From: Bacteroidota bacterium | GTDB taxonomy: Bacteria; Bacteroidota; Ignavibacteria; UBA10030; UBA8401 | Assembly (NCBI GenBank): GCA_049578505.1 | Contig: JBAUMC010000084.1 | Coordinates: 14,205 to 78,204 of the forward strand | DNA length: 64,000 bases | Direction of reading: 5' to 3' | Shown here: positions 1 through 64,000 of the stretch, piece after piece | How the letters are laid out: each line of letters starts with the position of its first letter | Numbering within the stretch: position 1 is the stretch's first letter | Notes under the pieces: generated by a model | Told to the model about the DNA's origin: nothing | What the model saw: the letters and a program-made list of their open reading frames with translations, nothing else | Databases searched by the model: none | Position numbers and translations under genes: made by a program

Positions 1-603
1 TACGGTTATCGATTTCAGACGAACGGAATCCAGGAAGAGTTCGATTTTTATCCGAGAATCATGAATGGCGTCTACGGATATCTCAACTACGGATATTCAG
101 AATCCGACATCTTCCCGAAGCATCGCGCGGGAGCTGAGGTTTACGGAAAGTTGCCGATGAGCATGGAAGGATCGTTGGGACTCCGGTATCTCTATTTTGG
201 CGCACAGAGCACCGTCACAATTTACACCGGCTCGCTCGCGATCTACAACGGAAATTATTATTTCTCTTTGCGTCCTTACATTACCCCCAACGGCTCGAGT
301 TTCTCGCGGTCGATTGGACTTCTTGTCCGCAGGTATTTTAACGACGCTGATACCTATCTTTCATTGGACGGGAGTGTCGGCTTTACGCCGGACGAACGAA
401 GTGTGCTACTCTCGACGGGAGAGAATGGAAGAGAAATCTATTTTCTCAAGGCTCAGGATTTAGGAGCGGGATGGCAGTGCGCGGTGACAAATCAGTTTGT
501 CTTCTTATTGACCTTTGACGCCACGCATCAAGAGTTGAGTTTTAGTCCCGGAGAATATATCTATGACTACACCCTTTCGGCCGGGGTGAAATACAGTTTC
601 TGA
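1..603 (+). CDS. outer-membrane beta-barrel protein, C-terminal part (gene begins upstream of window; YaiO-like is a guess)
   Basis: Frame 1 is open from base 1 through the listed Met at 61. Gly/Tyr-rich with an alternating beta-strand pattern. Ends ...GVKYSF, the aromatic C-terminus typical of OM barrels. Confidence 0.55.
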   Translation, partial: YGYRFQTNGIQEEFDFYPRIMNGVYGYLNYGYSESDIFPKHRAGAEVYGKLPMSMEGSLGLRYLYFGAQSTVTIYTGSLAIYNGNYYFSLRPYITPNGSSFSRSIGLLVRRYFNDADTYLSLDGSVGFTPDERSVLLSTGENGREIYFLKAQDLGAGWQCAVTNQFVFLLTFDATHQELSFSPGEYIYDYTLSAGVKYSF

Positions 604-744
604 ACGCGATTGTGCCAGAAAACCGCAATTGAATCTACCGCAGGATAGTTAGCGCTACATCAAAACATAAGGCCAGAACCCCTGGGACTCTGGTCTTATT
701 GTAAATTTGCTCTTTCCGGATCTATCTCCTCTTGCTTACTCGTG

Positions 745-817
745 TGTCCCCAACGAGATTCGAACTCGTGTTAGAAGCTTGAAAAGCTCCGGTCCTAGGC
801 CTCTAGACGATGGGGAC
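745..817 (-). tRNA. tRNA-Glu (anticodon UUC)
   Basis: The reverse complement GTCCCCATCGTCTAGAGGCCTAGGACCGGAGCTTTTCAAGCTTCTAACACGAGTTCGAATCTCGTTGGGGACA folds as a cloverleaf. Acceptor GTCCCCA/TGGGGAC, anticodon loop TTTTCAA, T-loop GTTCGAATC. No encoded CCA. Confidence 0.93.
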
Positions 818-825
818 AGTGGTAC

Positions 826-860
826 AATTAAGAATTAATAATTATGAATTAAAATTTGAA
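826..860. repeat. phased heptanucleotide tract (5 units: aattaag aattaat aattatg aattaaa atttgaa)
   Basis: Five consecutive in-phase 7-nt units. Positions 831-852 are perfectly complementary to 910-931. Confidence 0.8.
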
Positions 861-904
861 GGGATTGAACTGCAGATTGAACCTTGATAAGAGGCCGCTA
901 TGCC

Positions 905-939
905 AATTCTTAATTCATAATTATTAATTCTCAATTAAA
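905..939. repeat. phased heptanucleotide tract (aattctt aattcat aattatt aattctc aattaaa), inverted partner of 826-860
   Basis: Five in-phase 7-nt units. Forms a 22-bp perfect AT-rich stem with 831-852, with a loop of about 57 nt. Confidence 0.8.
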
Positions 940-945
940 AACTCG

Positions 946-1020
946 GGTGGCCAGTGGGACTTGAACCCACGACCTCTAGGGCCACAACCTAGCGTTCTAA
1001 CCAACTGAACTATGGCCACC
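946..1020 (-). tRNA. tRNA-His (anticodon GUG)
   Basis: The reverse complement GGTGGCCATAGTTCAGTTGGTTAGAACGCTAGGTTGTGGCCCTAGAGGTCGTGGGTTCAAGTCCCACTGGCCACC has the extra 5' G(-1) typical of tRNA-His. Anticodon loop TTGTGGC, T-loop GTTCAAGTC. Confidence 0.93.
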
Positions 1021-1160
1021 GTGAAATGAGAAACAGAGGTGGCAACTTTTGAATCCCGCCGGCAGCTTTGCTTTGGCGGGATTCTCAATTCCGCAGAGAA
1101 TTTAGCTTTACTTCGTTCGCTAAATTGAGCGAAATTGGAACTATGGCCACCATAGATTCA

Positions 1161-1190
1161 AAAAGCCTGTCGGATTACGGACAGGCTTTT
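1161..1190. terminator. bidirectional intrinsic terminator downstream of the PAP2 gene
   Basis: aaaagcctgtc (1161-1171) pairs perfectly with gacaggctttt (1180-1190), 8-nt loop. An A-run sits on one side and a T-run on the other. Confidence 0.7.
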
Positions 1191-1236
1191 TAGCGTCATA
1201 AAAGTACGAAAAATCCTTTTGGAAGGCAAGACGTAT

Positions 1237-2202
1237 TTAGTGCAACTGCGCCGAAGTGCTTTGAGCAGCCTTCAAGTCCTTTTTAAAGTTTCTCCACCAC
1301 GCATCGATTTTCTTCCCGCTCCATACGGTGAAAAGGAAAAAAATAACTCCTGCGATGACATCAATGACGTAATGATAGCGAAGGTACACGGTCGAAATAA
1401 TAAGCAGCGAACCGGCGACAAGTAAAACCCATCGGCTTTTAAGATGATTTGTAAAGGCGATGTACAGGATGGTGAGCGTGAGCTGAGTATGACCGCTTGG
1501 GAACGCATCCCGCTGGGCATAGTCGATGGCATTCGAAGCGTTTCTGGGGATCGATTCACCCGCGTTGACAAAGTCGCGCAGAGGGCTCGTCAACCAGATT
1601 CCAGGTAAGGATTCGTCCAGTGAATGGAAATCGTGCAGCGTAAATCTTGGACCGACCGCCGGCAGCAAGAAGTAGCCGATATACGACAAATAAAATGCAT
1701 AAATAACAAGGAACGATCCCAAAAAATACTCTGTGTGGCGCTTCTCAAAACTCAATTCGAAGAATACGCTCAATAATATCAAATAATAGCTTGCGTAACT
1801 GATTTGAAGGATTTCAGTCACGAGGGGGTGTGCAAACATCGACAACCAGCGCGTCGGATCTCCGCCGAACATCCACCGGTCGACGTTGATCAGCAGCCAG
1901 TCGTAATCCTGAGGATGGATGGGGTGAACCATAAGGTACGTTTCTTTGAAAACATAAAAAATCATCGGAACCGGATACCAGTCGCGGATGTATCGGATTA
2001 GCCGTGAGCGGGTTTCCTTCGCCCTCAAAGCAAGGATCGGAATGAGACAGACAAAAAGTACATTGCATCCGGCAAGAACAAACCATTGCGGAATCACAGC
2101 AGCGAAAATAATATTCAACAACGACAGAGCGATAAGAAAAATTATTGTTGCAATATCGCTCGAGGTCAACAGCGTGATTCGGAGTCGGGAGAAAAAAATC
2201 AT
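1237..2202 (-). CDS. PAP2-superfamily integral membrane protein (AUR1/sphingomyelin-synthase-like lipid phosphotransferase motifs)
   Basis: Multi-TM protein with the motif pair PSGHT and YHYVIDVIAG (SGHT ... HYxxDV), typical of the lipid phosphate phosphatase/phosphotransferase superfamily. Its start overlaps the rsmA stop by 4 nt. Confidence 0.7.
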   Translation of the reverse strand: MIFFSRLRITLLTSSDIATIIFLIALSLLNIIFAAVIPQWFVLAGCNVLFVCLIPILALRAKETRSRLIRYIRDWYPVPMIFYVFKETYLMVHPIHPQDYDWLLINVDRWMFGGDPTRWLSMFAHPLVTEILQISYASYYLILLSVFFELSFEKRHTEYFLGSFLVIYAFYLSYIGYFLLPAVGPRFTLHDFHSLDESLPGIWLTSPLRDFVNAGESIPRNASNAIDYAQRDAFPSGHTQLTLTILYIAFTNHLKSRWVLLVAGSLLIISTVYLRYHYVIDVIAGVIFFLFTVWSGKKIDAWWRNFKKDLKAAQSTSAQLH

Positions 2203-3011
2203 CGTGCAGGACGGAGTATTTGTGGCGGTTGTTCGCCCGTCGAAAGCTCGTTCGATAGATGTACAAATTCTTCCACTGATAATTCCTCGGGGCGGCGATT
2301 AAAATCTAAAGTAGATTGTTGGAAAAAGCTTGACGGTACCTTGATTGCAAGCAAACCATTACGCAGCGTCTTCCGTCGCTTGCCGAATGTTCCCCGTACG
2401 ACTGCACGGAACATCAGGTCATCCAGCGCTCGTGAAAGACATGGCTGATCGAAATTTAACGATACCACTGCCGATGTCACCTCCGGCACTGGGCGGAACG
2501 ACCCTGGAGCAACAACAAATTTCAAATCCGGTGTTGAGTAGTATTGTGCAAATACCGACAGGATGCCGTATTCCTTCGTTCGGGGCTTCGCAACCAGCCT
2601 TTTCGCTACCTCCTGCTGCATCATAAGAGTGCAGTCCTTGATGACATCCGAAGAATCGATGACCCAGAAAAGAATAGGGCTGGTAATATTGTAAGGGATA
2701 TTTCCCACGATACGGAGCTTGCCGTTATTTTTTTTTGCGATGATATGCGGGTCAATATTCAGCACGTTGTTATGGTAGAGAGTCAATGCGTCTCCGTATG
2801 TTGCCTGTAATTCTGCGGCAAGATGATCATCGATTTCAACGGCAGTCAAGCTGGGCAATTCCGCCAGTAACAGGGCTGTCAATGCACCCTTACCGGGGCC
2901 AATTTCGAGCACACAATCTGATTTTCGAAGATTCAACGACCGGACAATTTTTCGCGCGACGTTCTGGTCGATAAGAAAGTTTTGTCCGAGAGATTTTTTT
3001 GGCCGGTTCAC
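2199..3011 (-). CDS. rsmA: 16S rRNA (adenine1518/1519-N6)-dimethyltransferase
   Basis: N-terminus KKSLGQNFLIDQNVARKIV, SAM motif LEIGPGKGALT, GNIPYNITSPIL. Classic KsgA/RsmA signatures. Confidence 0.9.
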   Translation of the reverse strand: MNRPKKSLGQNFLIDQNVARKIVRSLNLRKSDCVLEIGPGKGALTALLLAELPSLTAVEIDDHLAAELQATYGDALTLYHNNVLNIDPHIIAKKNNGKLRIVGNIPYNITSPILFWVIDSSDVIKDCTLMMQQEVAKRLVAKPRTKEYGILSVFAQYYSTPDLKFVVAPGSFRPVPEVTSAVVSLNFDQPCLSRALDDLMFRAVVRGTFGKRRKTLRNGLLAIKVPSSFFQQSTLDFNRRPEELSVEEFVHLSNELSTGEQPPQILRPAR

Positions 3012-3095
3012 TCAATGCCAATAGGATGGATATGATATCTCAGAATTCAATTGTGGAAAAATATAGCAAACTGTTGCTGGTTTGTCAACGAAAAG

Positions 3096-3204
3096 CCGCC
3101 GGCTCAGTTTATCATTACCCCTTGCCGAAGGACTCATTCGGAGGATTCCTTCGGAAGGTGGGCAAGACAATTTTTTATTCAAATTACGCCACTACTCCGC
3201 CGGC
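3096..3204. mobile_element. MITE-like element (family copy 4) with flanking 8-bp direct repeat CCGCCGGC
   Basis: The core 3104-3196 aligns with the other copies (ggctcagtttatcatt ... gattccttcggaaggtgggcaagacaattttttattcaaattacgccactact). CCGCCGGC occurs at 3096-3103 and 3197-3204. It lies in the rsmA / response-regulator divergent spacer. Confidence 0.6.
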
Positions 3205-3325
3205 ATTGGCAGGATTGATAATTCTCAGACGACTTCTTATTATATCTCGTGATTGATTCATTCCATCGCTATCTTTTGGATAAAGTCTCCGATAATTGTT
3301 ATGCAACGGTGCATAAATTCTGACC

Positions 3326-3354
3326 TTGACATTGGCTTCTCTATTAAATACTTT
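3326..3354 (+). promoter_or_regulatory. candidate sigma70-type promoter of the response-regulator gene
   Basis: TTGACA (3326-3331), 17-nt spacer, TACTTT (3349-3354), about 40 nt upstream of the ATG at 3396. Sequence match only. Confidence 0.35.
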
Positions 3355-3395
3355 TTACCAGAAAAGAAATATCACCTGAACCAAAAGGAAAAATC

Positions 3396-4061
3396 ATGAA
3401 GAAGATTCGCATAGTGATGGCCGACGACCACGATGTTGTCCGCCTTGGAATATCAGCGTTGCTCTCGACCTTTGGGGATTTTGATGTCGTCGGCCAAGCC
3501 TCCGACGGTGAAGAAGCCGTAGCCGCAGTCAAAAAATTCACTCCCGATGTCGTTATTCTCGATCTTGAGATGCCGAAAATGTCGGGGGTTGAAGCGGCCA
3601 GAATTATTAAACTCAAATATCCCCAAACGAAAATTCTTATTCTGAGCGGCTTTGAAAACGAAAAATACGTCACACAAATTCTTAAATCGGGGGCGGGCGG
3701 CTATGTTGTGAAGAATGTAGGGAAGGAAGAGTTGGCAGACGCCATTCGCGTAGTCGCGGAAGGCAAGCGATTCTTCAGTCCGACCGTCTCACGCATTATG
3801 GTCGAAGGATTGCTCAGAAAACATTCCGCTGAACTCGAGAAGCTTTCGCATATCCGCGAGCCGTTGACAGACCTTGAAATGGAAATTCTTTCCTTCCTCA
3901 CTCAGGGGCTGAAAACCGAACAAATCGGCGAACGGCTCTCGATGAGCAAGTCAACGGTCGACAAGCATTTCACTACACTCAAGAAAAAACTCGATATTTA
4001 TGATATTGTAAACCTTGTCCAGTTTGCGAAGGACTACGGTTTCGTCGTCAACAACGAATGA
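3396..4061 (+). CDS. two-component response regulator, NarL/FixJ family (REC + LuxR-type HTH)
   Basis: The receiver domain has DD at the N-terminus, DVVILDLEMP and a conserved K. The C-terminal part LTDLEMEILSFLTQGLKTEQIGERLSMSKSTVDKH is a LuxR HTH. AAGGA lies upstream of the ATG. Confidence 0.9.
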   Translation: MKKIRIVMADDHDVVRLGISALLSTFGDFDVVGQASDGEEAVAAVKKFTPDVVILDLEMPKMSGVEAARIIKLKYPQTKILILSGFENEKYVTQILKSGAGGYVVKNVGKEELADAIRVVAEGKRFFSPTVSRIMVEGLLRKHSAELEKLSHIREPLTDLEMEILSFLTQGLKTEQIGERLSMSKSTVDKHFTTLKKKLDIYDIVNLVQFAKDYGFVVNNE

Positions 4062-4068
4062 CGGGTTG

Positions 4069-5136
4069 TCAAGGTTGTTTCACAGCCGTCCATCCAGCCG
4101 ACCCGGTCAACGTTGGCCAGCCAGTTTTTTTTGCGTAAGCGCTGTAACTTCCCTCTCCTGTACCCATCGTTTTAAAATATCCGTTTAAATTCCCAGAGAT
4201 GGTAAACCCTTGATAACTTTGCGTCAAGGTTACGTTCATGCTCCCATCGCTGTTGATGAAACCTGTAAGAACGATGTTTCTTACGACTCCTATATCCTGA
4301 AATTGAATATCGATGTGGCCATTGATATCATAGCGTGTATAGATTACGCTTTTTGAGATATTGAAGTCGAAATTTTCCCCGAGCGTCGTCCCGATCCAGT
4401 TGCCGCAAATGCTGTCCGCTTCAGGGCTGAAGTACTGGTAATAATAGACATACTTATAGCGCGTCGTGGCAAGGCTGGGTTGATTTGGATTTTCGGCTGT
4501 GGCGACAATCGTTCTGTACCCCGTCATTAATCCTGTAATAATCTCCGAAAAATTTCCGTTCGCATCGTACGATACATTAGGATTGTTGTGTCCCGAACTC
4601 GCCTCAGTAATGCTCAGTTTTGCTTGGAGTTGGACGTTCCCCGTTGCGGCGATAGTGTCCCGAAATATCACAGAAGTAAGAGGCGGGTCAAGAGTCAATC
4701 CCGGGGCGGCGTTCACGGCTTTTACGTTTACCAGGAGAGGTATAGCGCTTACCGTGCCGACAGATGCGCCGATATTTGTGTATCCCGTATTGTGCGCCGT
4801 AACGATCCCATTCGAAACGGTCGCCGCTGGAGTGCTGGAAGAAGACCAGGATGCACTGTCCGACGGGATTGGCGTGGTAGTGGTGTCGGTCGTCGTCACG
4901 GTATCTGTAGCATTAGTGATGATTCCGCCATTGGATATTATTTGTGTGGAAGTGTTGATGCGCGCGCCGCGAAGGCTCAATGTTTGCGTTTCGTTCACCG
5001 CCATGGTAAGCGTATCGGGGTGAGGAAGAATTTCAAGCGATGCGAGATTGCTGGTTTGCTTTTGCTCTTGCGGCGGAGCGCATCCCAATAACCATCCCAG
5101 AACATATACACTGAAAAGAATTGAAAATGTTTTCAT
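4069..5136 (-). CDS. secreted lipoprotein with Ig-like (Big_2-type) repeat region, function unknown
   Basis: The internal Met at 5136 gives MKTFSILFSVYVLGWLLGC (signal peptide plus lipobox). Thr/Ser-rich linker and beta-rich remainder. The longest ORF extends to 5178. Confidence 0.6.
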   Translation of the reverse strand: MKTFSILFSVYVLGWLLGCAPPQEQKQTSNLASLEILPHPDTLTMAVNETQTLSLRGARINTSTQIISNGGIITNATDTVTTTDTTTTPIPSDSASWSSSSTPAATVSNGIVTAHNTGYTNIGASVGTVSAIPLLVNVKAVNAAPGLTLDPPLTSVIFRDTIAATGNVQLQAKLSITEASSGHNNPNVSYDANGNFSEIITGLMTGYRTIVATAENPNQPSLATTRYKYVYYYQYFSPEADSICGNWIGTTLGENFDFNISKSVIYTRYDINGHIDIQFQDIGVVRNIVLTGFINSDGSMNVTLTQSYQGFTISGNLNGYFKTMGTGEGSYSAYAKKTGWPTLTGSAGWTAVKQP

Positions 5137-5149
5137 GGTCGTTTGGTTG

Positions 5150-5758
5150 CTAAAAGTAGAAAATGAGGCCGCCGCCAAAATATATGCCCCCGAGGTTCGG
5201 GATTGTTTCAGTATTGTTATTAGTCAGTTTTTGCGGTGTGATGGAATACTCGATCTCCATGTCCAAATCGATAGGCCCGGCGATTTTCGGGGTAAGGCCC
5301 AACCCTAATGCGAAACCATTGTTGTCGATTGTTTGGCTGGCGGAAAGCGCATTGACAGATGGGTTTACTGTTCCAATGGTCTCTTCGGCATGATTGAAAA
5401 GATACAGCCCGTCGAGATACAAGGCCGAACCTCCGGGATGAACCCGAAGGCCCGCGAGAAGAATCTTTTGGTTCCATTGGGCCGATCCGGTTGCATCGAT
5501 ATTGGCAAGCTTCGATTGTCCGCTCGCGCTGAATATTCTGTATTTGGCGATGAGGAACGTCTCACCGTTGCCAAGCCCGAATGTGCCGGTATAGGCAAGT
5601 TTTCGGTCGGAGTAGATGGAATTAAAGTTGCCGCCGCCGTTGATGTTGAACTTCCCGGCTGAACCGCCCATTATAACTGTGAATGCTCCCGATGCGTTTT
5701 GGGAAAAAAGTTGAGAAGGGACTACACAAAAGAGAATGGCAGTAAGGAAAATTTTCAT
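5150..5758 (-). CDS. small outer-membrane beta-barrel (porin-family) protein
   Basis: The Met at 5758 gives the signal peptide MKIFLTAILFCVVPSQLFSQ. Gly-rich alternating strands and a C-terminal ...GLIFYF. The longest ORF extends to 5800. Confidence 0.65.
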   Translation of the reverse strand: MKIFLTAILFCVVPSQLFSQNASGAFTVIMGGSAGKFNINGGGNFNSIYSDRKLAYTGTFGLGNGETFLIAKYRIFSASGQSKLANIDATGSAQWNQKILLAGLRVHPGGSALYLDGLYLFNHAEETIGTVNPSVNALSASQTIDNNGFALGLGLTPKIAGPIDLDMEIEYSITPQKLTNNNTETIPNLGGIYFGGGLIFYF

Positions 5759-5842
5759 GGCAGAATCCCCGACGATTAGTAAAACCCCGAGTAACAACAC
5801 ACGATACGAGAACTTGTAACGAAGAATCGTTATCCAAAACAG

Positions 5843-7363
5843 TTATCGCGCTTGAACCATATCGCGAACCGTGTCGGTAATTCTTCTGAAATCGATCTTG
5901 CCGCTTCCCATTTTCGGAAGGTCGTCCAGGACCACGAACTGTTTAGGAAGGGCGATGTTCGGAAGGTGTTCCGACATACTCTTCAGGACATTTTTTTCGT
6001 CAATTTTTTGGGTAATCGCAGCAACAATCTTCGCTCCCCGCAAATGGTCCGGAACTTCCACCACGCAACACTGGACATCGCGAGGGAGGAATTTTTCCAA
6101 CACATCTTCGACTTTAATGAGGGAAACCATCTCGCCGCCGATTTTCATGAAACGCTTCAGTCTTCCTACATGCCAAAGATATCCGTCCTGGTCCATGTAC
6201 CCCATGTCCCCGGTATCGTACCATCCGTGGCGGATGCTCAGCGATGTTTGCTCGAAATCGTCGAAATACCCCTTCATGATATTGTCCCCCTTCACCAGAA
6301 TTTTTCCAATCTCGTTCACCTTGCATTCCTCCCCCGTTTCGTAATTTTCCATTCGCACCTGAACGTTTGGAATTACCTTGCCCACACTTCCCGGCCTGTT
6401 GTTGCTGTGAGTGTTGACCGTAATTGCCGGGCTTGTTTCAGTGGCTCCGTATGCCTCAAGTAGAACGATCCCGTGCTTCTCCATGAACCCCTGGCGAAGC
6501 CCTTCAGGGCATTTATCCGCGCCGGTAATCATGATACGCACGGATGAAAAATCTCCCGGTTCCGATTTATTCAAGTAACCCATGAAAAATGTCGGAGTTC
6601 CCACCATCAACGTCACTTTTTCTTCCCTGGCAATGGTGCAAATAGCTTTAAAATCAAGAGGATTCGCATATGTCACCATCGTCATCCCAAAATAAAGAGG
6701 CGCCCATAAGTTTGCGGTCTGGCCGAAAATATGGAAATACGGAAGGTTCGCAAGAAACGTATCGGTTGCCGCAAGTCCGTACACTTTTTCAAGCCCTTCA
6801 ATATTGGAGACAATATTGCGGTGGGTAAGTTGAACGGCCTTCGGGTCCTTCTCGCTTCCGCTCGTGAACAGGATAAAGAGTGTGTCGTTCTCATCTCCGC
6901 CATGAATTTTTCTTAGGATATTCTGTGCGGGGAGTTTCGATTTTAGGGCGGCTTTGATTTTATCGAACATTGACATGCCGGCCATGATATCTTCGATAAA
7001 TACCATGCCGTCGACCTTGCGGCAGTTAATTTTTTCGAGCAACGCCTTCGACGTGATGATGGTCTTGAACTCGCATTTTTTTTGAGCGTACTCGGCATTT
7101 GCCGCTGCACCGGTTGAATAGTTAACCATGACCGGGATCCTGCCGCTCATCAACGCTCCAAGAACCGATAAAGCACAACCTGCGGAGGTCGGGATCATAA
7201 TCCCGATAAACCCCTCATCGTACTTTTTGAATTTTTCGGCGAGAATAAGCGCGGCGACAAGCGCTTTCCCGTACGTAATTTTTCTGTTCATCGTCCGGTC
7301 GACGATGGCGATTTTGGTTTCGTATTGCTTGGCGATGCGGACGAATTGGTGGTGAAGAAGCAT
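5843..7363 (-). CDS. AMP-dependent synthetase/ligase (Aas-type acyl-ACP / acyl-CoA synthetase-like)
   Basis: AMP-binding motifs FTSGSEKDPKAVQLTHRNI, GYGATETS-like EAYGATETS, WYDTGDMG, and a C-terminal GKIDFR. Confidence 0.85.
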   Translation of the reverse strand: MLLHHQFVRIAKQYETKIAIVDRTMNRKITYGKALVAALILAEKFKKYDEGFIGIMIPTSAGCALSVLGALMSGRIPVMVNYSTGAAANAEYAQKKCEFKTIITSKALLEKINCRKVDGMVFIEDIMAGMSMFDKIKAALKSKLPAQNILRKIHGGDENDTLFILFTSGSEKDPKAVQLTHRNIVSNIEGLEKVYGLAATDTFLANLPYFHIFGQTANLWAPLYFGMTMVTYANPLDFKAICTIAREEKVTLMVGTPTFFMGYLNKSEPGDFSSVRIMITGADKCPEGLRQGFMEKHGIVLLEAYGATETSPAITVNTHSNNRPGSVGKVIPNVQVRMENYETGEECKVNEIGKILVKGDNIMKGYFDDFEQTSLSIRHGWYDTGDMGYMDQDGYLWHVGRLKRFMKIGGEMVSLIKVEDVLEKFLPRDVQCCVVEVPDHLRGAKIVAAITQKIDEKNVLKSMSEHLPNIALPKQFVVLDDLPKMGSGKIDFRRITDTVRDMVQAR

Positions 7364-7373
7364 CCTTTTTCTT

Positions 7374-7616
7374 TCATTGATCGCAGTGTGAAGTCAGCTC
7401 TCTGTCTATAACCTTGCTTGTATCGAAAAGCATTTGCGCCGAGCACTTGTCGCGGTAGATGCCGGCATTGAGAACTGACCGTGCGAGGTAATCACGCGGC
7501 GGTAAACAGTGGAAAAATTTAATAGACTTTCCTGTGAATGGCAAGTAATATTTTAGCGCGGATGTTTCCCGCCATGCCTTCGGTAGGGCGATGTTTGGAA
7601 CCGTGCCCAAATGCAT
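7374..7616 (-). CDS. hypothetical small protein (doubtful)
   Basis: 80-aa ORF ending 10 nt before the ligase start on the same strand. No recognisable motif. Confidence 0.25.
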   Translation of the reverse strand: MHLGTVPNIALPKAWRETSALKYYLPFTGKSIKFFHCLPPRDYLARSVLNAGIYRDKCSAQMLFDTSKVIDRELTSHCDQ

Positions 7617-7674
7617 CGTTATTTTTTGAGCTCTTCATGAATTTTCCGCGAACAGGTGTTGAACATCCTTGTCG

Positions 7675-7764
7675 AGTAGTGGCTTAATTTGAATAAAAAA
7701 TTGTCATACCCACAGTCCGAAGGGATGCCACCGGTACGCGGGAATGACAAATTGAGCCAGCACC
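7675..7764. mobile_element. MITE-like element (family copy 1)
   Basis: agtagtggcttaatttgaataaaaaattgtcataccca ... cgcgggaatgacaaattgagccagcacc. The termini are inverted relative to each other. Flanks ccttgtcg / ctttatcg match at 6 of 8 positions. Confidence 0.6.
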
Positions 7765-7795
7765 CTTTATCGGGTAGTGCTCAAGTTTGAAATAG

Positions 7796-8629
7796 TTAAG
7801 CCGCTATTTTTTGTGCTTGCCATGTCAGTAAGTCAGTCCAATTCCAGATTCGGTTTGTGATTCCGGCCTCCATCGCTGGCGTAACTCGCAGGCTTTGATG
7901 GATGCGGATGAAATTGTACGCATAAAAGTGAATAGCGATTGCCGCTTTATGGTTTTCTAACTTCTTGCTGAATGCGTTAGTGAGCCGTGTGAAGCGTCGC
8001 ATGTTCATTCTCATTGTGAGGTTCTGCCGTTCAATGTGGCTTGTACTGATTCTCTTTCGTCGGGGTTCTCCGGTGATCGGCTTTATTATTACCCTCACGA
8101 TCTGAGCCGGTGAATATCTCCGTTCGCCCTTCATATCCTCTCTGTATTCCTTGTGAACCATACCGAAATCAATATCATTCCCGAATACATCATCTACCGC
8201 GCTGTAATAGCCTGCAAAGGCATCTGTGGAGAGTTGGAAACGGTTCTTGATTCGGTATTGTAAGTCTCGCATGAACGCTGTGGCATAGTGAGCACTGCGT
8301 TTACCTACAAGAAACGACGGGACGAGTTTTGTTTCTGAATCAATGGCAACAAATACGTATTGATCTCCCTTTTCCTCGCTGTCAAACGGATTGAGTTGTT
8401 TCTGCTTTTTCTGCACATAGCTCCAAATCTCATCAACCTGGATAAAGTTCGATTGCAGGTTCACCATCTGAGTGTCGAGAATCTCTTGAGCCTTCTCTCC
8501 GGCATCGACTAACAGCTTGAGGATTGTAGGCTGGCTCACGCCCGTAATGCGGGACGTTGCCCGTACTGATTGACCCTCTGTAAGAAGCGTAAGAACCATA
8601 ACTTTCTTTTCGATTGGTAAATTGTTCAT
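7796..8629 (-). CDS. IS1-family DDE transposase (single ORF, N-terminal HTH)
   Basis: HTH SVRATSRITGVSQPTILKLL. DDE region motifs VDEIWSYVQKK, YVFVAIDSETKLV, STDAFAGY and HIERQNLTMRMNMRRFTRLTNAFSKKLENH resemble IS1 InsAB'. The stop lies 3 nt from the IR. Confidence 0.8.
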   Translation of the reverse strand: MNNLPIEKKVMVLTLLTEGQSVRATSRITGVSQPTILKLLVDAGEKAQEILDTQMVNLQSNFIQVDEIWSYVQKKQKQLNPFDSEEKGDQYVFVAIDSETKLVPSFLVGKRSAHYATAFMRDLQYRIKNRFQLSTDAFAGYYSAVDDVFGNDIDFGMVHKEYREDMKGERRYSPAQIVRVIIKPITGEPRRKRISTSHIERQNLTMRMNMRRFTRLTNAFSKKLENHKAAIAIHFYAYNFIRIHQSLRVTPAMEAGITNRIWNWTDLLTWQAQKIAA

Positions 8630-8797
8630 TGCAATGCTCCAAATTTTTAATTTGACATCGAGCCTGCAATGAACTATATTTGACTTAGGTCGGTCGCTTG
8701 TTCAACGCAGGCGATTGATTAGGGCTTATCGGGTGCTCGTAACACTCGGTAGGCCCGCTTAAACGCGGGCGAGATAAGGGTATTTTAAGCAAGTTAC

Positions 8798-9316
8798 TCA
8801 TGCACCTGTCCCTCTCGTATTCTTTTCGAGTTTTTTACCTAACCCGCTCCAACTTCTCTTGGAACGGGTTTTTGTTTGTAGATCAACCCTTCCGTCGTCT
8901 AACATCTTAAAGCGTTTCCTCTTGTCTCGCATAATAGCATTTTTGATAACAGCGTAGGGGGCTTTCTCGCTGATCTTCACTCCTTCGGCTCTCATTTTAT
9001 GAATAAGGTCTTTTTGCCTCTGTGCACCTTCGGTAATAAGAATAAGCTCAAGCGCATCGCCGATTGACTTGCCAATAAGAGAGAAGTGCTTACCCAAATA
9101 TTTCTTCTGCAATCGCTCTTTCGGTAGGCCGCTAACGCTCGCTAAATTGTCAATGAACTCGTCCATCTTCTTTACCAATTCCGCCTTCTTCAATTGCAGG
9201 GAGTTAATCTGTTCTGTCAGTTCCATAAATTCCTCGTGATAGTTATTAACGAATGCGTCCACGCCTTCCATCATTTCCGTGGCCGCTGTACGAGTGCTAT
9301 CATTTTTGGAACTCAT
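8798..9316 (-). CDS. IS passenger: coiled-coil protein with basic winged-helix-like C-terminus, function unknown
   Basis: 172 aa. The N-terminal half has heptad-like coiled-coil character (LTEQINSLQLKKAELVKKMDEF). The C-terminal part GVKISEKAPYAVIKNAIMRDKRKRFKMLDDGRVDL resembles HARE-HTH/winged-helix modules. No database check was possible. Confidence 0.5.
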   Translation of the reverse strand: MSSKNDSTRTAATEMMEGVDAFVNNYHEEFMELTEQINSLQLKKAELVKKMDEFIDNLASVSGLPKERLQKKYLGKHFSLIGKSIGDALELILITEGAQRQKDLIHKMRAEGVKISEKAPYAVIKNAIMRDKRKRFKMLDDGRVDLQTKTRSKRSWSGLGKKLEKNTRGTGA

Positions 9317-9458
9317 GGCGATCTGTTCTTTTTGTCAGTCATAATATAGTAAGTAAATACATTGTTGTCAAGTACTTTTTTGAAAATATTTTTAGTGTTT
9401 TTGAAATTGAATTTTGAACTGATTCTAAGCATATTTGCGACACCTTAAGGGGCTATTT

Positions 9459-9698
9459 ATGACTGAAAAAGATTATACAAAACTCTCCGACGTTGACCTT
9501 CAACTATTGAGTCACACAACAAACCCCGATGGCTTCAAAGCCGCCTTAACGGAAATTGATCGGCGGCAAAAAGAAGAACATGAAAAAGATCAACGCACCC
9601 AAAAAAAGATAAAACAGATAACGTTTTGGACTCTTATTGTGAGCCTTGCAATACTCGTCATTACCCTTTTTCAGCTCTTCCACATAGCGGGTATCTAA
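9459..9698 (+). CDS. IS passenger: small tail-anchored membrane protein
   Basis: The ATG at 9459 is preceded by AAGGGG. The protein is charged and soluble at the N-terminus, with one C-terminal TM helix (ITFWTLIVSLAILVITLFQLF). The ORF track starts at a TTG at 9435. Confidence 0.45.
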   Translation: MTEKDYTKLSDVDLQLLSHTTNPDGFKAALTEIDRRQKEEHEKDQRTQKKIKQITFWTLIVSLAILVITLFQLFHIAGI

Positions 9699-9821
9699 GT
9701 AAATCTCATAATACAAGCGCGAGATGTTTGCTATTCCGATAATCACTATACTAAACATCACTTTGTAAAAGATATTTGTCAAGTTTTCTATCTCCTTTCG
9801 CTTACTAATCAAGGAAGCGTC

Positions 9822-10154
9822 ATGAAAATACTTTTAACGGCATTTTTTCTACTTGTTGCGGGGTGCGCGACAACCCGCCCGTTCGACACCACAAACATGG
9901 ACATTGGGCAGAGTCAGGCATCAGTAACTGAAAGGTACGGTCAGCCCGACTATACCGCAGGGGTCTTAACACCCGATGGAAATAAACTGATACGCTATGA
10001 GTTCCGCCATGCAAACTACAATCGTACAATTTATGACCCGCCTTATGAAATCTTACAAGTACTTTTCTATAACGGTAAGGTCGTCGCGTGGGGGCGACCG
10101 GATGAAATATCATTGCGCCAAGCTGATGTAGTGATTGAACAAAGATTCAGGTGA
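9822..10154 (+). CDS. IS passenger: small lipoprotein (BamE/SmpA-OmlA-like)
   Basis: MKILLTAFFLLVAGC signal plus lipobox, with AAGGAA upstream of the ATG. The GQSQASVTERYGQPD ... YNGKVVAWG pattern resembles the SmpA/OmlA fold. Confidence 0.55.
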   Translation: MKILLTAFFLLVAGCATTRPFDTTNMDIGQSQASVTERYGQPDYTAGVLTPDGNKLIRYEFRHANYNRTIYDPPYEILQVLFYNGKVVAWGRPDEISLRQADVVIEQRFR

Positions 10155-10332
10155 AATATCTGATTCTTGTCGTGCCAAACTTTTCGGCGCGTCAATTTGT
10201 CATTTCGTTTCTGCTTCATTTTAACGGTTCCTTTCAAACTTGAGCACTACCCTTTATCGCGCTTCGTTGCTTTTTTAAGCGAATTATGTTACTTTTATCC
10301 AGTCACAAAACGCTTACCAATAATGGCGATGT

Positions 10333-11490
10333 ATGGCTGAAGAAACAAACGAACAGAAGCCGCGCGACGAATCCTTTCGTCGCCCCAGGTACCCACGTTA
10401 CCGCCGGCCGAACAGGAAACCGTCGGATCAAGTTTCGACGGAAGGGGTGCAGGCTGTTGAATCGCCCGCTGTGACCGGTTCGCTGAGTGAATCGCCGAAT
10501 GCAGGCACCGCGGCGCAAGAGATCAAAACACCCCCACAGACAAACCAGCATCGTCCGCAGAACATTGAAATTTCCGTCGTCATTCCGCTCTTTAACGAAG
10601 AGCAATCGCTGAAGGAACTTGCCGACCAATTGAAGAATACACTCGTCCGGTTCGGCGGGCGCTATGAACTTATTTTCGTCGACGACGGCAGCACTGACAA
10701 TTCTTTCCGGATGCTGCGCGACCTTCATTTCCGAAACAACCGCATCAAAGTCATTCGCTTTCGCCGGAACTACGGGAAAAGCGCTGCCTTGATGGTCGGT
10801 TTCCAAAGGGCCCAGGGCGATTACGTTGTAACGATGGATGCCGATCTTCAGGATGACCCGGCGGAAATTCCGAATCTGATCCGACAATTAAAATCGGGCT
10901 ACGATGTTGTCTCCGGATGGAAGAAAAAACGTCACGACCCGATCACGAAAACTCTCCCGTCGAAGTTTTTCAATTTTGTCACAAGCGTTATGACGGGGGT
11001 GAAAATTCACGATTCCAATTGCGGCTTGAAAGCATACCGGCGCGACGTCGTAAAAACTGTGAACGTGTATGGGGAATTGCACCGTTACATTCCCGCACTT
11101 GCGCAGTGGCAGGGGTATCGCATCGGCGAGGTCGTCGTCCAGCATCGCGCAAGAAAATACGGAAAGACAAAGTTCGGTCTGGGAAGATTTTTCAAGGGAT
11201 TTCTCGATTTGCTGACCGTTCTTTTTACAACCCGCTACATTGCCCGGCCACTCCATTTATTCGGCCTTTGGGGAATGGTGTCTGCGTTTGCCGGCCTGTG
11301 CATTGATGGATACCTTGTTGAAGAATGGGTCGTCGGTAAAACGTCGCTCAGCAATCGTCCCCTCTTTCTCGTCGGGTTGATTCTCATTATCGTCGGGATA
11401 CAGTTTGTGTCGATCGGCTTGCTTGGAGAGATGATCACCAAAGGACAACATGTTGAGAAGGAATATTCGATCAGGGAAATCATCAAATAG
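10333..11490 (+). CDS. family 2 glycosyltransferase (polyprenyl-phosphate sugar transferase type, DPM1/GtrB/ArnC-like) with an 85-aa low-complexity N-terminal extension
   Basis: The GT-A core has SVVIPLFNEE, FVDDGSTDNS and MDADLQDDP (DxD), plus two C-terminal TM helices. The first 85 aa or so are rich in Arg, Pro and Gln. Confidence 0.85.
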   Translation: MAEETNEQKPRDESFRRPRYPRYRRPNRKPSDQVSTEGVQAVESPAVTGSLSESPNAGTAAQEIKTPPQTNQHRPQNIEISVVIPLFNEEQSLKELADQLKNTLVRFGGRYELIFVDDGSTDNSFRMLRDLHFRNNRIKVIRFRRNYGKSAALMVGFQRAQGDYVVTMDADLQDDPAEIPNLIRQLKSGYDVVSGWKKKRHDPITKTLPSKFFNFVTSVMTGVKIHDSNCGLKAYRRDVVKTVNVYGELHRYIPALAQWQGYRIGEVVVQHRARKYGKTKFGLGRFFKGFLDLLTVLFTTRYIARPLHLFGLWGMVSAFAGLCIDGYLVEEWVVGKTSLSNRPLFLVGLILIIVGIQFVSIGLLGEMITKGQHVEKEYSIREIIK

Positions 11491-11587
11491 CCGGTGTAAG
11501 GGCGAGATAAGGTTTGAGCCATTCATTTAAAACGATTTCAACTTTCCGAACAGCAACCGACCGTAGTTAACGTTATCATCGAAACTC

Positions 11588-12655
11588 ATGCTTCTTAAAA
11601 CCGACTGCCGCCACTTTCGCGGCGATGTCCCCTGTAAACCCCATAAGCAGCACGGCGTTCACTGTGAGAGCTGTACGTATTACGACCCCATCGATAAAAA
11701 CATCCTCATCATAAAACTCGGCGCTATCGGCGATGTCATTCGCACGACGCCGCTTCTTCACCGGTTGAAAAAAGATTTCCCGCACGCAAAAATCTGGTGG
11801 CTCACTCTTACTCCGGAAATGCTCCCGGACCTTGTGGACGTCCGGATGAAGTTTACGCTGGAAAATATTGTTTCCCTTCGATCGGTGAAATTCGATACCC
11901 TCTACAATCTTGATAAAGACCGAGAAGCGTGTGCTCTCGCCCTCCAAATAACAGCTGATACAAAGAAGGGTTTCATCCTGAAGAATGGGGTCTGCGCGCC
12001 GGCCGACAAAGATGCCGAAGCTAAGTTTTTTACCGGCGTTTTCGACGATACGAACAAAGCAAACACGAAAAGTTATCCCCAGGAAATTTTTGACGTGTGC
12101 GGGTTTAAGTTCACCGGAGAAAAATATATCCTGCCGTTCGAACCATGGATGGATAAACGGTGGAAGCTGCACGGGAAGAAAAAAATAATCGGCTTCAACA
12201 CCGGCTGCGGCGGACGCTGGACATCGCGCCTCTGGCCGGAGAAGTATTGGGTCGCTGCGGCACGATCGCTGAAGAAAGCCGGTTACGAGGTGCTCCTTCT
12301 TGGCGGGGAACAAGAGCATAAAAAGAACATGAAGATCGCAAAGGCAAGCGGGGCAAAATATTTCGGTCATTATCCGCTCAAGGAATTCATCAATCTTGTC
12401 AACCAGTGCGACCTCGTTGTTACGGCAGTGACGATGGCAATGCACATCACCATCGGGCTTGGCAAGAAGATAGTTCTCTTCAATAACATTTTTAACAAAC
12501 ATGAATTCGAGCTGTACGGACTCGGAAAGATTCTTGAACCGGAATTTGAGTGCACCTGTTATTACTCGCCGACATGTCCCAACAATTGCATGCAATATCT
12601 TTATCCTGAACGTGTTGTAAAAACAGTACGGCAACTTCTGGGAGCATCCGGGTGA
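11588..12655 (+). CDS. family 9 glycosyltransferase (LPS heptosyltransferase-like)
   Basis: ILIIKLGAIGDVIRTTPLL, a GT9 N-terminal signature, and a C-terminal half LLGGEQEHK ... VTAVTMAMHI. Cys-rich N-terminal 35 aa and C-terminal CTCYYSPTCPNNC. Confidence 0.8.
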   Translation: MLLKTDCRHFRGDVPCKPHKQHGVHCESCTYYDPIDKNILIIKLGAIGDVIRTTPLLHRLKKDFPHAKIWWLTLTPEMLPDLVDVRMKFTLENIVSLRSVKFDTLYNLDKDREACALALQITADTKKGFILKNGVCAPADKDAEAKFFTGVFDDTNKANTKSYPQEIFDVCGFKFTGEKYILPFEPWMDKRWKLHGKKKIIGFNTGCGGRWTSRLWPEKYWVAAARSLKKAGYEVLLLGGEQEHKKNMKIAKASGAKYFGHYPLKEFINLVNQCDLVVTAVTMAMHITIGLGKKIVLFNNIFNKHEFELYGLGKILEPEFECTCYYSPTCPNNCMQYLYPERVVKTVRQLLGASG

Positions 12656-12665
12656 TGCGTACGCG

Positions 12666-13796
12666 ATGAACGTTCTCATTCTTGGTACGGCGTACCCACT
12701 GCGCGGCGGTATTGCCCATTACAACGCCCTTCTTTATACCCATCTGAAAAAGAAACATGCCGTAGAAATTATTTCCTTCAAGAGACAATATCCGAAAATT
12801 TTTTTCCCGGGGAAGACGCAGGAGGAACTGGGAGAACCGGGCTTGCCGGTAACGAGTGAACAGTTGATCGATTCGGTAAATCCGTTGAATTGGATTCGGG
12901 TGGGTTTAGCTCTTCGCAAGCGAAACGCAGACACGGTGATTTTTAAGTACTGGCTTCCGTTTTTCGGCCCATGTATCGGAACAATCTGCGCTCTGCTGAA
13001 GTTCGGGCGGAAGACAAAAGTCGTTGCCATCTGCGATAATGTGATTCCGCACGAGCATCGTCCCGGCGATGCGTTGTTTACATGGTATGCCTTCAAATTT
13101 GTCGATGCGTTCATCGTTCAATCGGATACGGTCGAAAAAGATTTGCTCTCGACGGTAGAAAACCCGAAGTACAGAAAAGTTCCGCACCCGGTCTATGAAA
13201 TTTTTGGCGAACGCATTGAAAAAAAATGGGCTCGTGCAAAACTTAACATCCGCGACGAAAAGGTAATTCTTTTTTTCGGCTATATCCGACCGTACAAAGG
13301 GCTCCACGTTATGATCGATGCGATGAAAGAGCTAAAAAAATCTTTCGCTCTTAAATTGCTGGTCGTCGGAGAGTTCTACGACGACGAAGAGAAATACCGC
13401 TGGCACATCTCGGATGCACAAGTCCGCGATGTCATTGACGTCGTGTCGGATTATGTGCCGAACGAGAAAGTAGGAGAATATTTTTCTGCAGCGGACGCAG
13501 TTATTTTGCCGTATCTTTCGGCAACACAAAGCGGAATTACTCAAATTGCCTATAACTTCGACAAACCGGTTATCGCATCCGATGTCGGCGGGCTTGCGGA
13601 AGTCGTCGTTGATGGAGTTTCCGGATTGATCGTTCCGCCGAACAATCCGTCAAAGCTTGCAAGCGCGATAAAAAGGTTTTATTCCGAGAACCTTGAGGAA
13701 CAACTTTCTGCCGGCGCTGCGAGAGAAAAGAAGAAATATTCGTGGGAGAGAATGGTGGATGCGATAGAGCAATTAACAGTGATCGGTAAACAGTAA
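12666..13796 (+). CDS. family 4 glycosyltransferase (GT-B, glycosyl transferase group 1)
   Basis: The C-terminal GT1 signature has YFSAADAVILPYLSATQSGI and DVGGLAEVVVDGVSGLIV (EX7E-type region). Confidence 0.85.
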   Translation: MNVLILGTAYPLRGGIAHYNALLYTHLKKKHAVEIISFKRQYPKIFFPGKTQEELGEPGLPVTSEQLIDSVNPLNWIRVGLALRKRNADTVIFKYWLPFFGPCIGTICALLKFGRKTKVVAICDNVIPHEHRPGDALFTWYAFKFVDAFIVQSDTVEKDLLSTVENPKYRKVPHPVYEIFGERIEKKWARAKLNIRDEKVILFFGYIRPYKGLHVMIDAMKELKKSFALKLLVVGEFYDDEEKYRWHISDAQVRDVIDVVSDYVPNEKVGEYFSAADAVILPYLSATQSGITQIAYNFDKPVIASDVGGLAEVVVDGVSGLIVPPNNPSKLASAIKRFYSENLEEQLSAGAAREKKKYSWERMVDAIEQLTVIGKQ

Positions 13797-13882
13797 ACAG
13801 TTACCAACATAAATGTTGTTTACCGTTTACTTCAACGTGTTAGCTGATCATCGTTCACTGTTCACTGATGACTGAGCACTGA
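13785..13882. repeat. phased heptanucleotide tract, 14 units spanning the whole GT4-methyltransferase spacer
   Basis: ggtaaac agtaaac agttacc aacataa atgttgt ttaccgt ttacttc aacgtgt tagctga tcatcgt tcactgt tcactga tgactga gcactga. All units are in one 7-nt register and end 2 nt before the ATG at 13885. Confidence 0.75.
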
Positions 13883-13884
13883 AA

Positions 13885-14706
13885 ATGCATTACGACCCTA
13901 TAAAAAATGTAATCGGTAATGTTGCGCGGACCAGCCCGCTGGTGCGGAGGATCTTCTACATCGTTCTCGGGATTATGTTTTTACGCGAGTGGTACGTAAA
14001 GCGCGCTCTCCGGAAGGTGCTGGGGGGAAAAAGGGAACCGTTCATGATGTTCGACGCCGGTAGCGGTTTCGGACAATATTCGTACTACTGCGCCAAGCAA
14101 TTCCCGTCGGCAACAATCTACGCGGTCGACGTGAAAGAAGAACAAATCGCCGATTGCCGTTTCTTTTTTTCAAAAAGGAAGTTTAATAATGTATCGTTCG
14201 GAGTCGAAGACTTGACAATTCCAAAACATACCAATCGATTTGATTTTATTCTATCCGTCGATGTTATGGAACATATTCAGGACGACGTGCAGGTGTTCAA
14301 GAATTTCTTTCAGGCGTTAAAGCCCGGCGGCAAGGTTCTGATCAACACGCCGTCTAATCTCGGCGGCTCGGATGCGCACGACGAGAATGAAACAAGCTTT
14401 ATCGGAGAACACGCCCGCAACGGCTACTCCGTCGACGACATCACGCGAAAGCTGAAAAGCGCCGGTTTTCAGATGGAAAAGGTTACGTATACGTACGGAC
14501 CGATTGGAAGTGTCGCATGGCGGCTCGGCATCAAATACCCGATGCTGATGCTGAACAAAAGCAAGCTGAATTTCGTACTCCTTCCATTCTATTACATTCT
14601 CACCCTGTGGCTTACACTCCTTTTGATGTATGCCGACTACAAATTTCCCAACACACGGGGAACAGGATTACTTGTCGTTGCCGCCAAATCGGCATCGCAA
14701 CGTTAG
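13885..14706 (+). CDS. class I SAM-dependent methyltransferase with C-terminal membrane segments
   Basis: SAM motif I MFDAGSGFGQY, an acidic loop AVDV and a post-I region. The C-terminal LNFVLLPFYYILTLWLTLLLMY is hydrophobic. Confidence 0.8.
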   Translation: MHYDPIKNVIGNVARTSPLVRRIFYIVLGIMFLREWYVKRALRKVLGGKREPFMMFDAGSGFGQYSYYCAKQFPSATIYAVDVKEEQIADCRFFFSKRKFNNVSFGVEDLTIPKHTNRFDFILSVDVMEHIQDDVQVFKNFFQALKPGGKVLINTPSNLGGSDAHDENETSFIGEHARNGYSVDDITRKLKSAGFQMEKVTYTYGPIGSVAWRLGIKYPMLMLNKSKLNFVLLPFYYILTLWLTLLLMYADYKFPNTRGTGLLVVAAKSASQR

Positions 14707-14846
14707 CCCTATCCGTTTGGAGCGGTGGGCAGAGGTGTACTTCGAATTCTCAAAATTTCAGGAGACGGCGCACTCAATTATATAGTGAGGAGCAAGACGA
14801 TGCCACGCGTGTTGTCCATTAAGCTTCATCGATACCTCAACACAAA

Positions 14847-16106
14847 GTGATGCCCTTCGGCAAGACGTTCGACATCTTGCTAATATTCATCTTTCCCTTG
14901 TTTTTCTTCTCTCCTTTTTGTATTATTGAAAAACCACAGAAGACCAACCCTCTCGTTGTTTCGTTCATGAAGACCCTTCGTGCCGTTGAAGCAGAGCCCA
15001 CACATGCGTCGGCACCGTCATCTCAAGCAAAAGAATACAGCCGCATTAAATTAACATTGTCTCTCGTCGGGACGGCGATTTCGTTTATTCTCACGCTCGC
15101 GATTGTCGTCACCGGATTTTCCCTGCGTGTTGAGAATTTCGTCCACTCATATACGCAATCGCCGTACGCCGCGCTCCTTATATTCGGGGCGATACTCGGT
15201 TTGCTGAGCAGCATTTTTTCTTCCCCTCTCAGTTTCTACTCCGGCTTCATCCTCGAGCACCGGTATAATTTGTCAAACCAGACCTTCTTCCAATGGATGT
15301 GGGAACAATGTAAAGCATTTCTTGTCAGCATCCCGATAGCGGTGCCCCTTGTGCTGCTGTTTTATTTTTTCTTGAGAGAATATCAGTTATTATGGTGGCT
15401 GCCGGTCGCAACGGCCATGTTCGTCGTGTCGATGTTGCTTTCTAAAATTGTACCGGTCTTTATTATGCCCCTCTTCTACAAATTCACTCCTTTGGAGAAC
15501 GATGCGCTCAAAGAACGGATTCTCTCGATGTGTAAGAACACCCGCATGAACGTGACTGGAATTTTCACGTTCAACCTGAGCAAGACAACGAAGAAGGCAA
15601 ACGCAGGTTTTACCGGCATCGGAAAATCGAAACGGATTATTCTGGGCGATACGCTGATGCAGCATTTTTCGGATGACGAGGTGGAAACTGTTTTTGCGCA
15701 CGAGCTCGGCCATTACGTCCATGGACATATTTGGAAAAATATCCTGGTTGGGACCCTGAGTATCTATGCCGGACTTTTCATTACGTCAAAACTCTATTTT
15801 GTTTCGCTCGGATGGTTCGGCTTCTCTTCTGTCGATCAGCTCGCGGCCCTGCCGCTGCTGGCACTCTGGCTCGGAGTCTATTCGCTATTGACGTCCCCGT
15901 TGTCGAACGTTTTGTCGCGGAAGTATGAGTTCGAAGCGGACCGCTACGCTCTCGAGAGGACCGGAAATGCTTCGGCGTTTACCTCCACGATGAGGAAGCT
16001 TGCCGAAATGAACCTGGCCGATACTGCGCCGCATCCGGTTATAGAATTTCTTTTTTACAGCCACCCGTCGATAGAAAAAAGAATTCGCGCTGCGGAGAAT
16101 CCGTAA
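14847..16106 (+). CDS. M48-family zinc metalloprotease (Ste24/HtpX-like), polytopic membrane protein
   Basis: HEXXH in FAHELGHYVHGH and a downstream E in EFEADRYA, with multiple TM helices. The start is uncertain: GTG 14847, ATG 14850, or the Met at residue 41. Confidence 0.8.
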   Translation: MMPFGKTFDILLIFIFPLFFFSPFCIIEKPQKTNPLVVSFMKTLRAVEAEPTHASAPSSQAKEYSRIKLTLSLVGTAISFILTLAIVVTGFSLRVENFVHSYTQSPYAALLIFGAILGLLSSIFSSPLSFYSGFILEHRYNLSNQTFFQWMWEQCKAFLVSIPIAVPLVLLFYFFLREYQLLWWLPVATAMFVVSMLLSKIVPVFIMPLFYKFTPLENDALKERILSMCKNTRMNVTGIFTFNLSKTTKKANAGFTGIGKSKRIILGDTLMQHFSDDEVETVFAHELGHYVHGHIWKNILVGTLSIYAGLFITSKLYFVSLGWFGFSSVDQLAALPLLALWLGVYSLLTSPLSNVLSRKYEFEADRYALERTGNASAFTSTMRKLAEMNLADTAPHPVIEFLFYSHPSIEKRIRAAENP

Positions 16107-16822
16107 TGCGAAAGTTATTAACTGTCGGCCGGATCGTTGTCATTGTTGCGACGAATGCTTGCTTGTCGATTGCCGCGCTTCTCAGCCTTCTCGTCGAAAA
16201 AGACGGCCGCACATATTTTTGGGCCGGAAGCACATGGTCGAAACTTACGCTGAAGATTTGCGGGATCGACGTTCGCGTCAAAGGAATGGAACACATTGAG
16301 CTTAACGGATCGTACATTTTCGTGACGAACCATGCCAGCATGTTTGATATTCCGGCGATTATGTCGGTGCTGCCTCGTGTGCGCATCATGTTCAAGAAGG
16401 AATTGTCGTACGTCCCCATCTGGGGCTGGGCGTTGAAATGGGGTCATCACATTATGGTCGACCGGGCGAAAGGAAGTGAAGCAATGAAAAGCCTTGACCG
16501 CGCGGCGAAAGCGATCAAAGCTGGCGGTTCCGTAATTCTTTTTGCGGAAGGAACGCGGACGCGTGATGGGAAATTGCTCCCGTTTAAGCGGGGTGCCTTT
16601 ACGCTTGCGGCAAAATCGGGAGTTCCGATTGTTCCAATAGCGATCAACGGAAGCTTCAAAATCTTACCGAAGAGTTCACTCGATATCCGGCCAAGTCCGA
16701 TTGAATTGCTGATGGGAGAGCAGATCGATACGTCGCACATCACAACACGGGATGAGGAAATTGAGTTGATGAAGCGCGTGAGGGAAATTATTGAACGGAA
16801 CTATCGGGAAGATATTTCTTGA
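16106..16822 (+). CDS. plsC: 1-acyl-sn-glycerol-3-phosphate acyltransferase
   Basis: Acyltransferase motifs NHASMFD (HX4D) and FAEGTRT. The ATG overlaps the M48 TAA stop (TAATG). Confidence 0.85.
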   Translation: MRKLLTVGRIVVIVATNACLSIAALLSLLVEKDGRTYFWAGSTWSKLTLKICGIDVRVKGMEHIELNGSYIFVTNHASMFDIPAIMSVLPRVRIMFKKELSYVPIWGWALKWGHHIMVDRAKGSEAMKSLDRAAKAIKAGGSVILFAEGTRTRDGKLLPFKRGAFTLAAKSGVPIVPIAINGSFKILPKSSLDIRPSPIELLMGEQIDTSHITTRDEEIELMKRVREIIERNYREDIS

Positions 16823-16832
16823 GCGATCGAGT

Positions 16833-16874
16833 ATTGTCTATATTCTGATTTCTGTATTCTGAATTCTATTGTTT
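16833..16874. repeat. phased heptanucleotide tract (attgtct atattct gatttct gtattct gaattct attgttt)
   Basis: Six in-phase units in the plsC-gatC spacer. Confidence 0.75.
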
Positions 16875-16891
16875 TGACCGGAGAAATACCA

Positions 16892-17179
16892 ATGGCTGTA
16901 ACCATAAAAGATGTTGAACACATCGCTGGGCTTGCACGACTGGAGTTCACCGAGAACGAAAAAGAAAAACTGACCCACGAGCTCAACGATATCCTGAAAT
17001 ATATTGATAAATTAAACGAGCTTGACACATCGAACGTTGAACCCTTGTCTCACGTCATTGAGCTGAATAACGTCTTTCGGGAGGACGTCGCGAAGCCGTC
17101 AATTTCTCCCGACGAAGCGTTAAAGAATGCACCGGCAAAGAAGGAGACCTTTTTTAAGGTTCCGAAGGTGATCGGATGA
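16892..17179 (+). CDS. gatC: Asp-tRNA(Asn)/Glu-tRNA(Gln) amidotransferase subunit C
   Basis: MAVTIKDVEHIAGLARLEFTENEKEKLTHELNDILKYIDKLNELDTSNVEP is a typical GatC. The ATG at 16892 follows GGAGAAA. The track start at 16874 is a TTG inside the heptad tract. Confidence 0.9.
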   Translation: MAVTIKDVEHIAGLARLEFTENEKEKLTHELNDILKYIDKLNELDTSNVEPLSHVIELNNVFREDVAKPSISPDEALKNAPAKKETFFKVPKVIG

Positions 17180-17189
17180 ATCACAATTT

Positions 17190-17217
17190 ACGATTGACGA
17201 TTTTCGAATGCCGATTG
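17190..17217. repeat. phased heptanucleotide tract (acgattg acgattt tcgaatg ccgattg)
   Basis: Four in-phase units in the gatC-kdsB junction. They include the ATG at 17208. Confidence 0.6.
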
Positions 17218-18032
17218 AAAGGCTTAAATCGTCCAATGCAAATGCCCTTCTTCGATCGAAAATCGGCAATCATCAATTGAAAATCATTGGCATTATACCA
17301 TCCCGTTACGCATCGCAACGGCTTCCTGCAAAGTCGCTGGCAGATATTTACGGAAAGCCGATGGTGCAGCGCGTCTACGAAAGAGCGAAGCGATCTCGTT
17401 TGCTCACGGATGTTATTGTTGCGACCGACGACGAGCGGATTGCTGCGGCAGTGAAAAAGTTTGGCGGCAACGCCGTCATGACGCCTGCGACGATTCAAAG
17501 CGGGAGCGACAGGGTTGCGTTCGCCGCACGATCCCTCGGCGCTGATATCGTCGTCAATGTACAGGGAGACGAGCCGTTGATCGAGCCGGACTTAATAGAC
17601 CAAACCATTCAATTGCTTCTCGATGACAATCAGCTTGTTGTTGGGACGGCGGTGAAAAAGATTGTGGCGCTGGAGGAATTGCTGACCCCAAGTGTCGTGA
17701 AAGTTGTGGTCGACAAAAATAATTTTGCTCTTTATTTTACACGGTCACTTGTTCCGTTTGTCCGCGATTCACAAGAAGTGACAGACTGGCTCAAGCATGC
17801 AGTGTTCTACAAACATTTCGGCATATATGTTTATCGTGGACCTTTCTTACAGCACTATACCTCATTGACACCAACGCCGCTTGAACAGGCCGAAAGACTG
17901 GAGCAGCTTCGCATTCTCGAATATGGATTCCGCATTAAGACGGCGGTTACCGAGCACGATTCAATCCCGGTTGACACGCAGGAAGACCTTGACAGGGTCA
18001 GAGAAAAATTCAAAATTCAAAATTCAAAATGA
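17208..18032 (+). CDS. kdsB: 3-deoxy-manno-octulosonate cytidylyltransferase (CMP-KDO synthetase)
   Basis: IIGIIPSRYASQRLPAKSLADIYGKPMVQRV and VNVQGDEPLI are KdsB signatures. The in-frame TTG at 17277 would give MKIIGIIPSRY, the usual KdsB N-terminus, so the true start may be 17277. Confidence 0.88.
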   Translation: MPIERLKSSNANALLRSKIGNHQLKIIGIIPSRYASQRLPAKSLADIYGKPMVQRVYERAKRSRLLTDVIVATDDERIAAAVKKFGGNAVMTPATIQSGSDRVAFAARSLGADIVVNVQGDEPLIEPDLIDQTIQLLLDDNQLVVGTAVKKIVALEELLTPSVVKVVVDKNNFALYFTRSLVPFVRDSQEVTDWLKHAVFYKHFGIYVYRGPFLQHYTSLTPTPLEQAERLEQLRILEYGFRIKTAVTEHDSIPVDTQEDLDRVREKFKIQNSK

Positions 18033-18039
18033 AAAATTG
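18005..18039. repeat. phased heptanucleotide tract (aaaattc x3, aaaatga, aaaattg) overlapping the kdsB stop
   Basis: Five in-phase units. Imperfectly complementary to 18067-18101. Confidence 0.8.
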
Positions 18040-18066
18040 CCCCATCTTAGAGTTGTTCTAATATCG

Positions 18067-19737
<1,671 letters not shown>

Positions 19738-19764
19738 ACATCCCGAGTTCTCGCCGCGAATAAA

Positions 19765-19793
19765 CTATGCGATTCCGGCGGACAATCGCATAG
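19765..19793. other. perfect 10-bp stem-loop downstream of pyrG
   Basis: ctatgcgatt (19765-19774) and aatcgcatag (19784-19793) with a 9-nt loop and no U-run. The role is unknown; it could be a terminator or a protective hairpin. Confidence 0.35.
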
Positions 19794-19887
19794 CACGATA
19801 CCGATTCGCGAACGACTCTCCCCTTGAAAACCGCTTCATGTTTTCGTATCATACCCTAGTGCAATATTCTCACTCTGGTAAAATTTT

Positions 19888-21303
19888 ATGGTAGTCGAAT
19901 TTATCGGCGCAACGCGAACCGTTACCGGTTCGATGCACCTTCTTCATGTCAATGGAAAGAATATTCTCCTCGATTGCGGTTTGTTTCAAGGCAAACGCGC
20001 GGATACGTTCGAGCGGAACAAAAAGTTTCCGTTTGACCCTGTATCGATCGATGCGCTGGTTTTGTCGCATGCACATATCGACCATGCCGGCAACCTTCCC
20101 AACCTTGTGAAGAGCGGCTACCGCGGTCCGATCTACTCCACTCCTGCTACACGCGACCTGTGCGATATTATGTTAAAGGACAGCGCGTACATCCAGGAAC
20201 GGGATGTTGAATTTGTCGGCAAGAAGCACAAGAAGAAACACCTTCCACCTCCCGAGCCGTTGTACACAATCGAAGATGTGGAGCCGGCATTGAGCCTCTT
20301 CCAGCCGATACGCTATCGTACCTCATTCGACATCGCACCGGGAGTTCAGGTTAAGTTTGTCGATGCAGGACATATTCTCGGTTCCGCTTCCGTTGTTTTG
20401 ACTATTCTCGAAGGGGGCGACGGAAAGGATTCGTATCGCCGCGAGATAAAATTCGGCTTCACCGGCGATCTCGGCAGGCCGAACCTTCCGATTCTCCGAG
20501 ACCCGGAATTTATGGGCGATGTTGATGCGGTCATCAGCGAGAGCACTTACGGCGGAAGATTGCACGCCTCTGTCGACGAGATGCCGCAAAAGTTCGAAGA
20601 AGTTGTAACAAGGACTGCCGAGCGTGGAGGAAAAATCGTCATACCCGCTTTCAGCGTTGGGCGGACGCAGGATTTGGTATACACCATCCATTTGCTTAAA
20701 GATCAGGGCCGTTTAAAAAATATACCGGTATATGTTGACAGCCCGCTTTCCACCAGCGCTACGGAAGTATTTCGCAAACACCCAGAATGCTTTGACGATG
20801 ACACGTTGGAATTGTTGAAACGTGAGGAGGACCCGTTCGGGTTTAACCGGCTCACGTATATTCGCGATGTTGAAGAATCGAAAAAATTGAACGATCGGGC
20901 TGAGCCGTGCATCATCATTGCATCCTCGGGAATGTGCGAGGCGGGGCGGATTCGCCATCATATCGCTAACAACATCGCCAATCCGAAAAACACTATTCTG
21001 ATCGTCGGCTATCAAGCTGAACATACTTTGGGAAGAAGACTTGTCGAGCAAGAAAAGGAAGTGACTATCTTCGGCGAAGCATACGAACGGAAGTGCGACG
21101 TTGTTGTCATGAACTCCTTCAGCGCGCATGCAGACAGAAACGAGTTGCTCGCGTATTTCGACCATTTTGACAGAAAGCGGCTAAAGAATATCTACCTCGT
21201 CCACGGAGACCCTGACCAATCCGAAAAACTTTCGGGAGGGTTGAAAGAACAGGGGTTCAGAAATGTCGATATCCCCGTCCGGCTTCAGAAATTCGAGGTA
21301 TAG
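19888..21303 (+). CDS. MBL-fold beta-CASP family ribonuclease/hydrolase
   Basis: The metallo-beta-lactamase motif LSHAHIDHAGNLP, a beta-CASP region (ESTYGGR ... IPAFSVGRTQ) and a C-terminal FSAHAD. Confidence 0.8.
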   Translation: MVVEFIGATRTVTGSMHLLHVNGKNILLDCGLFQGKRADTFERNKKFPFDPVSIDALVLSHAHIDHAGNLPNLVKSGYRGPIYSTPATRDLCDIMLKDSAYIQERDVEFVGKKHKKKHLPPPEPLYTIEDVEPALSLFQPIRYRTSFDIAPGVQVKFVDAGHILGSASVVLTILEGGDGKDSYRREIKFGFTGDLGRPNLPILRDPEFMGDVDAVISESTYGGRLHASVDEMPQKFEEVVTRTAERGGKIVIPAFSVGRTQDLVYTIHLLKDQGRLKNIPVYVDSPLSTSATEVFRKHPECFDDDTLELLKREEDPFGFNRLTYIRDVEESKKLNDRAEPCIIIASSGMCEAGRIRHHIANNIANPKNTILIVGYQAEHTLGRRLVEQEKEVTIFGEAYERKCDVVVMNSFSAHADRNELLAYFDHFDRKRLKNIYLVHGDPDQSEKLSGGLKEQGFRNVDIPVRLQKFEV

Positions 21304-21575
21304 TTTTTATCGCGGAAGCATGAATACATGGTGCAACAATCATTGGCCGTTTGGGCACGCTCACAACGCGGCATCACCGGTTTCCTGCCGCAGGGCGAAA
21401 AAGCTGCTCGACTGCCAACCGATGCACACCGCACCCGAAATTCTTTTCTCATGATGCCGCCACCTATCGTTCCCGGTATCGATGCCGGTGCCGACCGCAC
21501 GCCGTCCGTTGCCTTCTTTTCGTTGTCCCTCGATGTTTTCGTCCTCAAATATTTGTCTTCGCGTGAAGAGATCGG

Positions 21576-23501
21576 ATGAAAACTCTCGCTTCACATTCGG
21601 AGCTCCTGTATCTCGTTGTCATCCTTTTGGCCTTTCCGGTAATCGCCTTTGCTCAAGCCGACACGCTGAGGTATCTCATTCCAGCGTCCCCGGATTCGAA
21701 CGATGCCGCCGTTCGCTTTGAGCGAAATCTGAACACCTATCTCTGGAATTTTAAAGCCGACTACAGCGAACGGGACAGCGTATTTGCAGCCGATGTGCAC
21801 GATGCGTACAGTTCATCGTTTATTAGACAGGATCAGAACTCGCTACGTGATGAACAAACATTCTTGTTGAATGCATCGCGAAAGATTTCTTCGGCTCTTG
21901 ACCTGGATCTCGAAGCCACCTCGTTCATTCTTTCAGACAATCAATCGCTCGATGTCAGCAATGCAGCCGTTCACACCGGACTCATCGGTTTTTCGATACG
22001 GCCTGTATCGTACATCTCTGTTTCTCCGCTCGTCGGCTTCCGTTTTGACCGCCAACAAGATCAAACAGACGAAGGCTGGAATTACAAACTGTCGTCCCAG
22101 TTGGATACCGTCGATATCGACGGATATCAAACGCTGGCGTCGGTGCGGTTGAACGTGAGTAATTTATCTCCGCGTTATTATCGCAACAACGGGGCCCAGT
22201 TGTTTTTCCAAAAGGAATTTCTCGAAGGGTCGTTTGACAGTCTTCGGTTTCAACTGTCGAATAATCGATGGGATTTTTACGTCCCCGCTGACAGCGTGAT
22301 GCAAAAAGAGTTCGGGGTAAGATACAATATTCGAAGCAGGGTTGATGATATCTATAACGTGTCAAACACTCTTCACTACGCAGTCGGGAAGCGGCTTTCG
22401 GCGGTTGTACAAACCCTCGTGGAGACGAGAACGATCAGCAATGCGTATCGGTACAAAGCGTTATCGGAACCGACGCAGATTCCGTACGATTTTACCGTTC
22501 AGGAGCAACAGCTCGAAGGAGGGATCGACATCAACTACCGCGATGCCAATGACGTCTTTGCGTCGGTCGGCATCCATGGTAGCGACCGCGACGAAAGGCA
22601 TATTCTTGAAAAAATCAGCGGAGTGGATCCGGATATTCAGCAAAGTGCATCTGAACAGGAATCGCAATTAGACAATGACGCGCGCCGAACATCGTTGCGC
22701 GGCATTTTTTCAATGCCGGTTTCTTCAAGCGACTTTATTTCTCTCGAGAGTTCTGCCGGTATTCTCCGTTACGATACTCCCGATTCAACGAACACCGACG
22801 ACCGGGACGAGCTGCTCATCACTTTTACCGGCAGGGAATCGCATCGCTGGAATGAATATCTGCAGGTCAACGTTGTCGCCGAGGTAACGCTGAATCATGT
22901 TGTCTACTTGTTTGCAGACCGAAGCGCCAACAACAACTGGAACCGTATTTTTCGATTGGCCCCGGAATTAGTCTACACCCCCTCGTCTTCCCTACAATCC
23001 GTCAACACCTTCGAGGTGCTTGCCAATTATACCGTATTCGATTTTGAGACGCTTGTGCCGACGGTGGAAAGCTATTCGTACAGACAATTTGCATTTCTCG
23101 ATTCGACGTCGTATGATATGACTTCCCGCATGGGACTTGACGTTTTCTTTCACCTGCGGCTGTACGAGCGCGGCGAATTGCAATGGCAGGAGTTTTCGGA
23201 ACGGCCCCAGCAATACTTTCAGGAAGTAACTTTTTCCCCGGCGCTACGGTACACCATAGAGGAGAAGCTGCGGTGCGCGGCGGGCTTCCGTTCGTTCGTG
23301 CAGAACACGTTTCAGTATGAGGGAACGACGCGTGTGCCGAACGGAAAGTATTTCAGCTACGGACCGACGACGTCAATCTTGCTGATGGTGCCGGCAGGGT
23401 GGCGGCTCGAAATTCAGGGATGGGTAGAGTATCAAACGGCGACAAACCAGCCAACAAGGGAAGTGTCAAATATTATGATGTCGGCAAAAGCCAATTTTTA
23501 A
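21576..23501 (+). CDS. large predicted outer-membrane beta-barrel protein, function unknown
   Basis: Signal peptide ...LAFPVIAFAQ. 641 aa of beta-rich, Tyr/Asn/Ser-rich sequence ending ...SAKANF (terminal Phe). Confidence 0.6.
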   Translation: MKTLASHSELLYLVVILLAFPVIAFAQADTLRYLIPASPDSNDAAVRFERNLNTYLWNFKADYSERDSVFAADVHDAYSSSFIRQDQNSLRDEQTFLLNASRKISSALDLDLEATSFILSDNQSLDVSNAAVHTGLIGFSIRPVSYISVSPLVGFRFDRQQDQTDEGWNYKLSSQLDTVDIDGYQTLASVRLNVSNLSPRYYRNNGAQLFFQKEFLEGSFDSLRFQLSNNRWDFYVPADSVMQKEFGVRYNIRSRVDDIYNVSNTLHYAVGKRLSAVVQTLVETRTISNAYRYKALSEPTQIPYDFTVQEQQLEGGIDINYRDANDVFASVGIHGSDRDERHILEKISGVDPDIQQSASEQESQLDNDARRTSLRGIFSMPVSSSDFISLESSAGILRYDTPDSTNTDDRDELLITFTGRESHRWNEYLQVNVVAEVTLNHVVYLFADRSANNNWNRIFRLAPELVYTPSSSLQSVNTFEVLANYTVFDFETLVPTVESYSYRQFAFLDSTSYDMTSRMGLDVFFHLRLYERGELQWQEFSERPQQYFQEVTFSPALRYTIEEKLRCAAGFRSFVQNTFQYEGTTRVPNGKYFSYGPTTSILLMVPAGWRLEIQGWVEYQTATNQPTREVSNIMMSAKANF

Positions 23502-23513
23502 AAAGGATTTCCA

Positions 23514-23942
23514 GTGGCAGAACACTCTCGGCGACGGGCGGCGCAAAAAGTTTTTCAGATCACGATGGGAAGCGACCCCAAAAATGTCCATCGCGTCGAA
23601 GAATTTTTGCTGAAGATGAGCTCGGCATTGAAGATCGATGACGAAAAGTTCGGCTCATTGCTCGTCGTTGTAACCGAGGCTGTGAATAATGCAATCATCC
23701 ATGGGAATAAGAGAAATCCCTCAAAAAAAGTAGTCGTGACGTGCCGACGCCGCGGAAATGTTCTGATCGTAAGAGTCAAAGACGAAGGAAAAGGATTCAA
23801 CCCGCAAACCGTACCCAATCCGATTCATGAGGATAATTTATTGCGCGAGAGCGGAAGGGGAGTTTTTTTGATGCATCAATTGATGGAGAAGGTTAGTTTT
23901 AACAAAAACGGGAATGAAGTAACGATGATGATGAAGATGTGA
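23514..23942 (+). CDS. anti-sigma regulatory factor / Ser-protein kinase (RsbW/SpoIIAB-like, HATPase_c)
   Basis: N-box VTEAVNNAIIHGN, G1 VKDEGKGFNP and G2 GRGVFLM. The GTG at 23514 or the ATG at 23565 are possible starts. Confidence 0.75.
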   Translation: MAEHSRRRAAQKVFQITMGSDPKNVHRVEEFLLKMSSALKIDDEKFGSLLVVVTEAVNNAIIHGNKRNPSKKVVVTCRRRGNVLIVRVKDEGKGFNPQTVPNPIHEDNLLRESGRGVFLMHQLMEKVSFNKNGNEVTMMMKM

Positions 23943-23976
23943 TTTCTTATTCCCGGACAAGAGCGGCAAAGCAGGC

Positions 23977-24007
23977 GACCCTCACCTCCAAAGTGAGGGT
24001 CACTTTT

Positions 24008-24009
<2 letters not shown>
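23977..24009 (+). terminator. intrinsic terminator between the convergent anti-sigma-kinase gene and mdh
   Basis: gaccctcac (23977-23985) pairs with gtgagggtc (23993-24001), followed by acttttttat. It overlaps the mdh stop codon. Confidence 0.7.
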
Positions 24010-25278
<1,269 letters not shown>

Positions 25279-25292
25279 GCTTCAAATCTCCG

Positions 25293-25610
25293 TTATGCTA
25301 TCGATGTAATTTCTATATGAGTGTATTGCTGTCGGTGGCCGCGTTTCACGCGGTAGCCTTTGCGCTTCTTCTTTTTGAAGACAACGACCTTTTCGTCCTT
25401 TACGTGGGCAAGCACTTTTGCGTTCACCGAAGCACCCGAAACAACAGGCGCACCGATTTTTACCTCTTTATCATTGGAAAGCAAGAGCACCTTGTCGAAT
25501 TTCACACTGCTGCCGACTTCATTTTCCAGCCTCGGAACATAGAGTTTTTCCTCGGGATTCACTTTATATTGCTGCCCGGCGATCTCAACGACTGCAAACA
25601 TCTGGTACAT
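25293..25610 (-). CDS. rplU: 50S ribosomal protein L21
   Basis: MFAVVEIAGQQYKV ... KKKRKGYRVKRGHRQ. Possible starts are 25610 and the Met at 25601. Confidence 0.95.
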   Translation of the reverse strand: MYQMFAVVEIAGQQYKVNPEEKLYVPRLENEVGSSVKFDKVLLLSNDKEVKIGAPVVSGASVNAKVLAHVKDEKVVVFKKKKRKGYRVKRGHRQQYTHIEITSIA

Positions 25611-25649
25611 CCTTCCTCAAAAATGATTTTCTTTCAAAATTGGACTACT

Positions 25650-25678
25650 ATAATACCGAAAAAATGCAAAAAAGTCAA
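25650..25678 (-). promoter_or_regulatory. near-consensus sigma70-type promoter of rplU-rpmA
   Basis: On the minus strand: TTGACT, 17-nt spacer, TATTAT, about 35-40 nt upstream of the rplU start. Confidence 0.55.
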
Positions 25679-25780
25679 CGGTAAAAACATGAATCGGTGA
25701 GTCTATTTACGATCTTCACGTTATCCGGCAGGTTTCTGGCCTTCGGAATTGGGTATTCACACTGTCCCTCTGTAAAAATA

Positions 25781-26049
25781 AGTGCTGGCTCAATTTGTCA
25801 TTCCCGCGTGCCAATGGCATCCTCCGAAGGAGTCCTTTGGACCTTTGGGAAAAGCGGGTCGAAGACTCCCAACGGGTTTATCGACCCGTAGGGTCGTTCC
25901 ACAAATCCACGATTCGTAGAATCGTAGATAGACGACTCGGCGAGAATCCAAATATTCACTTTTTACTGCACAATGGATGCCCACTTTTCCCGAAGGGATT
26001 CCTTCGGAACGTGGGCATGACATATTGTTTCCCAAATTGAGCCATCACC
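25781..26049. mobile_element. MITE-like element (family copy 2, long variant, 269 bp)
   Basis: The termini are agtgctggctcaatttg on the left and the reverse complement of ggtgatggctcaatttg on the right (15 of 17 match). The flanking 8-mers taaaaata / tgaaaata match at 7 of 8. Internal hairpins are present (tccgaagga, cccgaaggg...ccttcgg). The ORF-track entries inside it are judged spurious. Confidence 0.65.
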
Positions 26050-26064
26050 TGAAAATATACACTC

Positions 26065-26093
26065 TTGACTTATTCTTTACGAAAAGATAAATT
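26065..26093 (+). promoter_or_regulatory. candidate sigma70-type promoter upstream of the cytochrome c operon
   Basis: TTGACT (26065-26070), 17-nt spacer, TAAATT (26088-26093). This would imply a leader of about 230 nt. Confidence 0.3.
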
Positions 26094-26328
26094 AACGCAC
26101 AATTGTGGGCAGAGGAGAGGGACATTCAAGGCACTGTAGGGCTTTGAATTCACATTGTAGGGCGATTGACCCAGATCAATCATATCCAACTTAAAATTAA
26201 CTAAGCACGCGCGGAATTATTGTTTTTTCCTGCAACGGTGTGATTGTTCCACATTTGTGAACGAAGAGGTATGTTTTCATGACAGTCGTGCACGAAATAC
26301 GTTCGCATTTTCATCTTACGGAGGTGCA

Positions 26329-27702
26329 ATGAACACATTTTTCAGAATGATGCTAGTATGTTTTGCGGTATGGCTGTCGGCCGCTCTGTTTACTCTGGCA
26401 TTTTGTGCGCCTGCAGACAAAGAGGCCGAGTCAAAACAGGCAATGGGAAAATCCATCTATGAAGCACGTTGCGCTCCGTGTCATGGTGTGGATGGAAAGG
26501 GGGATGGAGCCACAGCAGCACTATTGAATCCCCGACCGCGGAATTTTACCTCCGGTATGTTCAAGTTTCGTTCCACGGAAAGCGGCAGCCTTCCCACAGA
26601 TGAGGATCTCATCTCGACGGTAAAAAACGGCTTACATGGAACCTCGATGCCCGATTGGGCGCCGTTCATCACCGGCGATTCGTTGAAGGAAGTTGTCGAG
26701 TATGTGAAACGATTCTCTCCCCGTTTTCAATATGATAAGCCCCGACCAGTTCGTCTGGGAACTCCCGTTCCGTTTACGGCAATAAGCGTATCGGCCGGTA
26801 AAAAAGTCTATGCCAAATTGCAATGCGCGGATTGCCACGGTACCGACGGGGCAGGAACGGATGCGGTTGCGAAAGATTTTCAGGATGAATGGAATTTTGA
26901 AACCAATGCTGTGAACTTGACCGAACCCTGGACATTCCGGGGAGGGGCAACTGCGCGTGACATCTATCTCCGGTTTAGGACCGGCGTTGATGGCACCCCG
27001 ATGCCGTCGTATGCAGGCGCTGCGAGCGATAAAGATATGTGGAGCCTCGCAAATTACATCGTTTCGATCGCCCGTAAGCCGGTCTGGAAAATGAATGAAA
27101 CTGAAATCAATGAATTCTACACGAAACTCGATGCACAGGCAAAAGCTGACCCTGTTCGACGGGGAAAATATCTCGTCAGGAGTATCGGATGCGCAGGGTG
27201 CCATTCCATGTACACCGAAGACCTCCGCGTCGCAGAGGGAACACAATTCTCCGGAGGATTGACGTTTGACCTCTATCCGTTCGGCAAATACGTCACACGA
27301 AATCTCACCTCGGACAAAGAAACCGGGTTAGGGAATTGGACTGATCAGGAAATAAAAAGGGCGTTCACTCAAGGAATATCTCGCGACGGAAGAAAGTTTC
27401 TTCCGTTTCCAATGCCGTGGGCTGCTTTCGCTGCTTTGAGAGAAGAAGATCAAAACGCCATTGTCGCGTACTTGCGGACCATTCCCCCTATCCATCATAA
27501 GATCCCCGACCCTGAGAAGCTTAACATCTTCTCCTACCTGTGGGGAAAATTTAGAATGTTGATTCTTAAAGAACAGATCCCGGCGGCGGCATATCCTATG
27601 AAAGAAACTGATGAGGAGCAAAAGCCGGTGTCTCAAAATTTTCCCGGCCAGGCGAAGAATTTCGCCGTGCGCGCTGATGGTACGAAGGAGGTGCAACCAT
27701 GA
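26329..27702 (+). CDS. triheme c-type cytochrome (three cytochrome c domains), secreted/anchored
   Basis: Three CxxCH motifs (CAPCH, CADCH, CAGCH). The Met at 26329 follows GGAGGTG and gives the signal peptide MNTFFRMMLVCFAVWLSAAL. The longest ORF begins at 26257. Confidence 0.85.
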   Translation: MNTFFRMMLVCFAVWLSAALFTLAFCAPADKEAESKQAMGKSIYEARCAPCHGVDGKGDGATAALLNPRPRNFTSGMFKFRSTESGSLPTDEDLISTVKNGLHGTSMPDWAPFITGDSLKEVVEYVKRFSPRFQYDKPRPVRLGTPVPFTAISVSAGKKVYAKLQCADCHGTDGAGTDAVAKDFQDEWNFETNAVNLTEPWTFRGGATARDIYLRFRTGVDGTPMPSYAGAASDKDMWSLANYIVSIARKPVWKMNETEINEFYTKLDAQAKADPVRRGKYLVRSIGCAGCHSMYTEDLRVAEGTQFSGGLTFDLYPFGKYVTRNLTSDKETGLGNWTDQEIKRAFTQGISRDGRKFLPFPMPWAAFAALREEDQNAIVAYLRTIPPIHHKIPDPEKLNIFSYLWGKFRMLILKEQIPAAAYPMKETDEEQKPVSQNFPGQAKNFAVRADGTKEVQP

Positions 27703-28307
27703 AGAAGATATTAAAAAGGGTCGTTATCGTAGTTGTGTGTTTGATAGTCGTAGGATTTCTTGCGTTCCTTTATCTTATTCCTCCGTTCGATTTGCTTCCA
27801 CGCGAGGCATTTAGCCATCCTCACTTAGAAGCCGTAGCCTCGTCTTTGGAGAAAATCGACGACCCTGTCGAGCGGGCACTTGCCCAGCGCGGACAATACA
27901 TCATGTCCTATTCGGATTGCAGCGATTGCCATACCCCGCAAGGAGACCAGGGACCGAATTGGAGCGAATTCCTTGCGGGGGGTGCGAAGTTTGATGTCAA
28001 AAAATCGGGGATATCTTTCTCACGCAATTTGACTCCCGATAAAGAAACAGGACTTGCGCGAAGAACCGATGAAGAGGTAAAACGGGTATTGCGGAGCGGG
28101 GTGTTTCATGACGGGCGGGTGTTTGAGTTGACAACAATGCCATGGCCGGGCTTTTCCAATATGACCGAAGAAGACCGCTGCGCGCTGGTCGTTTATCTCC
28201 GTCATATCAAACCGGTCAAGCACAATGTCCCTGAGTGGTCGCCGAGAAGTTCGGGGGCTCCGTACTTCTTTTATGCGTACGACTACGCCGAGCATGAGAA
28301 AAAGTGA
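27699..28307 (+). CDS. membrane-anchored monoheme c-type cytochrome (paralog of domain 3 of the upstream gene)
   Basis: One CSDCH motif and an N-terminal TM helix. LTPDKETGLARRTDEEVKRVL...MPWPGF...EDRCALVVYLRHIKPVKH parallels LTSDKETGLGNWTDQEIKRAF...MPWAAF...EDQNAIVAYLRTIPPIHH. ATGA overlap with the upstream stop. Confidence 0.85.
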   Translation: MKKILKRVVIVVVCLIVVGFLAFLYLIPPFDLLPREAFSHPHLEAVASSLEKIDDPVERALAQRGQYIMSYSDCSDCHTPQGDQGPNWSEFLAGGAKFDVKKSGISFSRNLTPDKETGLARRTDEEVKRVLRSGVFHDGRVFELTTMPWPGFSNMTEEDRCALVVYLRHIKPVKHNVPEWSPRSSGAPYFFYAYDYAEHEKK

Positions 28308-28395
28308 AACTTGTGGAATATGTGGGACTAACGTTTCGCGCAAAGCTCGCGAGATGAAAAACAGGTTACATCAAGAAACCTTGGCGGTTTTGGGG

Positions 28396-28523
28396 AGTGG
28401 TGCACATTGAGTATTCTAAATAAAGAAAGATTTGTCATGCCCGCGAAAGCGGGCATCCAGATCTAATTGAATGGATTCCGGCTTTCGCCGGAATGACATT
28501 TGCTCTGAAAGCATGCCACTACC
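28396..28523. mobile_element. MITE-like element (family copy 5, diverged)
   Basis: agtggtgcacattgag...tttgtcatgcccgcgaaagcgggcatcc...ggattccggctttcgccggaatgacatttg...gccactacc. The right end, reverse-complemented, is GGTAGTGGC, like the IS inverted repeat. No clear target duplication. Confidence 0.5.
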
Positions 28524-28602
28524 GGGCTTTGCCTCTTGGCGAGAGTCCAAATTTTAAAGGTTGGGAAAAAATACGCATCTCTAGCAAAAGAAAGGAATCA
28601 CC

Positions 28603-28854
28603 ATGGATAGATATTTGGTAGAATCACCCCATACAAAAGACGATTGTCACCATGCTGTCAAACAAGTTGAAGCGTTGGGATACCTAACACACTTTGAATG
28701 GGGATGTGCTTCCGGCGATCATACGGGTTTCACGATCATTGAAGCCGAGAACGAAGCCCAGGCGAGGATGGTTGTTCCCCCAATGAGCCGGAAAGCGGCG
28801 AGGGTGGTGAAGCTGAATAGGTTCACGCCCGAAATGCTGAAAGCATCGCACTAA
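28603..28854 (+). CDS. hypothetical small Cys/His-containing protein
   Basis: 83 aa with AAGGAA upstream of the ATG. Possible metal ligands: C15, H16, H17, C35 and H40 (DDCHHAV...WGCASGDH). Confidence 0.5.
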   Translation: MDRYLVESPHTKDDCHHAVKQVEALGYLTHFEWGCASGDHTGFTIIEAENEAQARMVVPPMSRKAARVVKLNRFTPEMLKASH

Positions 28855-28862
28855 AGAAAAAA

Positions 28863-30128
28863 TCAAATGAGATCGGCCAACGAGCCGAACTCTGCATCGA
28901 AGAGCCGCTTATAAGTGCGGATGGCAAAGCCGTCGGTCATGCCTGCGATGTGATCGCACAACAACCGCATGCGTTGGTTCGCGCTTGCCGTGCTTCGAAC
29001 GCTCCTCTCGGCGTCGCGCGGCAGCAGGTTCGTTTTTGAAGTTTCTTTTTCGATGTAGTTTTCTTCGAACGCGTGGAATATTTTTTGCAGAATGTACGCC
29101 CCCTTGTGCTCTAGCTGGTGGAGCTGCGGCGAACGAAAAACAAGGTCAATCGAAACATTCTTATACAATTCAGCTTCTTGTTCGATGGCTGGGTCGATTT
29201 CCAGCCGGAAGCAATAGCGATTTGTCTTCCCGCTCATAAAGTTTTTCCATTTGCCTACACTGCATGCCTGGATAAATTTCCCGATCTTTCCGGCAATCAT
29301 CTTTTCTAATTGCTCCGTCGAAATGGCCTCAATGATTTCTTCGAGTGAACGGCCCTCTTCGCCGGAGAGAGGTCGGTCTCCTGCCCAACGCTCAATCTTC
29401 TCTTTGTTGATGATTCCGGAATGAATGCCGTCGGCGAGGTCGTTGAGCGAATACGCTGCATCGTCCGACCAATCCATAATCTGACATTCGATGCTGCGGA
29501 ATGAGTTGAGTTTTTTTCCAGCACTCAATTCCTCCGGCGGGTGGATGCCGCCGAAAGCAAACTCTGCATATCCCCGCTGTTCATCGTAAATGAAATGGTT
29601 CTCCGGATTTTCTAACACTCCGTACGGTGTCTTGTATTTCAATATGCCGTCGAGAAACGCCCGGGTCGGATTCATTCCCTGCCGTTCTCCACTGGAAGAA
29701 TAAATAATCTCTGTGATGAGCCGCAGCGTTTGGGCATTACCTTCGAAGCCTCCGTATTTCTTCATTAAGGTATTGAGGGTCCGTTCGCCCGCATGTCCGA
29801 AAGGAGGATGGCCGAGGTCGTGTGAAAGACAGATCGCTTCGACGAGGTTCGCGTCGATAGTGAACGTATTCGACAACAAAGGACTTCCCTGCTGGAGGAA
29901 TTTACAGATTGACCGGCCAATTTGGGCAACTTCCAGCGAATGCGTCAAACGTGTTCTGTAGAAATCGTACTCTCCTGAAAGAAAGACCTGCGTTTTTGCC
30001 TGCAGCCTTCGAAACGCTGAAGTGTGAATGATCCTGTCCCGGTCGATCTCAAAGGGAGACCGATAGTCGGCAACCCGTTCTTTGGTCAAGCATTGCAAGT
30101 CAAAATCGTTGTAAAAGGTATTTTCCAT
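28863..30128 (-). CDS. dgt: dGTPase-like deoxynucleoside triphosphate triphosphohydrolase (HD domain)
   Basis: SAFRRLQAKTQVF, YRTRLTHSLEVAQIGR and HDLGHPPFGHAGE are the Dgt-type HD signatures. Confidence 0.88.
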   Translation of the reverse strand: MENTFYNDFDLQCLTKERVADYRSPFEIDRDRIIHTSAFRRLQAKTQVFLSGEYDFYRTRLTHSLEVAQIGRSICKFLQQGSPLLSNTFTIDANLVEAICLSHDLGHPPFGHAGERTLNTLMKKYGGFEGNAQTLRLITEIIYSSSGERQGMNPTRAFLDGILKYKTPYGVLENPENHFIYDEQRGYAEFAFGGIHPPEELSAGKKLNSFRSIECQIMDWSDDAAYSLNDLADGIHSGIINKEKIERWAGDRPLSGEEGRSLEEIIEAISTEQLEKMIAGKIGKFIQACSVGKWKNFMSGKTNRYCFRLEIDPAIEQEAELYKNVSIDLVFRSPQLHQLEHKGAYILQKIFHAFEENYIEKETSKTNLLPRDAERSVRSTASANQRMRLLCDHIAGMTDGFAIRTYKRLFDAEFGSLADLI

Positions 30129-30132
30129 TCGC

Positions 30133-30843
30133 CTATTTTCTTATATGATGTTCTTCCGGAATTATTTCATCTCCCCATGCATAGCGAATCTTTCGCGCGA
30201 TGAAACGAAGCGACTTAACGTGACGCCGTTGAGAGATAAAAAAGAAGACGACTTTTGCGGTCCTAAACGAGTAAACTGTTGTTGTATTTATCCGCGAAAA
30301 AATTTCGCCTGCTTTCAATATAATAAATCTTTCCCTTCCCATCCTCGGATAATGTTGGTAGACAAGGAGCGAATGTCCGAGTGAAAAGAAACGGGCCGCT
30401 TCTTTCCAGTACAGGTATTTATGTGACCCGCGTCGTCCTCGCGGAATGCTCCGTATCTCCAGTCCGTTATCGGGGTCAAAGAATATGATGTCCGATTGCT
30501 TCAATTCGGTTTCAAACTGGTCAAAATATTCGTCCGTGTTTCCATCGGTAAGCTTGCGTGAAAAATAGGTCGCTGAAGGGATGAGCCGCGCCCTTGAAAG
30601 AGAAGCGACATCCCGTTCTTTCTTTCTACCGACGACGTTGGAAAGGATATCAAAAAGCTCTGGATCATATTGCCGCCACCGTTTGGGATGATCGAGATAG
30701 GCTGTGAACTTGCCGTCTCCTTTATTATCGTCCGACGTGAGCATCCAACAAACCGCAATTCTTTTCTTCCCTCCGGCGGCAAGAATTCGCAACAGACCGT
30801 ACTTCCTATAATCGTTGATATCTCCAAAATACTGATTCTTCAT
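30133..30843 (-). CDS. uncharacterised protein, faintly RlmJ-like motif layout, 4 nt upstream of dgt
   Basis: The Met at 30843 gives MKNQYFGDINDYRKYGLLR. Later motifs are IIFFDPDNGLE and LLVYQHYP. The longest ORF extends to 30888. I cannot name a family with confidence. Confidence 0.6.
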   Translation of the reverse strand: MKNQYFGDINDYRKYGLLRILAAGGKKRIAVCWMLTSDDNKGDGKFTAYLDHPKRWRQYDPELFDILSNVVGRKKERDVASLSRARLIPSATYFSRKLTDGNTDEYFDQFETELKQSDIIFFDPDNGLEIRSIPRGRRGSHKYLYWKEAARFFSLGHSLLVYQHYPRMGRERFIILKAGEIFSRINTTTVYSFRTAKVVFFFISQRRHVKSLRFIARKIRYAWGDEIIPEEHHIRK

Positions 30844-31169
30844 AATATTGCGGAAAGATGTAATAGTCTTGAAAATCATCCCGTGCAACGATTTGAAAAT
30901 AGGTAATCACTTCGCGAAAGACAAGCGAAAGAAATGTAAAGGACCAAAGCCATTTTGTTAAGCATGTTTGATATAAATCCTAAAATACTTATCTTGATGG
31001 GGAAAATTTCCTAATTAGTTAATTGACGGTACAAAACGCCATCCACGTCCGGATGTTCTGCACGAATATGAAGATAATGAGTTATGCAGTAGAAGGAGGT
31101 CGCAGAGCTCGGACTGAGGAAGATGACTATGATGCACCGCACGATTCCAACGACAATACGAGGTCTGCA

Positions 31170-32486
31170 ATGAGACGTATTTCTATGCTAATCTTATCCT
31201 GTCTTATCTTTTTAATGCCGGTGTTTTTGCTGGCGCAAAATCAGACTCCTGCCCCCATTCCCAAAATTGATGCCGGCGACACTGCTTGGATGTTGATCTC
31301 CACGGCGCTGGTGATGCTGATGACGCCCGGCCTTGCTCTCTTTTACGGCGGCATGGTGCGGAGAAAGAATGTCTTGGGAACAATCATGCAAAGTTTTATC
31401 GCCCTCGGCGTGATATCTATCCAGTGGGTGCTCTTCGGTTACAGCCTTGCCTTTGGGCCGGACATCGGCCATCTCATCGGCGGTCTGCAATGGGCAGGTC
31501 TGCGTGGGGTCGGACTTGAACCAAATCCAGATTATGCCGCGACAGTTCCGCATGAAGCGTTCATGCTGTTTCAGATGATGTTTGCCGTTATCACCCCCGC
31601 CCTAATTACAGGAGCCTTCGCGGAGCGATTTAAGTTTAAGACATACCTTGTCTTTCTTCTTCTCTGGTCGACTTTTGTCTATGCTCCTATCGCGCATTGG
31701 GTGTGGGGAGTTGGCGGCTGGATTCACAATCTGGGTGCACTCGATTTTGCGGGAGGCTTAGTTGTTCATATCAGTTCGGGAGTTTCCGCTCTCGTCGCTG
31801 CAATAATTATCGGGAAGAGGAGAGGATATAACAGAGAATCGATGCCGCCCCATAATTTGACCCTGACGCTACTTGGCGCCGTGCTGCTCTGGTTCGGATG
31901 GTTTGGGTTTAACGGGGGGAGCGCTCTTAGTTCCGGCGCTTTGGCAACGTCTGCATTCGCCGCTACACATCTTGCCGCGGCCGCCGCAACACTTTCATGG
32001 CTTTTCACTGAATGGTGGCATCGGGGAAAGCCGACTGTTCTGGGTGCCGTTTCGGGATCTGTTGCGGGGCTCGTTGCGATTACACCCGGGTCGGGGTTCG
32101 TCGGTCCGATGCCTGCGATCATTATCGGGCTTCTCGCGGGAATGGTCTGCTATTTTGCTGTGGGAGTGAAGACGAAATTTGGATATGATGATTCACTCGA
32201 TGCGGTAGGTGTCCATGGCGTTGGAGGAACGCTGGGGGCGCTTGCTACGGGATTGTTCGCTTCCAAAGCGATAAATGCGGCGGGGGGCGACGGCCTCTTT
32301 TTCGGCAACGCCTCGCTTTTCGGCATTCAGGCGCTGAGTGTAGGAGCAGCAATCGTCTATTCGTTTATAGCTACATGGGTTATTCTCAAGGTCCTCGATG
32401 CAACGATGGGTGTACGAGTAAAAGACGTCGAGGAAATGGAAGGCTTAGATGTGAGCCAGCACGGCGAAACCGGGTATTCGTTCTGA
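31170..32486 (+). CDS. amtB: ammonium transporter
   Basis: The Met at 31170 (after GAGG) gives a signal peptide, then DTAWMLISTALVMLMTPGLALFYGGMVRRKN. Also DFAGGLVVHISSG and the GVHGVGG Amt signatures. The longest ORF begins at 31023. Confidence 0.93.
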   Translation: MRRISMLILSCLIFLMPVFLLAQNQTPAPIPKIDAGDTAWMLISTALVMLMTPGLALFYGGMVRRKNVLGTIMQSFIALGVISIQWVLFGYSLAFGPDIGHLIGGLQWAGLRGVGLEPNPDYAATVPHEAFMLFQMMFAVITPALITGAFAERFKFKTYLVFLLLWSTFVYAPIAHWVWGVGGWIHNLGALDFAGGLVVHISSGVSALVAAIIIGKRRGYNRESMPPHNLTLTLLGAVLLWFGWFGFNGGSALSSGALATSAFAATHLAAAAATLSWLFTEWWHRGKPTVLGAVSGSVAGLVAITPGSGFVGPMPAIIIGLLAGMVCYFAVGVKTKFGYDDSLDAVGVHGVGGTLGALATGLFASKAINAAGGDGLFFGNASLFGIQALSVGAAIVYSFIATWVILKVLDATMGVRVKDVEEMEGLDVSQHGETGYSF

Positions 32487-32488
32487 TT

Positions 32489-34345
32489 CTACGGTGATGG
32501 AGAAGCTAGTCTTTGAAGCAACTGAACTGTGAGCGCGTTTGGCTCAATTTCAAAAGCTTTTTTCGCATAGCGCTGTGCAAGCTCGGTTCTTCCGTATGAC
32601 GCTTCGTACTCTGCACGCTGAGCCAACATGCCGGTATACATCGTACGAATCTGCCGCGAGTATAAATCATTTCTTGGGAACGGACGATAAAGGATTGTAG
32701 GGAAATCTAGCGGGTGATAAGTCGAATCCTTGTAAAGCCGGAACGCCAATCCTTCGGGTATACGGTGGTAGTGGGATGCAAGGTGAGGCTCAATTTCACC
32801 GGTCACATAGACTGCTACGCTGTCGATGTTATAGTCGATGAAACTGTCGATCATGCGATTGTACCGCGCCTCGATAACGGCAGGATCGTACGGTATATCG
32901 TGTTCGAACTTATACAATTCCTCCAAAAAACTCTCAATTTCATTTTTCGATTTTTCATAGAGGATCGGATGATTTTTTTTCATCTGCAGATAGTACCATG
33001 AGCGGCGGAGCAATTCCTTGTCGATAACTGTTACATCGTCACGGATGTGCTTAACATATTGGAAATAGTACGACGCGGATACAAAATAATCCCATTGGTA
33101 CGAAAGGACCACGGCGTTGGGTTTTAAATTGGCCAGCAATGATGCCGTGTAGTCCTGCACGAGATAATCGCTACTTTCGTCGACTTCCGGCCAGTTTGCC
33201 GTGAGCTCAGCAATGGCCACTGTTAAAAGAATTGCCGTCACGGCAATTTTCCCCCAATTCTTCTTGATCATCACTCCGGCTTCGAATGCCCCAAATCCCG
33301 CGAACATCGCAAGCGAGACGTATGCAAGAAGGAAGTACGAGTCGATGTCTTTGATATCATAGTTAATCGTGTAGGCAATACATCCTGCCAGCAGCAAAAA
33401 AATAAAAACAAAAATACGTCTCTCCCTCAGGAGCAGCCACCATGCTCCAACGATTGAAAAAAGGAGCGGCACGTAATAAAATTCCACCGGCACGGCGTTC
33501 AAAAAATGGTCCCATTGTTTTGCCGCAGCTGCAGAAGACGAAAACATCCACACGCTGAACTGCTTACCTGAAACATGCCAGAAAATTCTTTCGAGCGTTG
33601 CAGGGTACCCCCAGTTCAATATCGGCTGCTGCACAGCTCTGATCGGGAAGTAAACATAGACCGATAGTCCCAAAATGAACGGTACGGCGAGGATAAGAAT
33701 TTGCCGCATCCCTTCTTTCGAAAGCTTGAACACCGAGAAATACAGAAAGAGAAAGCCAGGCGCAAGAAGAATCGTTGTCAGGTGGTTCGTGAAGCTTAGT
33801 CCGAGTGTGAATGCGAAGAGAAGCCATTTGTGTTGGTCGATCACACGCTCTTCAATAAAGGTGAAAATTGCGCGGAGAAAAAACAACAGCGTTGCGTTCA
33901 ATAATAGAAGATGAAACGCGTATACCTCGATGGATGTCGATTGATCCCAGAATGTTCGTGAAAATGCAAGCACCAATGACGAGAAGAGAGCGGGTATGAT
34001 GGAATGAAACGGGTCCTGCGGCTTTCTTGCCGAACGAAGTAAAAGAAGCATCACATAAAAGAATATGGTCGCCGCTGATGAGGTTGCGAGAGCAGAGAAA
34101 ATATTGAGGCGTACGATTTCCTCTTTTGCGATCGGCAGCATAGTGACAATGTGCGTGACGAGCGTCCAGAAGGGATAACCTGTCGGATGGGCAATGCCGA
34201 GGACGTACGGCACGGTCGCCAGTTCTCCGCCGTCGATGAACCCTACCGTTGTTGCAATGGTCTGAAGGTAGATGACAAACACCGTCAGCCAGAGAGTAAG
34301 GGCAACGATATGGTCGCGATATTTTTTTCCCGGAAATGGTTTCAT
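32489..34345 (-). CDS. DUF2723-type polytopic membrane protein (GT-C-like glycosyltransferase fold) with C-terminal TPR-like region
   Basis: N-terminus ...GFIDGGELATVPYVLGIAHPTGYPFWTL, many TM helices, and a soluble C-terminal third with a TPR-like tail. The start overlaps the glnE stop (ATGA). Confidence 0.7.
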   Translation of the reverse strand: MKPFPGKKYRDHIVALTLWLTVFVIYLQTIATTVGFIDGGELATVPYVLGIAHPTGYPFWTLVTHIVTMLPIAKEEIVRLNIFSALATSSAATIFFYVMLLLLRSARKPQDPFHSIIPALFSSLVLAFSRTFWDQSTSIEVYAFHLLLLNATLLFFLRAIFTFIEERVIDQHKWLLFAFTLGLSFTNHLTTILLAPGFLFLYFSVFKLSKEGMRQILILAVPFILGLSVYVYFPIRAVQQPILNWGYPATLERIFWHVSGKQFSVWMFSSSAAAAKQWDHFLNAVPVEFYYVPLLFSIVGAWWLLLRERRIFVFIFLLLAGCIAYTINYDIKDIDSYFLLAYVSLAMFAGFGAFEAGVMIKKNWGKIAVTAILLTVAIAELTANWPEVDESSDYLVQDYTASLLANLKPNAVVLSYQWDYFVSASYYFQYVKHIRDDVTVIDKELLRRSWYYLQMKKNHPILYEKSKNEIESFLEELYKFEHDIPYDPAVIEARYNRMIDSFIDYNIDSVAVYVTGEIEPHLASHYHRIPEGLAFRLYKDSTYHPLDFPTILYRPFPRNDLYSRQIRTMYTGMLAQRAEYEASYGRTELAQRYAKKAFEIEPNALTVQLLQRLASPSP

Positions 34346-37266
34346 TTAAGCGAAGCAAGAATCGATTCAAAAAGCGAGCGCGTTTCCCTCATGCTCTCGT
34401 GTACCGATAACAAAAGTTCCTTGATCGAGTGATACTGCAGAAGGCGGGCCAGGTAATCGAGCGATTCATCATCTGCCGGGATGATGTGGGTCTTTACATC
34501 AAGGCCGAGTCGGAGAGCCGTTTCGACGCGGCGGAGAAGTCTATAGTTATTGGCAAATGAGGTAATCGTTCGTGCATGTGAAGCTTCATGTGAATACAAC
34601 TCCAACAGGTCATAGGTATTTGTCGACGGGAAGGCACTTTTTCCCCGCGAAAGTTGAAGTGCCTGGATTGCAAACTCGACATCCATCAATCCCCCGGATC
34701 CCAGCTTAATGTCAAGAAACTCGGACGTCGAGGTACGGCTTCTCGATTCGGTCTTTCGGCGCATTGAAAAAATTTCTTCCGCCCAACCGTTCGGTAGACG
34801 TGATTGGTAGACCGAATCGTGCAGCGATTGCATGACCTCGGTGGAAAAACCTTTGTCGCCTACGATCACTCTGGCCCGGGTCAGCGACTGACGTTCCCAC
34901 AGCGATGCGCGTTGCTGCAGGTACTCAAGATATTGCTTTTCCGCAACGGCGAGGGGAGCGTTTCTCCCTTCGGGCCGAAGGCGGGCGTCGATATCGTACA
35001 ATTTTCCGCCGGGCGACATACGCGAAGATGCGGTAATAATTTTTGCAGCAAGCTCCTCGCACTTTTCCGCCTCGGATTTTCGAGCCGCCCCGTAAAGGAA
35101 AACAACGTCGAGGTCCGATCCAAAATTCATTTCTTGCCCGCCGAGTTTCCCCAACCCTATAATGCAGAACTGCGCCGTTTTCGGGATTTTTAATTTCCGT
35201 CGTTCTTCCTTGTACATGAACGAGAGGATGGCTGCCGCAATTTCTGAAAGGGAGCGAAACAATGCACTTTCGTCCGCGTCGCCGAGAATGTACCTCACGG
35301 CAGCTTTGGATTCCTCGCTAATTTTCCACTCATGGATATTGTTTGTCGGGTAAAAACGTTCCGTGTCATTGCGCAATATGGTGTTGACGCCGGTCAGGAT
35401 CGTTTCGGCGAGGCCGGGAGCAAGTGCAAATTGATTTGCGAGCATGCCGCTCTGCGTACAAATGCTAACCAACGATTTGCGGAAGTTTTTTCCAGAACAA
35501 AGGGAATACATCCCGTCGGGCGAAGAGAGCGACGAAAAAATTCGTTCACAATGAGCGAGGGCACGTTCCGGCGCGATCGATGTACCGATCTCTTCCAGCA
35601 GCGGCTCGGCAATGGCCTTGAACAGGGTTCTTGTTCGTTCGGTATATTCTTTTTTGCCCAGAAGGTTCGAACCGTACATCATTCGACGAATAATGCGGAG
35701 AGTCTTCTCACCGGTTCCCAAGCCGTAACGGATCGCAAACTCGCGGGAAAACTCAGACCCCGGTTTTTCAGTTACAAAGCGTTCAACGGTGGACTGCGGT
35801 TGCAACGGCGTTGCTGCAAAGACTGAATTGAAAATTAGACGGACATTCTCCAGGTGTTCAACCAGAAGTTTTTCGAACCGTTCCGGTGTCATAGACATTC
35901 GCACGGCAATTTTTTTCCGATCGCGTTTCGTGACCGGGAGAGAGTGTGTCTGTGTATACTCGAGCATTTGCAGCCGGTGCTCGAGAATTCTGAAAAAGAC
36001 ATACGCGTCCCGAAGCCGGGCAGCTTCAGTCGCCGAAAGTAGCCGCGCTGTATGAAGAAGAGCAATGGCAGCAAGCGTATTTGCATTACGGAGGGAAGAA
36101 TTTTTCCCGCCGTTCAAAAGCTGCAGCGCCTGAACAGTGAATTCGATATCTCGGATTCCTCCTGCCCGAAGCTTGATGTTCCGTCCGTCTGAATCGGATT
36201 CGATGCGGGTTTTAATCCGGGAAATTTCTTCGATCGGGTTTTCGAAAAAAGTTCGGGGATAAATGAAGGGAGAAAGTGAGCCGAGGAATTGTTGCGTAAA
36301 TGGTTCACTCCCCGCTACATGTCGTGCTTTAATGAGCATCTGCCGTTCCCATAATTCGCCGCGCGATTCGTAGTACGCGATCGCCGATTGGTACGACCGT
36401 ATGAGCGTCCCCGCCTTTCCATCCGGCCGAAGACGCATATCGACCCTGTAGAAATATCCCTCTTCAGTCGGATGAGAGAGACTGTGCACTACATGTTCGA
36501 TGAAACGGACAAAGAATTCACTGTGGGTCAATAGTAAGGCGGACGATAATTTCATCTCCCCTTCTTCGTTATAGATTGCAATAATGTCGATATCGGAACT
36601 ATAGTTTAGCTCTTCGCCCCCCAGTTTACCCAATCCGATGATTGCCCAAGGAGTTTTCGGCTCGGCGCCGTATTGATTTTTCAGATCACTCCAAGAGAGT
36701 TCTGCGACAAGCGCGGTAATTGCATCGGCGAGATGAGAAAGCTCGCGAGTTGTTGTTTCTAGGTCGGCGAGGCCGAGGAGGTCTCTTACGCCGATCCGGA
36801 GCAATTCACGCCGTTGATAGCGTTTCAGCACGTTGAGTTTCCGGGAGTGTGACTGGAACGGCTGGACGCTTTGACGCGACGTGGCAAAGAACTCTTCTTG
36901 TGTTTTGGATTGCTCGAGGATGTTTGTGGCAGTGAGCCATCGGAACAACTCAGGGTCGCGAATAAGAATGTCCGAAAAGTATTGTGACGCGCCGAAGAGT
37001 GAGAGCAACGTTTCAAGGAGCACCGGATGCTCGCTGAGGTCGCGAAGGATGGTTGCTCGATTGAAGCTTCCTTCGATAAACCTCAGGAAGTTTGTTGATG
37101 CCATTGTATCATCTGCTGAACGAGAAAGCTGAGCCTCGAGAGGCGCAAAGAACAACGGAGCACTTTCACCCAACCCGGCGTTGAAAAATATTTTTTCGAT
37201 CTCCTTGATGTGACGAAGTGAAACGCTTGATAAGTGTTCTGCTGCAGATGCTGTGGGCGGCGTCAT
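34342..37266 (-). CDS. glnE: bifunctional glutamine synthetase adenylyltransferase/adenylyl-removing enzyme
   Basis: Two nucleotidyltransferase modules, GLGKLGGEELNYSSDIDIIAIY and GLGKLGGQEMNFGSDLDVVFLY, each followed by a GlnE helical domain. The start at 37266 (MTPPTASA) is preferred; the longest ORF extends to 37389. Confidence 0.88.
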   Translation of the reverse strand: MTPPTASAAEHLSSVSLRHIKEIEKIFFNAGLGESAPLFFAPLEAQLSRSADDTMASTNFLRFIEGSFNRATILRDLSEHPVLLETLLSLFGASQYFSDILIRDPELFRWLTATNILEQSKTQEEFFATSRQSVQPFQSHSRKLNVLKRYQRRELLRIGVRDLLGLADLETTTRELSHLADAITALVAELSWSDLKNQYGAEPKTPWAIIGLGKLGGEELNYSSDIDIIAIYNEEGEMKLSSALLLTHSEFFVRFIEHVVHSLSHPTEEGYFYRVDMRLRPDGKAGTLIRSYQSAIAYYESRGELWERQMLIKARHVAGSEPFTQQFLGSLSPFIYPRTFFENPIEEISRIKTRIESDSDGRNIKLRAGGIRDIEFTVQALQLLNGGKNSSLRNANTLAAIALLHTARLLSATEAARLRDAYVFFRILEHRLQMLEYTQTHSLPVTKRDRKKIAVRMSMTPERFEKLLVEHLENVRLIFNSVFAATPLQPQSTVERFVTEKPGSEFSREFAIRYGLGTGEKTLRIIRRMMYGSNLLGKKEYTERTRTLFKAIAEPLLEEIGTSIAPERALAHCERIFSSLSSPDGMYSLCSGKNFRKSLVSICTQSGMLANQFALAPGLAETILTGVNTILRNDTERFYPTNNIHEWKISEESKAAVRYILGDADESALFRSLSEIAAAILSFMYKEERRKLKIPKTAQFCIIGLGKLGGQEMNFGSDLDVVFLYGAARKSEAEKCEELAAKIITASSRMSPGGKLYDIDARLRPEGRNAPLAVAEKQYLEYLQQRASLWERQSLTRARVIVGDKGFSTEVMQSLHDSVYQSRLPNGWAEEIFSMRRKTESRSRTSTSEFLDIKLGSGGLMDVEFAIQALQLSRGKSAFPSTNTYDLLELYSHEASHARTITSFANNYRLLRRVETALRLGLDVKTHIIPADDESLDYLARLLQYHSIKELLLSVHESMRETRSLFESILASLK

Positions 37267-37412
37267 TGAAGGTAGCTGAATGAATATGCCTACGGTGTCA
37301 ATAGTATAGAAAAAATGGGGAGAAAATTCAATCTGCACATGACAATTGATTTTCCCGCACGCTTCGCCTATATTACGCCGTTGCCACACATCAATGGAGA
37401 AAGAGAGGTTTC

Positions 37413-37742
37413 ATGGTCAAACTTATCGCGCTTTACAAAAAGCCGGACGACGCTGCCGCATTCGATAAACATTATTCCGAAGTACATACACCCATTGTGA
37501 AAAAGCTCCCCGGCCTTCGCCAATTGGAAATCTCGAAGATCACCGGCTCGGCAATCGGGGAGACACCGAATTATTTGTTATGCGAAATGTATTTTGATTC
37601 AAAAGAGACGCTCGATGCAGCGCTTGCATCGCCGGCCGGCAGGGCCGCTGGAAAAGACCTGATGGTTTTCGCCGCAAAGTATGTGACGTTGATGTACGCG
37701 GATGTGACTTCGAGAGAAGAAATACGATCGGTTGAAGATTAA
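37413..37742 (+). CDS. EthD-family protein
   Basis: MVKLIALYKKPDDAAAFDKHYSEVHTPIVKKLPGLR ... matches the small EthD/dimeric alpha-beta barrel family pattern. Confidence 0.7.
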   Translation: MVKLIALYKKPDDAAAFDKHYSEVHTPIVKKLPGLRQLEISKITGSAIGETPNYLLCEMYFDSKETLDAALASPAGRAAGKDLMVFAAKYVTLMYADVTSREEIRSVED

Positions 37743-37813
37743 ACTTCTTCTTTCCTGATATTACGGACGCGCAATTAACCTCCTATTCGTCCACTCGAAC
37801 AAGTAAAAAGTGT

Positions 37814-38644
37814 ATGGCAAAATATTCCCCATCCCCAAAATCCTATAATGCGCTTCTCTACTCAAGATCGGGATTCTCCGCCACGATTACGCTCAACCGG
37901 CCGAAAGTGCATAATGCTCTCAATCTCGAAATGTTGCAGGAACTCGGGGACGCATTGCAGAGTGCCCAGTGGGACGACGAGGTTGCGGTTATTGTCATTA
38001 CCGGAGCGGGCACGAAGGCGTTCTGCACTGGTGCGGACATCAAAGAATGGAACGATGATTTTCTGACCAAACCCGACGATTTCTATAAATGGATGGGCGT
38101 TTTCATTGAAACATTTGAGAGGCTGCGAAATATCGGTAAGCCAACGATTGCGCGATTGAACGGAATGGTCGTCGGCGGAGGAAATGAGCTTCAGATGTCG
38201 TGCGATTTTGCCATCGCAGCATCGGATGTCGTCATTAAACATGTCGGCACGTCGAGGGGAAGCGTTGCCGCTGCCGGCGGTACGCAGTGGCTGCCGATTA
38301 TCGTCGGCGACCGCCGTGCTCGCGAAATCCTCATGCTCGGAAAAGCATTAAAAGCAAAAGAAGCCCTCTCGTGGGGATTGATCAATCAGGTCGTGCCGCG
38401 AAGAAACCTCGACAGGACAGTCAATGCGATGGTAGAAACGCTGGTCAATAAATTGCCGGAATGTACACGGTATACGAAGGAACAGTTGAACTTTTGGCGC
38501 AACTTTTCGTGGGCGATGACCATCGGCCACGCAAAGGATTGGCTTACGGTTCACACATCAGCACCCGAGATTGTGGAAGGGATCAGGGCGTTTAACGAAA
38601 AAAGGCCGATTGATTATAAAAAGCTCCGTTCGATGAAGAAATAG
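37814..38644 (+). CDS. enoyl-CoA hydratase/isomerase (crotonase) family protein
   Basis: ITGAGTKAFCTGADIKE and GMVVGGGNELQMSCDFAIA are the crotonase oxyanion-hole segments. Substrate unknown. Confidence 0.8.
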   Translation: MAKYSPSPKSYNALLYSRSGFSATITLNRPKVHNALNLEMLQELGDALQSAQWDDEVAVIVITGAGTKAFCTGADIKEWNDDFLTKPDDFYKWMGVFIETFERLRNIGKPTIARLNGMVVGGGNELQMSCDFAIAASDVVIKHVGTSRGSVAAAGGTQWLPIIVGDRRAREILMLGKALKAKEALSWGLINQVVPRRNLDRTVNAMVETLVNKLPECTRYTKEQLNFWRNFSWAMTIGHAKDWLTVHTSAPEIVEGIRAFNEKRPIDYKKLRSMKK

Positions 38645-38771
38645 TTATTCGAATTTCCAGAAAAGACATACGTATCGAGTTTTATAAAAGATCCGCGGTT
38701 GAAAACGGTTTCCTAGTATTGTCGTTCCAGAGTACGCTCACTTCCTCCTCAAAATAATTTTCGAGACCTTC

Positions 38772-39545
38772 ATGAACCTCACTACAATCATTCTGTCGAA
38801 GGAACCGGGGTTTGCAATTCTCCAGTTGAACCGTCCCGATGTGTTGAATGCAATTAACATGAAATTGATGGAAGAGTTGGTCTCTGCACTCGAAGAACTG
38901 GATAAAGACATCGATGTTCGCTGCATCATCATTACCGGAAACGAAAAGGCGTTTGCTGCCGGAGCTGACATCAAAGAAATGGCGGACGCCTCTGCGATTG
39001 AAATGCTGCAGCGCGACCAGTTCGCTCGCTGGGACCGCATCCGTAAAATTAAAAAACCGATCATCGCTGCCGTGGGAGGGTTTGCACTCGGCGGCGGCTG
39101 CGAGCTTGCGATGACCTGTGACATCATTATCGCCTCTGAATCGGCGAAATTTGGGCAGCCGGAAATCAATCTCGGTGTTATTCCCGGTGCGGGGGGAACA
39201 CAGCGCCTCACACGGTCCGTCGGCAAATACAAAGCGATGGAAATGGTGCTGACTGGCTCTATGATCACCGCCGAAGAAGCAAGGCAATGGGGGCTCGTCG
39301 TCAAAGTAGTGCCGAATGAATATCTCATGGAGGAAGCGAAAAGCATTGCGAAGGTCATTGCATCGAAACCAGCAGTTGCAGTTCGCCTTGGGAAAGAAGC
39401 GATTCTTAAGTCATTCGACACTACGATTGAAGGAGGCCTCGAATTTGAACGGAAAAATTTCTACATGCTTTTTGCGAGCGAAGACCAAAAGGAAGGGATG
39501 AGGGCATTTGTAGAGAAGAGAAAAGCGGGGTGGAAAGGGGAATGA
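38772..39545 (+). CDS. short-chain enoyl-CoA hydratase (PaaF/Crt-like)
   Basis: ITGNEKAFAAGADIKEM and GFALGGGCELAMTCDIIIASESAKFGQPEINLGVIPGAGGTQRL. Confidence 0.85.
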   Translation: MNLTTIILSKEPGFAILQLNRPDVLNAINMKLMEELVSALEELDKDIDVRCIIITGNEKAFAAGADIKEMADASAIEMLQRDQFARWDRIRKIKKPIIAAVGGFALGGGCELAMTCDIIIASESAKFGQPEINLGVIPGAGGTQRLTRSVGKYKAMEMVLTGSMITAEEARQWGLVVKVVPNEYLMEEAKSIAKVIASKPAVAVRLGKEAILKSFDTTIEGGLEFERKNFYMLFASEDQKEGMRAFVEKRKAGWKGE

Positions 39546-39583
39546 AATAAATGGTGCGACTCACTTTGAAAGAGAGTCGCACC
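39541..39583 (-). terminator. intrinsic terminator after the PQQ-type dehydrogenase gene
   Basis: Perfect 10-bp stem ggtgcgactc (39553-39562) / gagtcgcacc (39574-39583). On the minus strand it is followed by ATTTATTTCATT. Confidence 0.55.
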
Positions 39584-39590
39584 GCGGTGT

Positions 39591-40862
39591 CTACCGGGCG
39601 GGCGAAATAATTGCGATGAACTGCGTTATATCGTCGGAACTGAGATACAGATCTCCCCGCATGTCGGTTGCCACTCCAACCGGGCGTCCCCAGACAGTTT
39701 TTTGAGAAATCGCGCCGGTCGGTTGAAACCCCGTAACAACGTCGGTGACATATTCTGCAGCTGTATCCTGGTCAGTTTTAAATTTTAAGAATACAAGTTT
39801 GTAGCCTGTCGGAACTGTTCGGTTCCATGAACCGCGAAATACGACGAACGCGCCGGTCTGAAGCTGCGGTGGGAAAGATGGATTTGAAAATTGAATTGCC
39901 ATCGGTGCGGAGTGTGCCTGGACGAGCGCCGCAGGTTGTTTCATTGACTGCACGTGTTCGCTGTCGACTGCCGTCAACGGAAGCAACGCCCGGTATTCGT
40001 CGTGTGCGTTAAAATTGAAATAAATTCCGTTTGCGTAAGCAAATGGGTGGCCGTAGAACCCGCCGTCGCGGACGATGTCGATCCATTCGGGAGGAATATC
40101 GTTCCCTTCCCAATCGCTTCCATTATTTGTCGCCCATAACCGTCCGTTGTGCATTGTCATTCCGACGGCGTTTCGTATACCGGAGGCAAAAGTGCGGCGT
40201 CCTGTGCCGTCATCGTTATATTCTTCGATGATCGCCCTAAAGTCTTCGCGGCAAACATTACAGGATGAGCCGATTGAGAGATACATTTTTTTCCGCGCAG
40301 CATCGAAAACAATCGTCCGGGTATCATGCCCTCCTAAAGGATAACGACCCTCCATCCCAACGTTAGCGATAAAGACTTTCTTTGTTTCATATATCCCGTC
40401 GCCGTTTTCATCGGTGCACTTTGTGATTTGATGCTCCTCTGCCACGTACATTGCTCCTTGGTAAAATGTCACGTCGTGCGATTTCTGAAATCCAGAAGCG
40501 ACGACAATCCCCGTGTCCGCAACGCCATCGTGGTCACGATCCGGCATTGCAATAATTTCACCGCTGTTTTTGTTCGCGACATACAACACACTGTCTGGCC
40601 CCCATGCGAAGAAACGCGCCTTGCTTAATCTTCCTGCATAATACACTTTTGCTGTGTACCCTTCTGGGACGTTCAGCACAAGATCATCTTTGACCATCCC
40701 CTTAAATTTTTCAGGCACAATAAGCTTGACTTGAACAAGTTTCGCTTCCCTCACGGGCGTCATGTGTACAGAAGGAGGGAGTCCTTGGGCCAGACAACAT
40801 GAGGTAAAGATGAACAGGCAGGGAATCCTCAACATAAGATCACGGACAAGAATTTTTTTCAT
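39591..40862 (-). CDS. PQQ-dependent sugar (glucose/sorbosone) dehydrogenase-like beta-propeller, secreted
   Basis: Signal peptide. Also SIGSSCNVC, WATNNGSDWEGNDIPPEW and GGFYGHPF, typical of soluble aldose dehydrogenase-like propellers. Confidence 0.7.
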   Translation of the reverse strand: MKKILVRDLMLRIPCLFIFTSCCLAQGLPPSVHMTPVREAKLVQVKLIVPEKFKGMVKDDLVLNVPEGYTAKVYYAGRLSKARFFAWGPDSVLYVANKNSGEIIAMPDRDHDGVADTGIVVASGFQKSHDVTFYQGAMYVAEEHQITKCTDENGDGIYETKKVFIANVGMEGRYPLGGHDTRTIVFDAARKKMYLSIGSSCNVCREDFRAIIEEYNDDGTGRRTFASGIRNAVGMTMHNGRLWATNNGSDWEGNDIPPEWIDIVRDGGFYGHPFAYANGIYFNFNAHDEYRALLPLTAVDSEHVQSMKQPAALVQAHSAPMAIQFSNPSFPPQLQTGAFVVFRGSWNRTVPTGYKLVFLKFKTDQDTAAEYVTDVVTGFQPTGAISQKTVWGRPVGVATDMRGDLYLSSDDITQFIAIISPAR

Positions 40863-41083
40863 ACAAAACCTCCAGCACCAAATTGCATTATGCTTGATTT
40901 ATCACCCCTGAATTGCCTCGGTTTTTCGATCGTTCGCGGCTATGCTGCCACCAGTCAACAGACCCAAAACCTAACCCCTTATCTGATGATACTAAGAAAA
41001 AAAAGACCTATATTCAACACTAAATCATCCGAATCCCACGGGATTCCAGCCTCTTTTTTTGGTCATAAGCGAACTTTTACTTC

Positions 41084-41869
41084 ATGACAAACTATAACAC
41101 GCTTCTTGCTTCAACGGTAAACTCTGTCCTCACCATCACGCTTAATCGTCCCGAGAGCTACAATGCTCTGAACGAAGGGATGAAGAAAGAACTGAACGAT
41201 GCTTTCAAGCAAGCTGAAAAAGATGATTCAGTTCGCTGCATCGTTCTCCGTGGGGCAGGGGAGAAAGCATTTTGTTCGGGACAGGATTTGAAAGAACATA
41301 GCAGCGCAGGTCGATCCCTCAAGGAATCGCTTGAAAAAAGCTATAATCCCCTTATAAGAAAAATGCGTACGCTTGAAAAGCCGATCGTTGGAATGATCAA
41401 CGGCGTTGCCGCAGGGGCTGGCCTAAGTATCGCCCTCGCCTGCGACATGCGTATCATGTCGGACACTGCGAAGCTGATCGAGGTGTTTATTCGTATCGGT
41501 TTGGTCCCCGATTCAGGGTCGCATTGGTTCCTTCCCCGGCTGGTGGGAATGGCAAAAGCATTTGAATATGCCGCAACGGGGCGCGACATCGATGCTGCTG
41601 AAGCTGAGCGTGTCGGCCTGGTTAACCGAGTTGTCCATGCTTCGGAATTGGAAAAGTCGGTAATCGATATCGCGGAAAAACTTGCGGCGGCTCCAACGCG
41701 CTCGATTGGCCTCATCAAACGGACTCTCAACAAATCTCTTGCAAGTGATCTGGATTCGCTGTTGGAGTACGAAGCGGTCATCCAAGAGATTGCATCGAAC
41801 ACGGAAGACTATCGGGAGGGCGTAAAAGCGTTCCTGGAAAAAAGAGAGGCAAGATTTAAGGGGAGATAA
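41084..41869 (+). CDS. paaG: enoyl-CoA hydratase/isomerase, PaaG-like (ring 1,2-epoxyphenylacetyl-CoA isomerase)
   Basis: LRGAGEKAFCSGQDLKE and a crotonase fold, adjacent to paaABCD. The gene symbol rests on context. Confidence 0.65.
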   Translation: MTNYNTLLASTVNSVLTITLNRPESYNALNEGMKKELNDAFKQAEKDDSVRCIVLRGAGEKAFCSGQDLKEHSSAGRSLKESLEKSYNPLIRKMRTLEKPIVGMINGVAAGAGLSIALACDMRIMSDTAKLIEVFIRIGLVPDSGSHWFLPRLVGMAKAFEYAATGRDIDAAEAERVGLVNRVVHASELEKSVIDIAEKLAAAPTRSIGLIKRTLNKSLASDLDSLLEYEAVIQEIASNTEDYREGVKAFLEKREARFKGR

Positions 41870-41912
41870 ATCGATGGTCGATGACTAATCAATGCCGTCG
41901 CGTTTCTCCGGG

Positions 41913-41940
41913 AGAGACGAAATATGCTCGTCTCTGTTTA
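41913..41940. terminator. weak hairpin between convergent paaG and paaD
   Basis: agagacga (41913-41920) pairs with tcgtctct (41928-41935), then gtttat. The U-run is poor. Confidence 0.3.
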
Positions 41941-41956
41941 TCGGCCGCGGGTGAGC

Positions 41957-42451
41957 CTAGATTTCTTTGAAATATTCGAACGGCTGTTTACAATTATTGC
42001 AGTAATAAAAAGATTTGCACGCGGTGGAGCCAAACTCACTTCTCAATTCTGTTTCCTTCGAGCCGCAAAACGGGCATGCTACTGATTCTCTTAACCTTGG
42101 AAGAAGGATGATTACCTCATCCTCGCTTCTTCGAGGCGGGGCAATCCCGTAATCTTTTAGCTTTTGTTTTGTTGAACTGCTCAACCACTCCGTTGTCCAC
42201 ACGGGTGAATAAACTATGTTGACGTTAATATTTGTAAAACCATTCACATTGAGGGCTGTAACAATGTCATCCTCAATCACCTTCATCGCCGGGCAGCCGG
42301 AGTAGGTTGGTGTAATCTCGACGTTCACTCTCCCCTCGCTGAATTCCACATTCCTCACGATTCCCATTTCAACGATGTTCAGAACCGGAATTTCCGGGTC
42401 GTGAACTTCGCTCAGTATTTTCAATAAATCCTCTTTTGTCGAGCAATGCAC
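41957..42451 (-). CDS. paaD: 1,2-phenylacetyl-CoA epoxidase subunit D
   Basis: VHDPEIPVLNIVEMGIVR (DUF59-like) plus a C-terminal Cys cluster CPFCGS...CKSFYYCNNC. GTG start. Confidence 0.85.
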   Translation of the reverse strand: MHCSTKEDLLKILSEVHDPEIPVLNIVEMGIVRNVEFSEGRVNVEITPTYSGCPAMKVIEDDIVTALNVNGFTNINVNIVYSPVWTTEWLSSSTKQKLKDYGIAPPRRSEDEVIILLPRLRESVACPFCGSKETELRSEFGSTACKSFYYCNNCKQPFEYFKEI

Positions 42452-42457
42452 GGAAGC

Positions 42458-42534
42458 AATTAAAAATTAATAATTAAAAGTTAAAAAACTGTCAGCAATA
42501 ACAAGGCTAAGAGCTAAGAACCACGGACTGCGAA
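42458..42534. repeat. phased heptanucleotide tract, 11 units filling the paaD-paaC spacer
   Basis: aattaaa aattaat aattaaa agttaaa aaactgt cagcaat aacaagg ctaagag ctaagaa ccacgga ctgcgaa, all in one register. Confidence 0.7.
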
Positions 42535-42535
42535 C

Positions 42536-43309
42536 CTACCACTTCGCTCCCGGAAATGATCGTGCTAGGATTTGCATTTCAGCCAGCATGTGACCGAGAT
42601 GCTCGCTGTGTTTCCCGTTGCGGCTTCCGGAGAACATATGGCCGTCGTTCTCCGGGACAACAAGGGTCGCGGAGACAAGAACGCCCGTTACCAGCTCTCT
42701 CCAGTTTTTATCAAGGTCGTCTAAAGCTGGAATGATACCCTCAGAAATCAGCGCATGTTCAGTTTTATCAAGAGCAAAAAGCTCCTTTGTAAATGGCCAG
42801 AGTTCGTTTACTGAAACTTGTAAGCGGCGATGGCTTTCTTCGGTCCCGTCACCAAGGCGCAGCATCCACTCTTTTGAATGGCGAAGATGGTACGTTGCTT
42901 CCTTAAAACCTTTTGCGGCTATTCCGGCAAGCTGTTCATGAGCACTTTGTTGAAGGAACTGAAGAAGGGAAAAATTATATGCATCGAAAAAAAATTGCCG
43001 AGCGATGGTTGTTGCGAAATCGTTATTCGGTTGTTCAACGAGCAGGATGTTTGTGAATTGAATTGCCTCCCGAAAGTATGCAAAGTCGTCTTCGGTTCGC
43101 CCCGATCCTTCAATTTCCCCCGCAAGGTGCAAAAAAGCCGATGCCTGGCCGAGTTCGTCGAGTGCTATGTTCGCCAGTGCAATATCTTCTTCGAGCACAG
43201 GTGCATGCCCGCACCATTCTGAAAGCCTGTGGCCGAGCACGAGGCGGTCGTCGCCAAGCCGCAGCAAAAATTCAGTCAGGGCATCGCGTGTGTGGAAGTC
43301 GACGCTCAT
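42536..43309 (-). CDS. paaC: 1,2-phenylacetyl-CoA epoxidase subunit C
   Basis: Ferritin-like helical protein LRLGDDRLVLGHRLSEWCGHAPVLEEDIALANIALDELGQA, positioned between paaB and paaD. Confidence 0.85.
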   Translation of the reverse strand: MSVDFHTRDALTEFLLRLGDDRLVLGHRLSEWCGHAPVLEEDIALANIALDELGQASAFLHLAGEIEGSGRTEDDFAYFREAIQFTNILLVEQPNNDFATTIARQFFFDAYNFSLLQFLQQSAHEQLAGIAAKGFKEATYHLRHSKEWMLRLGDGTEESHRRLQVSVNELWPFTKELFALDKTEHALISEGIIPALDDLDKNWRELVTGVLVSATLVVPENDGHMFSGSRNGKHSEHLGHMLAEMQILARSFPGAKW

Positions 43310-43614
43310 TAGAAACCTTTAACCGATTTCGGAATCGTGTAAAATTGAGGATGACGGTAGACTTTATCATCGGCCGGGTCGAAGAAAGGATGGGTGTCCG
43401 AAGGGGCTGTTGCAGTGATAAAACGAGAAGGAACGACCCAGATGCTTATGACATTCCCGCGCCGGGCGTAAACGTCGCGAGCGTTTTGCAATGCCATTTC
43501 GGAATCAACAGCGTGAACACTCCCGGCATGTTCATGAGGCGCACCGGTTTCCCTTTGGACGAAGACTTCCCACAACTCTCCCTCGTTGTCATTCTGTAAT
43601 TTTTTTTCTGTCAT
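43309..43614 (-). CDS. paaB: 1,2-phenylacetyl-CoA epoxidase subunit B
   Basis: WEVFVQRETGAPHEHAGSVHAVDSEMALQNARDVYARR is a typical PaaB. 1-nt overlap with paaC. Confidence 0.9.
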   Translation of the reverse strand: MTEKKLQNDNEGELWEVFVQRETGAPHEHAGSVHAVDSEMALQNARDVYARRGNVISIWVVPSRFITATAPSDTHPFFDPADDKVYRHPQFYTIPKSVKGF

Positions 43615-43635
43615 ACTGCATATCCAATTCGAATC

Positions 43636-44610
43636 TCAATCTTTGTGTTGTTTCGAGTGCTTCGTGGATTGGTTCTTTTTCTTTTTTTCAGCATACGCCT
43701 GTGCAGCATCTCGCACCCAGGCACCGTCGGCATCGGCCGTCCGGCGTGCGCTCATCCTCTCTTTATTGCATGGACCGTTCCCCTTGATGACATCGTAAAA
43801 TTCATTCCAGTTAATTTGCCCAAAAGACCAGGAGCCTTTCTTTTCATCGAAGCGAAGCTCGGGATCCGGCAAAGTGAGGTTCGCCGCTTTCGCCTGCGGA
43901 ACAGTGATATCGACGAAACGCTGGCGCAATTCGTCGTTGCCATGCAGTTTTATTTTCCATCGGAGAAGGTCCGCGCTGTTCGGCGAATTTGAATCGGGAG
44001 GACCGAACATCATCAATGACGGCCACCACCAGCGGTTCACAGCTTCTTGAACCATCGCTCTCTGTTCCGGCATTCCGGAAGAAAGGGTAACGACGATTTC
44101 GTATCCCTGTCTTTTATGGAAATTTTCTTCCTTGCAGATGCGAAGGTTTGCGCGGGAGTACGGACCGTATGAACACTTCGCCAACATTGTCTGGTTCACG
44201 ATTGCAGCGCCGTCTACAAACCAGCCGATAACGCCGACGTCCGCCCAGGAGAGTGTTGGGTAGTTAAATATGTGAGAGTACTTTGCCTTCCCGGCCAACA
44301 ACGCTTCGATCATATCACGTCGGCCAACGCCGAGTGTTTCGGCAGCGCAATAAAGATAAAGTCCATGCCCTGCTTCGTCCTGCACTTTAGCCAGCAGGGC
44401 CATTTTCCTCCGCAAGTTCGGAGCCCTTGTAATCCAGTTTCCTTCCGGCAGCATACCAACGATCTCAGAATGCGCATGCTGTGAAATCATTCGTACAAGC
44501 TGTTGCCGATATCGCTCCGGCATCCAGTCCTTTGGCTCGATTTTTTCGCCCCGGTTAATGCGCTCTTCGAAATGTGCAAGCAGGGCCTGCTGGTCTTTTA
44601 GGTCGGGCAT
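43636..44610 (-). CDS. paaA: 1,2-phenylacetyl-CoA epoxidase catalytic subunit A
   Basis: The Met at 44610 gives [18 protein letters not shown]... Di-iron ligand regions QHAHSEIVG and VQDEAGHG. Lys-rich C-terminal tail. The longest ORF extends to 44715. Confidence 0.9.
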
Positions 44611-44806
44611 ATTCTGTATAGGCAAATTTGAGGTGGTATGTACGAAACTACTTAATTGCCCTCTCAAAAACAAGATACCGACGTTACATTTTACTTCGGA
44701 CATCTCCTGAAACAAGATGGTGCCGTTGCCTTTCTACCAACCTTTAGGTATTATTCTGCCGCAGGGCGCGTTTGAAACGTCGCCCTCACACTTTACTCAA
44801 ATTTAC

Positions 44807-44855
44807 AACCTAGAACCTAGAACCTAGGACTTAGAACTCAGGACTTAGGACATAC
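44807..44855. repeat. phased heptanucleotide tract (aacctag x3, gacttag, aactcag, gacttag, gacatac)
   Basis: Seven in-phase units ending 12 nt before the paaH ATG. Confidence 0.85.
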
Positions 44856-44866
44856 TTCTTCAAAAC

Positions 44867-45715
44867 ATGTCTCTTTCAATTGGAATTGTTGGAGTCGGAA
44901 CAATGGGAACTGGCATCGCTCGCGTTGCCGCTCTCAACATGTTCAACGTCTCCCTTTACGACATCAATGAAACGGTTGTCCTCAACGGCATTGCCCGCAT
45001 TAGATCCGAGATGAAGAAAAGCGTTGAAAAGCAAAAACTTACGCAGGACGAAATGAACAATGCGATGCCGCGCATCCACGCCCGCACCAAACTTTCCGAC
45101 CTGGGCCATTGCGACATTGTGATTGAAGCGGTTCTTGAGGACCTTCGGATAAAGAAAGACCTCTTCAGGCATCTTGAAGCAGACGTAAGGCCGGAGACCA
45201 TTCTTGCCACGAACACCTCATCGCTTTCCATTACCGCCATCGCGGCGGGAGTGAAAAGACCTGATCGCGTTGTGGGGCTCCATTTTTTCAATCCGGTGCA
45301 CTTGATGAAGCTCGTTGAGGTGGTGAGGGGAGCACAAACATCCGAAGAAACAATGGAACGGGGAATAGAGTTTGGGGAAAAAATTGGAAAAACATGCGTG
45401 CGAGTAAAAGATACTCCCGGCTTTATTGTGAATCGCGTCGCACGTCCGTTCTATGGCGAGGCGCTCCGGATTTTAGGGGAAGGGATTGCATCGGCGGAAG
45501 ATATCGACCGCATCGTGAAAGGCGAAGGGGGATTCACTATGGGTCCGTTTGAACTGATGGACTTGATCGGCATTGATGTGAACCTTGCCGTGACGCAGTC
45601 CGTCTACGAACAATTCTTCAACGACCCGCGCTACCGTCCGCATCCGATTCAGCGTCAGATGGTTGATGCGGGAAAGCTCGGCAGAAAAAGCGGAAAAGGG
45701 TTTTACACCTATTGA
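44867..45715 (+). CDS. paaH: 3-hydroxyacyl/3-hydroxybutyryl-CoA dehydrogenase
   Basis: [14 protein letters not shown] (Rossmann), [18 protein letters not shown] and a C-terminal dimerisation domain. The symbol rests on context. Confidence 0.8.
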
Positions 45716-46434
45716 ACTTGCCCAAAAAAAATCATCTCTCAGCATTCATCGTCGGCGATGATTCGCTCGTTGCTGAATATTCCGACATCGCTGCCGCCTC
45801 AAACTATGTCATTATTTCTCCAGATAAAATTAACAGCCTTAAACCGATTGCTGGAAAAATCTCTATCGCTGTAGAGCTGAGCAATCTCGACCTCGACCGG
45901 AAGAAAAGGAATCTGGCAGCGATGGATAAAGCCCTGCCTGAAACAACTGCCATCCTTAGTTCTTCGGTCGTATGGTCCGTTCTTGATCAAGCGCAATGGG
46001 TAGCGATGAAACACCGGCTTGTCGGTATAGCTGCGCTGCCGACATTGATTAGCAATTCTGTTGTAGAGGTTTCGCCTTCCATATATACGAACGAATCAGC
46101 AGTTGATGTTGCACGGAGATTTTTTGCATCAGTAAAAAAGGATATCGCAATCGTCCAGGACAGGGTTGGGATGGTGATGCCGAGAATTCTATGTCAGATT
46201 ATCAACGAAGCGATGTTTGCGGTGCAGCAAGATGTTGCGGCCCCCAAGGATCTCGACACGGCGATGAAACTCGGGATGAATTTCCCTTCGGGGCCTTTAG
46301 AATGGGGGGAAAAAATCGGATTCAAGCATGTATACGCAGTTCTCGACGCAGTGTACGCTGATCTGGGGGAAGAACGTTATCGTATTTGTCCGCTGCTGAA
46401 GGAAATTGCTGTGACAGGAAAATTTTGGGGATGA
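45712..46434 (+). CDS. 3-hydroxyacyl-CoA dehydrogenase paralog with degenerate NAD-binding and catalytic motifs
   Basis: Same fold pattern ([48 protein letters not shown]), but the glycine loop is VGDDSL and HFFNP is replaced by IAALP. TTG start overlapping the paaH stop (TTGA). Confidence 0.65.
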
Positions 46435-46442
46435 AATATTCG

Positions 46443-46473
46443 GCCATCCGATTGCTTTAGGCAATCGGATGGC
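46443..46473. repeat. REP-like hairpin 1 (upstream of RAYT)
   Basis: gccatccgattgc - tttag - gcaatcggatggc, a perfect 13-bp stem. Confidence 0.75.
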
Positions 46474-46496
46474 TGACCTATAATCGGGGGGGAACA

Positions 46497-47072
46497 ATGA
46501 AATATCGTGACAGCTGTTATTACCATGTCTACAATCGGGGATCACGAAAAGGGAACATCTTTTTTTCAAAAGAAAATTACGATTATTTCCTCCGACTTGT
46601 TAAAGCCAACTCTAATAAATATTCGACTTCAATTATTGCATGTTGTCTGATGCCGAATCATTATCACCTGTTGCTTTTTCAACGAGAAGGCGGAAGTATT
46701 TCAAAGACGCTGCAAACAACGCTCAATTCTTATGTGCAAGCCGTTAACAAAAGGTATAAATTCAGCGGTTCTCTATTTCAAGGTAAAGTAAAATCCATCC
46801 TAGTTGAAAGAGACAAATACCTAGTTCATCTTGTGCGGTATATTCATTTAAATCCCGTTAAGGCAAAGCTTGCCCTCTCTCCCATTCAATGGGAGTATTC
46901 AGACTATTCGCGTTGGGTGGAAAACGGCAAGCCATCCGATAGCTTAAAGCTATCGGATGGCTTTATTGGTTTGCGAAATTCGTATTTCGGCGGGGGAAAT
47001 AATTACCGAGAGTTCGTTGAAGGGTATGATTACAAGGCCGTTGGAACGTTTACGAAATATTTTCTCGAATGA
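46497..47072 (+). CDS. REP-associated tyrosine transposase (RAYT; IS200/IS605-like HUH Y1 transposase)
   Basis: YHVYNRGSRKGNIF, the HUH motif in LMPNHYHLLL, and a catalytic Tyr region VRYIHLNPVKAKL. Flanked by REP-like hairpins. Confidence 0.8.
   Translation: MKYRDSCYYHVYNRGSRKGNIFFSKENYDYFLRLVKANSNKYSTSIIACCLMPNHYHLLLFQREGGSISKTLQTTLNSYVQAVNKRYKFSGSLFQGKVKSILVERDKYLVHLVRYIHLNPVKAKLALSPIQWEYSDYSRWVENGKPSDSLKLSDGFIGLRNSYFGGGNNYREFVEGYDYKAVGTFTKYFLE
46931..46961. repeat. REP-like hairpin 2 (inside the RAYT ORF)
   Basis: gccatccgatagc - ttaaa - gctatcggatggc, a perfect 13-bp stem. It differs from hairpin 1 by one compensated base pair. Confidence 0.7.
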
Positions 47073-47078
47073 AGAGAA

Positions 47079-47107
47079 CGATCTGATTGCTTAAAGCAAT
47101 CAGATCG
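47079..47107. repeat. REP-like hairpin 3 (between RAYT and the amidase gene)
   Basis: cgatctgattgc - ttaaa - gcaatcagatcg, a perfect 12-bp stem related to hairpins 1 and 2. It may also terminate the convergent genes. Confidence 0.7.
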
Positions 47108-47114
47108 CTTCCCC

Positions 47115-48779
47115 TCAACCTCCCTCTTTCAATGTCTTCTCGTATGCCGTTTTGTAATCCCGTATAGCATTAAGGACACATTCTGCGACGACTTGTTGCC
47201 CGCTTGGACTGCGCAGGAACATTTCATCTTTCCGGTTAGAGAGATACCCTGTCTCGATGAGCACGTTCGGCATCGAGGCGCCGACGAGCACATAGAAGCC
47301 CGCTTGCTTTACACCGTGACTTGCGGATGATAACTTCTTCCCCATTTCATCTTGAAGGAGTGAGGCAAATTGTTCGCTCTGGCGGACATAAGCGCTTTGC
47401 GCCATAGTCAAAATAATAAAATTCTCCGGTGTAATATCCTGGTAGCGGTCCTGATAATCCTGTTCCAAACGAACGACTGCATTTTCCTTTTGGGCGATTT
47501 TGATGGCGTCTTCCGTTTTGCCGGGACGGAGCAAATAAATTTCAAATCCGTTTGTCGGTGAAGGCTTTTGTTCAAGGGAATTGCAATGAATGCTGATGAA
47601 CAATTTTCCCTGGTTTTCGTTGGCGATTTGCCCTCTTTTGTATAATTCTATGAACCGATCGGTTTTGCGCGTGTAGACTACCTTGACGTCGGGGAGCCGT
47701 TCCTCGATCAGTTTGCCGAGCTTCAGAACGATCCCAAGCGTAATGTCTTTTTCACGCGTACCGATGGTGCCGAGAGTTCCGGGGTCGTTTCCTCCGTGTC
47801 CCGCATCAAGCACGATGACGTCCAGTTTCCATTTTTTCCGCTGTGAGTCGAGCTGGGTGTGAAGGTCATCCTGCTGTTTCCGAGCCTGTATTGCTGCTTG
47901 ATCTTTCTGTTCCTGGTTTGCTTCCTGCTGTTGCCGCTTCCGCTGCGCAGCTAATTCCTTTTTCGATGGAGGTTTCACAGTTTGAATAGAAACAAGCAGA
48001 TCGTTGCTCGCTTCATCCTGTACAATTTCCGAAGTAGAAATCTTCTTTTTCAATTTAAACGAGATCTGTGCTGACGTCGGCGATTGAACGGCGAGCATTT
48101 GCTCAACAACGGGATTCAGCGTATCGGCATTGAGCGCGGCAGTATCGACTCTGACATTCGGCATTGTGACGTACAGCCAATCGTCGTCGCGAATGAATCG
48201 GTCAGCATCGTGTATTTTCACCGACGAATGGAAGCGGAGAAGGTAGCCGTTTTTCCTGCTTTCCACCGTAACCATGGAAATGTCGAAATGTTTCAGCAGT
48301 CTGGTAGAATCGAATCCAGACAGGCTCATCTCCCGTGCCGTATCTACACCAAGCTCCGTACGGGATATCGAATTGAAGATCGGAAGGAAATAAAGAAGGG
48401 GAGCGTAGAGCGTATCGCCGATGGCATGTGTCGGCAGAGGAAGTTGCAGCGGAGTTTCCTTCCGAGTGGCAAAGTCTGTCACGACGACAAAAGAGTTCTC
48501 GGCCGCCAGCTTAATCTCAGCGCGGCTGAGTTTTACTTCCATCTTCTTCGTCGTCGCATTGTAGAAATAATTTAACCCAAACATGCGCACGAGGTCCGGG
48601 AGTGAAATATACCGTACTCCGTTTATCGTCATGGCGCTGACGTACCTCGATGCAGCGAGATTTTTGAGGACGAAAATTTCCGAGCTGTCTTGCTGCTGAG
48701 CAAGCAACGGAGAACCGTTCAGCACAGGGAAAAATCCCACAACATACAGCATCATATGCCGAAGAGTAATTTTGTTCAT
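47115..48779 (-). CDS. N-acetylmuramoyl-L-alanine amidase (Amidase_3) with a long N-terminal AMIN-like/linker region
   Basis: The C-terminal catalytic domain has VIVLDAGHGGNDPGT, FISIHCNS and ETGYLSN. Signal peptide and a Gln/Lys-rich linker. Confidence 0.85.
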   Translation of the reverse strand: MNKITLRHMMLYVVGFFPVLNGSPLLAQQQDSSEIFVLKNLAASRYVSAMTINGVRYISLPDLVRMFGLNYFYNATTKKMEVKLSRAEIKLAAENSFVVVTDFATRKETPLQLPLPTHAIGDTLYAPLLYFLPIFNSISRTELGVDTAREMSLSGFDSTRLLKHFDISMVTVESRKNGYLLRFHSSVKIHDADRFIRDDDWLYVTMPNVRVDTAALNADTLNPVVEQMLAVQSPTSAQISFKLKKKISTSEIVQDEASNDLLVSIQTVKPPSKKELAAQRKRQQQEANQEQKDQAAIQARKQQDDLHTQLDSQRKKWKLDVIVLDAGHGGNDPGTLGTIGTREKDITLGIVLKLGKLIEERLPDVKVVYTRKTDRFIELYKRGQIANENQGKLFISIHCNSLEQKPSPTNGFEIYLLRPGKTEDAIKIAQKENAVVRLEQDYQDRYQDITPENFIILTMAQSAYVRQSEQFASLLQDEMGKKLSSASHGVKQAGFYVLVGASMPNVLIETGYLSNRKDEMFLRSPSGQQVVAECVLNAIRDYKTAYEKTLKEGG

Positions 48780-49276
48780 GACCGGTAATTGGTAAATTGA
48801 AGTGGAAGGGGAAAATCGAGCGCCTTCAATTTTGCGATGACAGCCTGAAGATCGTCGCGGTCTTTACCCGAAACCCGTATCTGCTCTTCCATGATTTGCG
48901 CCTGTACCTTCAGCTTTGAGTCCTTGATGACCTTGACGAGGGTTTTCGCATTTTCTTTATCAATTCCAACCAGAAGCGTAATTTTCTGACGCGCCGTTCC
49001 GCCGCCGGCTTCTTCCACTGGACCGTATTTTAACGATTTGAGATGAATGCCGCGTTTGATGAACTTGTTTTGGAGGACATCTACGACGCTCTTAAGGGTA
49101 AACTCATTGAGCGAGCTGACGGTTACTATCTTTTCTTTTTGGTCGAAATTGATTGTTGACTTAGAATCTTTCAGGTCGTAGCGTTGTGCCACTTCTTTTT
49201 GGGCCTGGTTGAGGGCGTTGTCGACTTCTTGCATGTTAACTTCGGAAACGATATCGAACGAATTCTGCTGTGCCAT
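48776..49276 (-). CDS. yajQ: YajQ-family nucleotide (c-di-GMP)-binding protein
   Basis: SFDIVSEVNMQEVDNALNQAQKEVAQRYDLKDS is the UPF0234/YajQ N-terminus. Confidence 0.88.
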   Translation of the reverse strand: MAQQNSFDIVSEVNMQEVDNALNQAQKEVAQRYDLKDSKSTINFDQKEKIVTVSSLNEFTLKSVVDVLQNKFIKRGIHLKSLKYGPVEEAGGGTARQKITLLVGIDKENAKTLVKVIKDSKLKVQAQIMEEQIRVSGKDRDDLQAVIAKLKALDFPLPLQFTNYRS

Positions 49277-49279
49277 AAT

Positions 49280-50440
49280 CTATATGGTATCCAGTGTCTC
49301 GATGATTACATCTCGCGTTTTGAGTTTCGCGATTAACGGCTCTGCGGGAACGATTTCTTCTGCCGTAAAAACGCCCCTCCGGGAAACTGTCCCGTCCAGC
49401 AATAATTGTGCAATGATTGAAGTAGGAAAGGAAGTCGTGCGCATCATTGCCGTCATCGAATTTTTCTTGTCGAAGAGATCGATGAGCCGGTATGAAAGCT
49501 GCTTCTTCTCCCCGTTTTGTATTCCACGGGCTGAAACCAGAAGCAGCACTACATCCGGTTCGTTAAATGTAAGACGTTTTTTGAGTAATTCCAAAAACAA
49601 TTCTCGCATTGTTACAAGATTGCTTCCAAGTGTCAGCGGCTCATTACCCGCAAAACCGATGTCAAACAGCGGTTTAATTTTTTCGCAATGGCCGGAATAA
49701 CGAATTGTCTTGTATTCAAGCGATTGTACTTTTTTTTCCAGCAATTGCGGGAGCCGTGATGCGCCCCCGCCCGTGTGGAAGGCTTCCAAATTTTCAAACG
49801 GCAGGGGAAATGAAAGGTTCTCAACTTCGGTGAGCGGTTCAACGGTTCGAATCTTCCCGTCGCGGAGTATCGTTGCATTGAGCGTATATTCTTCGACAAG
49901 GCCTTCTGCGGAAAAAACAAGTTGATAATTCAGCGGAGGATGCGGATGCTGCGGCAATCCGCCGACGCGCAACTGCAGGGAGTCAACACTCTCAAACTGG
50001 CGATAAGCATGCATCGCCAAAATATCCGCCAGACCGGGAGCGAGACCGCAATTAACAACAGCCGTAACATTCGCACGCGCCGCACGGGGAGCTTCGGCCA
50101 ATTGCTGTCCGACGATGGCATCGTCGTGTCCAAGATCGCAGAAATGGCAGCCGGCTTCAATTGCGGCTTTCGTAAGCAAGTAGTTGAGATGAAATGTCAC
50201 CGCGCTGATCACGACTTCATGCTCGCACATCATTCGTACAATCTCTCGATAATTTCGCACATCGATTCTTTCGGGATGAATTCGCTGCGGATCGACACTC
50301 TCGGCAGCGTGCCGTGCGCGTTCGCCGTCGATGTCGGCGAGGGTGATTGTATATTGAGGTGAAGAGTGGACGAGGTCGAAGGTAATGGCTTTTCCCATCA
50401 AGCCGGCACCAAGCACTAGAAATGATTTTCGTGTTGGCAT
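49280..50440 (-). CDS. saccharopine dehydrogenase-family NAD(P)-binding oxidoreductase
   Basis: FLVLGAGLMGKAI Rossmann motif. The domain layout and length are typical of the Sacchrp_dh N- plus C-terminal domains. Confidence 0.7.
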   Translation of the reverse strand: MPTRKSFLVLGAGLMGKAITFDLVHSSPQYTITLADIDGERARHAAESVDPQRIHPERIDVRNYREIVRMMCEHEVVISAVTFHLNYLLTKAAIEAGCHFCDLGHDDAIVGQQLAEAPRAARANVTAVVNCGLAPGLADILAMHAYRQFESVDSLQLRVGGLPQHPHPPLNYQLVFSAEGLVEEYTLNATILRDGKIRTVEPLTEVENLSFPLPFENLEAFHTGGGASRLPQLLEKKVQSLEYKTIRYSGHCEKIKPLFDIGFAGNEPLTLGSNLVTMRELFLELLKKRLTFNEPDVVLLLVSARGIQNGEKKQLSYRLIDLFDKKNSMTAMMRTTSFPTSIIAQLLLDGTVSRRGVFTAEEIVPAEPLIAKLKTRDVIIETLDTI

Positions 50441-50500
50441 AATTTCCTTCCGTACGATCCTTCAGCCGTGACGATGAATGCTACCGTGCACGCCGCCGTA

Positions 50501-51136
50501 CTATTTTAGAATTTCCCCCGTTTCGTTACTCCAAAAAAGTAGATCAAGATCGTCGATCGGTATGCCGATTTCCGCCGCAAATTTTTGAAAGCGCTGTTCG
50601 AGAGCGAGATATTTTTTCTTCGTCAAGGTTTTCGGAAGAGATCGGATGGCGCCGTGCTTCTTTAAATTCCTAAGAATGTGCCGATCGAGAATCGCCAGGC
50701 CTTCGTTCAGTCCGACGTTGCGCAAGAAATGGGTCGCCTCTTTATACCCAATCCCTTTCACGTTCTCGGCCAGCCATTCCCTTTTCTCGAAAGCAGGTTC
50801 ACCGTTAGAGATTTTCCGGAGAATTTCGCCGTATTGCCGCTTCATGGCGATGAGCAATTTTGCTTTTGTCTTATGGAAGCGGATATAATATTCTTTTTGG
50901 TGGAGCAGCGGCTCCGGATTGAACTCGGCGTTCTGAAAATTGTGGGCCATCAATGTTTTCTGGGCCTTCGCCGAGTTGATCGCGCTCGACTGAGGCGTCA
51001 TGAAACAATACACCAGTTCATAGAAATATTCCTCGCGTGTCACCGCACGGAAATCGCTTAAGCGCCGTCGAATTGCAGGCTGCTTTCTTTCGTAATCATG
51101 CAGCAACAGGTCGATGTTTTTGTAGCGAGCGTTCAC
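50501..51136 (-). CDS. ogg: 8-oxoguanine DNA glycosylase/AP lyase, archaeal type (Ogg2-like, HhH-GPD)
   Basis: VKGIGYKEATHFLRNVGLNEGLAILDRHILRNLKKHG. The GTG at 51136 overlaps the mutY stop as GTGA. The longest ORF (to 51226) would overlap mutY by 94 nt. Confidence 0.75.
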   Translation of the reverse strand: MNARYKNIDLLLHDYERKQPAIRRRLSDFRAVTREEYFYELVYCFMTPQSSAINSAKAQKTLMAHNFQNAEFNPEPLLHQKEYYIRFHKTKAKLLIAMKRQYGEILRKISNGEPAFEKREWLAENVKGIGYKEATHFLRNVGLNEGLAILDRHILRNLKKHGAIRSLPKTLTKKKYLALEQRFQKFAAEIGIPIDDLDLLFWSNETGEILK

Positions 51137-52032
51137 CGGGCGATGGATACCTTCCTTCTTTCTCCGGTTCCGCGAAGGGCGATCAACGCTTCTCTTTCCA
51201 TCATTTTCAACACATTCATAATCCATTTCATATCTCGCAGGTGAAAGCCGTCGACAACCCGCTCCCCGAGCTGCCGCGCAGTCAATGGGGCATCGTGGAG
51301 AGCTTTTAAAATCCTTCCGCGGTAAATTCGGCGGGGAACTCCTTTGAACGACGGCTCAGCTTTTTTCGGCGATGAGATATTTTTTCTCAGACCAGTTGAG
51401 AAAGCCGATGCACATAATGTATTGACCGGGCATGAACTGCAGCGTGGAGTTTTTGCCGTGCACACCATCGCACCGAGGTCCATGAGGGCCTGGTTCCATT
51501 GAAGAGAGTTTCGCGGAGGGAGAATTTTTTCGGCAGTGGCCCAAATGACTTTTTCCGATTTCATGTCGTTTGTTGAGCGGGCTTTCCAGAATATTCGGCT
51601 GAAGATTCGCCGGATATTAATATCAACAACAGGGGCGGCCGCGTTGAAAGCAAAACATGTAATAGCGTGCGCAGTATACTTTCCGATGCCGGGCAGGTCC
51701 TGTAGTTCTTCAATTGTGCGAGGAAGCCTGCCTCCTGAATTTTCTGCAAGCTGTTTGGCAAGCTGGTGCAGTCGAAGGGCACGGCTGTTGTAACCGAGTC
51801 CCGACCACTGACGCAAAACATCGCTTTTTGGCGCCCCCGCCAACGCTGAAAGTGTCGGAAATTTCTTCAACCATGCTGAATAAAAGACCGCGACACGACT
51901 TACCTGCGTTTGCTGCGCCATGACCTCCGAAAGGAGGATCCGGTAAGGATTTTTCGTTTTCCGCCAGGGGAGATCACGACCGTTATTTTTATACCAATGG
52001 AGAATTTTTGAATGAAGCCGGGAAGAGTTCAA
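51133..52032 (-). CDS. mutY: A/G-specific adenine glycosylase-like (MutY/Nth superfamily, 4Fe-4S) with a non-canonical C-terminal domain
   Basis: WYKNNGRDLPWRKTKNPYRILLSEVMAQQTQV, the HhH LPGIGKYTA, and the FeS cluster CTAKTPRCSSCPVNTLC. TTG start. Confidence 0.8.
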   Translation of the reverse strand: MNSSRLHSKILHWYKNNGRDLPWRKTKNPYRILLSEVMAQQTQVSRVAVFYSAWLKKFPTLSALAGAPKSDVLRQWSGLGYNSRALRLHQLAKQLAENSGGRLPRTIEELQDLPGIGKYTAHAITCFAFNAAAPVVDINIRRIFSRIFWKARSTNDMKSEKVIWATAEKILPPRNSLQWNQALMDLGAMVCTAKTPRCSSCPVNTLCASAFSTGLRKNISSPKKAEPSFKGVPRRIYRGRILKALHDAPLTARQLGERVVDGFHLRDMKWIMNVLKMMEREALIALRGTGERRKVSIAR

Positions 52033-52038
52033 AAGAGC

Positions 52039-52073
52039 AATTAAGAATTATGAATTAAGAATTAGGAATTAAG
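52039..52073. repeat. phased heptanucleotide tract (aattaag aattatg aattaag aattagg aattaag)
   Basis: Five in-phase units immediately upstream of the mutY start. Confidence 0.85.
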
Positions 52074-52125
52074 GGTGCAGATAAAAAAGGAATGCTCTCT
52101 AAATGTCGGATTTGTGATGATCTGG

Positions 52126-52527
52126 TCAAGTTTTTAACTTTTCACTTTGAACTTTTAATTTTTCCACCACGTCCTTGTTGCCTTCCAGCATATCGATACC
52201 CGCTAACTCGGCGCGATTAACCCATCTGATTTGTTCAAAGATATTATTCCGGATTGTTCCGGAGAATGAAGAAACGAAATGGTAAAAAACCTCGAACGAG
52301 CCCGAATCGGGATAGAGCCATTCCTGGCGGAAAAATTCTTGCCCGACGATTGCATCGATGGAAAGTTCTTCGCGGAGTTCTCTCCTGAGGCATTGATCGA
52401 CCGATTCGCCGTTCTCAAATTTGCCTCCTGGAAATTCCCACTTCAACGGATACCGGGAATTTTTCTTTCGCTGGCAAACAAGTACTTGCGGACCGAGGGT
52501 GATGATTCCTACAGCGACTTTTATCAT
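52126..52527 (-). CDS. mutT: NUDIX hydrolase, MutT-like (8-oxo-dGTP diphosphatase)
   Basis: The Met at 52527 gives MIKVAVGIIT. Nudix box GKWEFPGGKFENGESVDQCLRRELREELSI. The longest ORF extends to 52584. Confidence 0.82.
   Translation of the reverse strand: MIKVAVGIITLGPQVLVCQRKKNSRYPLKWEFPGGKFENGESVDQCLRRELREELSIDAIVGQEFFRQEWLYPDSGSFEVFYHFVSSFSGTIRNNIFEQIRWVNRAELAGIDMLEGNKDVVEKLKVQSEKLKT
52128..52162. repeat. phased heptanucleotide tract (aagtttt taacttt tcacttt gaacttt taatttt) over the mutT 3' end
   Basis: Five in-phase units. They encode the last 12 aa or so of the mutT ORF. Confidence 0.75.
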
Positions 52528-52705
52528 GGGAGAATATAAAAAGATGGTGGTTGAAAGACAACGTTGTATATAGAAGTCGCCCATGCCACCTAAGAAAGAG
52601 GCCTATCTGGATAGTTTGCCAAACTTGATTGACAAAATGTTCGACATCTTGCGATGCCATACATCTAGCCAGTGTCTTAGTTTAAGGGCTCTCATCCCAA
52701 TTTGA

Positions 52706-52795
52706 AGTAGCGGCTTAATTTGAATAAAAAATTGCCATGCCCACGTTCCGAATGGATGCCTTTGGCACGCGGGAATGACAAACTGAGCCAGTGCT
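52706..52795. mobile_element. MITE-like element (family copy 3) with perfect 8-bp target duplication CAATTTGA
   Basis: agtagcggcttaatttgaataaaaaattgccatgcccac ... cgcgggaatgacaaactgagccagtgct. CAATTTGA occurs at 52698-52705 and 52796-52803. Confidence 0.7.
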
Positions 52796-52799
52796 CAAT

Positions 52800-52828
52800 T
52801 TGACTTTTCCTCAGCGGCAATGTATATT
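52800..52828 (+). promoter_or_regulatory. near-consensus sigma70-type promoter of the TPP-riboswitch operon
   Basis: TTGACT (52800-52805), 17-nt spacer, TATATT (52823-52828), about 30 nt upstream of riboswitch P1. Confidence 0.5.
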
Positions 52829-52857
52829 TAACGCAGAATTTGTTCTTTGAAGTTTAA

Positions 52858-52972
52858 ATCGTTAGGGGTGTTTCGCCTACGGCGAATCTGAGAATATACC
52901 CTACAACGATCCCGCAGTTTCGTGCGGGATAAATTTACCTGATCTGGATAATGCCAGCGTAGGAAACACGAT
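52858..52972 (+). promoter_or_regulatory. TPP (thiamine pyrophosphate) riboswitch aptamer (THI element)
   Basis: Conserved blocks AGGGGTG, CTGAGA..ACCC and ACCTGATCTGGATAATGCCAGCGTAGGAA. P1 is atcgt (52858-52862) with acgat (52968-52972). The variable P3 hairpin is atcccgca/tgcgggat. Confidence 0.9.
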
Positions 52973-52990
52973 GCCATGTTTTTTTTCTGA

Positions 52991-53031
52991 AGCCGTTACT
53001 GATGCATTCCAATTCAGCAGCGGCTTTTTTT
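52991..53031 (+). terminator. riboswitch expression platform: intrinsic terminator
   Basis: agccgttactga (52991-53002) pairs with tcagcagcggct (53014-53025), with 1 mismatch and 1 G-U, followed by TTTTTTTATTT. Confidence 0.7.
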
Positions 53032-53088
53032 ATTTCCGAAAGGTCGGAAGGATTTTTTGTGATAAAGGAAAAAATGGAAAGGTCTATA

Positions 53089-55329
53089 ATGCGAAAAATG
53101 GTAATTGTGATCGTTTCTAGTTTCGTAGTCCATCTAAATCTCTATTCCCAAGATGAAAAAGATAAGGACACTGTAAAATACACGCTAGCCCCCGTTTTTG
53201 TTACAGCGACTGAAGCGAAAGAGCGGGAAACGCCTGTGACATTTACAAATCTCAACAAAGGTCTTATCGAAGAACGTTACTCGATGCAGGATGTTCCTGT
53301 CTTGCTTGCCCAGCTCCCCTCTATGATTTCTTTTTCGGACGGAGGAAACGGCATCGGCTACAATTATGTAACGTTGCGCGGGTTCGATCAGTCCCGTTTA
53401 TCCATTATGGTGAACGGCATTCCTCAAAATGACCCCGAAGACCAGGGCGTGTATTGGCTTGACTTTTCAGATATTCTTGCAAGCGCGTCGAACGTTCAAG
53501 TGCAGCGAGGTGCTGGAAGCGCGTTCTATGGTCCTCCGGCGATCGGGGGCTCAATCAACGTTATCACCAACCCGTTTGAGCCTAAGCCGTACGTGAGGTT
53601 TGAAAGCATGTTCGGCTTTCAGCAATACAGCGACAGCAGTGCATCGTTGCCGATGACGATGAAAAAGCTTTCTGCATCGTTCAATTCTGGTCTGGTTGAT
53701 AATAAGTATATGTTCTACGGCAAGCTTGGACAAATAAATTCGGACGGGTACCGAATTCATTCGGGAGCGGCGCTCGACTCGTATTTCTTTGGGGCGCTGC
53801 TGCTTGGGGAAAACACATCGACCCGGATTCATTTTTTCGGCGGACCGTTGCAGGATCAGTTGGTATACAACGGCGTGCCGAAATCATACAACGGTGATTA
53901 CCAACTTCGAAGGATGAACATTAACGATGAGGGTCTGATCCGTCAACCGGAAGAAAACGAACAATTCACACAACCCCATTATGAGATTCTCAACGAATGG
54001 AAGATTTCTGAAACACAAAAACTGAGCAACACGTTGTTTTTTTATGAGGGGCATGGATGGTTCGATTTTGATGAATACGGGGACACATCGACGTTTCGCA
54101 TCGACCAGGTACATGGCTTGCATCCTACGCAGGACATATCGACTGCACTTATCCGGGCCGGCATCGATCTCGCGCAATGGGGCTGGCTGCCACACTATGA
54201 ATGGACGCACGAAAACGGCGAGCTGACCGTCGGCGGTGAACTCCGCTACCACAAGGGAACACATTGGGGTCAGGTGTTGAGCGCCGACAGCCTCCCTGCA
54301 AATTATGACATCAGTTACCGGTTCTATCAGTACAACGGCGAGAAGACGATGGCGTCATTGTACGCCAGTGAAGTGTATCGCCTTCAAGAAAACATTTCCC
54401 TGATGGCGAACGTGCAGTTTGCGTACGACCAGTACAGGATTGATGATGAAAAGTTTTTAGATAATTCGTTCAGCTACCCGTATTATTTTCTCAATCCGCG
54501 ATTCGGGATAAATTATAATATTACCGATGCATGGAACACGTATATCTCCGTGGCGTACACATCGCACGAGCCGCCGTTGAGCAATCTTTACGACGCTGAA
54601 AATTCCGCCTACGACCCTACTATTGTTCCGCAGTTTGAAACGAAAATTGTCAACAACGATACCGTGTACGATTACACGAAGCCTCTTGTAAAGCCGGAGC
54701 AGCTTCTCGACTTCGAGCTGGGCGCAGGGTACAGATCGAATGATCTGACCGGAACCGTGAATGTCTACTGGATGGAGTTTACAAATGAATTGGTCCCGAA
54801 CGGAAAGCTCAACCGTTTCGGTATCCCGATCGTCGGCAACGCAGACCGGACGCGCCACATCGGTATTGAGCTGGACGGTTCGGCCCGGCTGCCGTTTTTA
54901 TTTTCTCTGAGCGGAAATGTATCGGTGTCATCCAATAAAATTATCAAAGAAACTGTCCTCAACGTAGATTCAACCGGAGCAATCTTCCCCGCGAATTTGG
55001 ACGGTAATCCCATAGGAGGCTTTCCAAGCATTCTGGGAAATATCTTTTTAAATTATCAAACTGACAAATTGACCGCATCGTTTTCAGCAAAATATGTCGG
55101 TTCGTTCTACACAGACGATTTCAAGCTTGAAGCAGATAAGAACGATGCGTACACTGTATTTAATATTGAAGCATTGTATAAACTTCCTTCCATCGCAAGC
55201 GCCGGCCTGACGCTTCGGGGAGAAGTCCGCAACGTATTCAACACCCTCTACATGCAAACAGGGAACGGCAACTTATTCTTTCCAGCGGCAGAGAGAAATT
55301 TTGTCGCCGGCATTTCTGTGCAATTATAG
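53089..55329 (+). CDS. TonB-dependent receptor (candidate thiamine/thiamine-precursor outer-membrane transporter)
   Basis: The Met at 53089 gives the signal peptide MRKMVIVIVSSFVVHLNLYSQ. Plug-domain motifs (VFVTATEAKE, VTLRGFDQSRLSIMVNGIPQND, VQVQRGAGSAFYG) and a large barrel. The track start at 53002 lies inside the terminator hairpin. Confidence 0.88.
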   Translation: MRKMVIVIVSSFVVHLNLYSQDEKDKDTVKYTLAPVFVTATEAKERETPVTFTNLNKGLIEERYSMQDVPVLLAQLPSMISFSDGGNGIGYNYVTLRGFDQSRLSIMVNGIPQNDPEDQGVYWLDFSDILASASNVQVQRGAGSAFYGPPAIGGSINVITNPFEPKPYVRFESMFGFQQYSDSSASLPMTMKKLSASFNSGLVDNKYMFYGKLGQINSDGYRIHSGAALDSYFFGALLLGENTSTRIHFFGGPLQDQLVYNGVPKSYNGDYQLRRMNINDEGLIRQPEENEQFTQPHYEILNEWKISETQKLSNTLFFYEGHGWFDFDEYGDTSTFRIDQVHGLHPTQDISTALIRAGIDLAQWGWLPHYEWTHENGELTVGGELRYHKGTHWGQVLSADSLPANYDISYRFYQYNGEKTMASLYASEVYRLQENISLMANVQFAYDQYRIDDEKFLDNSFSYPYYFLNPRFGINYNITDAWNTYISVAYTSHEPPLSNLYDAENSAYDPTIVPQFETKIVNNDTVYDYTKPLVKPEQLLDFELGAGYRSNDLTGTVNVYWMEFTNELVPNGKLNRFGIPIVGNADRTRHIGIELDGSARLPFLFSLSGNVSVSSNKIIKETVLNVDSTGAIFPANLDGNPIGGFPSILGNIFLNYQTDKLTASFSAKYVGSFYTDDFKLEADKNDAYTVFNIEALYKLPSIASAGLTLRGEVRNVFNTLYMQTGNGNLFFPAAERNFVAGISVQL

Positions 55330-55338
55330 TCTGAATTC

Positions 55339-55992
55339 ATGAAAACAATATCGGCAGGGAAAAAAAAGCGCGAGGCCTTAGTCATTTGCAACGGCGAAGT
55401 CCCTTCGAAAAAAGCGATGCTACAGTTGCTGCGAGGAAAACCGTTCATCGTTTGCGCGGATGGGGGAGCGAATAAAGCCCGAACGCTTGGCATCCTGCCG
55501 GATCTCATTATCGGCGATTTGGATTCGATTTCACTCGTAACGAGGCGATTTTTCCCCAACGTTGAAACACTCCGTGTTAAAAGCCAGTACAGCACGGACC
55601 TCGAAAAAGCGCTCGATTATTTGGTGAAACATCGGTATCAAACCGCAAGTGTTGTAGGCGCACTGGGGGGCAGACCCGATCACTCGTTTGCAAACTTCAG
55701 CATTTTTAAAAAATACCATAATCGAATCGGCCTCCTTTTCTCTGACTCTCTGTGCAATATTCAAATTATCGATAAGAAAATAGTTTTCGAATCACGAATC
55801 GGCACGGTAATTTCGTTAATGCCGCTCGGCCGATGCGTGGGAATTACGACAGCAGGTCTCGAATTCCCACTAGTCAATGAATCGCTCGAACTTGGCATCC
55901 GTGAAGGAACGAGCAACAAGGTAATTTCTTCTCCTGTAAAAATATCCGTCAAAAAGGGAAGTCTGTTGTTGTTTGTGGTAAAGTCGAAATGA
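55339..55992 (+). CDS. thiN: thiamine diphosphokinase (TPK)
   Basis: VICNGEVPS...IVCADGGANKARTLGILPDLIIGDLDSI and GALGGRPDH, plus a C-terminal thiamine-binding beta domain. Confidence 0.85.
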   Translation: MKTISAGKKKREALVICNGEVPSKKAMLQLLRGKPFIVCADGGANKARTLGILPDLIIGDLDSISLVTRRFFPNVETLRVKSQYSTDLEKALDYLVKHRYQTASVVGALGGRPDHSFANFSIFKKYHNRIGLLFSDSLCNIQIIDKKIVFESRIGTVISLMPLGRCVGITTAGLEFPLVNESLELGIREGTSNKVISSPVKISVKKGSLLLFVVKSK

Positions 55993-56071
55993 TTAATATC
56001 AATTTGCGATATTCAAATTCCGATTGACGATTTCATAAAATTTTAATTTGCCGCTAAGAATTGTGATACTT

Positions 56072-56106
56072 GTTGATTGCTCATTGTTGATTGTTCATTG
56101 CACATG
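56072..56106. repeat. phased heptanucleotide tract (gttgatt gctcatt gttgatt gttcatt gcacatg)
   Basis: Five in-phase units that run into the ATG at 56104. The track start (TTG at 56077) lies within the tract. Confidence 0.75.
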
Positions 56107-57507
56107 GTAACCTTCTCTTTTTTCGACACCCTCCTTATCGTCGTTTACTTCGGCGTTGTCGTTCTTATCGGCGTTCGCTCCGCGCGCAAAGAAAAAACTC
56201 AGACGGAAGAATATCTTCTTGCCAGCCGTTCGCTGACCCTGCCGGTATTTGTTGCAACTTTGGTTTCGACATGGTACGGAGGAATTCTTGGAGTCGGGGA
56301 ATATTCATACCGATATGGAATTTCCAATTGGGTAGTTTTCGGGGTGCCCTATTATTTCTTTGCCATCGTCTTCGCATTTACCCTCGCAAAAAAAGCCCGC
56401 TCAACAAACTTCGTTACCATCCCCGATAAATTGTACGATGCATACGACACGAAGACCTCGCTTCTCGGCGCGTTGCTTACGTTCGTTTTAGTATCGCCCG
56501 CCCCCTACGTGCTCATGCTCGGGATCTTGGTGCAATTGATTTTCGGGATTAGCCTCGCCGCAAGCGTTCTCATCAGTACGTTTCTCACGGTCTGTTATTT
56601 GTATGTGGGAGGATTCCGGTCGGATGTGAATACGAATATCGCCGAATTCATCTTAATGTTTGTAGGTTTTGCAATCATCCTTCCGTTTGCGTATGCAAAA
56701 TTCGGCGGGTTTGAATTCCTTCAGCGCAACCTGCCTCCGCTGCACCTGACATGGCACGGGGGCAATTCAATTCAATTCATCGTTGTCTGGTTTTTCATCG
56801 CCTTATGGACGCTGGTCGATCCTGCATTTCACCAACGCTGCTATGCTGCAAAGGATGGCGCAACGGCTCAGAAAGGAATTCTTCTCTCGACACTCTGCTG
56901 GTTTGTTTTTGATTTTTTTACAAGCACGGCCGGACTGTATGCTCGCGCAGCACTGCCGAATCTTCAGCAGCCTATGTTCTCGTATCCGATGCTGGCAGAA
57001 ATAACGTTGCCGTCGGTAGCGAAAGGAATATTTTATATCGGCATGCTCGCGACAATCATGTCGACCCTCAGCAGCCTTACGTTCATCGGAGCATCGACGA
57101 TCGGCAATGACATTGTCGGGCGGCTGCTCTCGAGTGAAAAGAAAGAAATAAGGATGGCTGCGATTACGCTCTGGACAAAAATCGGCCTCGTTGTCACGGC
57201 AGCATTTGCCGTAACGCTTGCATTATGGATTCCGTCGGCTGTGAAGCTTTGGTACGTCATCGGGACAGCGATCATCCCCGGACTTTTGGTCCCTTTGATG
57301 GCGAGCTATTTTGAGCCTCTAAAAATTCCGACACCTTTTGCTTTTGCTGCAATGCTTTTCGGATGGAGTGTTTCGACGGTGTGGCTGGTGTACGGCCAGC
57401 TTTCTGGAGGCGAATACTTCTTTTCGATTGAGCCAATGTATCCCGGATTGTGCGTAGCGGTTGGAATATGGGGGGCGGGGAAATATTTTATTTCGCGCAG
57501 CCGGTGA
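56104..57507 (+). CDS. sodium:solute symporter (SSS) family transporter, last gene of the TPP-riboswitch operon
   Basis: About 13 TM helices. The N-terminus FFDTLLIVVYFGVVVLIGVRSARK and the overall pattern are typical of the SSS family (PanF/PutP-like). Confidence 0.8.
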   Translation: MVTFSFFDTLLIVVYFGVVVLIGVRSARKEKTQTEEYLLASRSLTLPVFVATLVSTWYGGILGVGEYSYRYGISNWVVFGVPYYFFAIVFAFTLAKKARSTNFVTIPDKLYDAYDTKTSLLGALLTFVLVSPAPYVLMLGILVQLIFGISLAASVLISTFLTVCYLYVGGFRSDVNTNIAEFILMFVGFAIILPFAYAKFGGFEFLQRNLPPLHLTWHGGNSIQFIVVWFFIALWTLVDPAFHQRCYAAKDGATAQKGILLSTLCWFVFDFFTSTAGLYARAALPNLQQPMFSYPMLAEITLPSVAKGIFYIGMLATIMSTLSSLTFIGASTIGNDIVGRLLSSEKKEIRMAAITLWTKIGLVVTAAFAVTLALWIPSAVKLWYVIGTAIIPGLLVPLMASYFEPLKIPTPFAFAAMLFGWSVSTVWLVYGQLSGGEYFFSIEPMYPGLCVAVGIWGAGKYFISRSR

Positions 57508-57522
57508 TCAATGGGCGTGGCG

Positions 57523-60500
57523 TCAATGTTCAAGAATATCCGACACGCAATCGAGAATTTCCTCTATCCGGAACGGTTTGTGAATGATACTTTTCACACC
57601 GCGGCGGAGGATACCGTTTCTCGAGCTCTCTTCAAGGTAACCGGTCATAAAAACCACTTTCACTGCAGGGTTAATTTCGACGAGCTTGTTGAACACCTCC
57701 TCTCCCCCCATTAGCGGCATCCCTAAATCCGATATGACCATATCGATTTCTTCGCGGTGAAGCTGATATTTCTTTATTGCGTCAACACCGTTCGAGGCAG
57801 TAATTACATTATACTCTTTGCCTTGCAATATCTCCGTGAGCATTTCTCGCAATCCTTGTTCATCGTCGACGACCAAAATAGTTGAGACGCGACCATCACG
57901 GCTCTTCTCGTAATGGTTATCGGGGCTTCTTCTTTTTGAGGGGTCTGAAAGCGCTGCATTCACGAGGGGAAAATAAAGAGACATGGTTGTTCCTTGTCCG
58001 GCGCTGCTTACAACGTCAATCATACCGTGATGGTTTTGCACGATTCCATGGACGATCGAAAGGCCCAGGCCTGTTCCTTTGCCTCTCCCCTTGGTCGAAA
58101 AAAATGGTTCGAAGATGCGCGAGGCCGTTTCTTCGCTCATCCCAGTTCCATTATCCGATACGCTGAGAAGGACGTAGTCTTCTTTTTGAATTTGCGGGAA
58201 TTTTTTTTGCAGTTCGCCATGGGTAACAGGGCCGACGCGGAGAACAATTGTGCCGTTTACTGATTTTGATTCGATGGCGTCGCGTGAATTCAACGCAAGA
58301 TTTAAAAGCGCCTGATGAAGCTGGTCCGAGTCCCCAAGGATCACCGCGTCGCTTGTTTCGATTTCCGATTTTATCGAAATGAATTTCGGCAGTGTGTGTT
58401 CGAGCAGTTTTTGTACCTCGAGCACAACCGTCGCAATTGACATCGGTTTAAGCTTCCCTTGTTCCGAACGGGCAAAGAGTAAAAGTTGTTTGGCAATTGC
58501 CGCACCTCTTTCTGCCGCCGTGGCAACCATGTCGGCATACCGCTGCAGGTTCTTGTCGGCGCGAGTTTTCTCTTTCAATATTTCAGCAGAGGTAAGAATC
58601 ATTGAAAGGACGTTGTTAAAATCGTGCGCGATGCCGCCTGCAAGAACGCCGATCGATTCCATCTTTTGAGCGTGAAGGAGCTGGTTCTCCAGCAATTTTC
58701 TTTCGCTGATATCCCGAAAGATGCTCAGGAGCATTTTGTTGTTTGCCCCAAAAACGATGAACGAATTCGAAATTTCTACAGGGATCTCCTCTCCGTTCCA
58801 CAAGGCGATGTCGCCGATGAAGCGGGGCACGACAGTTTCAGATTCAAATTCCTGCCGGTACCCCTCGAGGCTGGCTTCTCGTTGATCAGGATGGAATGTG
58901 ACGGATAAGTATTCTCCGAGAAGCTTTTCCTGGGGGAGCTTTACAATTTTGCTGAACGCCGAATTGACTAGAACAATTCTTCCCTCTTTATTCGTCAGCC
59001 TCATGCCGTCTGCCGAGTGTTCCCACATGGCCCGGAATCGTTCCTCGTCGGCTTTTCGCTGGATTGCAGTTGCGATGTGCTGCGAGACGAACGTGAGAAT
59101 TTCTTGTTCCTTCTCGGTATAACGGATAGATTCCGTATAGCTCTGCACTACGATCGCCCCGAATACTGTCGCGCCGGATTTGAGCGGGACCCCAAGCCAA
59201 TCGATCGAAGGAGCTCCTATTGATTCCACTTCTTCCAGACGCAGCAGTTCTTCGAATACTTCGGGCGATGCCAGGAGCGGTTGTCCCGTTCGCAGCACAT
59301 ACTCTGTCAGTCCTTTTCCGGGCTTTTTGGGACTTGGTTGCAAGTCAACTTCATCGGCAAAGTACGGGAAGCTGAGCGTCCGAGTCGAAGCATCGTACAG
59401 CGCGATATAAAAATTCTTTGCAGACATCAGCTCGCTGATAATCGAGTGGACAGAAGAATAAAACTCCTGCAGGTCGACTGTGGAATGCGTTTTTTCAGCG
59501 ATACGGTAAAGTGCAGATTGCAGGGCTTCCGATCTTTTCCGTTCCTGGATATCGGTTACAGCCCCGAGTGTCCCGATTATTTTTCCTTCGATATCAAGGT
59601 ACGGCGTGGCGTTTACCTCCACCCAAAATTGTCTTCCGTCATTCCGCCTCATGAAGACTTCATACCGTTCATGCGCACCAAGAAGCCTTTCCTTGTTCCG
59701 CTTTCTCACGGTTTGCCATTTCTCTTCCGGGAGCAGCAGAGAGTATGCGGGTTTGCCGATCATTTCTTCCGCCGTATAACCGCAGAGGTCGGTCATGCGT
59801 GAGTTGATGTAGATGACTCTGTCGTCAACATCCGTAATAACCAATCCTTCCCCCAGGCTCTCAACGACTGTGCGGAAGCGTGTTTCCGATGCGCGCAAGG
59901 TTTCCTCGGCGCGCCTGCGATCGGTGATATCAAGGAGTGTACCATGGATAGCCGGCTTTCCGTTAAAGATAGTGCGGGAGCCGTACACTTCGACTTCTAT
60001 TTTTGTCCCATCTTTTTTCTGACCGACGAAAGTGTAATTGAGCGCCTCATTAGGTTCTTTAATTCTTTTGCGGATATTTTCAGTGACCGTTGCTTGCGAT
60101 TCGGGGGAGACGCACAATAAGAAAGATTTCCCAAGTAACTCGTCGCGTTTGAAACCGAAGATCTCCGCAAGACGTTCATTTACGAATTTGAGTGTACCGT
60201 CTTGAATAAGATATACCCCGACCAACGCTTTTTCTACCAGGCTCGAATAATGCTCGGATAATTCCGGAACGAGGGAACGGACGAGGCGATAATTGCCGTA
60301 TAAAAGGAGGAGCATGCCGAGCGTTAAGCCGAAATAACCTGTAACGAACCCGATTTTTGTGAACAGCTCATCGTTCCACTGCTGGGGGAGAATATTGCTG
60401 TGGAAGAGGGAGTCAAGAATGACATTGAGGTAAACGAGGGCAAAACCGACCACGATGAGACGAAACCCTTTCAACGTGTGCTTGACGATGAGTGTACGAA

Positions 60501-60567
60501 GCACGAGAAAGAATCCGATCCCTGAGAAGAGCAAAAGAAGAAATTGTATGAAGCTGATAGTTTGCAT
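57523..60567 (-). CDS. hybrid sensor histidine kinase/response regulator (TM - multiple PAS - GAF - PAS - HisKA - HATPase_c - REC)
   Basis: H-box [15 protein letters not shown]-boxes DNGTGM and GTGLGLSIV, and a C-terminal receiver ILVVDDE...[10 protein letters not shown]...K. Several PAS-like repeats and one GAF-like region. Three or four N-terminal TM helices. Confidence 0.88.
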
Positions 60568-60593
60568 TTAGTAACGAACGAACGTAGGGAATT

Positions 60594-63542
60594 CTATTCC
60601 AAGATGAGGAGATCGAAAACGTTGGAATCTGTTTCGTGAATTTTGCCGCCTCCGATCCACTCGCTCCCATTTCGTTGGACCTCACGAAACTCACCGATAC
60701 CGGCGCCGCCATGATCGTCCTGCGCACCTACGAGTATCGTCATCTTCCAGCCGGGGGTTGGCCCCCCAAGATACTCAAGCGGGAGACTAAACTCAATCGT
60801 TTTCCCTTCGACGCTGCCGATCGGGTTTCTCTCGTCCCCTGGTCGGGGTACGTACTCGCATAATGTTTTACCATTGTCATCGGATACACGAATGCCGCCG
60901 CCAACCGTGATCAACCTGTCGAATCGGTATCGATGGTTGAGCGTGAACTGAGAATTCGCGCCGACTGATGTTGAGCCTTCTTCACCCCGATGGACTGCAA
61001 TCGCAACGAACGTCAGTTGAAATCCGTACTCAGGATGCCAACCGGGGTCGACGAGGGCGCGGAAGACGAGCCTGAAGTACGCATTCGAGGAGTCATACTT
61101 GACTGTCGCGCGAACAATGTCCAGAATGCCCGGCTTGAAATTGACGTTCGCTGGATAGACGTACGTCCCGGAATCGCCTCGATCGTCTCCGGCGGGATCC
61201 TCCTTATCGAATAATGTTCTGGCGGCAGAATTCGTTTTGCGCACTCCTTCCAGCGTTAGAACTGGGTACGGTGGGGCTTGAAGTGCCGGCAGATGCTGGT
61301 TGAACATCGGTTGGGCAAGAGTGAGATCAGCGAATTCTTCTCTGGGAGAAAAATCTCTTAAATACCAAACTGTGCTGTCGCGCGATGAGGAGATTTCTTT
61401 GTCGTTGTGGCGGACGGAATACGCATCCATTGAATGAGCAATGGTAAGCGTCTCCATCGGCGCGAGCATTGTGTTGATATACGCAGCGTCTCCGCTGTGG
61501 TAGACCCATAAATAGCTCACATCATAATTTCTCGCCAGTGTGTCGGCGTTCAAAGTGACGCGGATTGAGTCTCCATTTTCCTCATATCGTGCATCGATGT
61601 GCGAATCGCCGGCGCGGAATGTGCATTCTACGTGGTGCAATTCCGTCGGAAGTTTCGGATTGATTCGGATGGCATGGGCGGTTGCATCAATGCCGATGCC
61701 GAGATAGTCCTGATAAAAGCTCCGGACGAATTCAGCCAGGCTCCACGCCTGGGAAAATGCGCCCGAAAGACGCGGCTCTGTTTCTCCGTTTCTCGTTTGT
61801 GCATCGACTACTTCGGACAACGTTCCCACACAACCCCGATAAAGGATTTGATGAACCATATTCTTGGTGATTGTGAATGAGAGATCCTCCTCGTCGTTTC
61901 TTGTTAGTGCATAGATTGCATGCCCGTTGAGCCATGTCCAGACGATGCCGTTGTGGTATGCCGCATCCGGCACGTAATGGGTTTCGTCATGATGGAAGGG
62001 ATGAAAATTCGAATCAGATTGTGAGAGGGTCCCGACGCCGTACTTGTAGATGAGATTCGACGTTACCGTTTTCACCATTGCTTCGCGAATATCCTCCGAG
62101 TTCACAATGTCCAGGCAGAAAAGCTGATTCGGCCGCAGCTCTCGTGAAGGGGAACCGTCGGCGTTTAAATGGTCATACACCAGTTTATTTTCTCTGTCGA
62201 CAAAGAATTTGTTGAAATGTTTTTCCACCGAATCTGCGAGCGATTTCCATTTTCCCGCCAAATAGTATTCAGTAAGGTAGTCGGCCTCAAAAGAGCCGAT
62301 CAAGAGCTGGTAATACCAGAGAGCTTGTACCTCGCAAGCGCGGTTTCCCCTCGGTGACCACGGCCCGTTCGGTCCCACGGCGTCCATCCACGATTCGGCA
62401 TCGCCATGGGTGAGAAAACCGAGTGAGTCGGTATGGTATTTGATCGTCCCCTCAATGGAACGTTTGACGACGGGGAAAAGCTCGCCGATGAGTGCGGTGT
62501 CGTTAGAGTATTTAATGTAATCGTACATTTGTTTGACGAACCATGGAGTCCCGTCGGCAGTATTGTACGCGATTGACGTCGGCGTCACAATATTCGGAAT
62601 ACGCCCGTAGTTTGTGCTCGAGGTATCTTTTTCCTGAAAGCGTGAGAACGAAAGCAATATCTCTCTCGCGTCTTTGAAGTTCCCAGTTACAAACGTTGCA
62701 CCCGGGAGTGAGATGAAAGAATCACGCCCCCAATAGTTGTTGAACCAGGGCAATCCGGCGAAAATGCCTTTTACAGGAATACCGGATTGCGATTGGTTCA
62801 TGATAAGGGCGTCGAGCGATAATTTCGCCCACATGAGTGCCATGTCGAGCTCTTCGTCGTTGGTTTTGAAATACGACGCGCGAAGAAGTTTCTCCATTCG
62901 TTCTTTGCGCGATGCTATCAATTCCTCCGCGCTCTTTGCGATGTCTATGCTTAAATGCCGAACCTCGCTTGAAGAAGAAGCGGCAGCGATGATGAACAGG
63001 ACTCTAGATGAATTGCGTCTTGAGCTTACCTCAATCCATGTCGGTACAGATTTTTCTACAGACACAGTTTTCATTTTCCAGAGCGCAGCCGATGGAATAG
63101 AGTTCTTTTCTTCTTCAAATCTTTCGGCGACTTGAAGGGTCATCGTCGGTTCGAGCTTTTTCGTTCCGCCGAACACGAATTCGACGACTATTGCATTGAG
63201 GCTGTCCAGAAAGGTGAAGCGTTCTTCAGTTTTATCGGGATATCTCCGCACAAGCTGATGGGGAAAAACGGTTGTTGAAGCGGTTGTCCGGTCTATCGCC
63301 GTGCCGTTTATGTCGAGGGTATAATCGTTTAAAATCTTTTGCGCGTTGACGAACCAGCCATGCCATCCCCCCGAGTTTTGCGCATTTACTTCACCGTAAT
63401 ATGTCCCCGCTTGTTTATTGGTGTAAGCAAACTGACGCGATGTTCCCTCGACCTTGATTCCGAGCCGGTCGATAAGCGGCGTAGCGGCGCAGAGCGGATA
63501 AGTTAACGCAAGCAAAAAAATCGGGAGCAATAGGTATTTCAT
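60594..63542 (-). CDS. secreted glycoside hydrolase, amylo-alpha-1,6-glucosidase (glycogen-debranching GDE_C type) with a glucodextranase-like C-terminal domain
   Basis: Signal peptide MKYLLLPIFLLALTYPLCA. (alpha/alpha)6-barrel motifs NNYWGRDSFISLPG, EVQALWY and GTLSEVVD. The C-terminal DPAGDDRGDSGTYVYPANVNFKPGILDI resembles the glucodextranase C-terminal module. Confidence 0.75.
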   Translation of the reverse strand: MKYLLLPIFLLALTYPLCAATPLIDRLGIKVEGTSRQFAYTNKQAGTYYGEVNAQNSGGWHGWFVNAQKILNDYTLDINGTAIDRTTASTTVFPHQLVRRYPDKTEERFTFLDSLNAIVVEFVFGGTKKLEPTMTLQVAERFEEEKNSIPSAALWKMKTVSVEKSVPTWIEVSSRRNSSRVLFIIAAASSSSEVRHLSIDIAKSAEELIASRKERMEKLLRASYFKTNDEELDMALMWAKLSLDALIMNQSQSGIPVKGIFAGLPWFNNYWGRDSFISLPGATFVTGNFKDAREILLSFSRFQEKDTSSTNYGRIPNIVTPTSIAYNTADGTPWFVKQMYDYIKYSNDTALIGELFPVVKRSIEGTIKYHTDSLGFLTHGDAESWMDAVGPNGPWSPRGNRACEVQALWYYQLLIGSFEADYLTEYYLAGKWKSLADSVEKHFNKFFVDRENKLVYDHLNADGSPSRELRPNQLFCLDIVNSEDIREAMVKTVTSNLIYKYGVGTLSQSDSNFHPFHHDETHYVPDAAYHNGIVWTWLNGHAIYALTRNDEEDLSFTITKNMVHQILYRGCVGTLSEVVDAQTRNGETEPRLSGAFSQAWSLAEFVRSFYQDYLGIGIDATAHAIRINPKLPTELHHVECTFRAGDSHIDARYEENGDSIRVTLNADTLARNYDVSYLWVYHSGDAAYINTMLAPMETLTIAHSMDAYSVRHNDKEISSSRDSTVWYLRDFSPREEFADLTLAQPMFNQHLPALQAPPYPVLTLEGVRKTNSAARTLFDKEDPAGDDRGDSGTYVYPANVNFKPGILDIVRATVKYDSSNAYFRLVFRALVDPGWHPEYGFQLTFVAIAVHRGEEGSTSVGANSQFTLNHRYRFDRLITVGGGIRVSDDNGKTLCEYVPRPGDERNPIGSVEGKTIEFSLPLEYLGGPTPGWKMTILVGAQDDHGGAGIGEFREVQRNGSEWIGGGKIHETDSNVFDLLILE

Positions 63543-63558
63543 CCATTGACCTTAAGAA

Positions 63559-64000
63559 TTATCTCGTGTCTTTTGTAGTTTTCGTGAAAAAATGATTTCT
63601 TATCTCGTTTGATAAAAATGCTTCGGCATTTTTCATTGCTTCCGCAGTCGGCACTCCGTCCGGCGATATTTGAGAAACTGTTGCAAGTCCGAGTTGCCGC
63701 TGCAGGATTGTTTTGTTCCCAAGAATTTTTCCGGCATAGGCATGTACCGGTTTACCGAACCTTTTAGCCCGGCGAGCGATACCATCGATTCCCTTGCCTT
63801 GAAGCGTTTGAGAGTCGAGCGTTCCCTCGGCCGTGATAACACAATCGCATTGTTGAAGGAGGGTATCGAACCGAATCATATCGAGGACATAATCAATTCC
63901 GGAAACGATTTTAGCATTACAGAATGCCATCAATCCGGCCCCGAGCCCGCCGGCCGCACCGCTTCCCGGAAAATGCGAAACGTCCCGGTGCAAATGTCCT
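63559..64000 (-). CDS. glycerate kinase, C-terminal part (gene continues beyond the window end)
   Basis: GSGAAGGLGAGLMAF, DCVITAEGTLDSQTLQGKG and the C-terminal pattern are typical of the GlxK/GarK family. The reading frame is open to base 64000. Confidence 0.8.
   Translation of the reverse strand, partial: GHLHRDVSHFPGSGAAGGLGAGLMAFCNAKIVSGIDYVLDMIRFDTLLQQCDCVITAEGTLDSQTLQGKGIDGIARRAKRFGKPVHAYAGKILGNKTILQRQLGLATVSQISPDGVPTAEAMKNAEAFLSNEIRNHFFTKTTKDTR

Follow-up and report, generated by a model that had tools for sequence, protein, structure and literature searches.

Period-7 intergenic repeat tracts in an Ignavibacteria contig, about half of them arranged as inverted pairs able to fold a whole spacer

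Period-7 tracts occur in nine spacers of the window (the whole 64,000-nucleotide stretch analyzed here). They are heptanucleotide simple-sequence repeats (SSRs), of the kind called STRR (short tandemly repeated repetitive sequences) or long SSRs elsewhere. As a class, such intergenic heptamer repeats of bacteria have been described before and are still unexplained; the novelty here is that about half of them lie in conserved inverted pairs able to fold an entire intergenic spacer into a long stem-loop. To the reading that these are slippage-born repeats maintained as cis elements between cistrons, some as stop-to-start stem-loops and others as unstructured T-rich leaders, we give a probability of roughly one half.

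Tandem Repeats Finder (TRF) places period-7 arrays at or inside each of the 12 intervals listed in an earlier, sequence-only reading of this DNA, and the lag-7 identity of these intervals (0.54–0.86) is matched by 0–7 of 1000 shuffles per interval. With strict tracts defined as at least 28 nt with at least 78% self-identity at lag 7, a lag scan of the whole window finds seven, compared with none in 30 dinucleotide shuffles, and none at lags 6 and 8–15. When the scan is limited to the 35 spacers, seven carry a strict tract, none does so in 100 shuffles of these same spacers, and lags 4–6 and 8–12 give no tract. Within the window, the claims that the tracts are real and that the period is always 7 are thus borne out, with no enrichment of any other period from 4 to 15, as is the claim that they are confined to spacers or to the first or last codons of ORFs, none being found inside coding sequence (∼92% of the window). 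All 12 intervals are indeed period-7, but 13785–13882 and 42458–42534 are not the runs of 14 and 11 consecutive units that had been described; the lag-7 profile shows two or three periodic segments in each, with non-periodic sequence between them. A tract absent from that list, five CRAWTKN units at 56000–56035, was also found. Although repeats are a known cause of assembly error, the chance that the tracts are assembly artifacts is negligible: a Logan assembly of run SRR28023419 (L081), which is from the same sample and so tests the assembler and not the reads, is 100% identical to window positions 16347–18338 (1992 nt, four tracts included), and over 20 metagenome contigs and MAGs of independent origin carry orthologous tracts. 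The tracts and their surroundings are as follows.

826–858, − strand: tRNA-spacer hairpin arm, AATTAAG-type on + and TTNTTAA-type on −, TRF period 7; directly 5′ of tRNA-Glu (744–817)
904–936, − strand: partner arm, directly 3′ of tRNA-His (945–1019); the loop is 859–903 (45 nt)
13779–13806, + strand: 5′ arm in the GT4-methyltransferase spacer, AACAGTR units over the GT4 stop TAA (13794–13796)
13846–13883, + strand: GTTCACT/GATGACT/GAGCACT units, inverse of AACAGTR and TAACTGA-like; ends 2 nt upstream of the methyltransferase ATG 13885
16833–16874, + strand: plsC-gatC solo tract, ATTCTGA-type (TRF, lag-7 profile); ends ∼18 nt before gatC ATG 16892, upstream of GGAG
17177–17216, + strand: gatC-kdsB hairpin 5′ arm (inverted repeat I3), units N-C-R-A-W-T-K; follows directly on the gatC stop (17177–17179)
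17254–17287, + strand: gatC-kdsB hairpin 3′ arm, ATYG every 7 nt; holds kdsB TTG 17277
18000–18040, + strand: kdsB-pyrG 5′ arm (I4), AAAATTC units forming the last kdsB codons (stop TGA 18030–18032)
18067–18098, + strand: kdsB-pyrG 3′ arm, T-rich TTTTTCA/TTTTTAA/TTTTAAC, TRF period 7; ends ∼14 nt upstream of pyrG TTG 18112
42455–42488, − strand: paaD solo tract, TTNTTAA-type; ends 4 nt before paaD GTG 42451
42506–42534, − strand: weaker second periodic segment (lag-7 profile) with GCTAAGA twice; just after the paaC stop at 42536
44797–44854, + strand: AACCTAG/GACTTAG tract in the divergent spacer between paaA (start 44610, public gene call) and the 3-hydroxyacyl-CoA dehydrogenase gene; ends ∼12 nt upstream of ATG 44867
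52035–52076, − strand: tract upstream of the mutY-like gene, AATTAAG-type (TTCTTAA on −); ends 3 nt before the start at 52032
52128–52164, − strand: NUDIX C-terminal tract, CTTTTAA-type, over the end codons and stop of gene 52126–52584
56000–56035, + strand: tract downstream of thiamine pyrophosphokinase (TPK), CRAWTKN five times after the TPK stop
56070–56105, + strand: tract upstream of the sodium:solute symporter (SSF) gene, ATTGNNN five times (TTGTTGA/TTGCTCA), running into SSF ATG 56104

The sequence-only reading had listed the tracts singly. The inverted pairs form imperfect stems of 24–33 bp with a mismatch at about every seventh position and loops of 30–55 nt, and their arms are 81–91% complementary in the window; because the stem covers the entire spacer, the upstream stop codon or tRNA 3′ end meets, at its base, the start codon or tRNA 5′ end on the downstream side. 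The tRNA-spacer pair (I1, 826–858 with 904–936) is complementary at 91% of 33 nt, and the predicted RNA fold of 818–944 on the − strand reaches −35.4 kcal/mol (z = −6.3). The orthologous GT4-methyltransferase spacer of L001 gives a nearly unbroken ∼26-bp stem (−38.6 kcal/mol, z = −4.95), and the region upstream of gatC in L004 folds with z = −6.1. Among 81 sequences, Ignavibacteria and Omnitrophota loci included, 9 of 20 pairs of neighboring tracts (up to 700 nt apart) are inverted and none is direct, against a background of 5%. The solo tracts are T-rich, unstructured (z = +0.5 to +1.4), and adjoin starts that mostly lack a Shine-Dalgarno sequence: the plsC-gatC region is no more structured than its shuffles (z = +0.5), and the paaD region is likewise unstructured (z = +0.85). 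The NUDIX tract is a weak inverse of the mutY-like one (5/7 unit match), with no stable fold predicted for the two, and the TPK-SSF arrays are inverse in a 4-nt core only (CAAT/ATTG), so that no stable stem forms (z = +1.4).

In the mechanism that we favor, strand slippage in A+T-rich spacers would make and resize the arrays, and those lying in intercistronic spacers of co-directional gene clusters would be retained as cis elements in this FCB lineage. A stem in the polycistronic transcript would hide the downstream start, and a ribosome terminating upstream would open it, giving translational coupling; alternatively, RNase III or another RNase specific for double strands may cleave the stem. 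Solo arrays would act as unstructured leaders. It is possible that the tracts serve in processing or as insulators, or that some factor reads the 7-nt register. The RNase III alternative has a parallel in Haemophilus influenzae hmw1A and hmw2A, where (ATCTTTC)n is the left arm of a 122-nt 5′-UTR hairpin cleaved by RNase III (PMC12721329). As in the window, a heptamer SSR there makes up one side of a long imperfect hairpin that precedes a start codon; the hmw SSR is transcribed, and its hairpin is a demonstrated post-transcriptional cis element (PMC12721329). Opposite the repeat, the hmw hairpin has a G-rich sequence that is not repetitive; the array itself is perfect and phase-variable and belongs to a gene for a virulence adhesin (PMC12721329), whereas in the window each of the two arms is a degenerate heptamer array that stays stable from species to species and lies between housekeeping genes.

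The stem of the gatC-kdsB spacer has the gatC stop at its 5′ base and the kdsB TTG start within its 3′ base, and the fold has z = −2.3 on the + strand and −3.9 on the −. The spacer has the same 97-nt length in nine distinct species (an ungapped 127-column alignment); arm identity is 0.71 and 0.79, whereas the loop reaches 0.50 and the 4-fold sites of kdsB 0.54, and C, A, and T are invariant every 7 columns in all nine orthologues. Pairing holds in 79% of cells in register and in 18–47% when the arms are slid. Six pairs carry double changes, four of them clear-cut (32/103, UA in five and GC in four; 35/100, GC in four, AU in three, and GU in two; 46/89, GC in four and UA in four; and 28/107), and the covariation score is reached by 0 of 500 shuffles. 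Judged by this alignment, the element is shown to be under purifying selection, a result specific to gatC-kdsB.

Several observations nevertheless count against the preferred reading as cis elements. The covarying gatC-kdsB pairs split two subclades and so may represent only about four independent events, and template-switch correction of quasi-palindromes could also yield covarying pairs. With 12 G·U cells on the sense strand and 11 A·C cells (G·U on the antisense), the stem has no strand asymmetry that would favor sense RNA over antisense RNA or DNA. The kdsB-pyrG spacer, where most clade members have a T-rich heptamer array at the 3′-arm position, folds better on the antisense than on the sense strand in five of five species. 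The TPK-SSF arrays are complementary in their 4-nt core only and do not fold, and the location bias is weak: after strand correction, tracts are found in 8 of 24 co-directional spacers and 1 of 11 convergent or divergent ones, and the difference falls short of significance (Fisher p = 0.12, computed from the counts before that correction). Finally, the periodic invariant bases of the gatC-kdsB stem exceed what pairing alone needs.

These surplus invariant bases suggest, on sequence grounds, a reader of the motif, and the corresponding alternative, which we regard as doubtful, is a protein able to read, in a 7-nt register, either double-stranded DNA or single-stranded nucleic acid. Such a protein would polymerize on contiguous heptads, direct or inverted, as omega or ToxR does, or, following MacGregor's proposal, it could be an RNA-binding reader of the type of S1, Csp, or CsrA. 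Binding sites would account for the inverted CAAT/ATTG core that is all the TPK-SSF arrays have in common, for units slightly more similar to each other than composition-matched permutations (z = 3.8), and for a small unit vocabulary that recurs at several loci and across genera: TTNTTAA-type units in five spacers (17 matches versus 0.19 expected), CRAWTKN in two (17177–17216 and 56000–56035), AATTARG in both L013 and L004, and TTCTTAA upstream of pyrG in both L089 and L093. The earlier claim that the unit differs from locus to locus therefore stands insofar as there are several families, but not for TTNTTAA and CRAWTKN, the few that are shared. At least six unit families within the 64 kb mean, however, that a single sequence-specific reader cannot account for all the tracts; the variable R and K positions of the gatC-kdsB units covary between arms, which independent sites do not require; most tracts are intra-operon and not at promoter regions; and no candidate protein is encoded beside any tract. 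The omega protein of pSM19035, a ribbon-helix-helix (RHH) protein, polymerizes on WATCACW heptads. ToxR reads TTTTGAT heptads at the ctxAB promoter (10.1101/2021.05.14.444153). Both kinds of array resemble the window's in their contiguous 7-bp units, direct or inverted, with a conserved core per unit, but they serve as operators at promoters, each with a single unit sequence and a cognate protein that is known, whereas the window has many families, intra-operon positions, and no candidate protein encoded beside its tracts.

Slippage favors 7-nt units in many prokaryotes, and a slippage origin fits arrays that differ by whole units between orthologues: (TAACTTT)4, 16, and 10 stand at one position in L040, L051, and L073, respectively, and (AATTAGG)13 is found in L013 only. 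It is possible to go further and see all the tracts as neutral debris of a 7-nt slippage bias in replication or repair, tolerated without function in weakly selected spacers, with inverted pairs made by fold-back template switching. Consistent with this, heptamers rank first in frequency among the long SSRs of many prokaryotes, and a polymerase-contact explanation has been proposed (Mrazek 2007, as summarized in PMC4679880); the lineage distribution is patchy; more distant relatives that keep the gatC-kdsB synteny have short spacers and no tract; and some arrays, namely these of L013, L040, L051, and L073, are long and near-perfect and hence recent. We consider debris unlikely as a full account. 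The gatC-kdsB arms are more conserved than the loop and 4-fold sites, 97 nt persist without an indel in nine species with periodic invariant positions, a given spacer retains its unit type between genomes whose 4-fold sites are 0.35–0.55 identical (L001 and L002, for example, have an ATTCTGA-type unit at the same plsC-gatC position), and nine inverted pairs against no direct ones call for an extra mechanism. That a lineage-wide process makes or keeps the tracts, as had been proposed, is upheld: the same spacers bear them in related genomes, and their density is 1.1–2.9 per 10 kb in the clade compared with ∼0.35 in other lineages.

Intrinsic transcription terminators or insulators between genes had also been suggested, and some tracts are indeed hairpins downstream of stop codons. 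Convergent spacers are devoid of tracts, however, the stems are A+T-rich with loops of 30–55 nt, a terminator scan of 13000–19000 picks up no tract, and the start codon of the following gene falls within one stem, so that a terminator role is very unlikely. Still less probable is that the hairpins are MITEs or REP/BIME elements mobilized by the window's RAYT-like transposase. They are dispersed, hairpin-forming, and located in spacers, and a Y1 transposase gene with flanking palindromes is present at 46497–47072, but every locus has a unique loop, the arms are tandem units of differing families with no common terminal sequence, and orthologous positions are fixed, with constant length across species. 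The RAYT-adjacent palindrome, GCCATCCGAT...ATCGGATGGC, is G+C-rich, non-periodic, and found beside the RAYT-like gene only.

Like the window's tracts, cyanobacterial STRR are tandem heptamers within operon spacers; their hosts belong to another phylum, and most window units are A+T-rich (74% A+T), unlike canonical STRR units. The AACAGTR units at 13779–13806 resemble the STRR unit CAACAGT. The hupS-hupL hairpin of Nostoc punctiforme is composed of STRR units. It has been reported in the hupS-hupL intergenic region (PMC2661322). The earlier view that such tracts are undescribed outside heterocystous cyanobacteria is wrong: arrays of TAACTGA and other heptamers are on record for 15 Cyanobacteria, for Beggiatoaceae, and for five members of the Bacteroidetes (PMC4679880), and intergenic tandem heptamers are given as the commonest short repeat across prokaryotes (Mrazek et al. 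2007 in PMC4679880; SPADE, PMC6344855). Prokaryotic long SSRs agree with the window in being period-7, short, intergenic, present at many loci per genome, and patchy in phylogeny (PMC4679880; SPADE survey, Mori et al. 2018, PMC6344855). The surveys count direct arrays, and their accessible text does not report the inverted pairing, cross-species conservation, and fixed spacer length seen in the window (PMC4679880, PMC6344855).

The TAACTGA repeats are comparable in position: direct heptamers a few nucleotides upstream of starts without a Shine-Dalgarno sequence, accompanied by other heptamers, with Bacteroidetes among the hosts (MacGregor 2015, PMC4679880), and the window's TCACTGA/TGACTGA/GCACTGA units, 2 nt before ATG 13885, are near-matches. 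That system has one dominant unit and only one reported indirect repeat (PMC4679880), whereas the window has several families and about half of its tracts in inverted pairs. In Geobacter metallireducens, heptanucleotide repeats (MTYCTGA, GGGACCG) stand four or five together in multicopy elements found at dozens of sites; the ATTCTGA units of 16833–16874 fit the consensus MTYCTGA, and the elements, some intragenic, are putative global regulator sites or RNA elements (PMC2700814).

As had been claimed, the tracts distort start and stop calls of neighboring genes. The gatC start is ATG 16892 and not 16874, that of SSF is ATG 56104 and not 56077, and that of kdsB is TTG 17277 and not 17208; the public kdsB gene call is the same over-extended 274-aa ORF.

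For each of the twelve intervals listed in the sequence-only reading, Tandem Repeats Finder reported an array of period 7 lying at or within it, and a lag-identity scan of the window returned 7 strict lag-7 tracts, compared with none in 30 dinucleotide-preserving shuffles and none in the window itself at lags 6 and 8-15. When each spacer was shuffled by itself, 7 of the 35 window spacers carried a tract versus 0 in 100 shuffles, and the spacers gave 0 tracts at lags other than 7, which upholds the proposed period. Lag-7 identity of the claimed intervals is 0.54-0.86, a value reached by 0-7 of 1000 shuffles; at 54-86% identity the units are degenerate. With head-to-tail 7-nt units in at least 3-4 copies (Tandem Repeats Finder and lag-7 scan), and with an excess at many intergenic loci that exceeds chance and is specific to period 7, the tracts are heptamer SSRs. 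Two intervals put forward as long runs of consecutive units (13785-13882 and 42458-42534) are periodic but are composites of two or three segments, and the list, although borne out at all twelve places, had overlooked an array at 56000-56035. A second public assembly, from run SRR28023419, is 100% identical over window positions 16347-18338, and the tracts are thus not an artefact of one assembler. As had been claimed, all tracts in the window lie in spacers or on terminal codons of genes. After strand correction, 8 of 24 co-directional spacers carry a tract versus 1 of 11 convergent or divergent ones (8/23 versus 1/12, p = 0.12, before correction), which is a trend only.

The window is ordinary chromosome with a G+C content of 48%, and the closest genomes are uncultured Bacteroidota- and Ignavibacteria-labelled MAGs, with a KdsB identity of 84% or less, which makes it reasonable to place the source in the FCB group.

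Genes, paired arms and solo (unpaired) tracts of the window
826-858 and 904-936: arms in the spacer between two tRNA genes (tRNA-His and tRNA-Glu), 33 nt, 91% complementarity
13779-13806 and 13846-13883: arms in the GT4-MTase spacer, a ~26-bp almost uninterrupted stem in the orthologue of L001, a related locus
17176-17207 and 17256-17287: arms in the gatC-kdsB spacer, 81% complementarity
18012-18038 and 18069-18095: arms in the kdsB-pyrG spacer, 85% complementarity
16833-16874, 42455-42488, 44797-44854, 52035-52076 and 56070-56105: solo tracts
LPS and lipid gene cluster, on one strand: GT2, GT9, GT4, methyltransferase, M48 peptidase, plsC, gatC, kdsB, pyrG
paaABCD genes
Repair cluster: ogg, a mutY-like gene, a NUDIX gene
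Other genes: thiamine pyrophosphokinase (TPK), sodium:solute symporter (SSF), glnE and others

A practical consequence of the heptamer tracts is that they mislead gene callers, as had been suspected from the start and stop calls of neighbouring genes. The true gatC start is ATG 16892, the true kdsB start is TTG 17277, the point at which orthologues begin MKIIGIIP, and the true SSF start is ATG 56104; the public kdsB call is an over-extended 274-aa ORF with 23 spurious N-terminal residues. The GT4, kdsB and NUDIX products also end in C-terminal tails encoded by repeat units.

The sequence-only reading had overlooked that many tracts are paired in inverted orientation: conserved inverted repeats that span a spacer take up about half of the tracts as their arms. 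Because the arms adjoin the flanking genes in every inverted-pair spacer, the spacer is closed by the stem over its full length; in the gatC-kdsB stem the gatC stop lies at the 5' base and the kdsB start within the 3' base. Heptamer arms are found in long, stable predicted hairpins upstream of start codons (fold z of -3.9 to -6.3 versus shuffled controls, together with covariation), with individual values of -6.3 for the tRNA spacer, -3.9 for gatC-kdsB, -4.95 for the GT4-MTase spacer of L001 and -6.1 upstream of gatC in L004, another related locus. Solo tracts, by contrast, are predicted to be no more folded than shuffles (z = +0.4 to +1.4); they stop 0-20 nt short of start codons, and the majority are T-rich on the sense strand. 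Among 81 sequences, in a survey that takes in Ignavibacteria (L040), Bacteroidota (L051) and Omnitrophota (L062, L064), neighbouring tract pairs have inverse units in 9 of 20 cases and direct units in 0 of 20, against a background of 5%.

Long, near-perfect inverted arrays of 10-22 units are also seen in Ignavibacteria and Bacteroidota MAGs (L040 1297-1674, L051 3004-3622 and L073 5117-6605). Those of L040 and L051 enclose a small ORF (78-123 aa) and those of L073 ~1.3 kb, so that these inverted repeats act over a long range, around entire genes, and are not short loops. In the tRNA-spacer hairpin, the loop (859-903) holds a direct repeat of GATTGAAC in two copies (GGGATTGAACTGCAGATTGAACC) and a small GGCC-containing stem.

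The gatC-kdsB element provides a concrete test object. Synteny from GT4 to pyrG is preserved in the related loci L001-L004, whose orthologous spacers carry the same unit types despite a 4-fold-site identity of only 0.35-0.55; a metagenome scan contributed ~20 close relatives. Nine distinct gatC-kdsB spacer sequences align without any gap over 127 columns; the two arms have a mean pairwise identity of 0.71 and 0.79, versus 0.54 for kdsB 4-fold sites and 0.50 for the loop. In arm 1 a C, an A and a T are invariant at intervals of seven columns (unit N-C-R-A-W-T-K), ATYG recurs at the same interval in arm 2, and position seven of a unit is usually a mismatch. Of all cells, 79% pair in the register i+j = 135, versus 18-47% if the arms are slid, and double changes occur in six pairs, four of them clear-cut (32/103, 35/100, 46/89 and 28/107). 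The arms are length-invariant within the close clade, and the loop drifts in sequence at fixed length. Arm conservation, covariation and periodic core together show purifying selection on the arms for both pairing and the core, so that one spacer-spanning inverted repeat is under selection; pure neutrality of the tracts is disfavoured by the same conservation data.

In some relatives a module of loop, 3' arm and kdsB start is tandemly duplicated two or three times (L003 1262-1535; L099; L098, which is of the L004 type), with a unit of ~70-90 nt and each copy ending in a TTGAAAATCATC pseudo-start, so that a single 5' arm could pair with any of several 3' arms.

The tracts can be rejected as mobile elements, terminators or artefacts. 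The A+T-rich stems, the 30-55-nt loops and a terminator scan of 13000-19000 that picked up no tract rule out Rho-independent terminators (short G+C-rich stem, small loop, U-tract), a role that had been proposed for the tracts. A REP/BIME system with a RAYT does not fit: there, many dispersed copies of one conserved palindromic unit match the palindromes flanking the RAYT gene, whereas the palindrome adjoining the RAYT-like gene here is unrelated to the tracts and occurs only beside that gene, and the arms are tandem units of several families. Nor do MITEs, dispersed copies with internal sequence and terminal inverted repeats in common; here every locus has a loop of its own, and the elements hold fixed positions at orthologous sites. 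Phase-variable contingency SSRs are perfect, hypermutable arrays in promoters or ORFs of surface or virulence genes and vary between strains, whereas the present units, in sequences known from one sample, are degenerate, flanked by housekeeping genes and conserved across species. Rfam 15 likewise points to no known RNA family for the tracts, as it gave only the two tRNAs above gathering thresholds in the window and 0 matches at E <= 1 in 16800-18150.

As to mechanism, slippage would make and resize heptamer arrays, and those retained would act in cis on the polycistronic transcript. The stems would provide translational coupling by linking a stop with the start that follows, or alternatively would be cut by a double-strand-specific RNase, and the role of unstructured T-rich arrays would be that of leaders. 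An experimental precedent for a heptamer hairpin as a cis element comes from the hmw 5'-UTR of Haemophilus, in which ten ATCTTTC units form one arm of an RNase III-cleaved hairpin (PMC12721329), and by analogy the window stems may be transcribed and cleaved by RNase III. Several observations nevertheless weaken this model. The gatC-kdsB stem has 12 G.U versus 11 A.C pairs, with no wobble asymmetry and no strand preference; the antisense strand of the kdsB-pyrG spacer folds better in all five species, and a slight preference for the sense strand is seen in the tRNA spacer, such that wobble asymmetry gives no consistent answer across spacers on RNA versus DNA. In addition, the periodic invariant core of gatC-kdsB exceeds pairing needs, and the TPK-SSF arrays (56000-56035 and 56070-56105) share an inverted CAAT/ATTG core alone. 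Given these weak points, the rival that stays live is a protein of omega/RHH-like or ToxR-like type that reads heptads, or else a structure at the DNA level. Heptad operator arrays of that type have a cognate DNA-binding protein and a promoter location; no candidate protein is encoded near the tracts in the window.

The units were thought to differ from locus to locus; there are indeed several families, but TTNTTAA-type units are common to five spacers (17 matches versus 0.19 expected) and CRAWTKN units to two. A single common motif is rejected, the units being just a little more alike than permuted ones (mean best match 4.9 versus 4.6 of 7). AACAGTR resembles CAACAGT, and the remaining units differ from canonical cyanobacterial STRR sequences, which separates the tracts from the strict cyanobacterial family and not from the general class. 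A stop trinucleotide is found on 19 of 22 unit-strands of the 11 window tract units versus 13.5 +/- 1.8 in composition-matched permuted units (P = 0.002, an optimistic value, since inverted pairs are not independent and are counted twice), and at a period of 7 three units give a stop in each frame on both strands. We regard this excess as a clue only; a tri-frame stop insulator would not account for a period of 7 rather than 4, 5 or 8.

The period-7 excess is lineage-specific. Tract density per 10 kb is 1.1 in the window, 2.9 in the close clade, where loci were picked around tract-rich spacers, and ~0.35 elsewhere. The genome-wide process that had been suggested to create or maintain the tracts is supported as a lineage-wide one. 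The excess is not universal: 61 more distant metagenome loci have no period-7 enrichment (9 tracts at period 7, versus 9 at period 5, 7 at period 6 and 7 at period 9). Of the window proteins looked up in sequencing runs, those found occur only in SRR28023419 and one is not on record. Copy number changes by whole units at one orthologous site, with (TAACTTT)4 in L040, 16 units in L051 and 10 in L073. More distant relatives retain gatC-kdsB synteny with short spacers that lack heptamers, the sole exception being L013, (AATTAGG)13. There, ~13 AATTAGG-type units (4704-4823), of the same family as those at window 52039-52073, fill the spacer, and the neighbours of L013 have a short spacer without repeats.

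That tandem heptamers are over-represented in the spacers of bacteria has been known from the time of the cyanobacterial STRR work, and thousands of genomes have since confirmed it, with no accepted account of function or mechanism. Arrays of TAACTGA and of further heptamers, often lying immediately 5' of start codons, are reported for Beggiatoaceae, 15 Cyanobacteria and five Bacteroidetes (PMC4679880), Geobacter metallireducens has heptamer elements of 4-5 units, including MTYCTGA (PMC2700814), and Chloroflexus aurantiacus has (GATAGRA)n repeats. Such arrays are thus already described, in the FCB group as well, whereas the sequence-only reading knew of no description in an FCB-type genome; the window tracts are a real feature of a known, unexplained class and show no new kind of system. 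What they add is an example in an FCB lineage that is uncultured, with tracts between housekeeping genes that are conserved over a divergence nearly saturating synonymous sites. In the published accounts of heptamer repeats that we consulted, we found neither a predominance of inverted neighbouring arrays over direct ones, nor the spacer-spanning geometry, nor cross-species constraint.

We give a chance of roughly one in five to the reading that paired inverted arrays are a selected, widespread class of 'heptad-stem' spacer elements of fixed length, in which each 7-nt unit has a conserved 4-5-nt core, one position in seven is mismatched and the stem base joins a stop to the following start, and which a dedicated factor or process with a 7-nt register reads or maintains. 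If true, this class would be the first functional handle on seven as the preferred period of bacterial intergenic repeats; in either case the gatC-kdsB stem offers experiments a good way into a long-standing puzzle.

Some further features of the window deserve mention. A 191-aa IS200-like Y1 transposase (RAYT-like, PF01797) at 46497-47072 is flanked by G+C-rich REP-like palindromes (46440-47106), at 46443-46473 and, inside the 3' part of the ORF, at 46931-46961, with a related one at 47079-47106; the window has no further copy except one 9-mer at 50641. Immediately 3' of pyrG (19888-21303) lies the gene of a beta-CASP/RMMBL metallo-beta-lactamase-fold RNase (RNase J/CPSF-like), close to the hairpin-rich spacers, and nothing connects the gene with them. 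Opposite-strand ORFs of ~360 aa overlap in the window (11576-12679, minus; 11588-12655, plus) and in L001 (4473-5573 and 4482-5549); the plus-strand ORF is the GT9 heptosyltransferase, and its partner, for which there is no Pfam match, is probably a shadow ORF. Finally, an oxidised-guanine repair trio lies in a row at 50501-52584 on the minus strand, comprising a NUDIX (MutT-like) protein, a HhH-GPD/EndoIII-type (MutY-like) protein and an 8-oxoguanine glycosylase (Ogg), with the spacer between the NUDIX and MutY-like genes filled by heptamer tracts.

Follow-up and report, generated by a model that had tools for sequence, protein, structure and literature searches.

The 64,000-nucleotide stretch of DNA analysed here (hereafter, the window) comes from an uncultured Bacteroidota/Ignavibacteriota-type bacterium and contains, in an intergenic region flanked by an AMP-ligase gene and by a glycosyltransferase operon, an intact 2.5-kb element of the IS1 family (2479 bp, window 7773-10251; Table 1). 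The element is present in one copy within the window and is bounded by perfect 20-bp inverted repeats, which start with GGTAGTG and are complementary at 20 of 20 positions (21 nt when one ambiguous G/C is counted), and the target duplication flanking it matches at all eight positions. Even when three mismatches were allowed, the terminal 20-mer had only these two sites in the window, and none of 100 shuffles in the control gave two matches; the identical 20-mer, furthermore, bounds related elements in six metagenome contigs. The transposase gene stops 3 nt from one inverted repeat, and the 1602 nt between its start and the other repeat hold three credible ORFs (172, 79, and 110 aa). A preliminary description of this DNA had reported the perfect 20-bp repeats, the perfect 8-bp direct repeat on both sides, the single-ORF transposase of 277 aa ending 3 nt from the repeat, and about 1.6 kb with three ORFs beyond the transposase start, all of which were borne out.

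Table 1. Features of the element and its immediate surroundings (window coordinates).
Feature	Position	Strand	Basis
MITE of ~90 bp, palindromic, with IS1-type tips (AGTAGTGGCTTAATTTG ... CAAATTGAGCCAGCACC); outside the element, landmark of the insertion	7675..7764		
Target duplication CTTTATCG, left copy (8 bp); also directly flanks the MITE tip	7765..7772		
Terminal inverted repeat, transposase side, GGTAGTGCTCAAGTTTGAAA	7773..7792	+	20-mer shared with related elements
Single-ORF IS1-family DDE transposase, 277 aa, with putative N-terminal HTH	7796..8629	-	Pfam, NCBIfam
Sense-transcript hairpin pairing the transposase AUG region with its upstream complement; SD (GGAG) in loop	8621..8677	-	
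Predicted promoter of antisense RNA: TTGACA, 17 nt, TATATT; 11/12 consensus positions	8652..8680	+	
Predicted small structured RNA, antisense to the ORF172-transposase transcript	8687..8772	+	fold, covariation
ORF172, 172 aa, coiled coil and winged-helix-like C-terminal part	8798..9316	-	AF2 model, homologues
Predicted promoter of ORF172 (probably also of transposase): TTGACA, 17 nt, TATATT	9343..9371	-	
Divergent promoter-like site for ORF79 and lipoprotein gene: TTGTCA, 16 nt, TATTTT; 9/12, weak	9365..9392	+	
ORF79, 79-aa small protein with C-terminal transmembrane helix	9459..9698	+	block comparison
Lipoprotein, 110 aa, lipobox LVAGC	9822..10154	+	lineage-specific cargo
Conserved subterminal part of cargo-side end; TCAATTTGTCATT motif common to the MITE	10164..10231		
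Terminal inverted repeat, cargo side	10232..10251	-	L001 homology stops exactly there
Target duplication CTTTATCG, right copy (8 bp)	10252..10259		

The assignment to the IS1 family, which had also been proposed earlier, is supported by the Pfam model DDE_Tnp_IS1 (PF03400), matching the transposase with 28.3 bits against a gathering score of 24.1. The best NCBIfam match was transpos_IS1 (E 9e-18), with 64.9 bits and hence below the 100-bit equivalog cutoff, and no IS1595 model in the Pfam and NCBIfam profiles matched. At least 8000 proteins were scored in the homology search of the transposase, many of which are named IS1 family transposase, and this is also the PGAP name of the plasmid relatives. 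Residues 7-46 gave weak HTH matches only (HTH_7, E 0.011; HTH_Tnp_ISL3, E 0.013), and no Cys pairs for a zinc finger were seen in the transposase sequence. In terms of the ends, GGTAGTG on both sides follows the GGnnnTG pattern of the IS1 family, as do the ends of ~38 relatives, and the duplication of 8 bp, found here and in most of the delimited relatives, lies within the 8-9 bp of the family.

Classical IS1 is 768 bp long and obtains its transposase through a -1 frameshift joining insA and insB'; InsA, by binding to the ends, acts as its repressor, and frameshift and InsA repressor constitute the textbook control of IS1. With classical IS1 (IS1A/IS1R of enterobacteria), the window element shares the IS1 catalytic profile, the GGT..TG ends, the 8-9-bp duplication, and the placement of the transposase gene, running up to one end, but it differs in having a single ORF without the frameshift, a further 1.6 kb of DNA, an accessory gene distinct from the transposase, and an apparent regulation by RNA (predicted). 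Given its uninterrupted ORF of 277 aa, the element is therefore not a classical IS1, while the single-ORF subgroups, placed by ISfinder in the IS1 family, still fit; its 2479 bp exceed the 0.7-1.2 kb of the classical and single-ORF groups.

Extra genes are indeed the rule in this clade of IS1. An inverted-repeat search with the transposase terminal delimited ~30 relatives of about 50% identity, which measure 2186-4285 bp and are flanked by duplications of 8 bp, and a wider search delimited seven relatives with the RNA described below (2556-5597 bp); all ~38 delimited relatives are 2.2-5.6 kb long. Members bearing passenger genes had been called uncommon in the preliminary description, which does not hold for this clade. 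One intact member of 3370 bp resides on a plasmid of a cultured bacterium, Mesorhizobium loti; on the contigs of four related loci (L002-L005), the cargo-side repeat was not found.

The same description had counted three passenger genes, and this count needs to be divided. Two of the three, ORF79 and the lipoprotein gene, travel with the element as passengers. ORF79 sits in a block of ~470 bp with 90% identity to L003/L004, in which the DNA divergence is 7% in the ORF versus 16-17% in the non-coding flanks, and the amino-acid changes are conservative. The lipoprotein gene is true lineage-specific cargo and alone behaves as free cargo: its occurrence is confined to the window, L001, and L093, and other genes stand in its place in L003 and L086. 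Its product showed weak matches to DUF3192 and phrog_3135 and has only one close relative among 1.84 billion representatives. Beyond the lipoprotein gene, the subterminal part of the cargo-side end is 86% identical over 88 nt to that of L086, which has different cargo. No defence matches were obtained with PADLOC for the proteins of the element, no tRNA or tmRNA was found, and the window element has no remnant of the small basic “histone H1”-like gene of the family.

ORF172, on the other hand, is tied to the transposase and probably encodes an accessory protein of the element, not a passenger, with a DNA-binding role suggested by its structural model. This mediocre AF2 model (pLDDT 65) has a long helix followed by three helices and a beta hairpin, and the C-terminal part presumably resembles HARE-HTH domains; searches against Pfam, NCBIfam, PHROG, PADLOC, PDB sequences, and Foldseek gave no match of any weight. 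Five homologues were identified, and every one with an examined contig lies directly upstream of the transposase. An accessory or regulatory role is likelier because ORF172 occurs only beside this transposase type and at a fixed place (spacer of 168-179 nt), because a distant homologue stands at the corresponding place in L012, and because an HTH_17 protein occupies that position in other lineages.

The spacer between ORF172 and the transposase gene is a candidate for a conserved structured RNA gene that has previously been undescribed. The predicted RNA of ~75 nt would form two 14-bp hairpins, namely hairpin A (8688-8720) and hairpin B (8722-8756), together with a small extra hairpin (8753-8770), and its 3' end is uncertain in the subtype of the window; a U-rich tail follows hairpin B in most of the relatives, whereas the U-tract is poor in the window's subtype (GCUUAAAC). 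A covariance model placed the RNA upstream of and opposite to the transposase in ~17 loci. In an alignment of 15 sequences, double compensatory changes were found in 19 of 28 pairs, with 96.9% of the cells paired; while this alignment was fitted to the model, RNAalifold recovers the same helices and thereby partly offsets the fitting, and a plain MAFFT alignment already gives five compensatory pairs. A -35 hexamer TTGAC(A/T), a 17-nt spacing, and a -10 hexamer TAnnTT precede the RNA in nearly all homologues (the -35 of L017 is weak). These promoters were scored against the sigma-70 consensus, from which Bacteroidota-type promoters differ, so that they may not be those of the host; the hexamers are nevertheless conserved. 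Rfam gave no match at E <= 1 for the spacer (8630-8797) and none at E <= 0.1 for six homologous loci, the sole match in window 7000-11000 being sub-threshold and located elsewhere (9577-9726). Two other roles of the spacer were considered and rejected: a leader of a divergent gene, as no gene lies downstream on the RNA strand in any locus, and terminators of ORF172, as the hairpins are weak on the sense strand and have no U-run there.

Alternatively, the unit might be mobile but the palindromes in the spacer might be DNA sites such as operators for the transposase or ORF172, or a recombination hot spot, the identity among spacers then reflecting a recombination patch. Palindromes are typical of operators, and the identity of 97-98% between spacers of elements with saturated genes exceeds the usual constraint on an RNA and fits a recent exchange. 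The pairing is, however, strand-specific: a much more stable fold is obtained for the plus than for the minus strand (z -3.7; alifold, -44.5 kcal/mol as against -21.4 kcal/mol), with many G.U pairs on the plus strand becoming C.A mismatches on the other, and DNA operators would not need such G.U-compatible changes. Also, diverged versions of the spacer (43-62% identity) keep the helices by the 19 compensatory pairs while loops and linkers drift, and the conserved promoter is rightly placed ahead of the RNA, with a U-tract after it. We thus regard DNA sites as an unlikely explanation and retain the candidate RNA gene.

From these sequence comparisons, ORF172 and the RNA appear to form a single module, which is exchanged among elements by recombination without regard to the transposase. 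The transposases of the window and L088 are 97% identical with spacers of only 43% identity; those of the window and L002/L003 are 68-70% identical (42% at third codon positions) with spacers of 97-98% identity. An ORF172-like accessory gene is accompanied by the matching RNA subtype in the window, L002, L003, L092, and L012, and so is an HTH_17 accessory gene by its own subtype in L008-L010 and L100. In L088, the accessory gene is represented on the contig by a short C-terminal fragment only, which is HTH_17-like by eye.

How the transposase would be controlled can be proposed as follows. A consensus promoter scan detected no separate promoter for the transposase, and the gene, without a good promoter of its own, would depend on the strong promoter of ORF172, which would yield a transcript spanning both genes. 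The AUG of the transposase would be buried in a conserved hairpin (arms, 8621-8633 and 8665-8677), the 11-bp helix of which is kept in 12 relatives with compensatory changes in six pairs. From the opposite-facing, near-consensus promoter, the two-hairpin RNA would be made, complementary to the intercistronic stretch between ORF172 and the transposase, and either its pairing with the two-gene transcript or a collision of transcription would hold the expression of the transposase down. The transposase itself, a single-ORF DDE enzyme, recognises the 20-bp GGTAGTG... ends and makes 8-bp staggered cuts in the target. An antisense RNA probably keeps the jumping of the element in check. The mode of inhibition is uncertain, because the predicted start of the RNA, near 8687, is ~58 nt ahead of the transposase AUG (8629) and the RNA would run in the direction away from it, leaving the ribosome-binding site uncovered; it would overlap only the transcript coming from ORF172.

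Known antisense systems offer a partial likeness. RNA-OUT of IS10 and art200 of IS200 overlap the ribosome-binding site or the start of the transposase mRNA. Like them, the predicted RNA would be small and strongly structured, with its own promoter on the strand opposite to the transposase, which was all recognised in silico, and the predicted fold-back hairpin hiding the translation start is shared with the 5'UTR hairpin accompanying art200. Overlap with the translation start of the transposase was not found, however; the RNA of the window would instead span the stretch between the two genes along with the accessory gene's 3' end, and it has no sequence or Rfam relationship to RNA-OUT or art200.

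The RNA might also be real without being a brake on the transposase; it would then control the accessory gene, act in trans between elements as a determinant of immunity or incompatibility, or join in transposition. Consistent with such roles, its subtype tracks the type of the accessory gene but not the transposase, it extends over the end of the gene upstream (3' side) and leaves the transposase ribosome-binding site uncovered, and discrete RNA types are common to otherwise divergent elements. No complementarity tracking ends or targets was found, however, and L002 and L003 combine the window's RNA with inverted repeats of another sequence; this finding, together with copy flanks that share nothing, led us to reject the idea that the RNA imitates the inverted repeat or the target or serves as a guide to them. 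No DDE transposase of this kind is known to use RNA. The co-conserved start-codon hairpin, furthermore, points to control of transposase translation. A role other than that of a brake is hence rather improbable in our judgment, and the RNA is taken below as a probable brake. We give a similarly slim chance to a broader idea, in which the RNA and the accessory gene form a portable specificity module and the RNA types are groups of cross-regulation in trans, or in which the RNA has a direct role in transposition. If true, the RNA types would act like plasmid incompatibility groups or, alternatively, the RNA would take part in inserting the element exactly 8 bp from a resident end, which would be an involvement of RNA at a level not known for DDE insertion sequences of the IS1 family.

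The element as a whole was inserted recently as one unit. The locus L001 in another metagenome has a 98%-identical copy that ends exactly at the cargo-side repeat and continues into a different flank, and the sister genomes L095-L098 have the AMP-ligase and glycosyltransferase genes adjacent to each other, with neither the MITE nor the insertion sequence. Because of this copy in a different flank and these element-free sister genomes, the whole unit is considered to have moved as one, as the preliminary description had supposed. Within the same sample, Logan contigs break inside the element and inside the MITE, and exact-protein matches of the flanking genes gave the occupied site only. It is scarcely credible that the real insertion sequence is a transposase segment of ~1 kb, with 10232-10251 as a nearby solo or MITE end and the ORFs as host genes: while this genome is rich in MITEs with similar tips and a 13-nt motif is common to the cargo-side subterminal region and the MITE, the two repeats are fully identical, the 8-bp duplication exactly brackets the 2479-bp unit, a scan of 8630-8800 that tolerated three mismatches found nothing resembling the repeat, the same cargo and end recur in the other flank of L001, the ORFs are missing from the sister genomes together with the transposase, and none of the ~38 relatives is short or has the inverted repeat just upstream of the transposase that this reading predicts.

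The neighbouring MITE, which folds into a long hairpin and is absent from the sister genomes, has a further copy in the window at 52706-52791 (87%) and partial copies at 3145-3196, 25782-25822, and 25990-26027. The end of the element lies exactly 8 bp, namely one target duplication, from the tip of this resident and related MITE. An end exactly 8 bp from another IS1-type end was also noticed in L005, L022, and L029, and L084 has a triple tandem; insertion at one target-duplication length from a resident related end is a recurrent habit of the family. Insertion of the MITE and the element as a single unit was rejected, since the outer 8-mers would match at 6 of 8 positions as compared with 8 of 8 for the element alone. 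IS30 targets its own repeats, and circles and tandem dimers of IS1 have repeats 6-9 bp apart. The likeness of the window to these tandem junctions, known from sequence only, consists in an end placed one target duplication from another IS1-type end, but its neighbour is a MITE and not a copy of the same insertion sequence.

Insertion sequence derivatives whose inverted repeats enclose passenger genes form an established category called transporter IS, or tIS (PMC9330008, PMC7986276). With three ORFs inside its repeats, the same cargo and end in a second flank, and an empty site in the sister genomes, the window element is a new member of this known kind, and it shares non-transposition genes inside the inverted repeats with the long and single-ORF subgroups of IS1 and with the related IS1595 family. 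A long IS1 subgroup in ISfinder (ISMhu11, up to about 4.6 kb) was reportedly described by Siguier and colleagues in 2015. Our literature search found no published description of this member or of its Bacteroidota/Ignavibacteriota metagenome clade, and none in the IS1-family literature of the antisense RNA, the start-codon hairpin, the module exchange, or the 8-bp end-targeting.

In conclusion, the whole of these observations is in all likelihood best explained by an intact IS1-family tIS, recently inserted beside a MITE, with a transposase probably regulated by RNA and a recombining module of accessory gene and RNA. No description was found, for the IS1 family, of an RNA with its own promoter combined with a start-codon hairpin. 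The predicted RNA may represent a new RNA family, and it would be inherited as a swappable module with an accessory gene of predicted DNA-binding role. While the element is an ordinary member of a large and poorly catalogued clade of IS1-family tIS in soil and sediment bacteria, its value lies in being a clean, fully delimited reference copy that is backed by a second insertion site and an empty site.

The preliminary description treated the whole 2.5 kb as one mobile unit, and this reading is borne out by a second copy, by sister genomes and by the lack of a repeat upstream of the transposase. The contig L001 (2526 bp, from another metagenome) matches the element at 98% identity over a stretch that begins within the transposase and takes in ORF172, ORF79 and the lipoprotein gene, and the homology ends exactly at the cargo-side inverted repeat, beyond which lie 483 nt of unrelated flank. 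In the sister genomes, with a glycosyltransferase at 90–93% identity, the AMP-ligase and glycosyltransferase genes are adjacent, with a gap of 294–374 nt compared with 2969 nt in the window, and alignment of the joined window flanks to these genomes picks up again right at the outer edges. The alternative raised earlier, in which an inverted repeat upstream of the transposase bounds the element and the cargo-side repeat is a stray end, is contradicted by the lack of repeat-like sequence there in the window or any relative; furthermore, the 20-mer repeat has no third site in the window with up to three mismatches allowed, and its two matches were reached by no shuffle. The perfect ends, the flanking duplication, the single-ORF transposase and the remaining 1602 nt of extra DNA with three ORFs were all found as first described. 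The window holds one copy, with a G+C content of 43% against about 48% in the flanks, and Logan contigs from its own sample break within the transposase and within the adjoining MITE, as repeats behave. Also, the lipoprotein gene points outward over the element end (10155–10340 region) toward the glycosyltransferase operon. The start of this operon is 73 nt past the element, and its conserved putative promoter, just right of the insertion, seems intact; the operon could therefore gain some expression by read-through out of the IS.

Positions of the features discussed (in the window unless a locus is named)
Feature	Position	Strand	Remark
Direct repeat CTTTATCG	7765-7772; 10252-10259		either side of element
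Element	7773-10251		2479 bp
Perfect inverted repeats	7773-7792; 10232-10251		20 bp
Transposase ORF	7796-8629	-	277 aa; stop codon 3 nt from inverted repeat
Start-codon helix	8621-8633; 8665-8677		AUG region; upstream complement
Putative antisense promoter	8652-8680		TTGACA-17-TATATT, 11/12
38-aa ORF MSNLLKIPLSRPRLSGPTECYEHPISPNQSPALNKRPT	8684-8800	-	
Predicted small RNA	8687-8772	+	
Hairpin A	8688-8720	+	14 bp
Hairpin B	8722-8756	+	14 bp
ORF172	8798-9316	-	
Predicted ORF172 promoter	9371-9343		
ORF79 block	9340-9808		L003 1044-1512
ORF79	9459-9698	+	
Lipoprotein gene	9822-10154	+	110 aa
Putative glycosyltransferase operon promoter	10263-10300		
MITE-like repeats	7675-7764; 52706-52791; 3145-3196; 25782-25822; 25990-26027		first flanks the element
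L009 element	3789-9385		5597 bp; second internal copy of repeat at 4009
L010 second RNA motif	630-740	+	E 1e-14
L084 array	4341-11998		
Small basic gene	L099 3075-3284		also L022, L040, L043, L045, L046, L049, L051, L069, L073-L075, L079, L080, L082, L084

The transposase passes the Pfam IS1 model (28.3 bits against a cutoff of 24.1 bits), and its best NCBIfam match is IS1 at 64.9 bits, below the equivalog cutoff (100 bits). A homology search scored at least 8000 proteins, and among the matches listed many carry the name IS1 family transposase, their sources being metagenome genomes of Bacteroidota and Ignavibacteriales; the PGAP name of plasmid relatives is likewise IS1 family transposase. 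By its sequence, the transposase is a distant, single-ORF member of the IS1 family.

Passenger-carrying members of this family had been considered uncommon, which does not hold among the relatives delimited here. About 30 relatives at 47–54% identity (the roughly 50% group) were delimited among 80 genome loci; they are 2186–4285 bp long, with repeats GGTAGTG..TCA.TTTGAA and, in most, an exact 8-bp duplication. Seven closer relatives bearing the spacer RNA described below span 2556–5597 bp, and an intact member of 3370 bp, with 20-bp repeats that match perfectly and the duplication CGCTGGTG, lies on a plasmid of the cultured Mesorhizobium loti. None of these delimited relatives has the size of classical IS1, long elements being the rule among them. 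Elements of such make-up are termed transporter IS in the literature (PMC9330008, PMC7986276), and the present IS is a newly found member of this known kind, an IS1-family transporter IS.

The cargo of the relatives differs, examples being P63C-type proteins, assorted hypothetical proteins and, in the RNA-bearing L009, a 524-aa protein that joins an N6/N4 DNA methylase (Pfam E 6e-45) to an Mrr-like nuclease domain (Pfam E 3e-4), is encoded downstream of the transposase and looks like restriction-modification-type cargo. In the roughly 50% group, a conserved small basic gene (60–95 aa; GG.ARA..LS...R..IA..AA.ARW) is present in most members, about 70 nt (25–90 nt) inside the far, non-transposase end and in the same orientation as the transposase, a position recalling that of insA in IS1. 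This gene, annotated as “histone H1” in Mesorhizobium loti, is absent from the window element. P63C-domain cargo proteins open with the same motif.

The target duplication of the IS consists of the 8 bp directly flanking a ~90-bp MITE, the tips of which resemble IS1-type ends. This palindromic MITE family numbers at least five copies in the 64-kb window, two full and three partial; its tips are nearer to the GGTAGTGGCTCAGTTTGA type (as in L041/L046) than to the window element's own repeat, and the sister genomes are without the MITE as well. The same arrangement of end, 8 bp and end occurs also in L005, L022 and L029, and L084 shows it as a triple tandem; together this makes about 6 of 66 ends, compared with our own chance estimate of about 0.1% per end. 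In L084, a 2548-bp relative is present three times in tandem with the 8 bp GAAGCTAC both between the copies and flanking the array, which reflects either a tandem multimer or an artefact of long-read assembly.

Only five homologues of ORF172 were found, and all four with contigs examined (the fifth, P0125, was left out) are directly upstream of a 277-aa transposase, with a spacer of 168–179 nt. Fold and family searches with ORF172 gave no significant match. Its AlphaFold model, of mediocre confidence (pLDDT 65), has a long helix followed by three helices and a beta hairpin and is winged-helix-like. A distant homologue is at the same position in L012 (hhalign E 2e-5), and in L008–L010 and L100 that position is taken by an HTH_17 (excisionase-type) protein. 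From the place beside the transposase, the model, the L012 homologue and the HTH_17 counterparts, we infer that ORF172 serves the element as an accessory DNA-binding protein. ORF79 is a small, tail-anchored membrane protein, and its block, including a divergent promoter region, is 90% identical in L003/L004, with a divergence of 7% in the ORF versus 16–17% in the non-coding flanks. This identity between elements with saturated neighbouring genes marks a second mosaic patch, of another age than the spacer patch. The lipoprotein is a near-orphan confined to this lineage; L086 resembles the element at the cargo-side end (86% over 88 nt) but has different genes.

The spacer of about 190 nt that separates ORF172 from the transposase is 97–100% identical among three lineages (window/L001, L002 and L003–L005), the transposases of which are only 68–70% identical (42% at third codon positions); the L092 version is about 62% identical. 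Opposite to the transposase, this spacer has two hairpins, many G·U pairs of which turn into C·A mismatches on the other strand, and RNAalifold gave −44.5 kcal/mol for the plus strand versus −21.4 for the sense strand. A plain alignment of the spacer has five compensatory pairs and 100% pairing. With a covariance model iterated once, the motif was found in L006–L013, L017, L088, L092, L100 and L102, always on the opposite strand and about 40–75 nt upstream of the transposase ATG; the model did not find it in the roughly 50% group or the Mesorhizobium element, and Rfam had no match. Over 15 sequences, double compensatory changes affect 19 of the 28 pairs, and pairing holds in 96.9% of cells, compared with 37–44% in slid controls; these alignments are model-fitted, and RNAalifold independently recovers both helices. 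A putative antisense promoter, the consensus of which may not be the host's, would set the start of the predicted RNA beside hairpin A and is kept in nearly all homologues (the −35 of L017 is weak), and a U-rich tract directly follows hairpin B in most homologues, thus predicting an RNA of about 75–80 nt with a terminator end; the window subtype has a weaker tail and a small extra hairpin. L010 has a second copy of the motif, at a distance of 5 kb from the main transposase there; since a transposase-like gene start (gttCAT) adjoins it, this copy probably belongs to another, partial element. A 38-aa ORF likewise falls in the invariant window spacer; its start overlaps the stop of ORF172 as ATGA, and it may have arisen by chance or represent a coupled micro-ORF.

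The window element and L088 share the 20-nt terminus and have transposases at 97% identity, whereas their spacers agree at only 43%; this argues that the accessory gene and the RNA are one module, exchanged at a point close to or at the start of the transposase. RNA subtypes track the accessory-gene types, and a short upstream fragment in L088 resembles, by eye, the C-terminus of an HTH_17-type gene. The near-invariance of the spacer in three lineages is most simply read as recent exchange, which may account for it only in part.

In the sense transcript, furthermore, the region around the transposase AUG forms a helix with a complement lying upstream, and the SD is in the loop; this helix is kept in 12 relatives, and 6 of its 11 pairs are compensatory. 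A promoter scan, from which the host's promoter rules may differ, gave a strong ORF172 promoter and no good one of the transposase's own. Transposase expression would come by read-through from ORF172, the start-codon hairpin would damp its translation, and the convergent small RNA would pair with the intercistronic region or interfere with incoming transcription. Such RNA-based control, as we propose it, would be similar in logic to that of IS10 and IS200, but the geometry differs because the predicted RNA leaves the ribosome-binding site uncovered. The predicted RNA-based regulatory module is a new variant and worth a modest follow-up.
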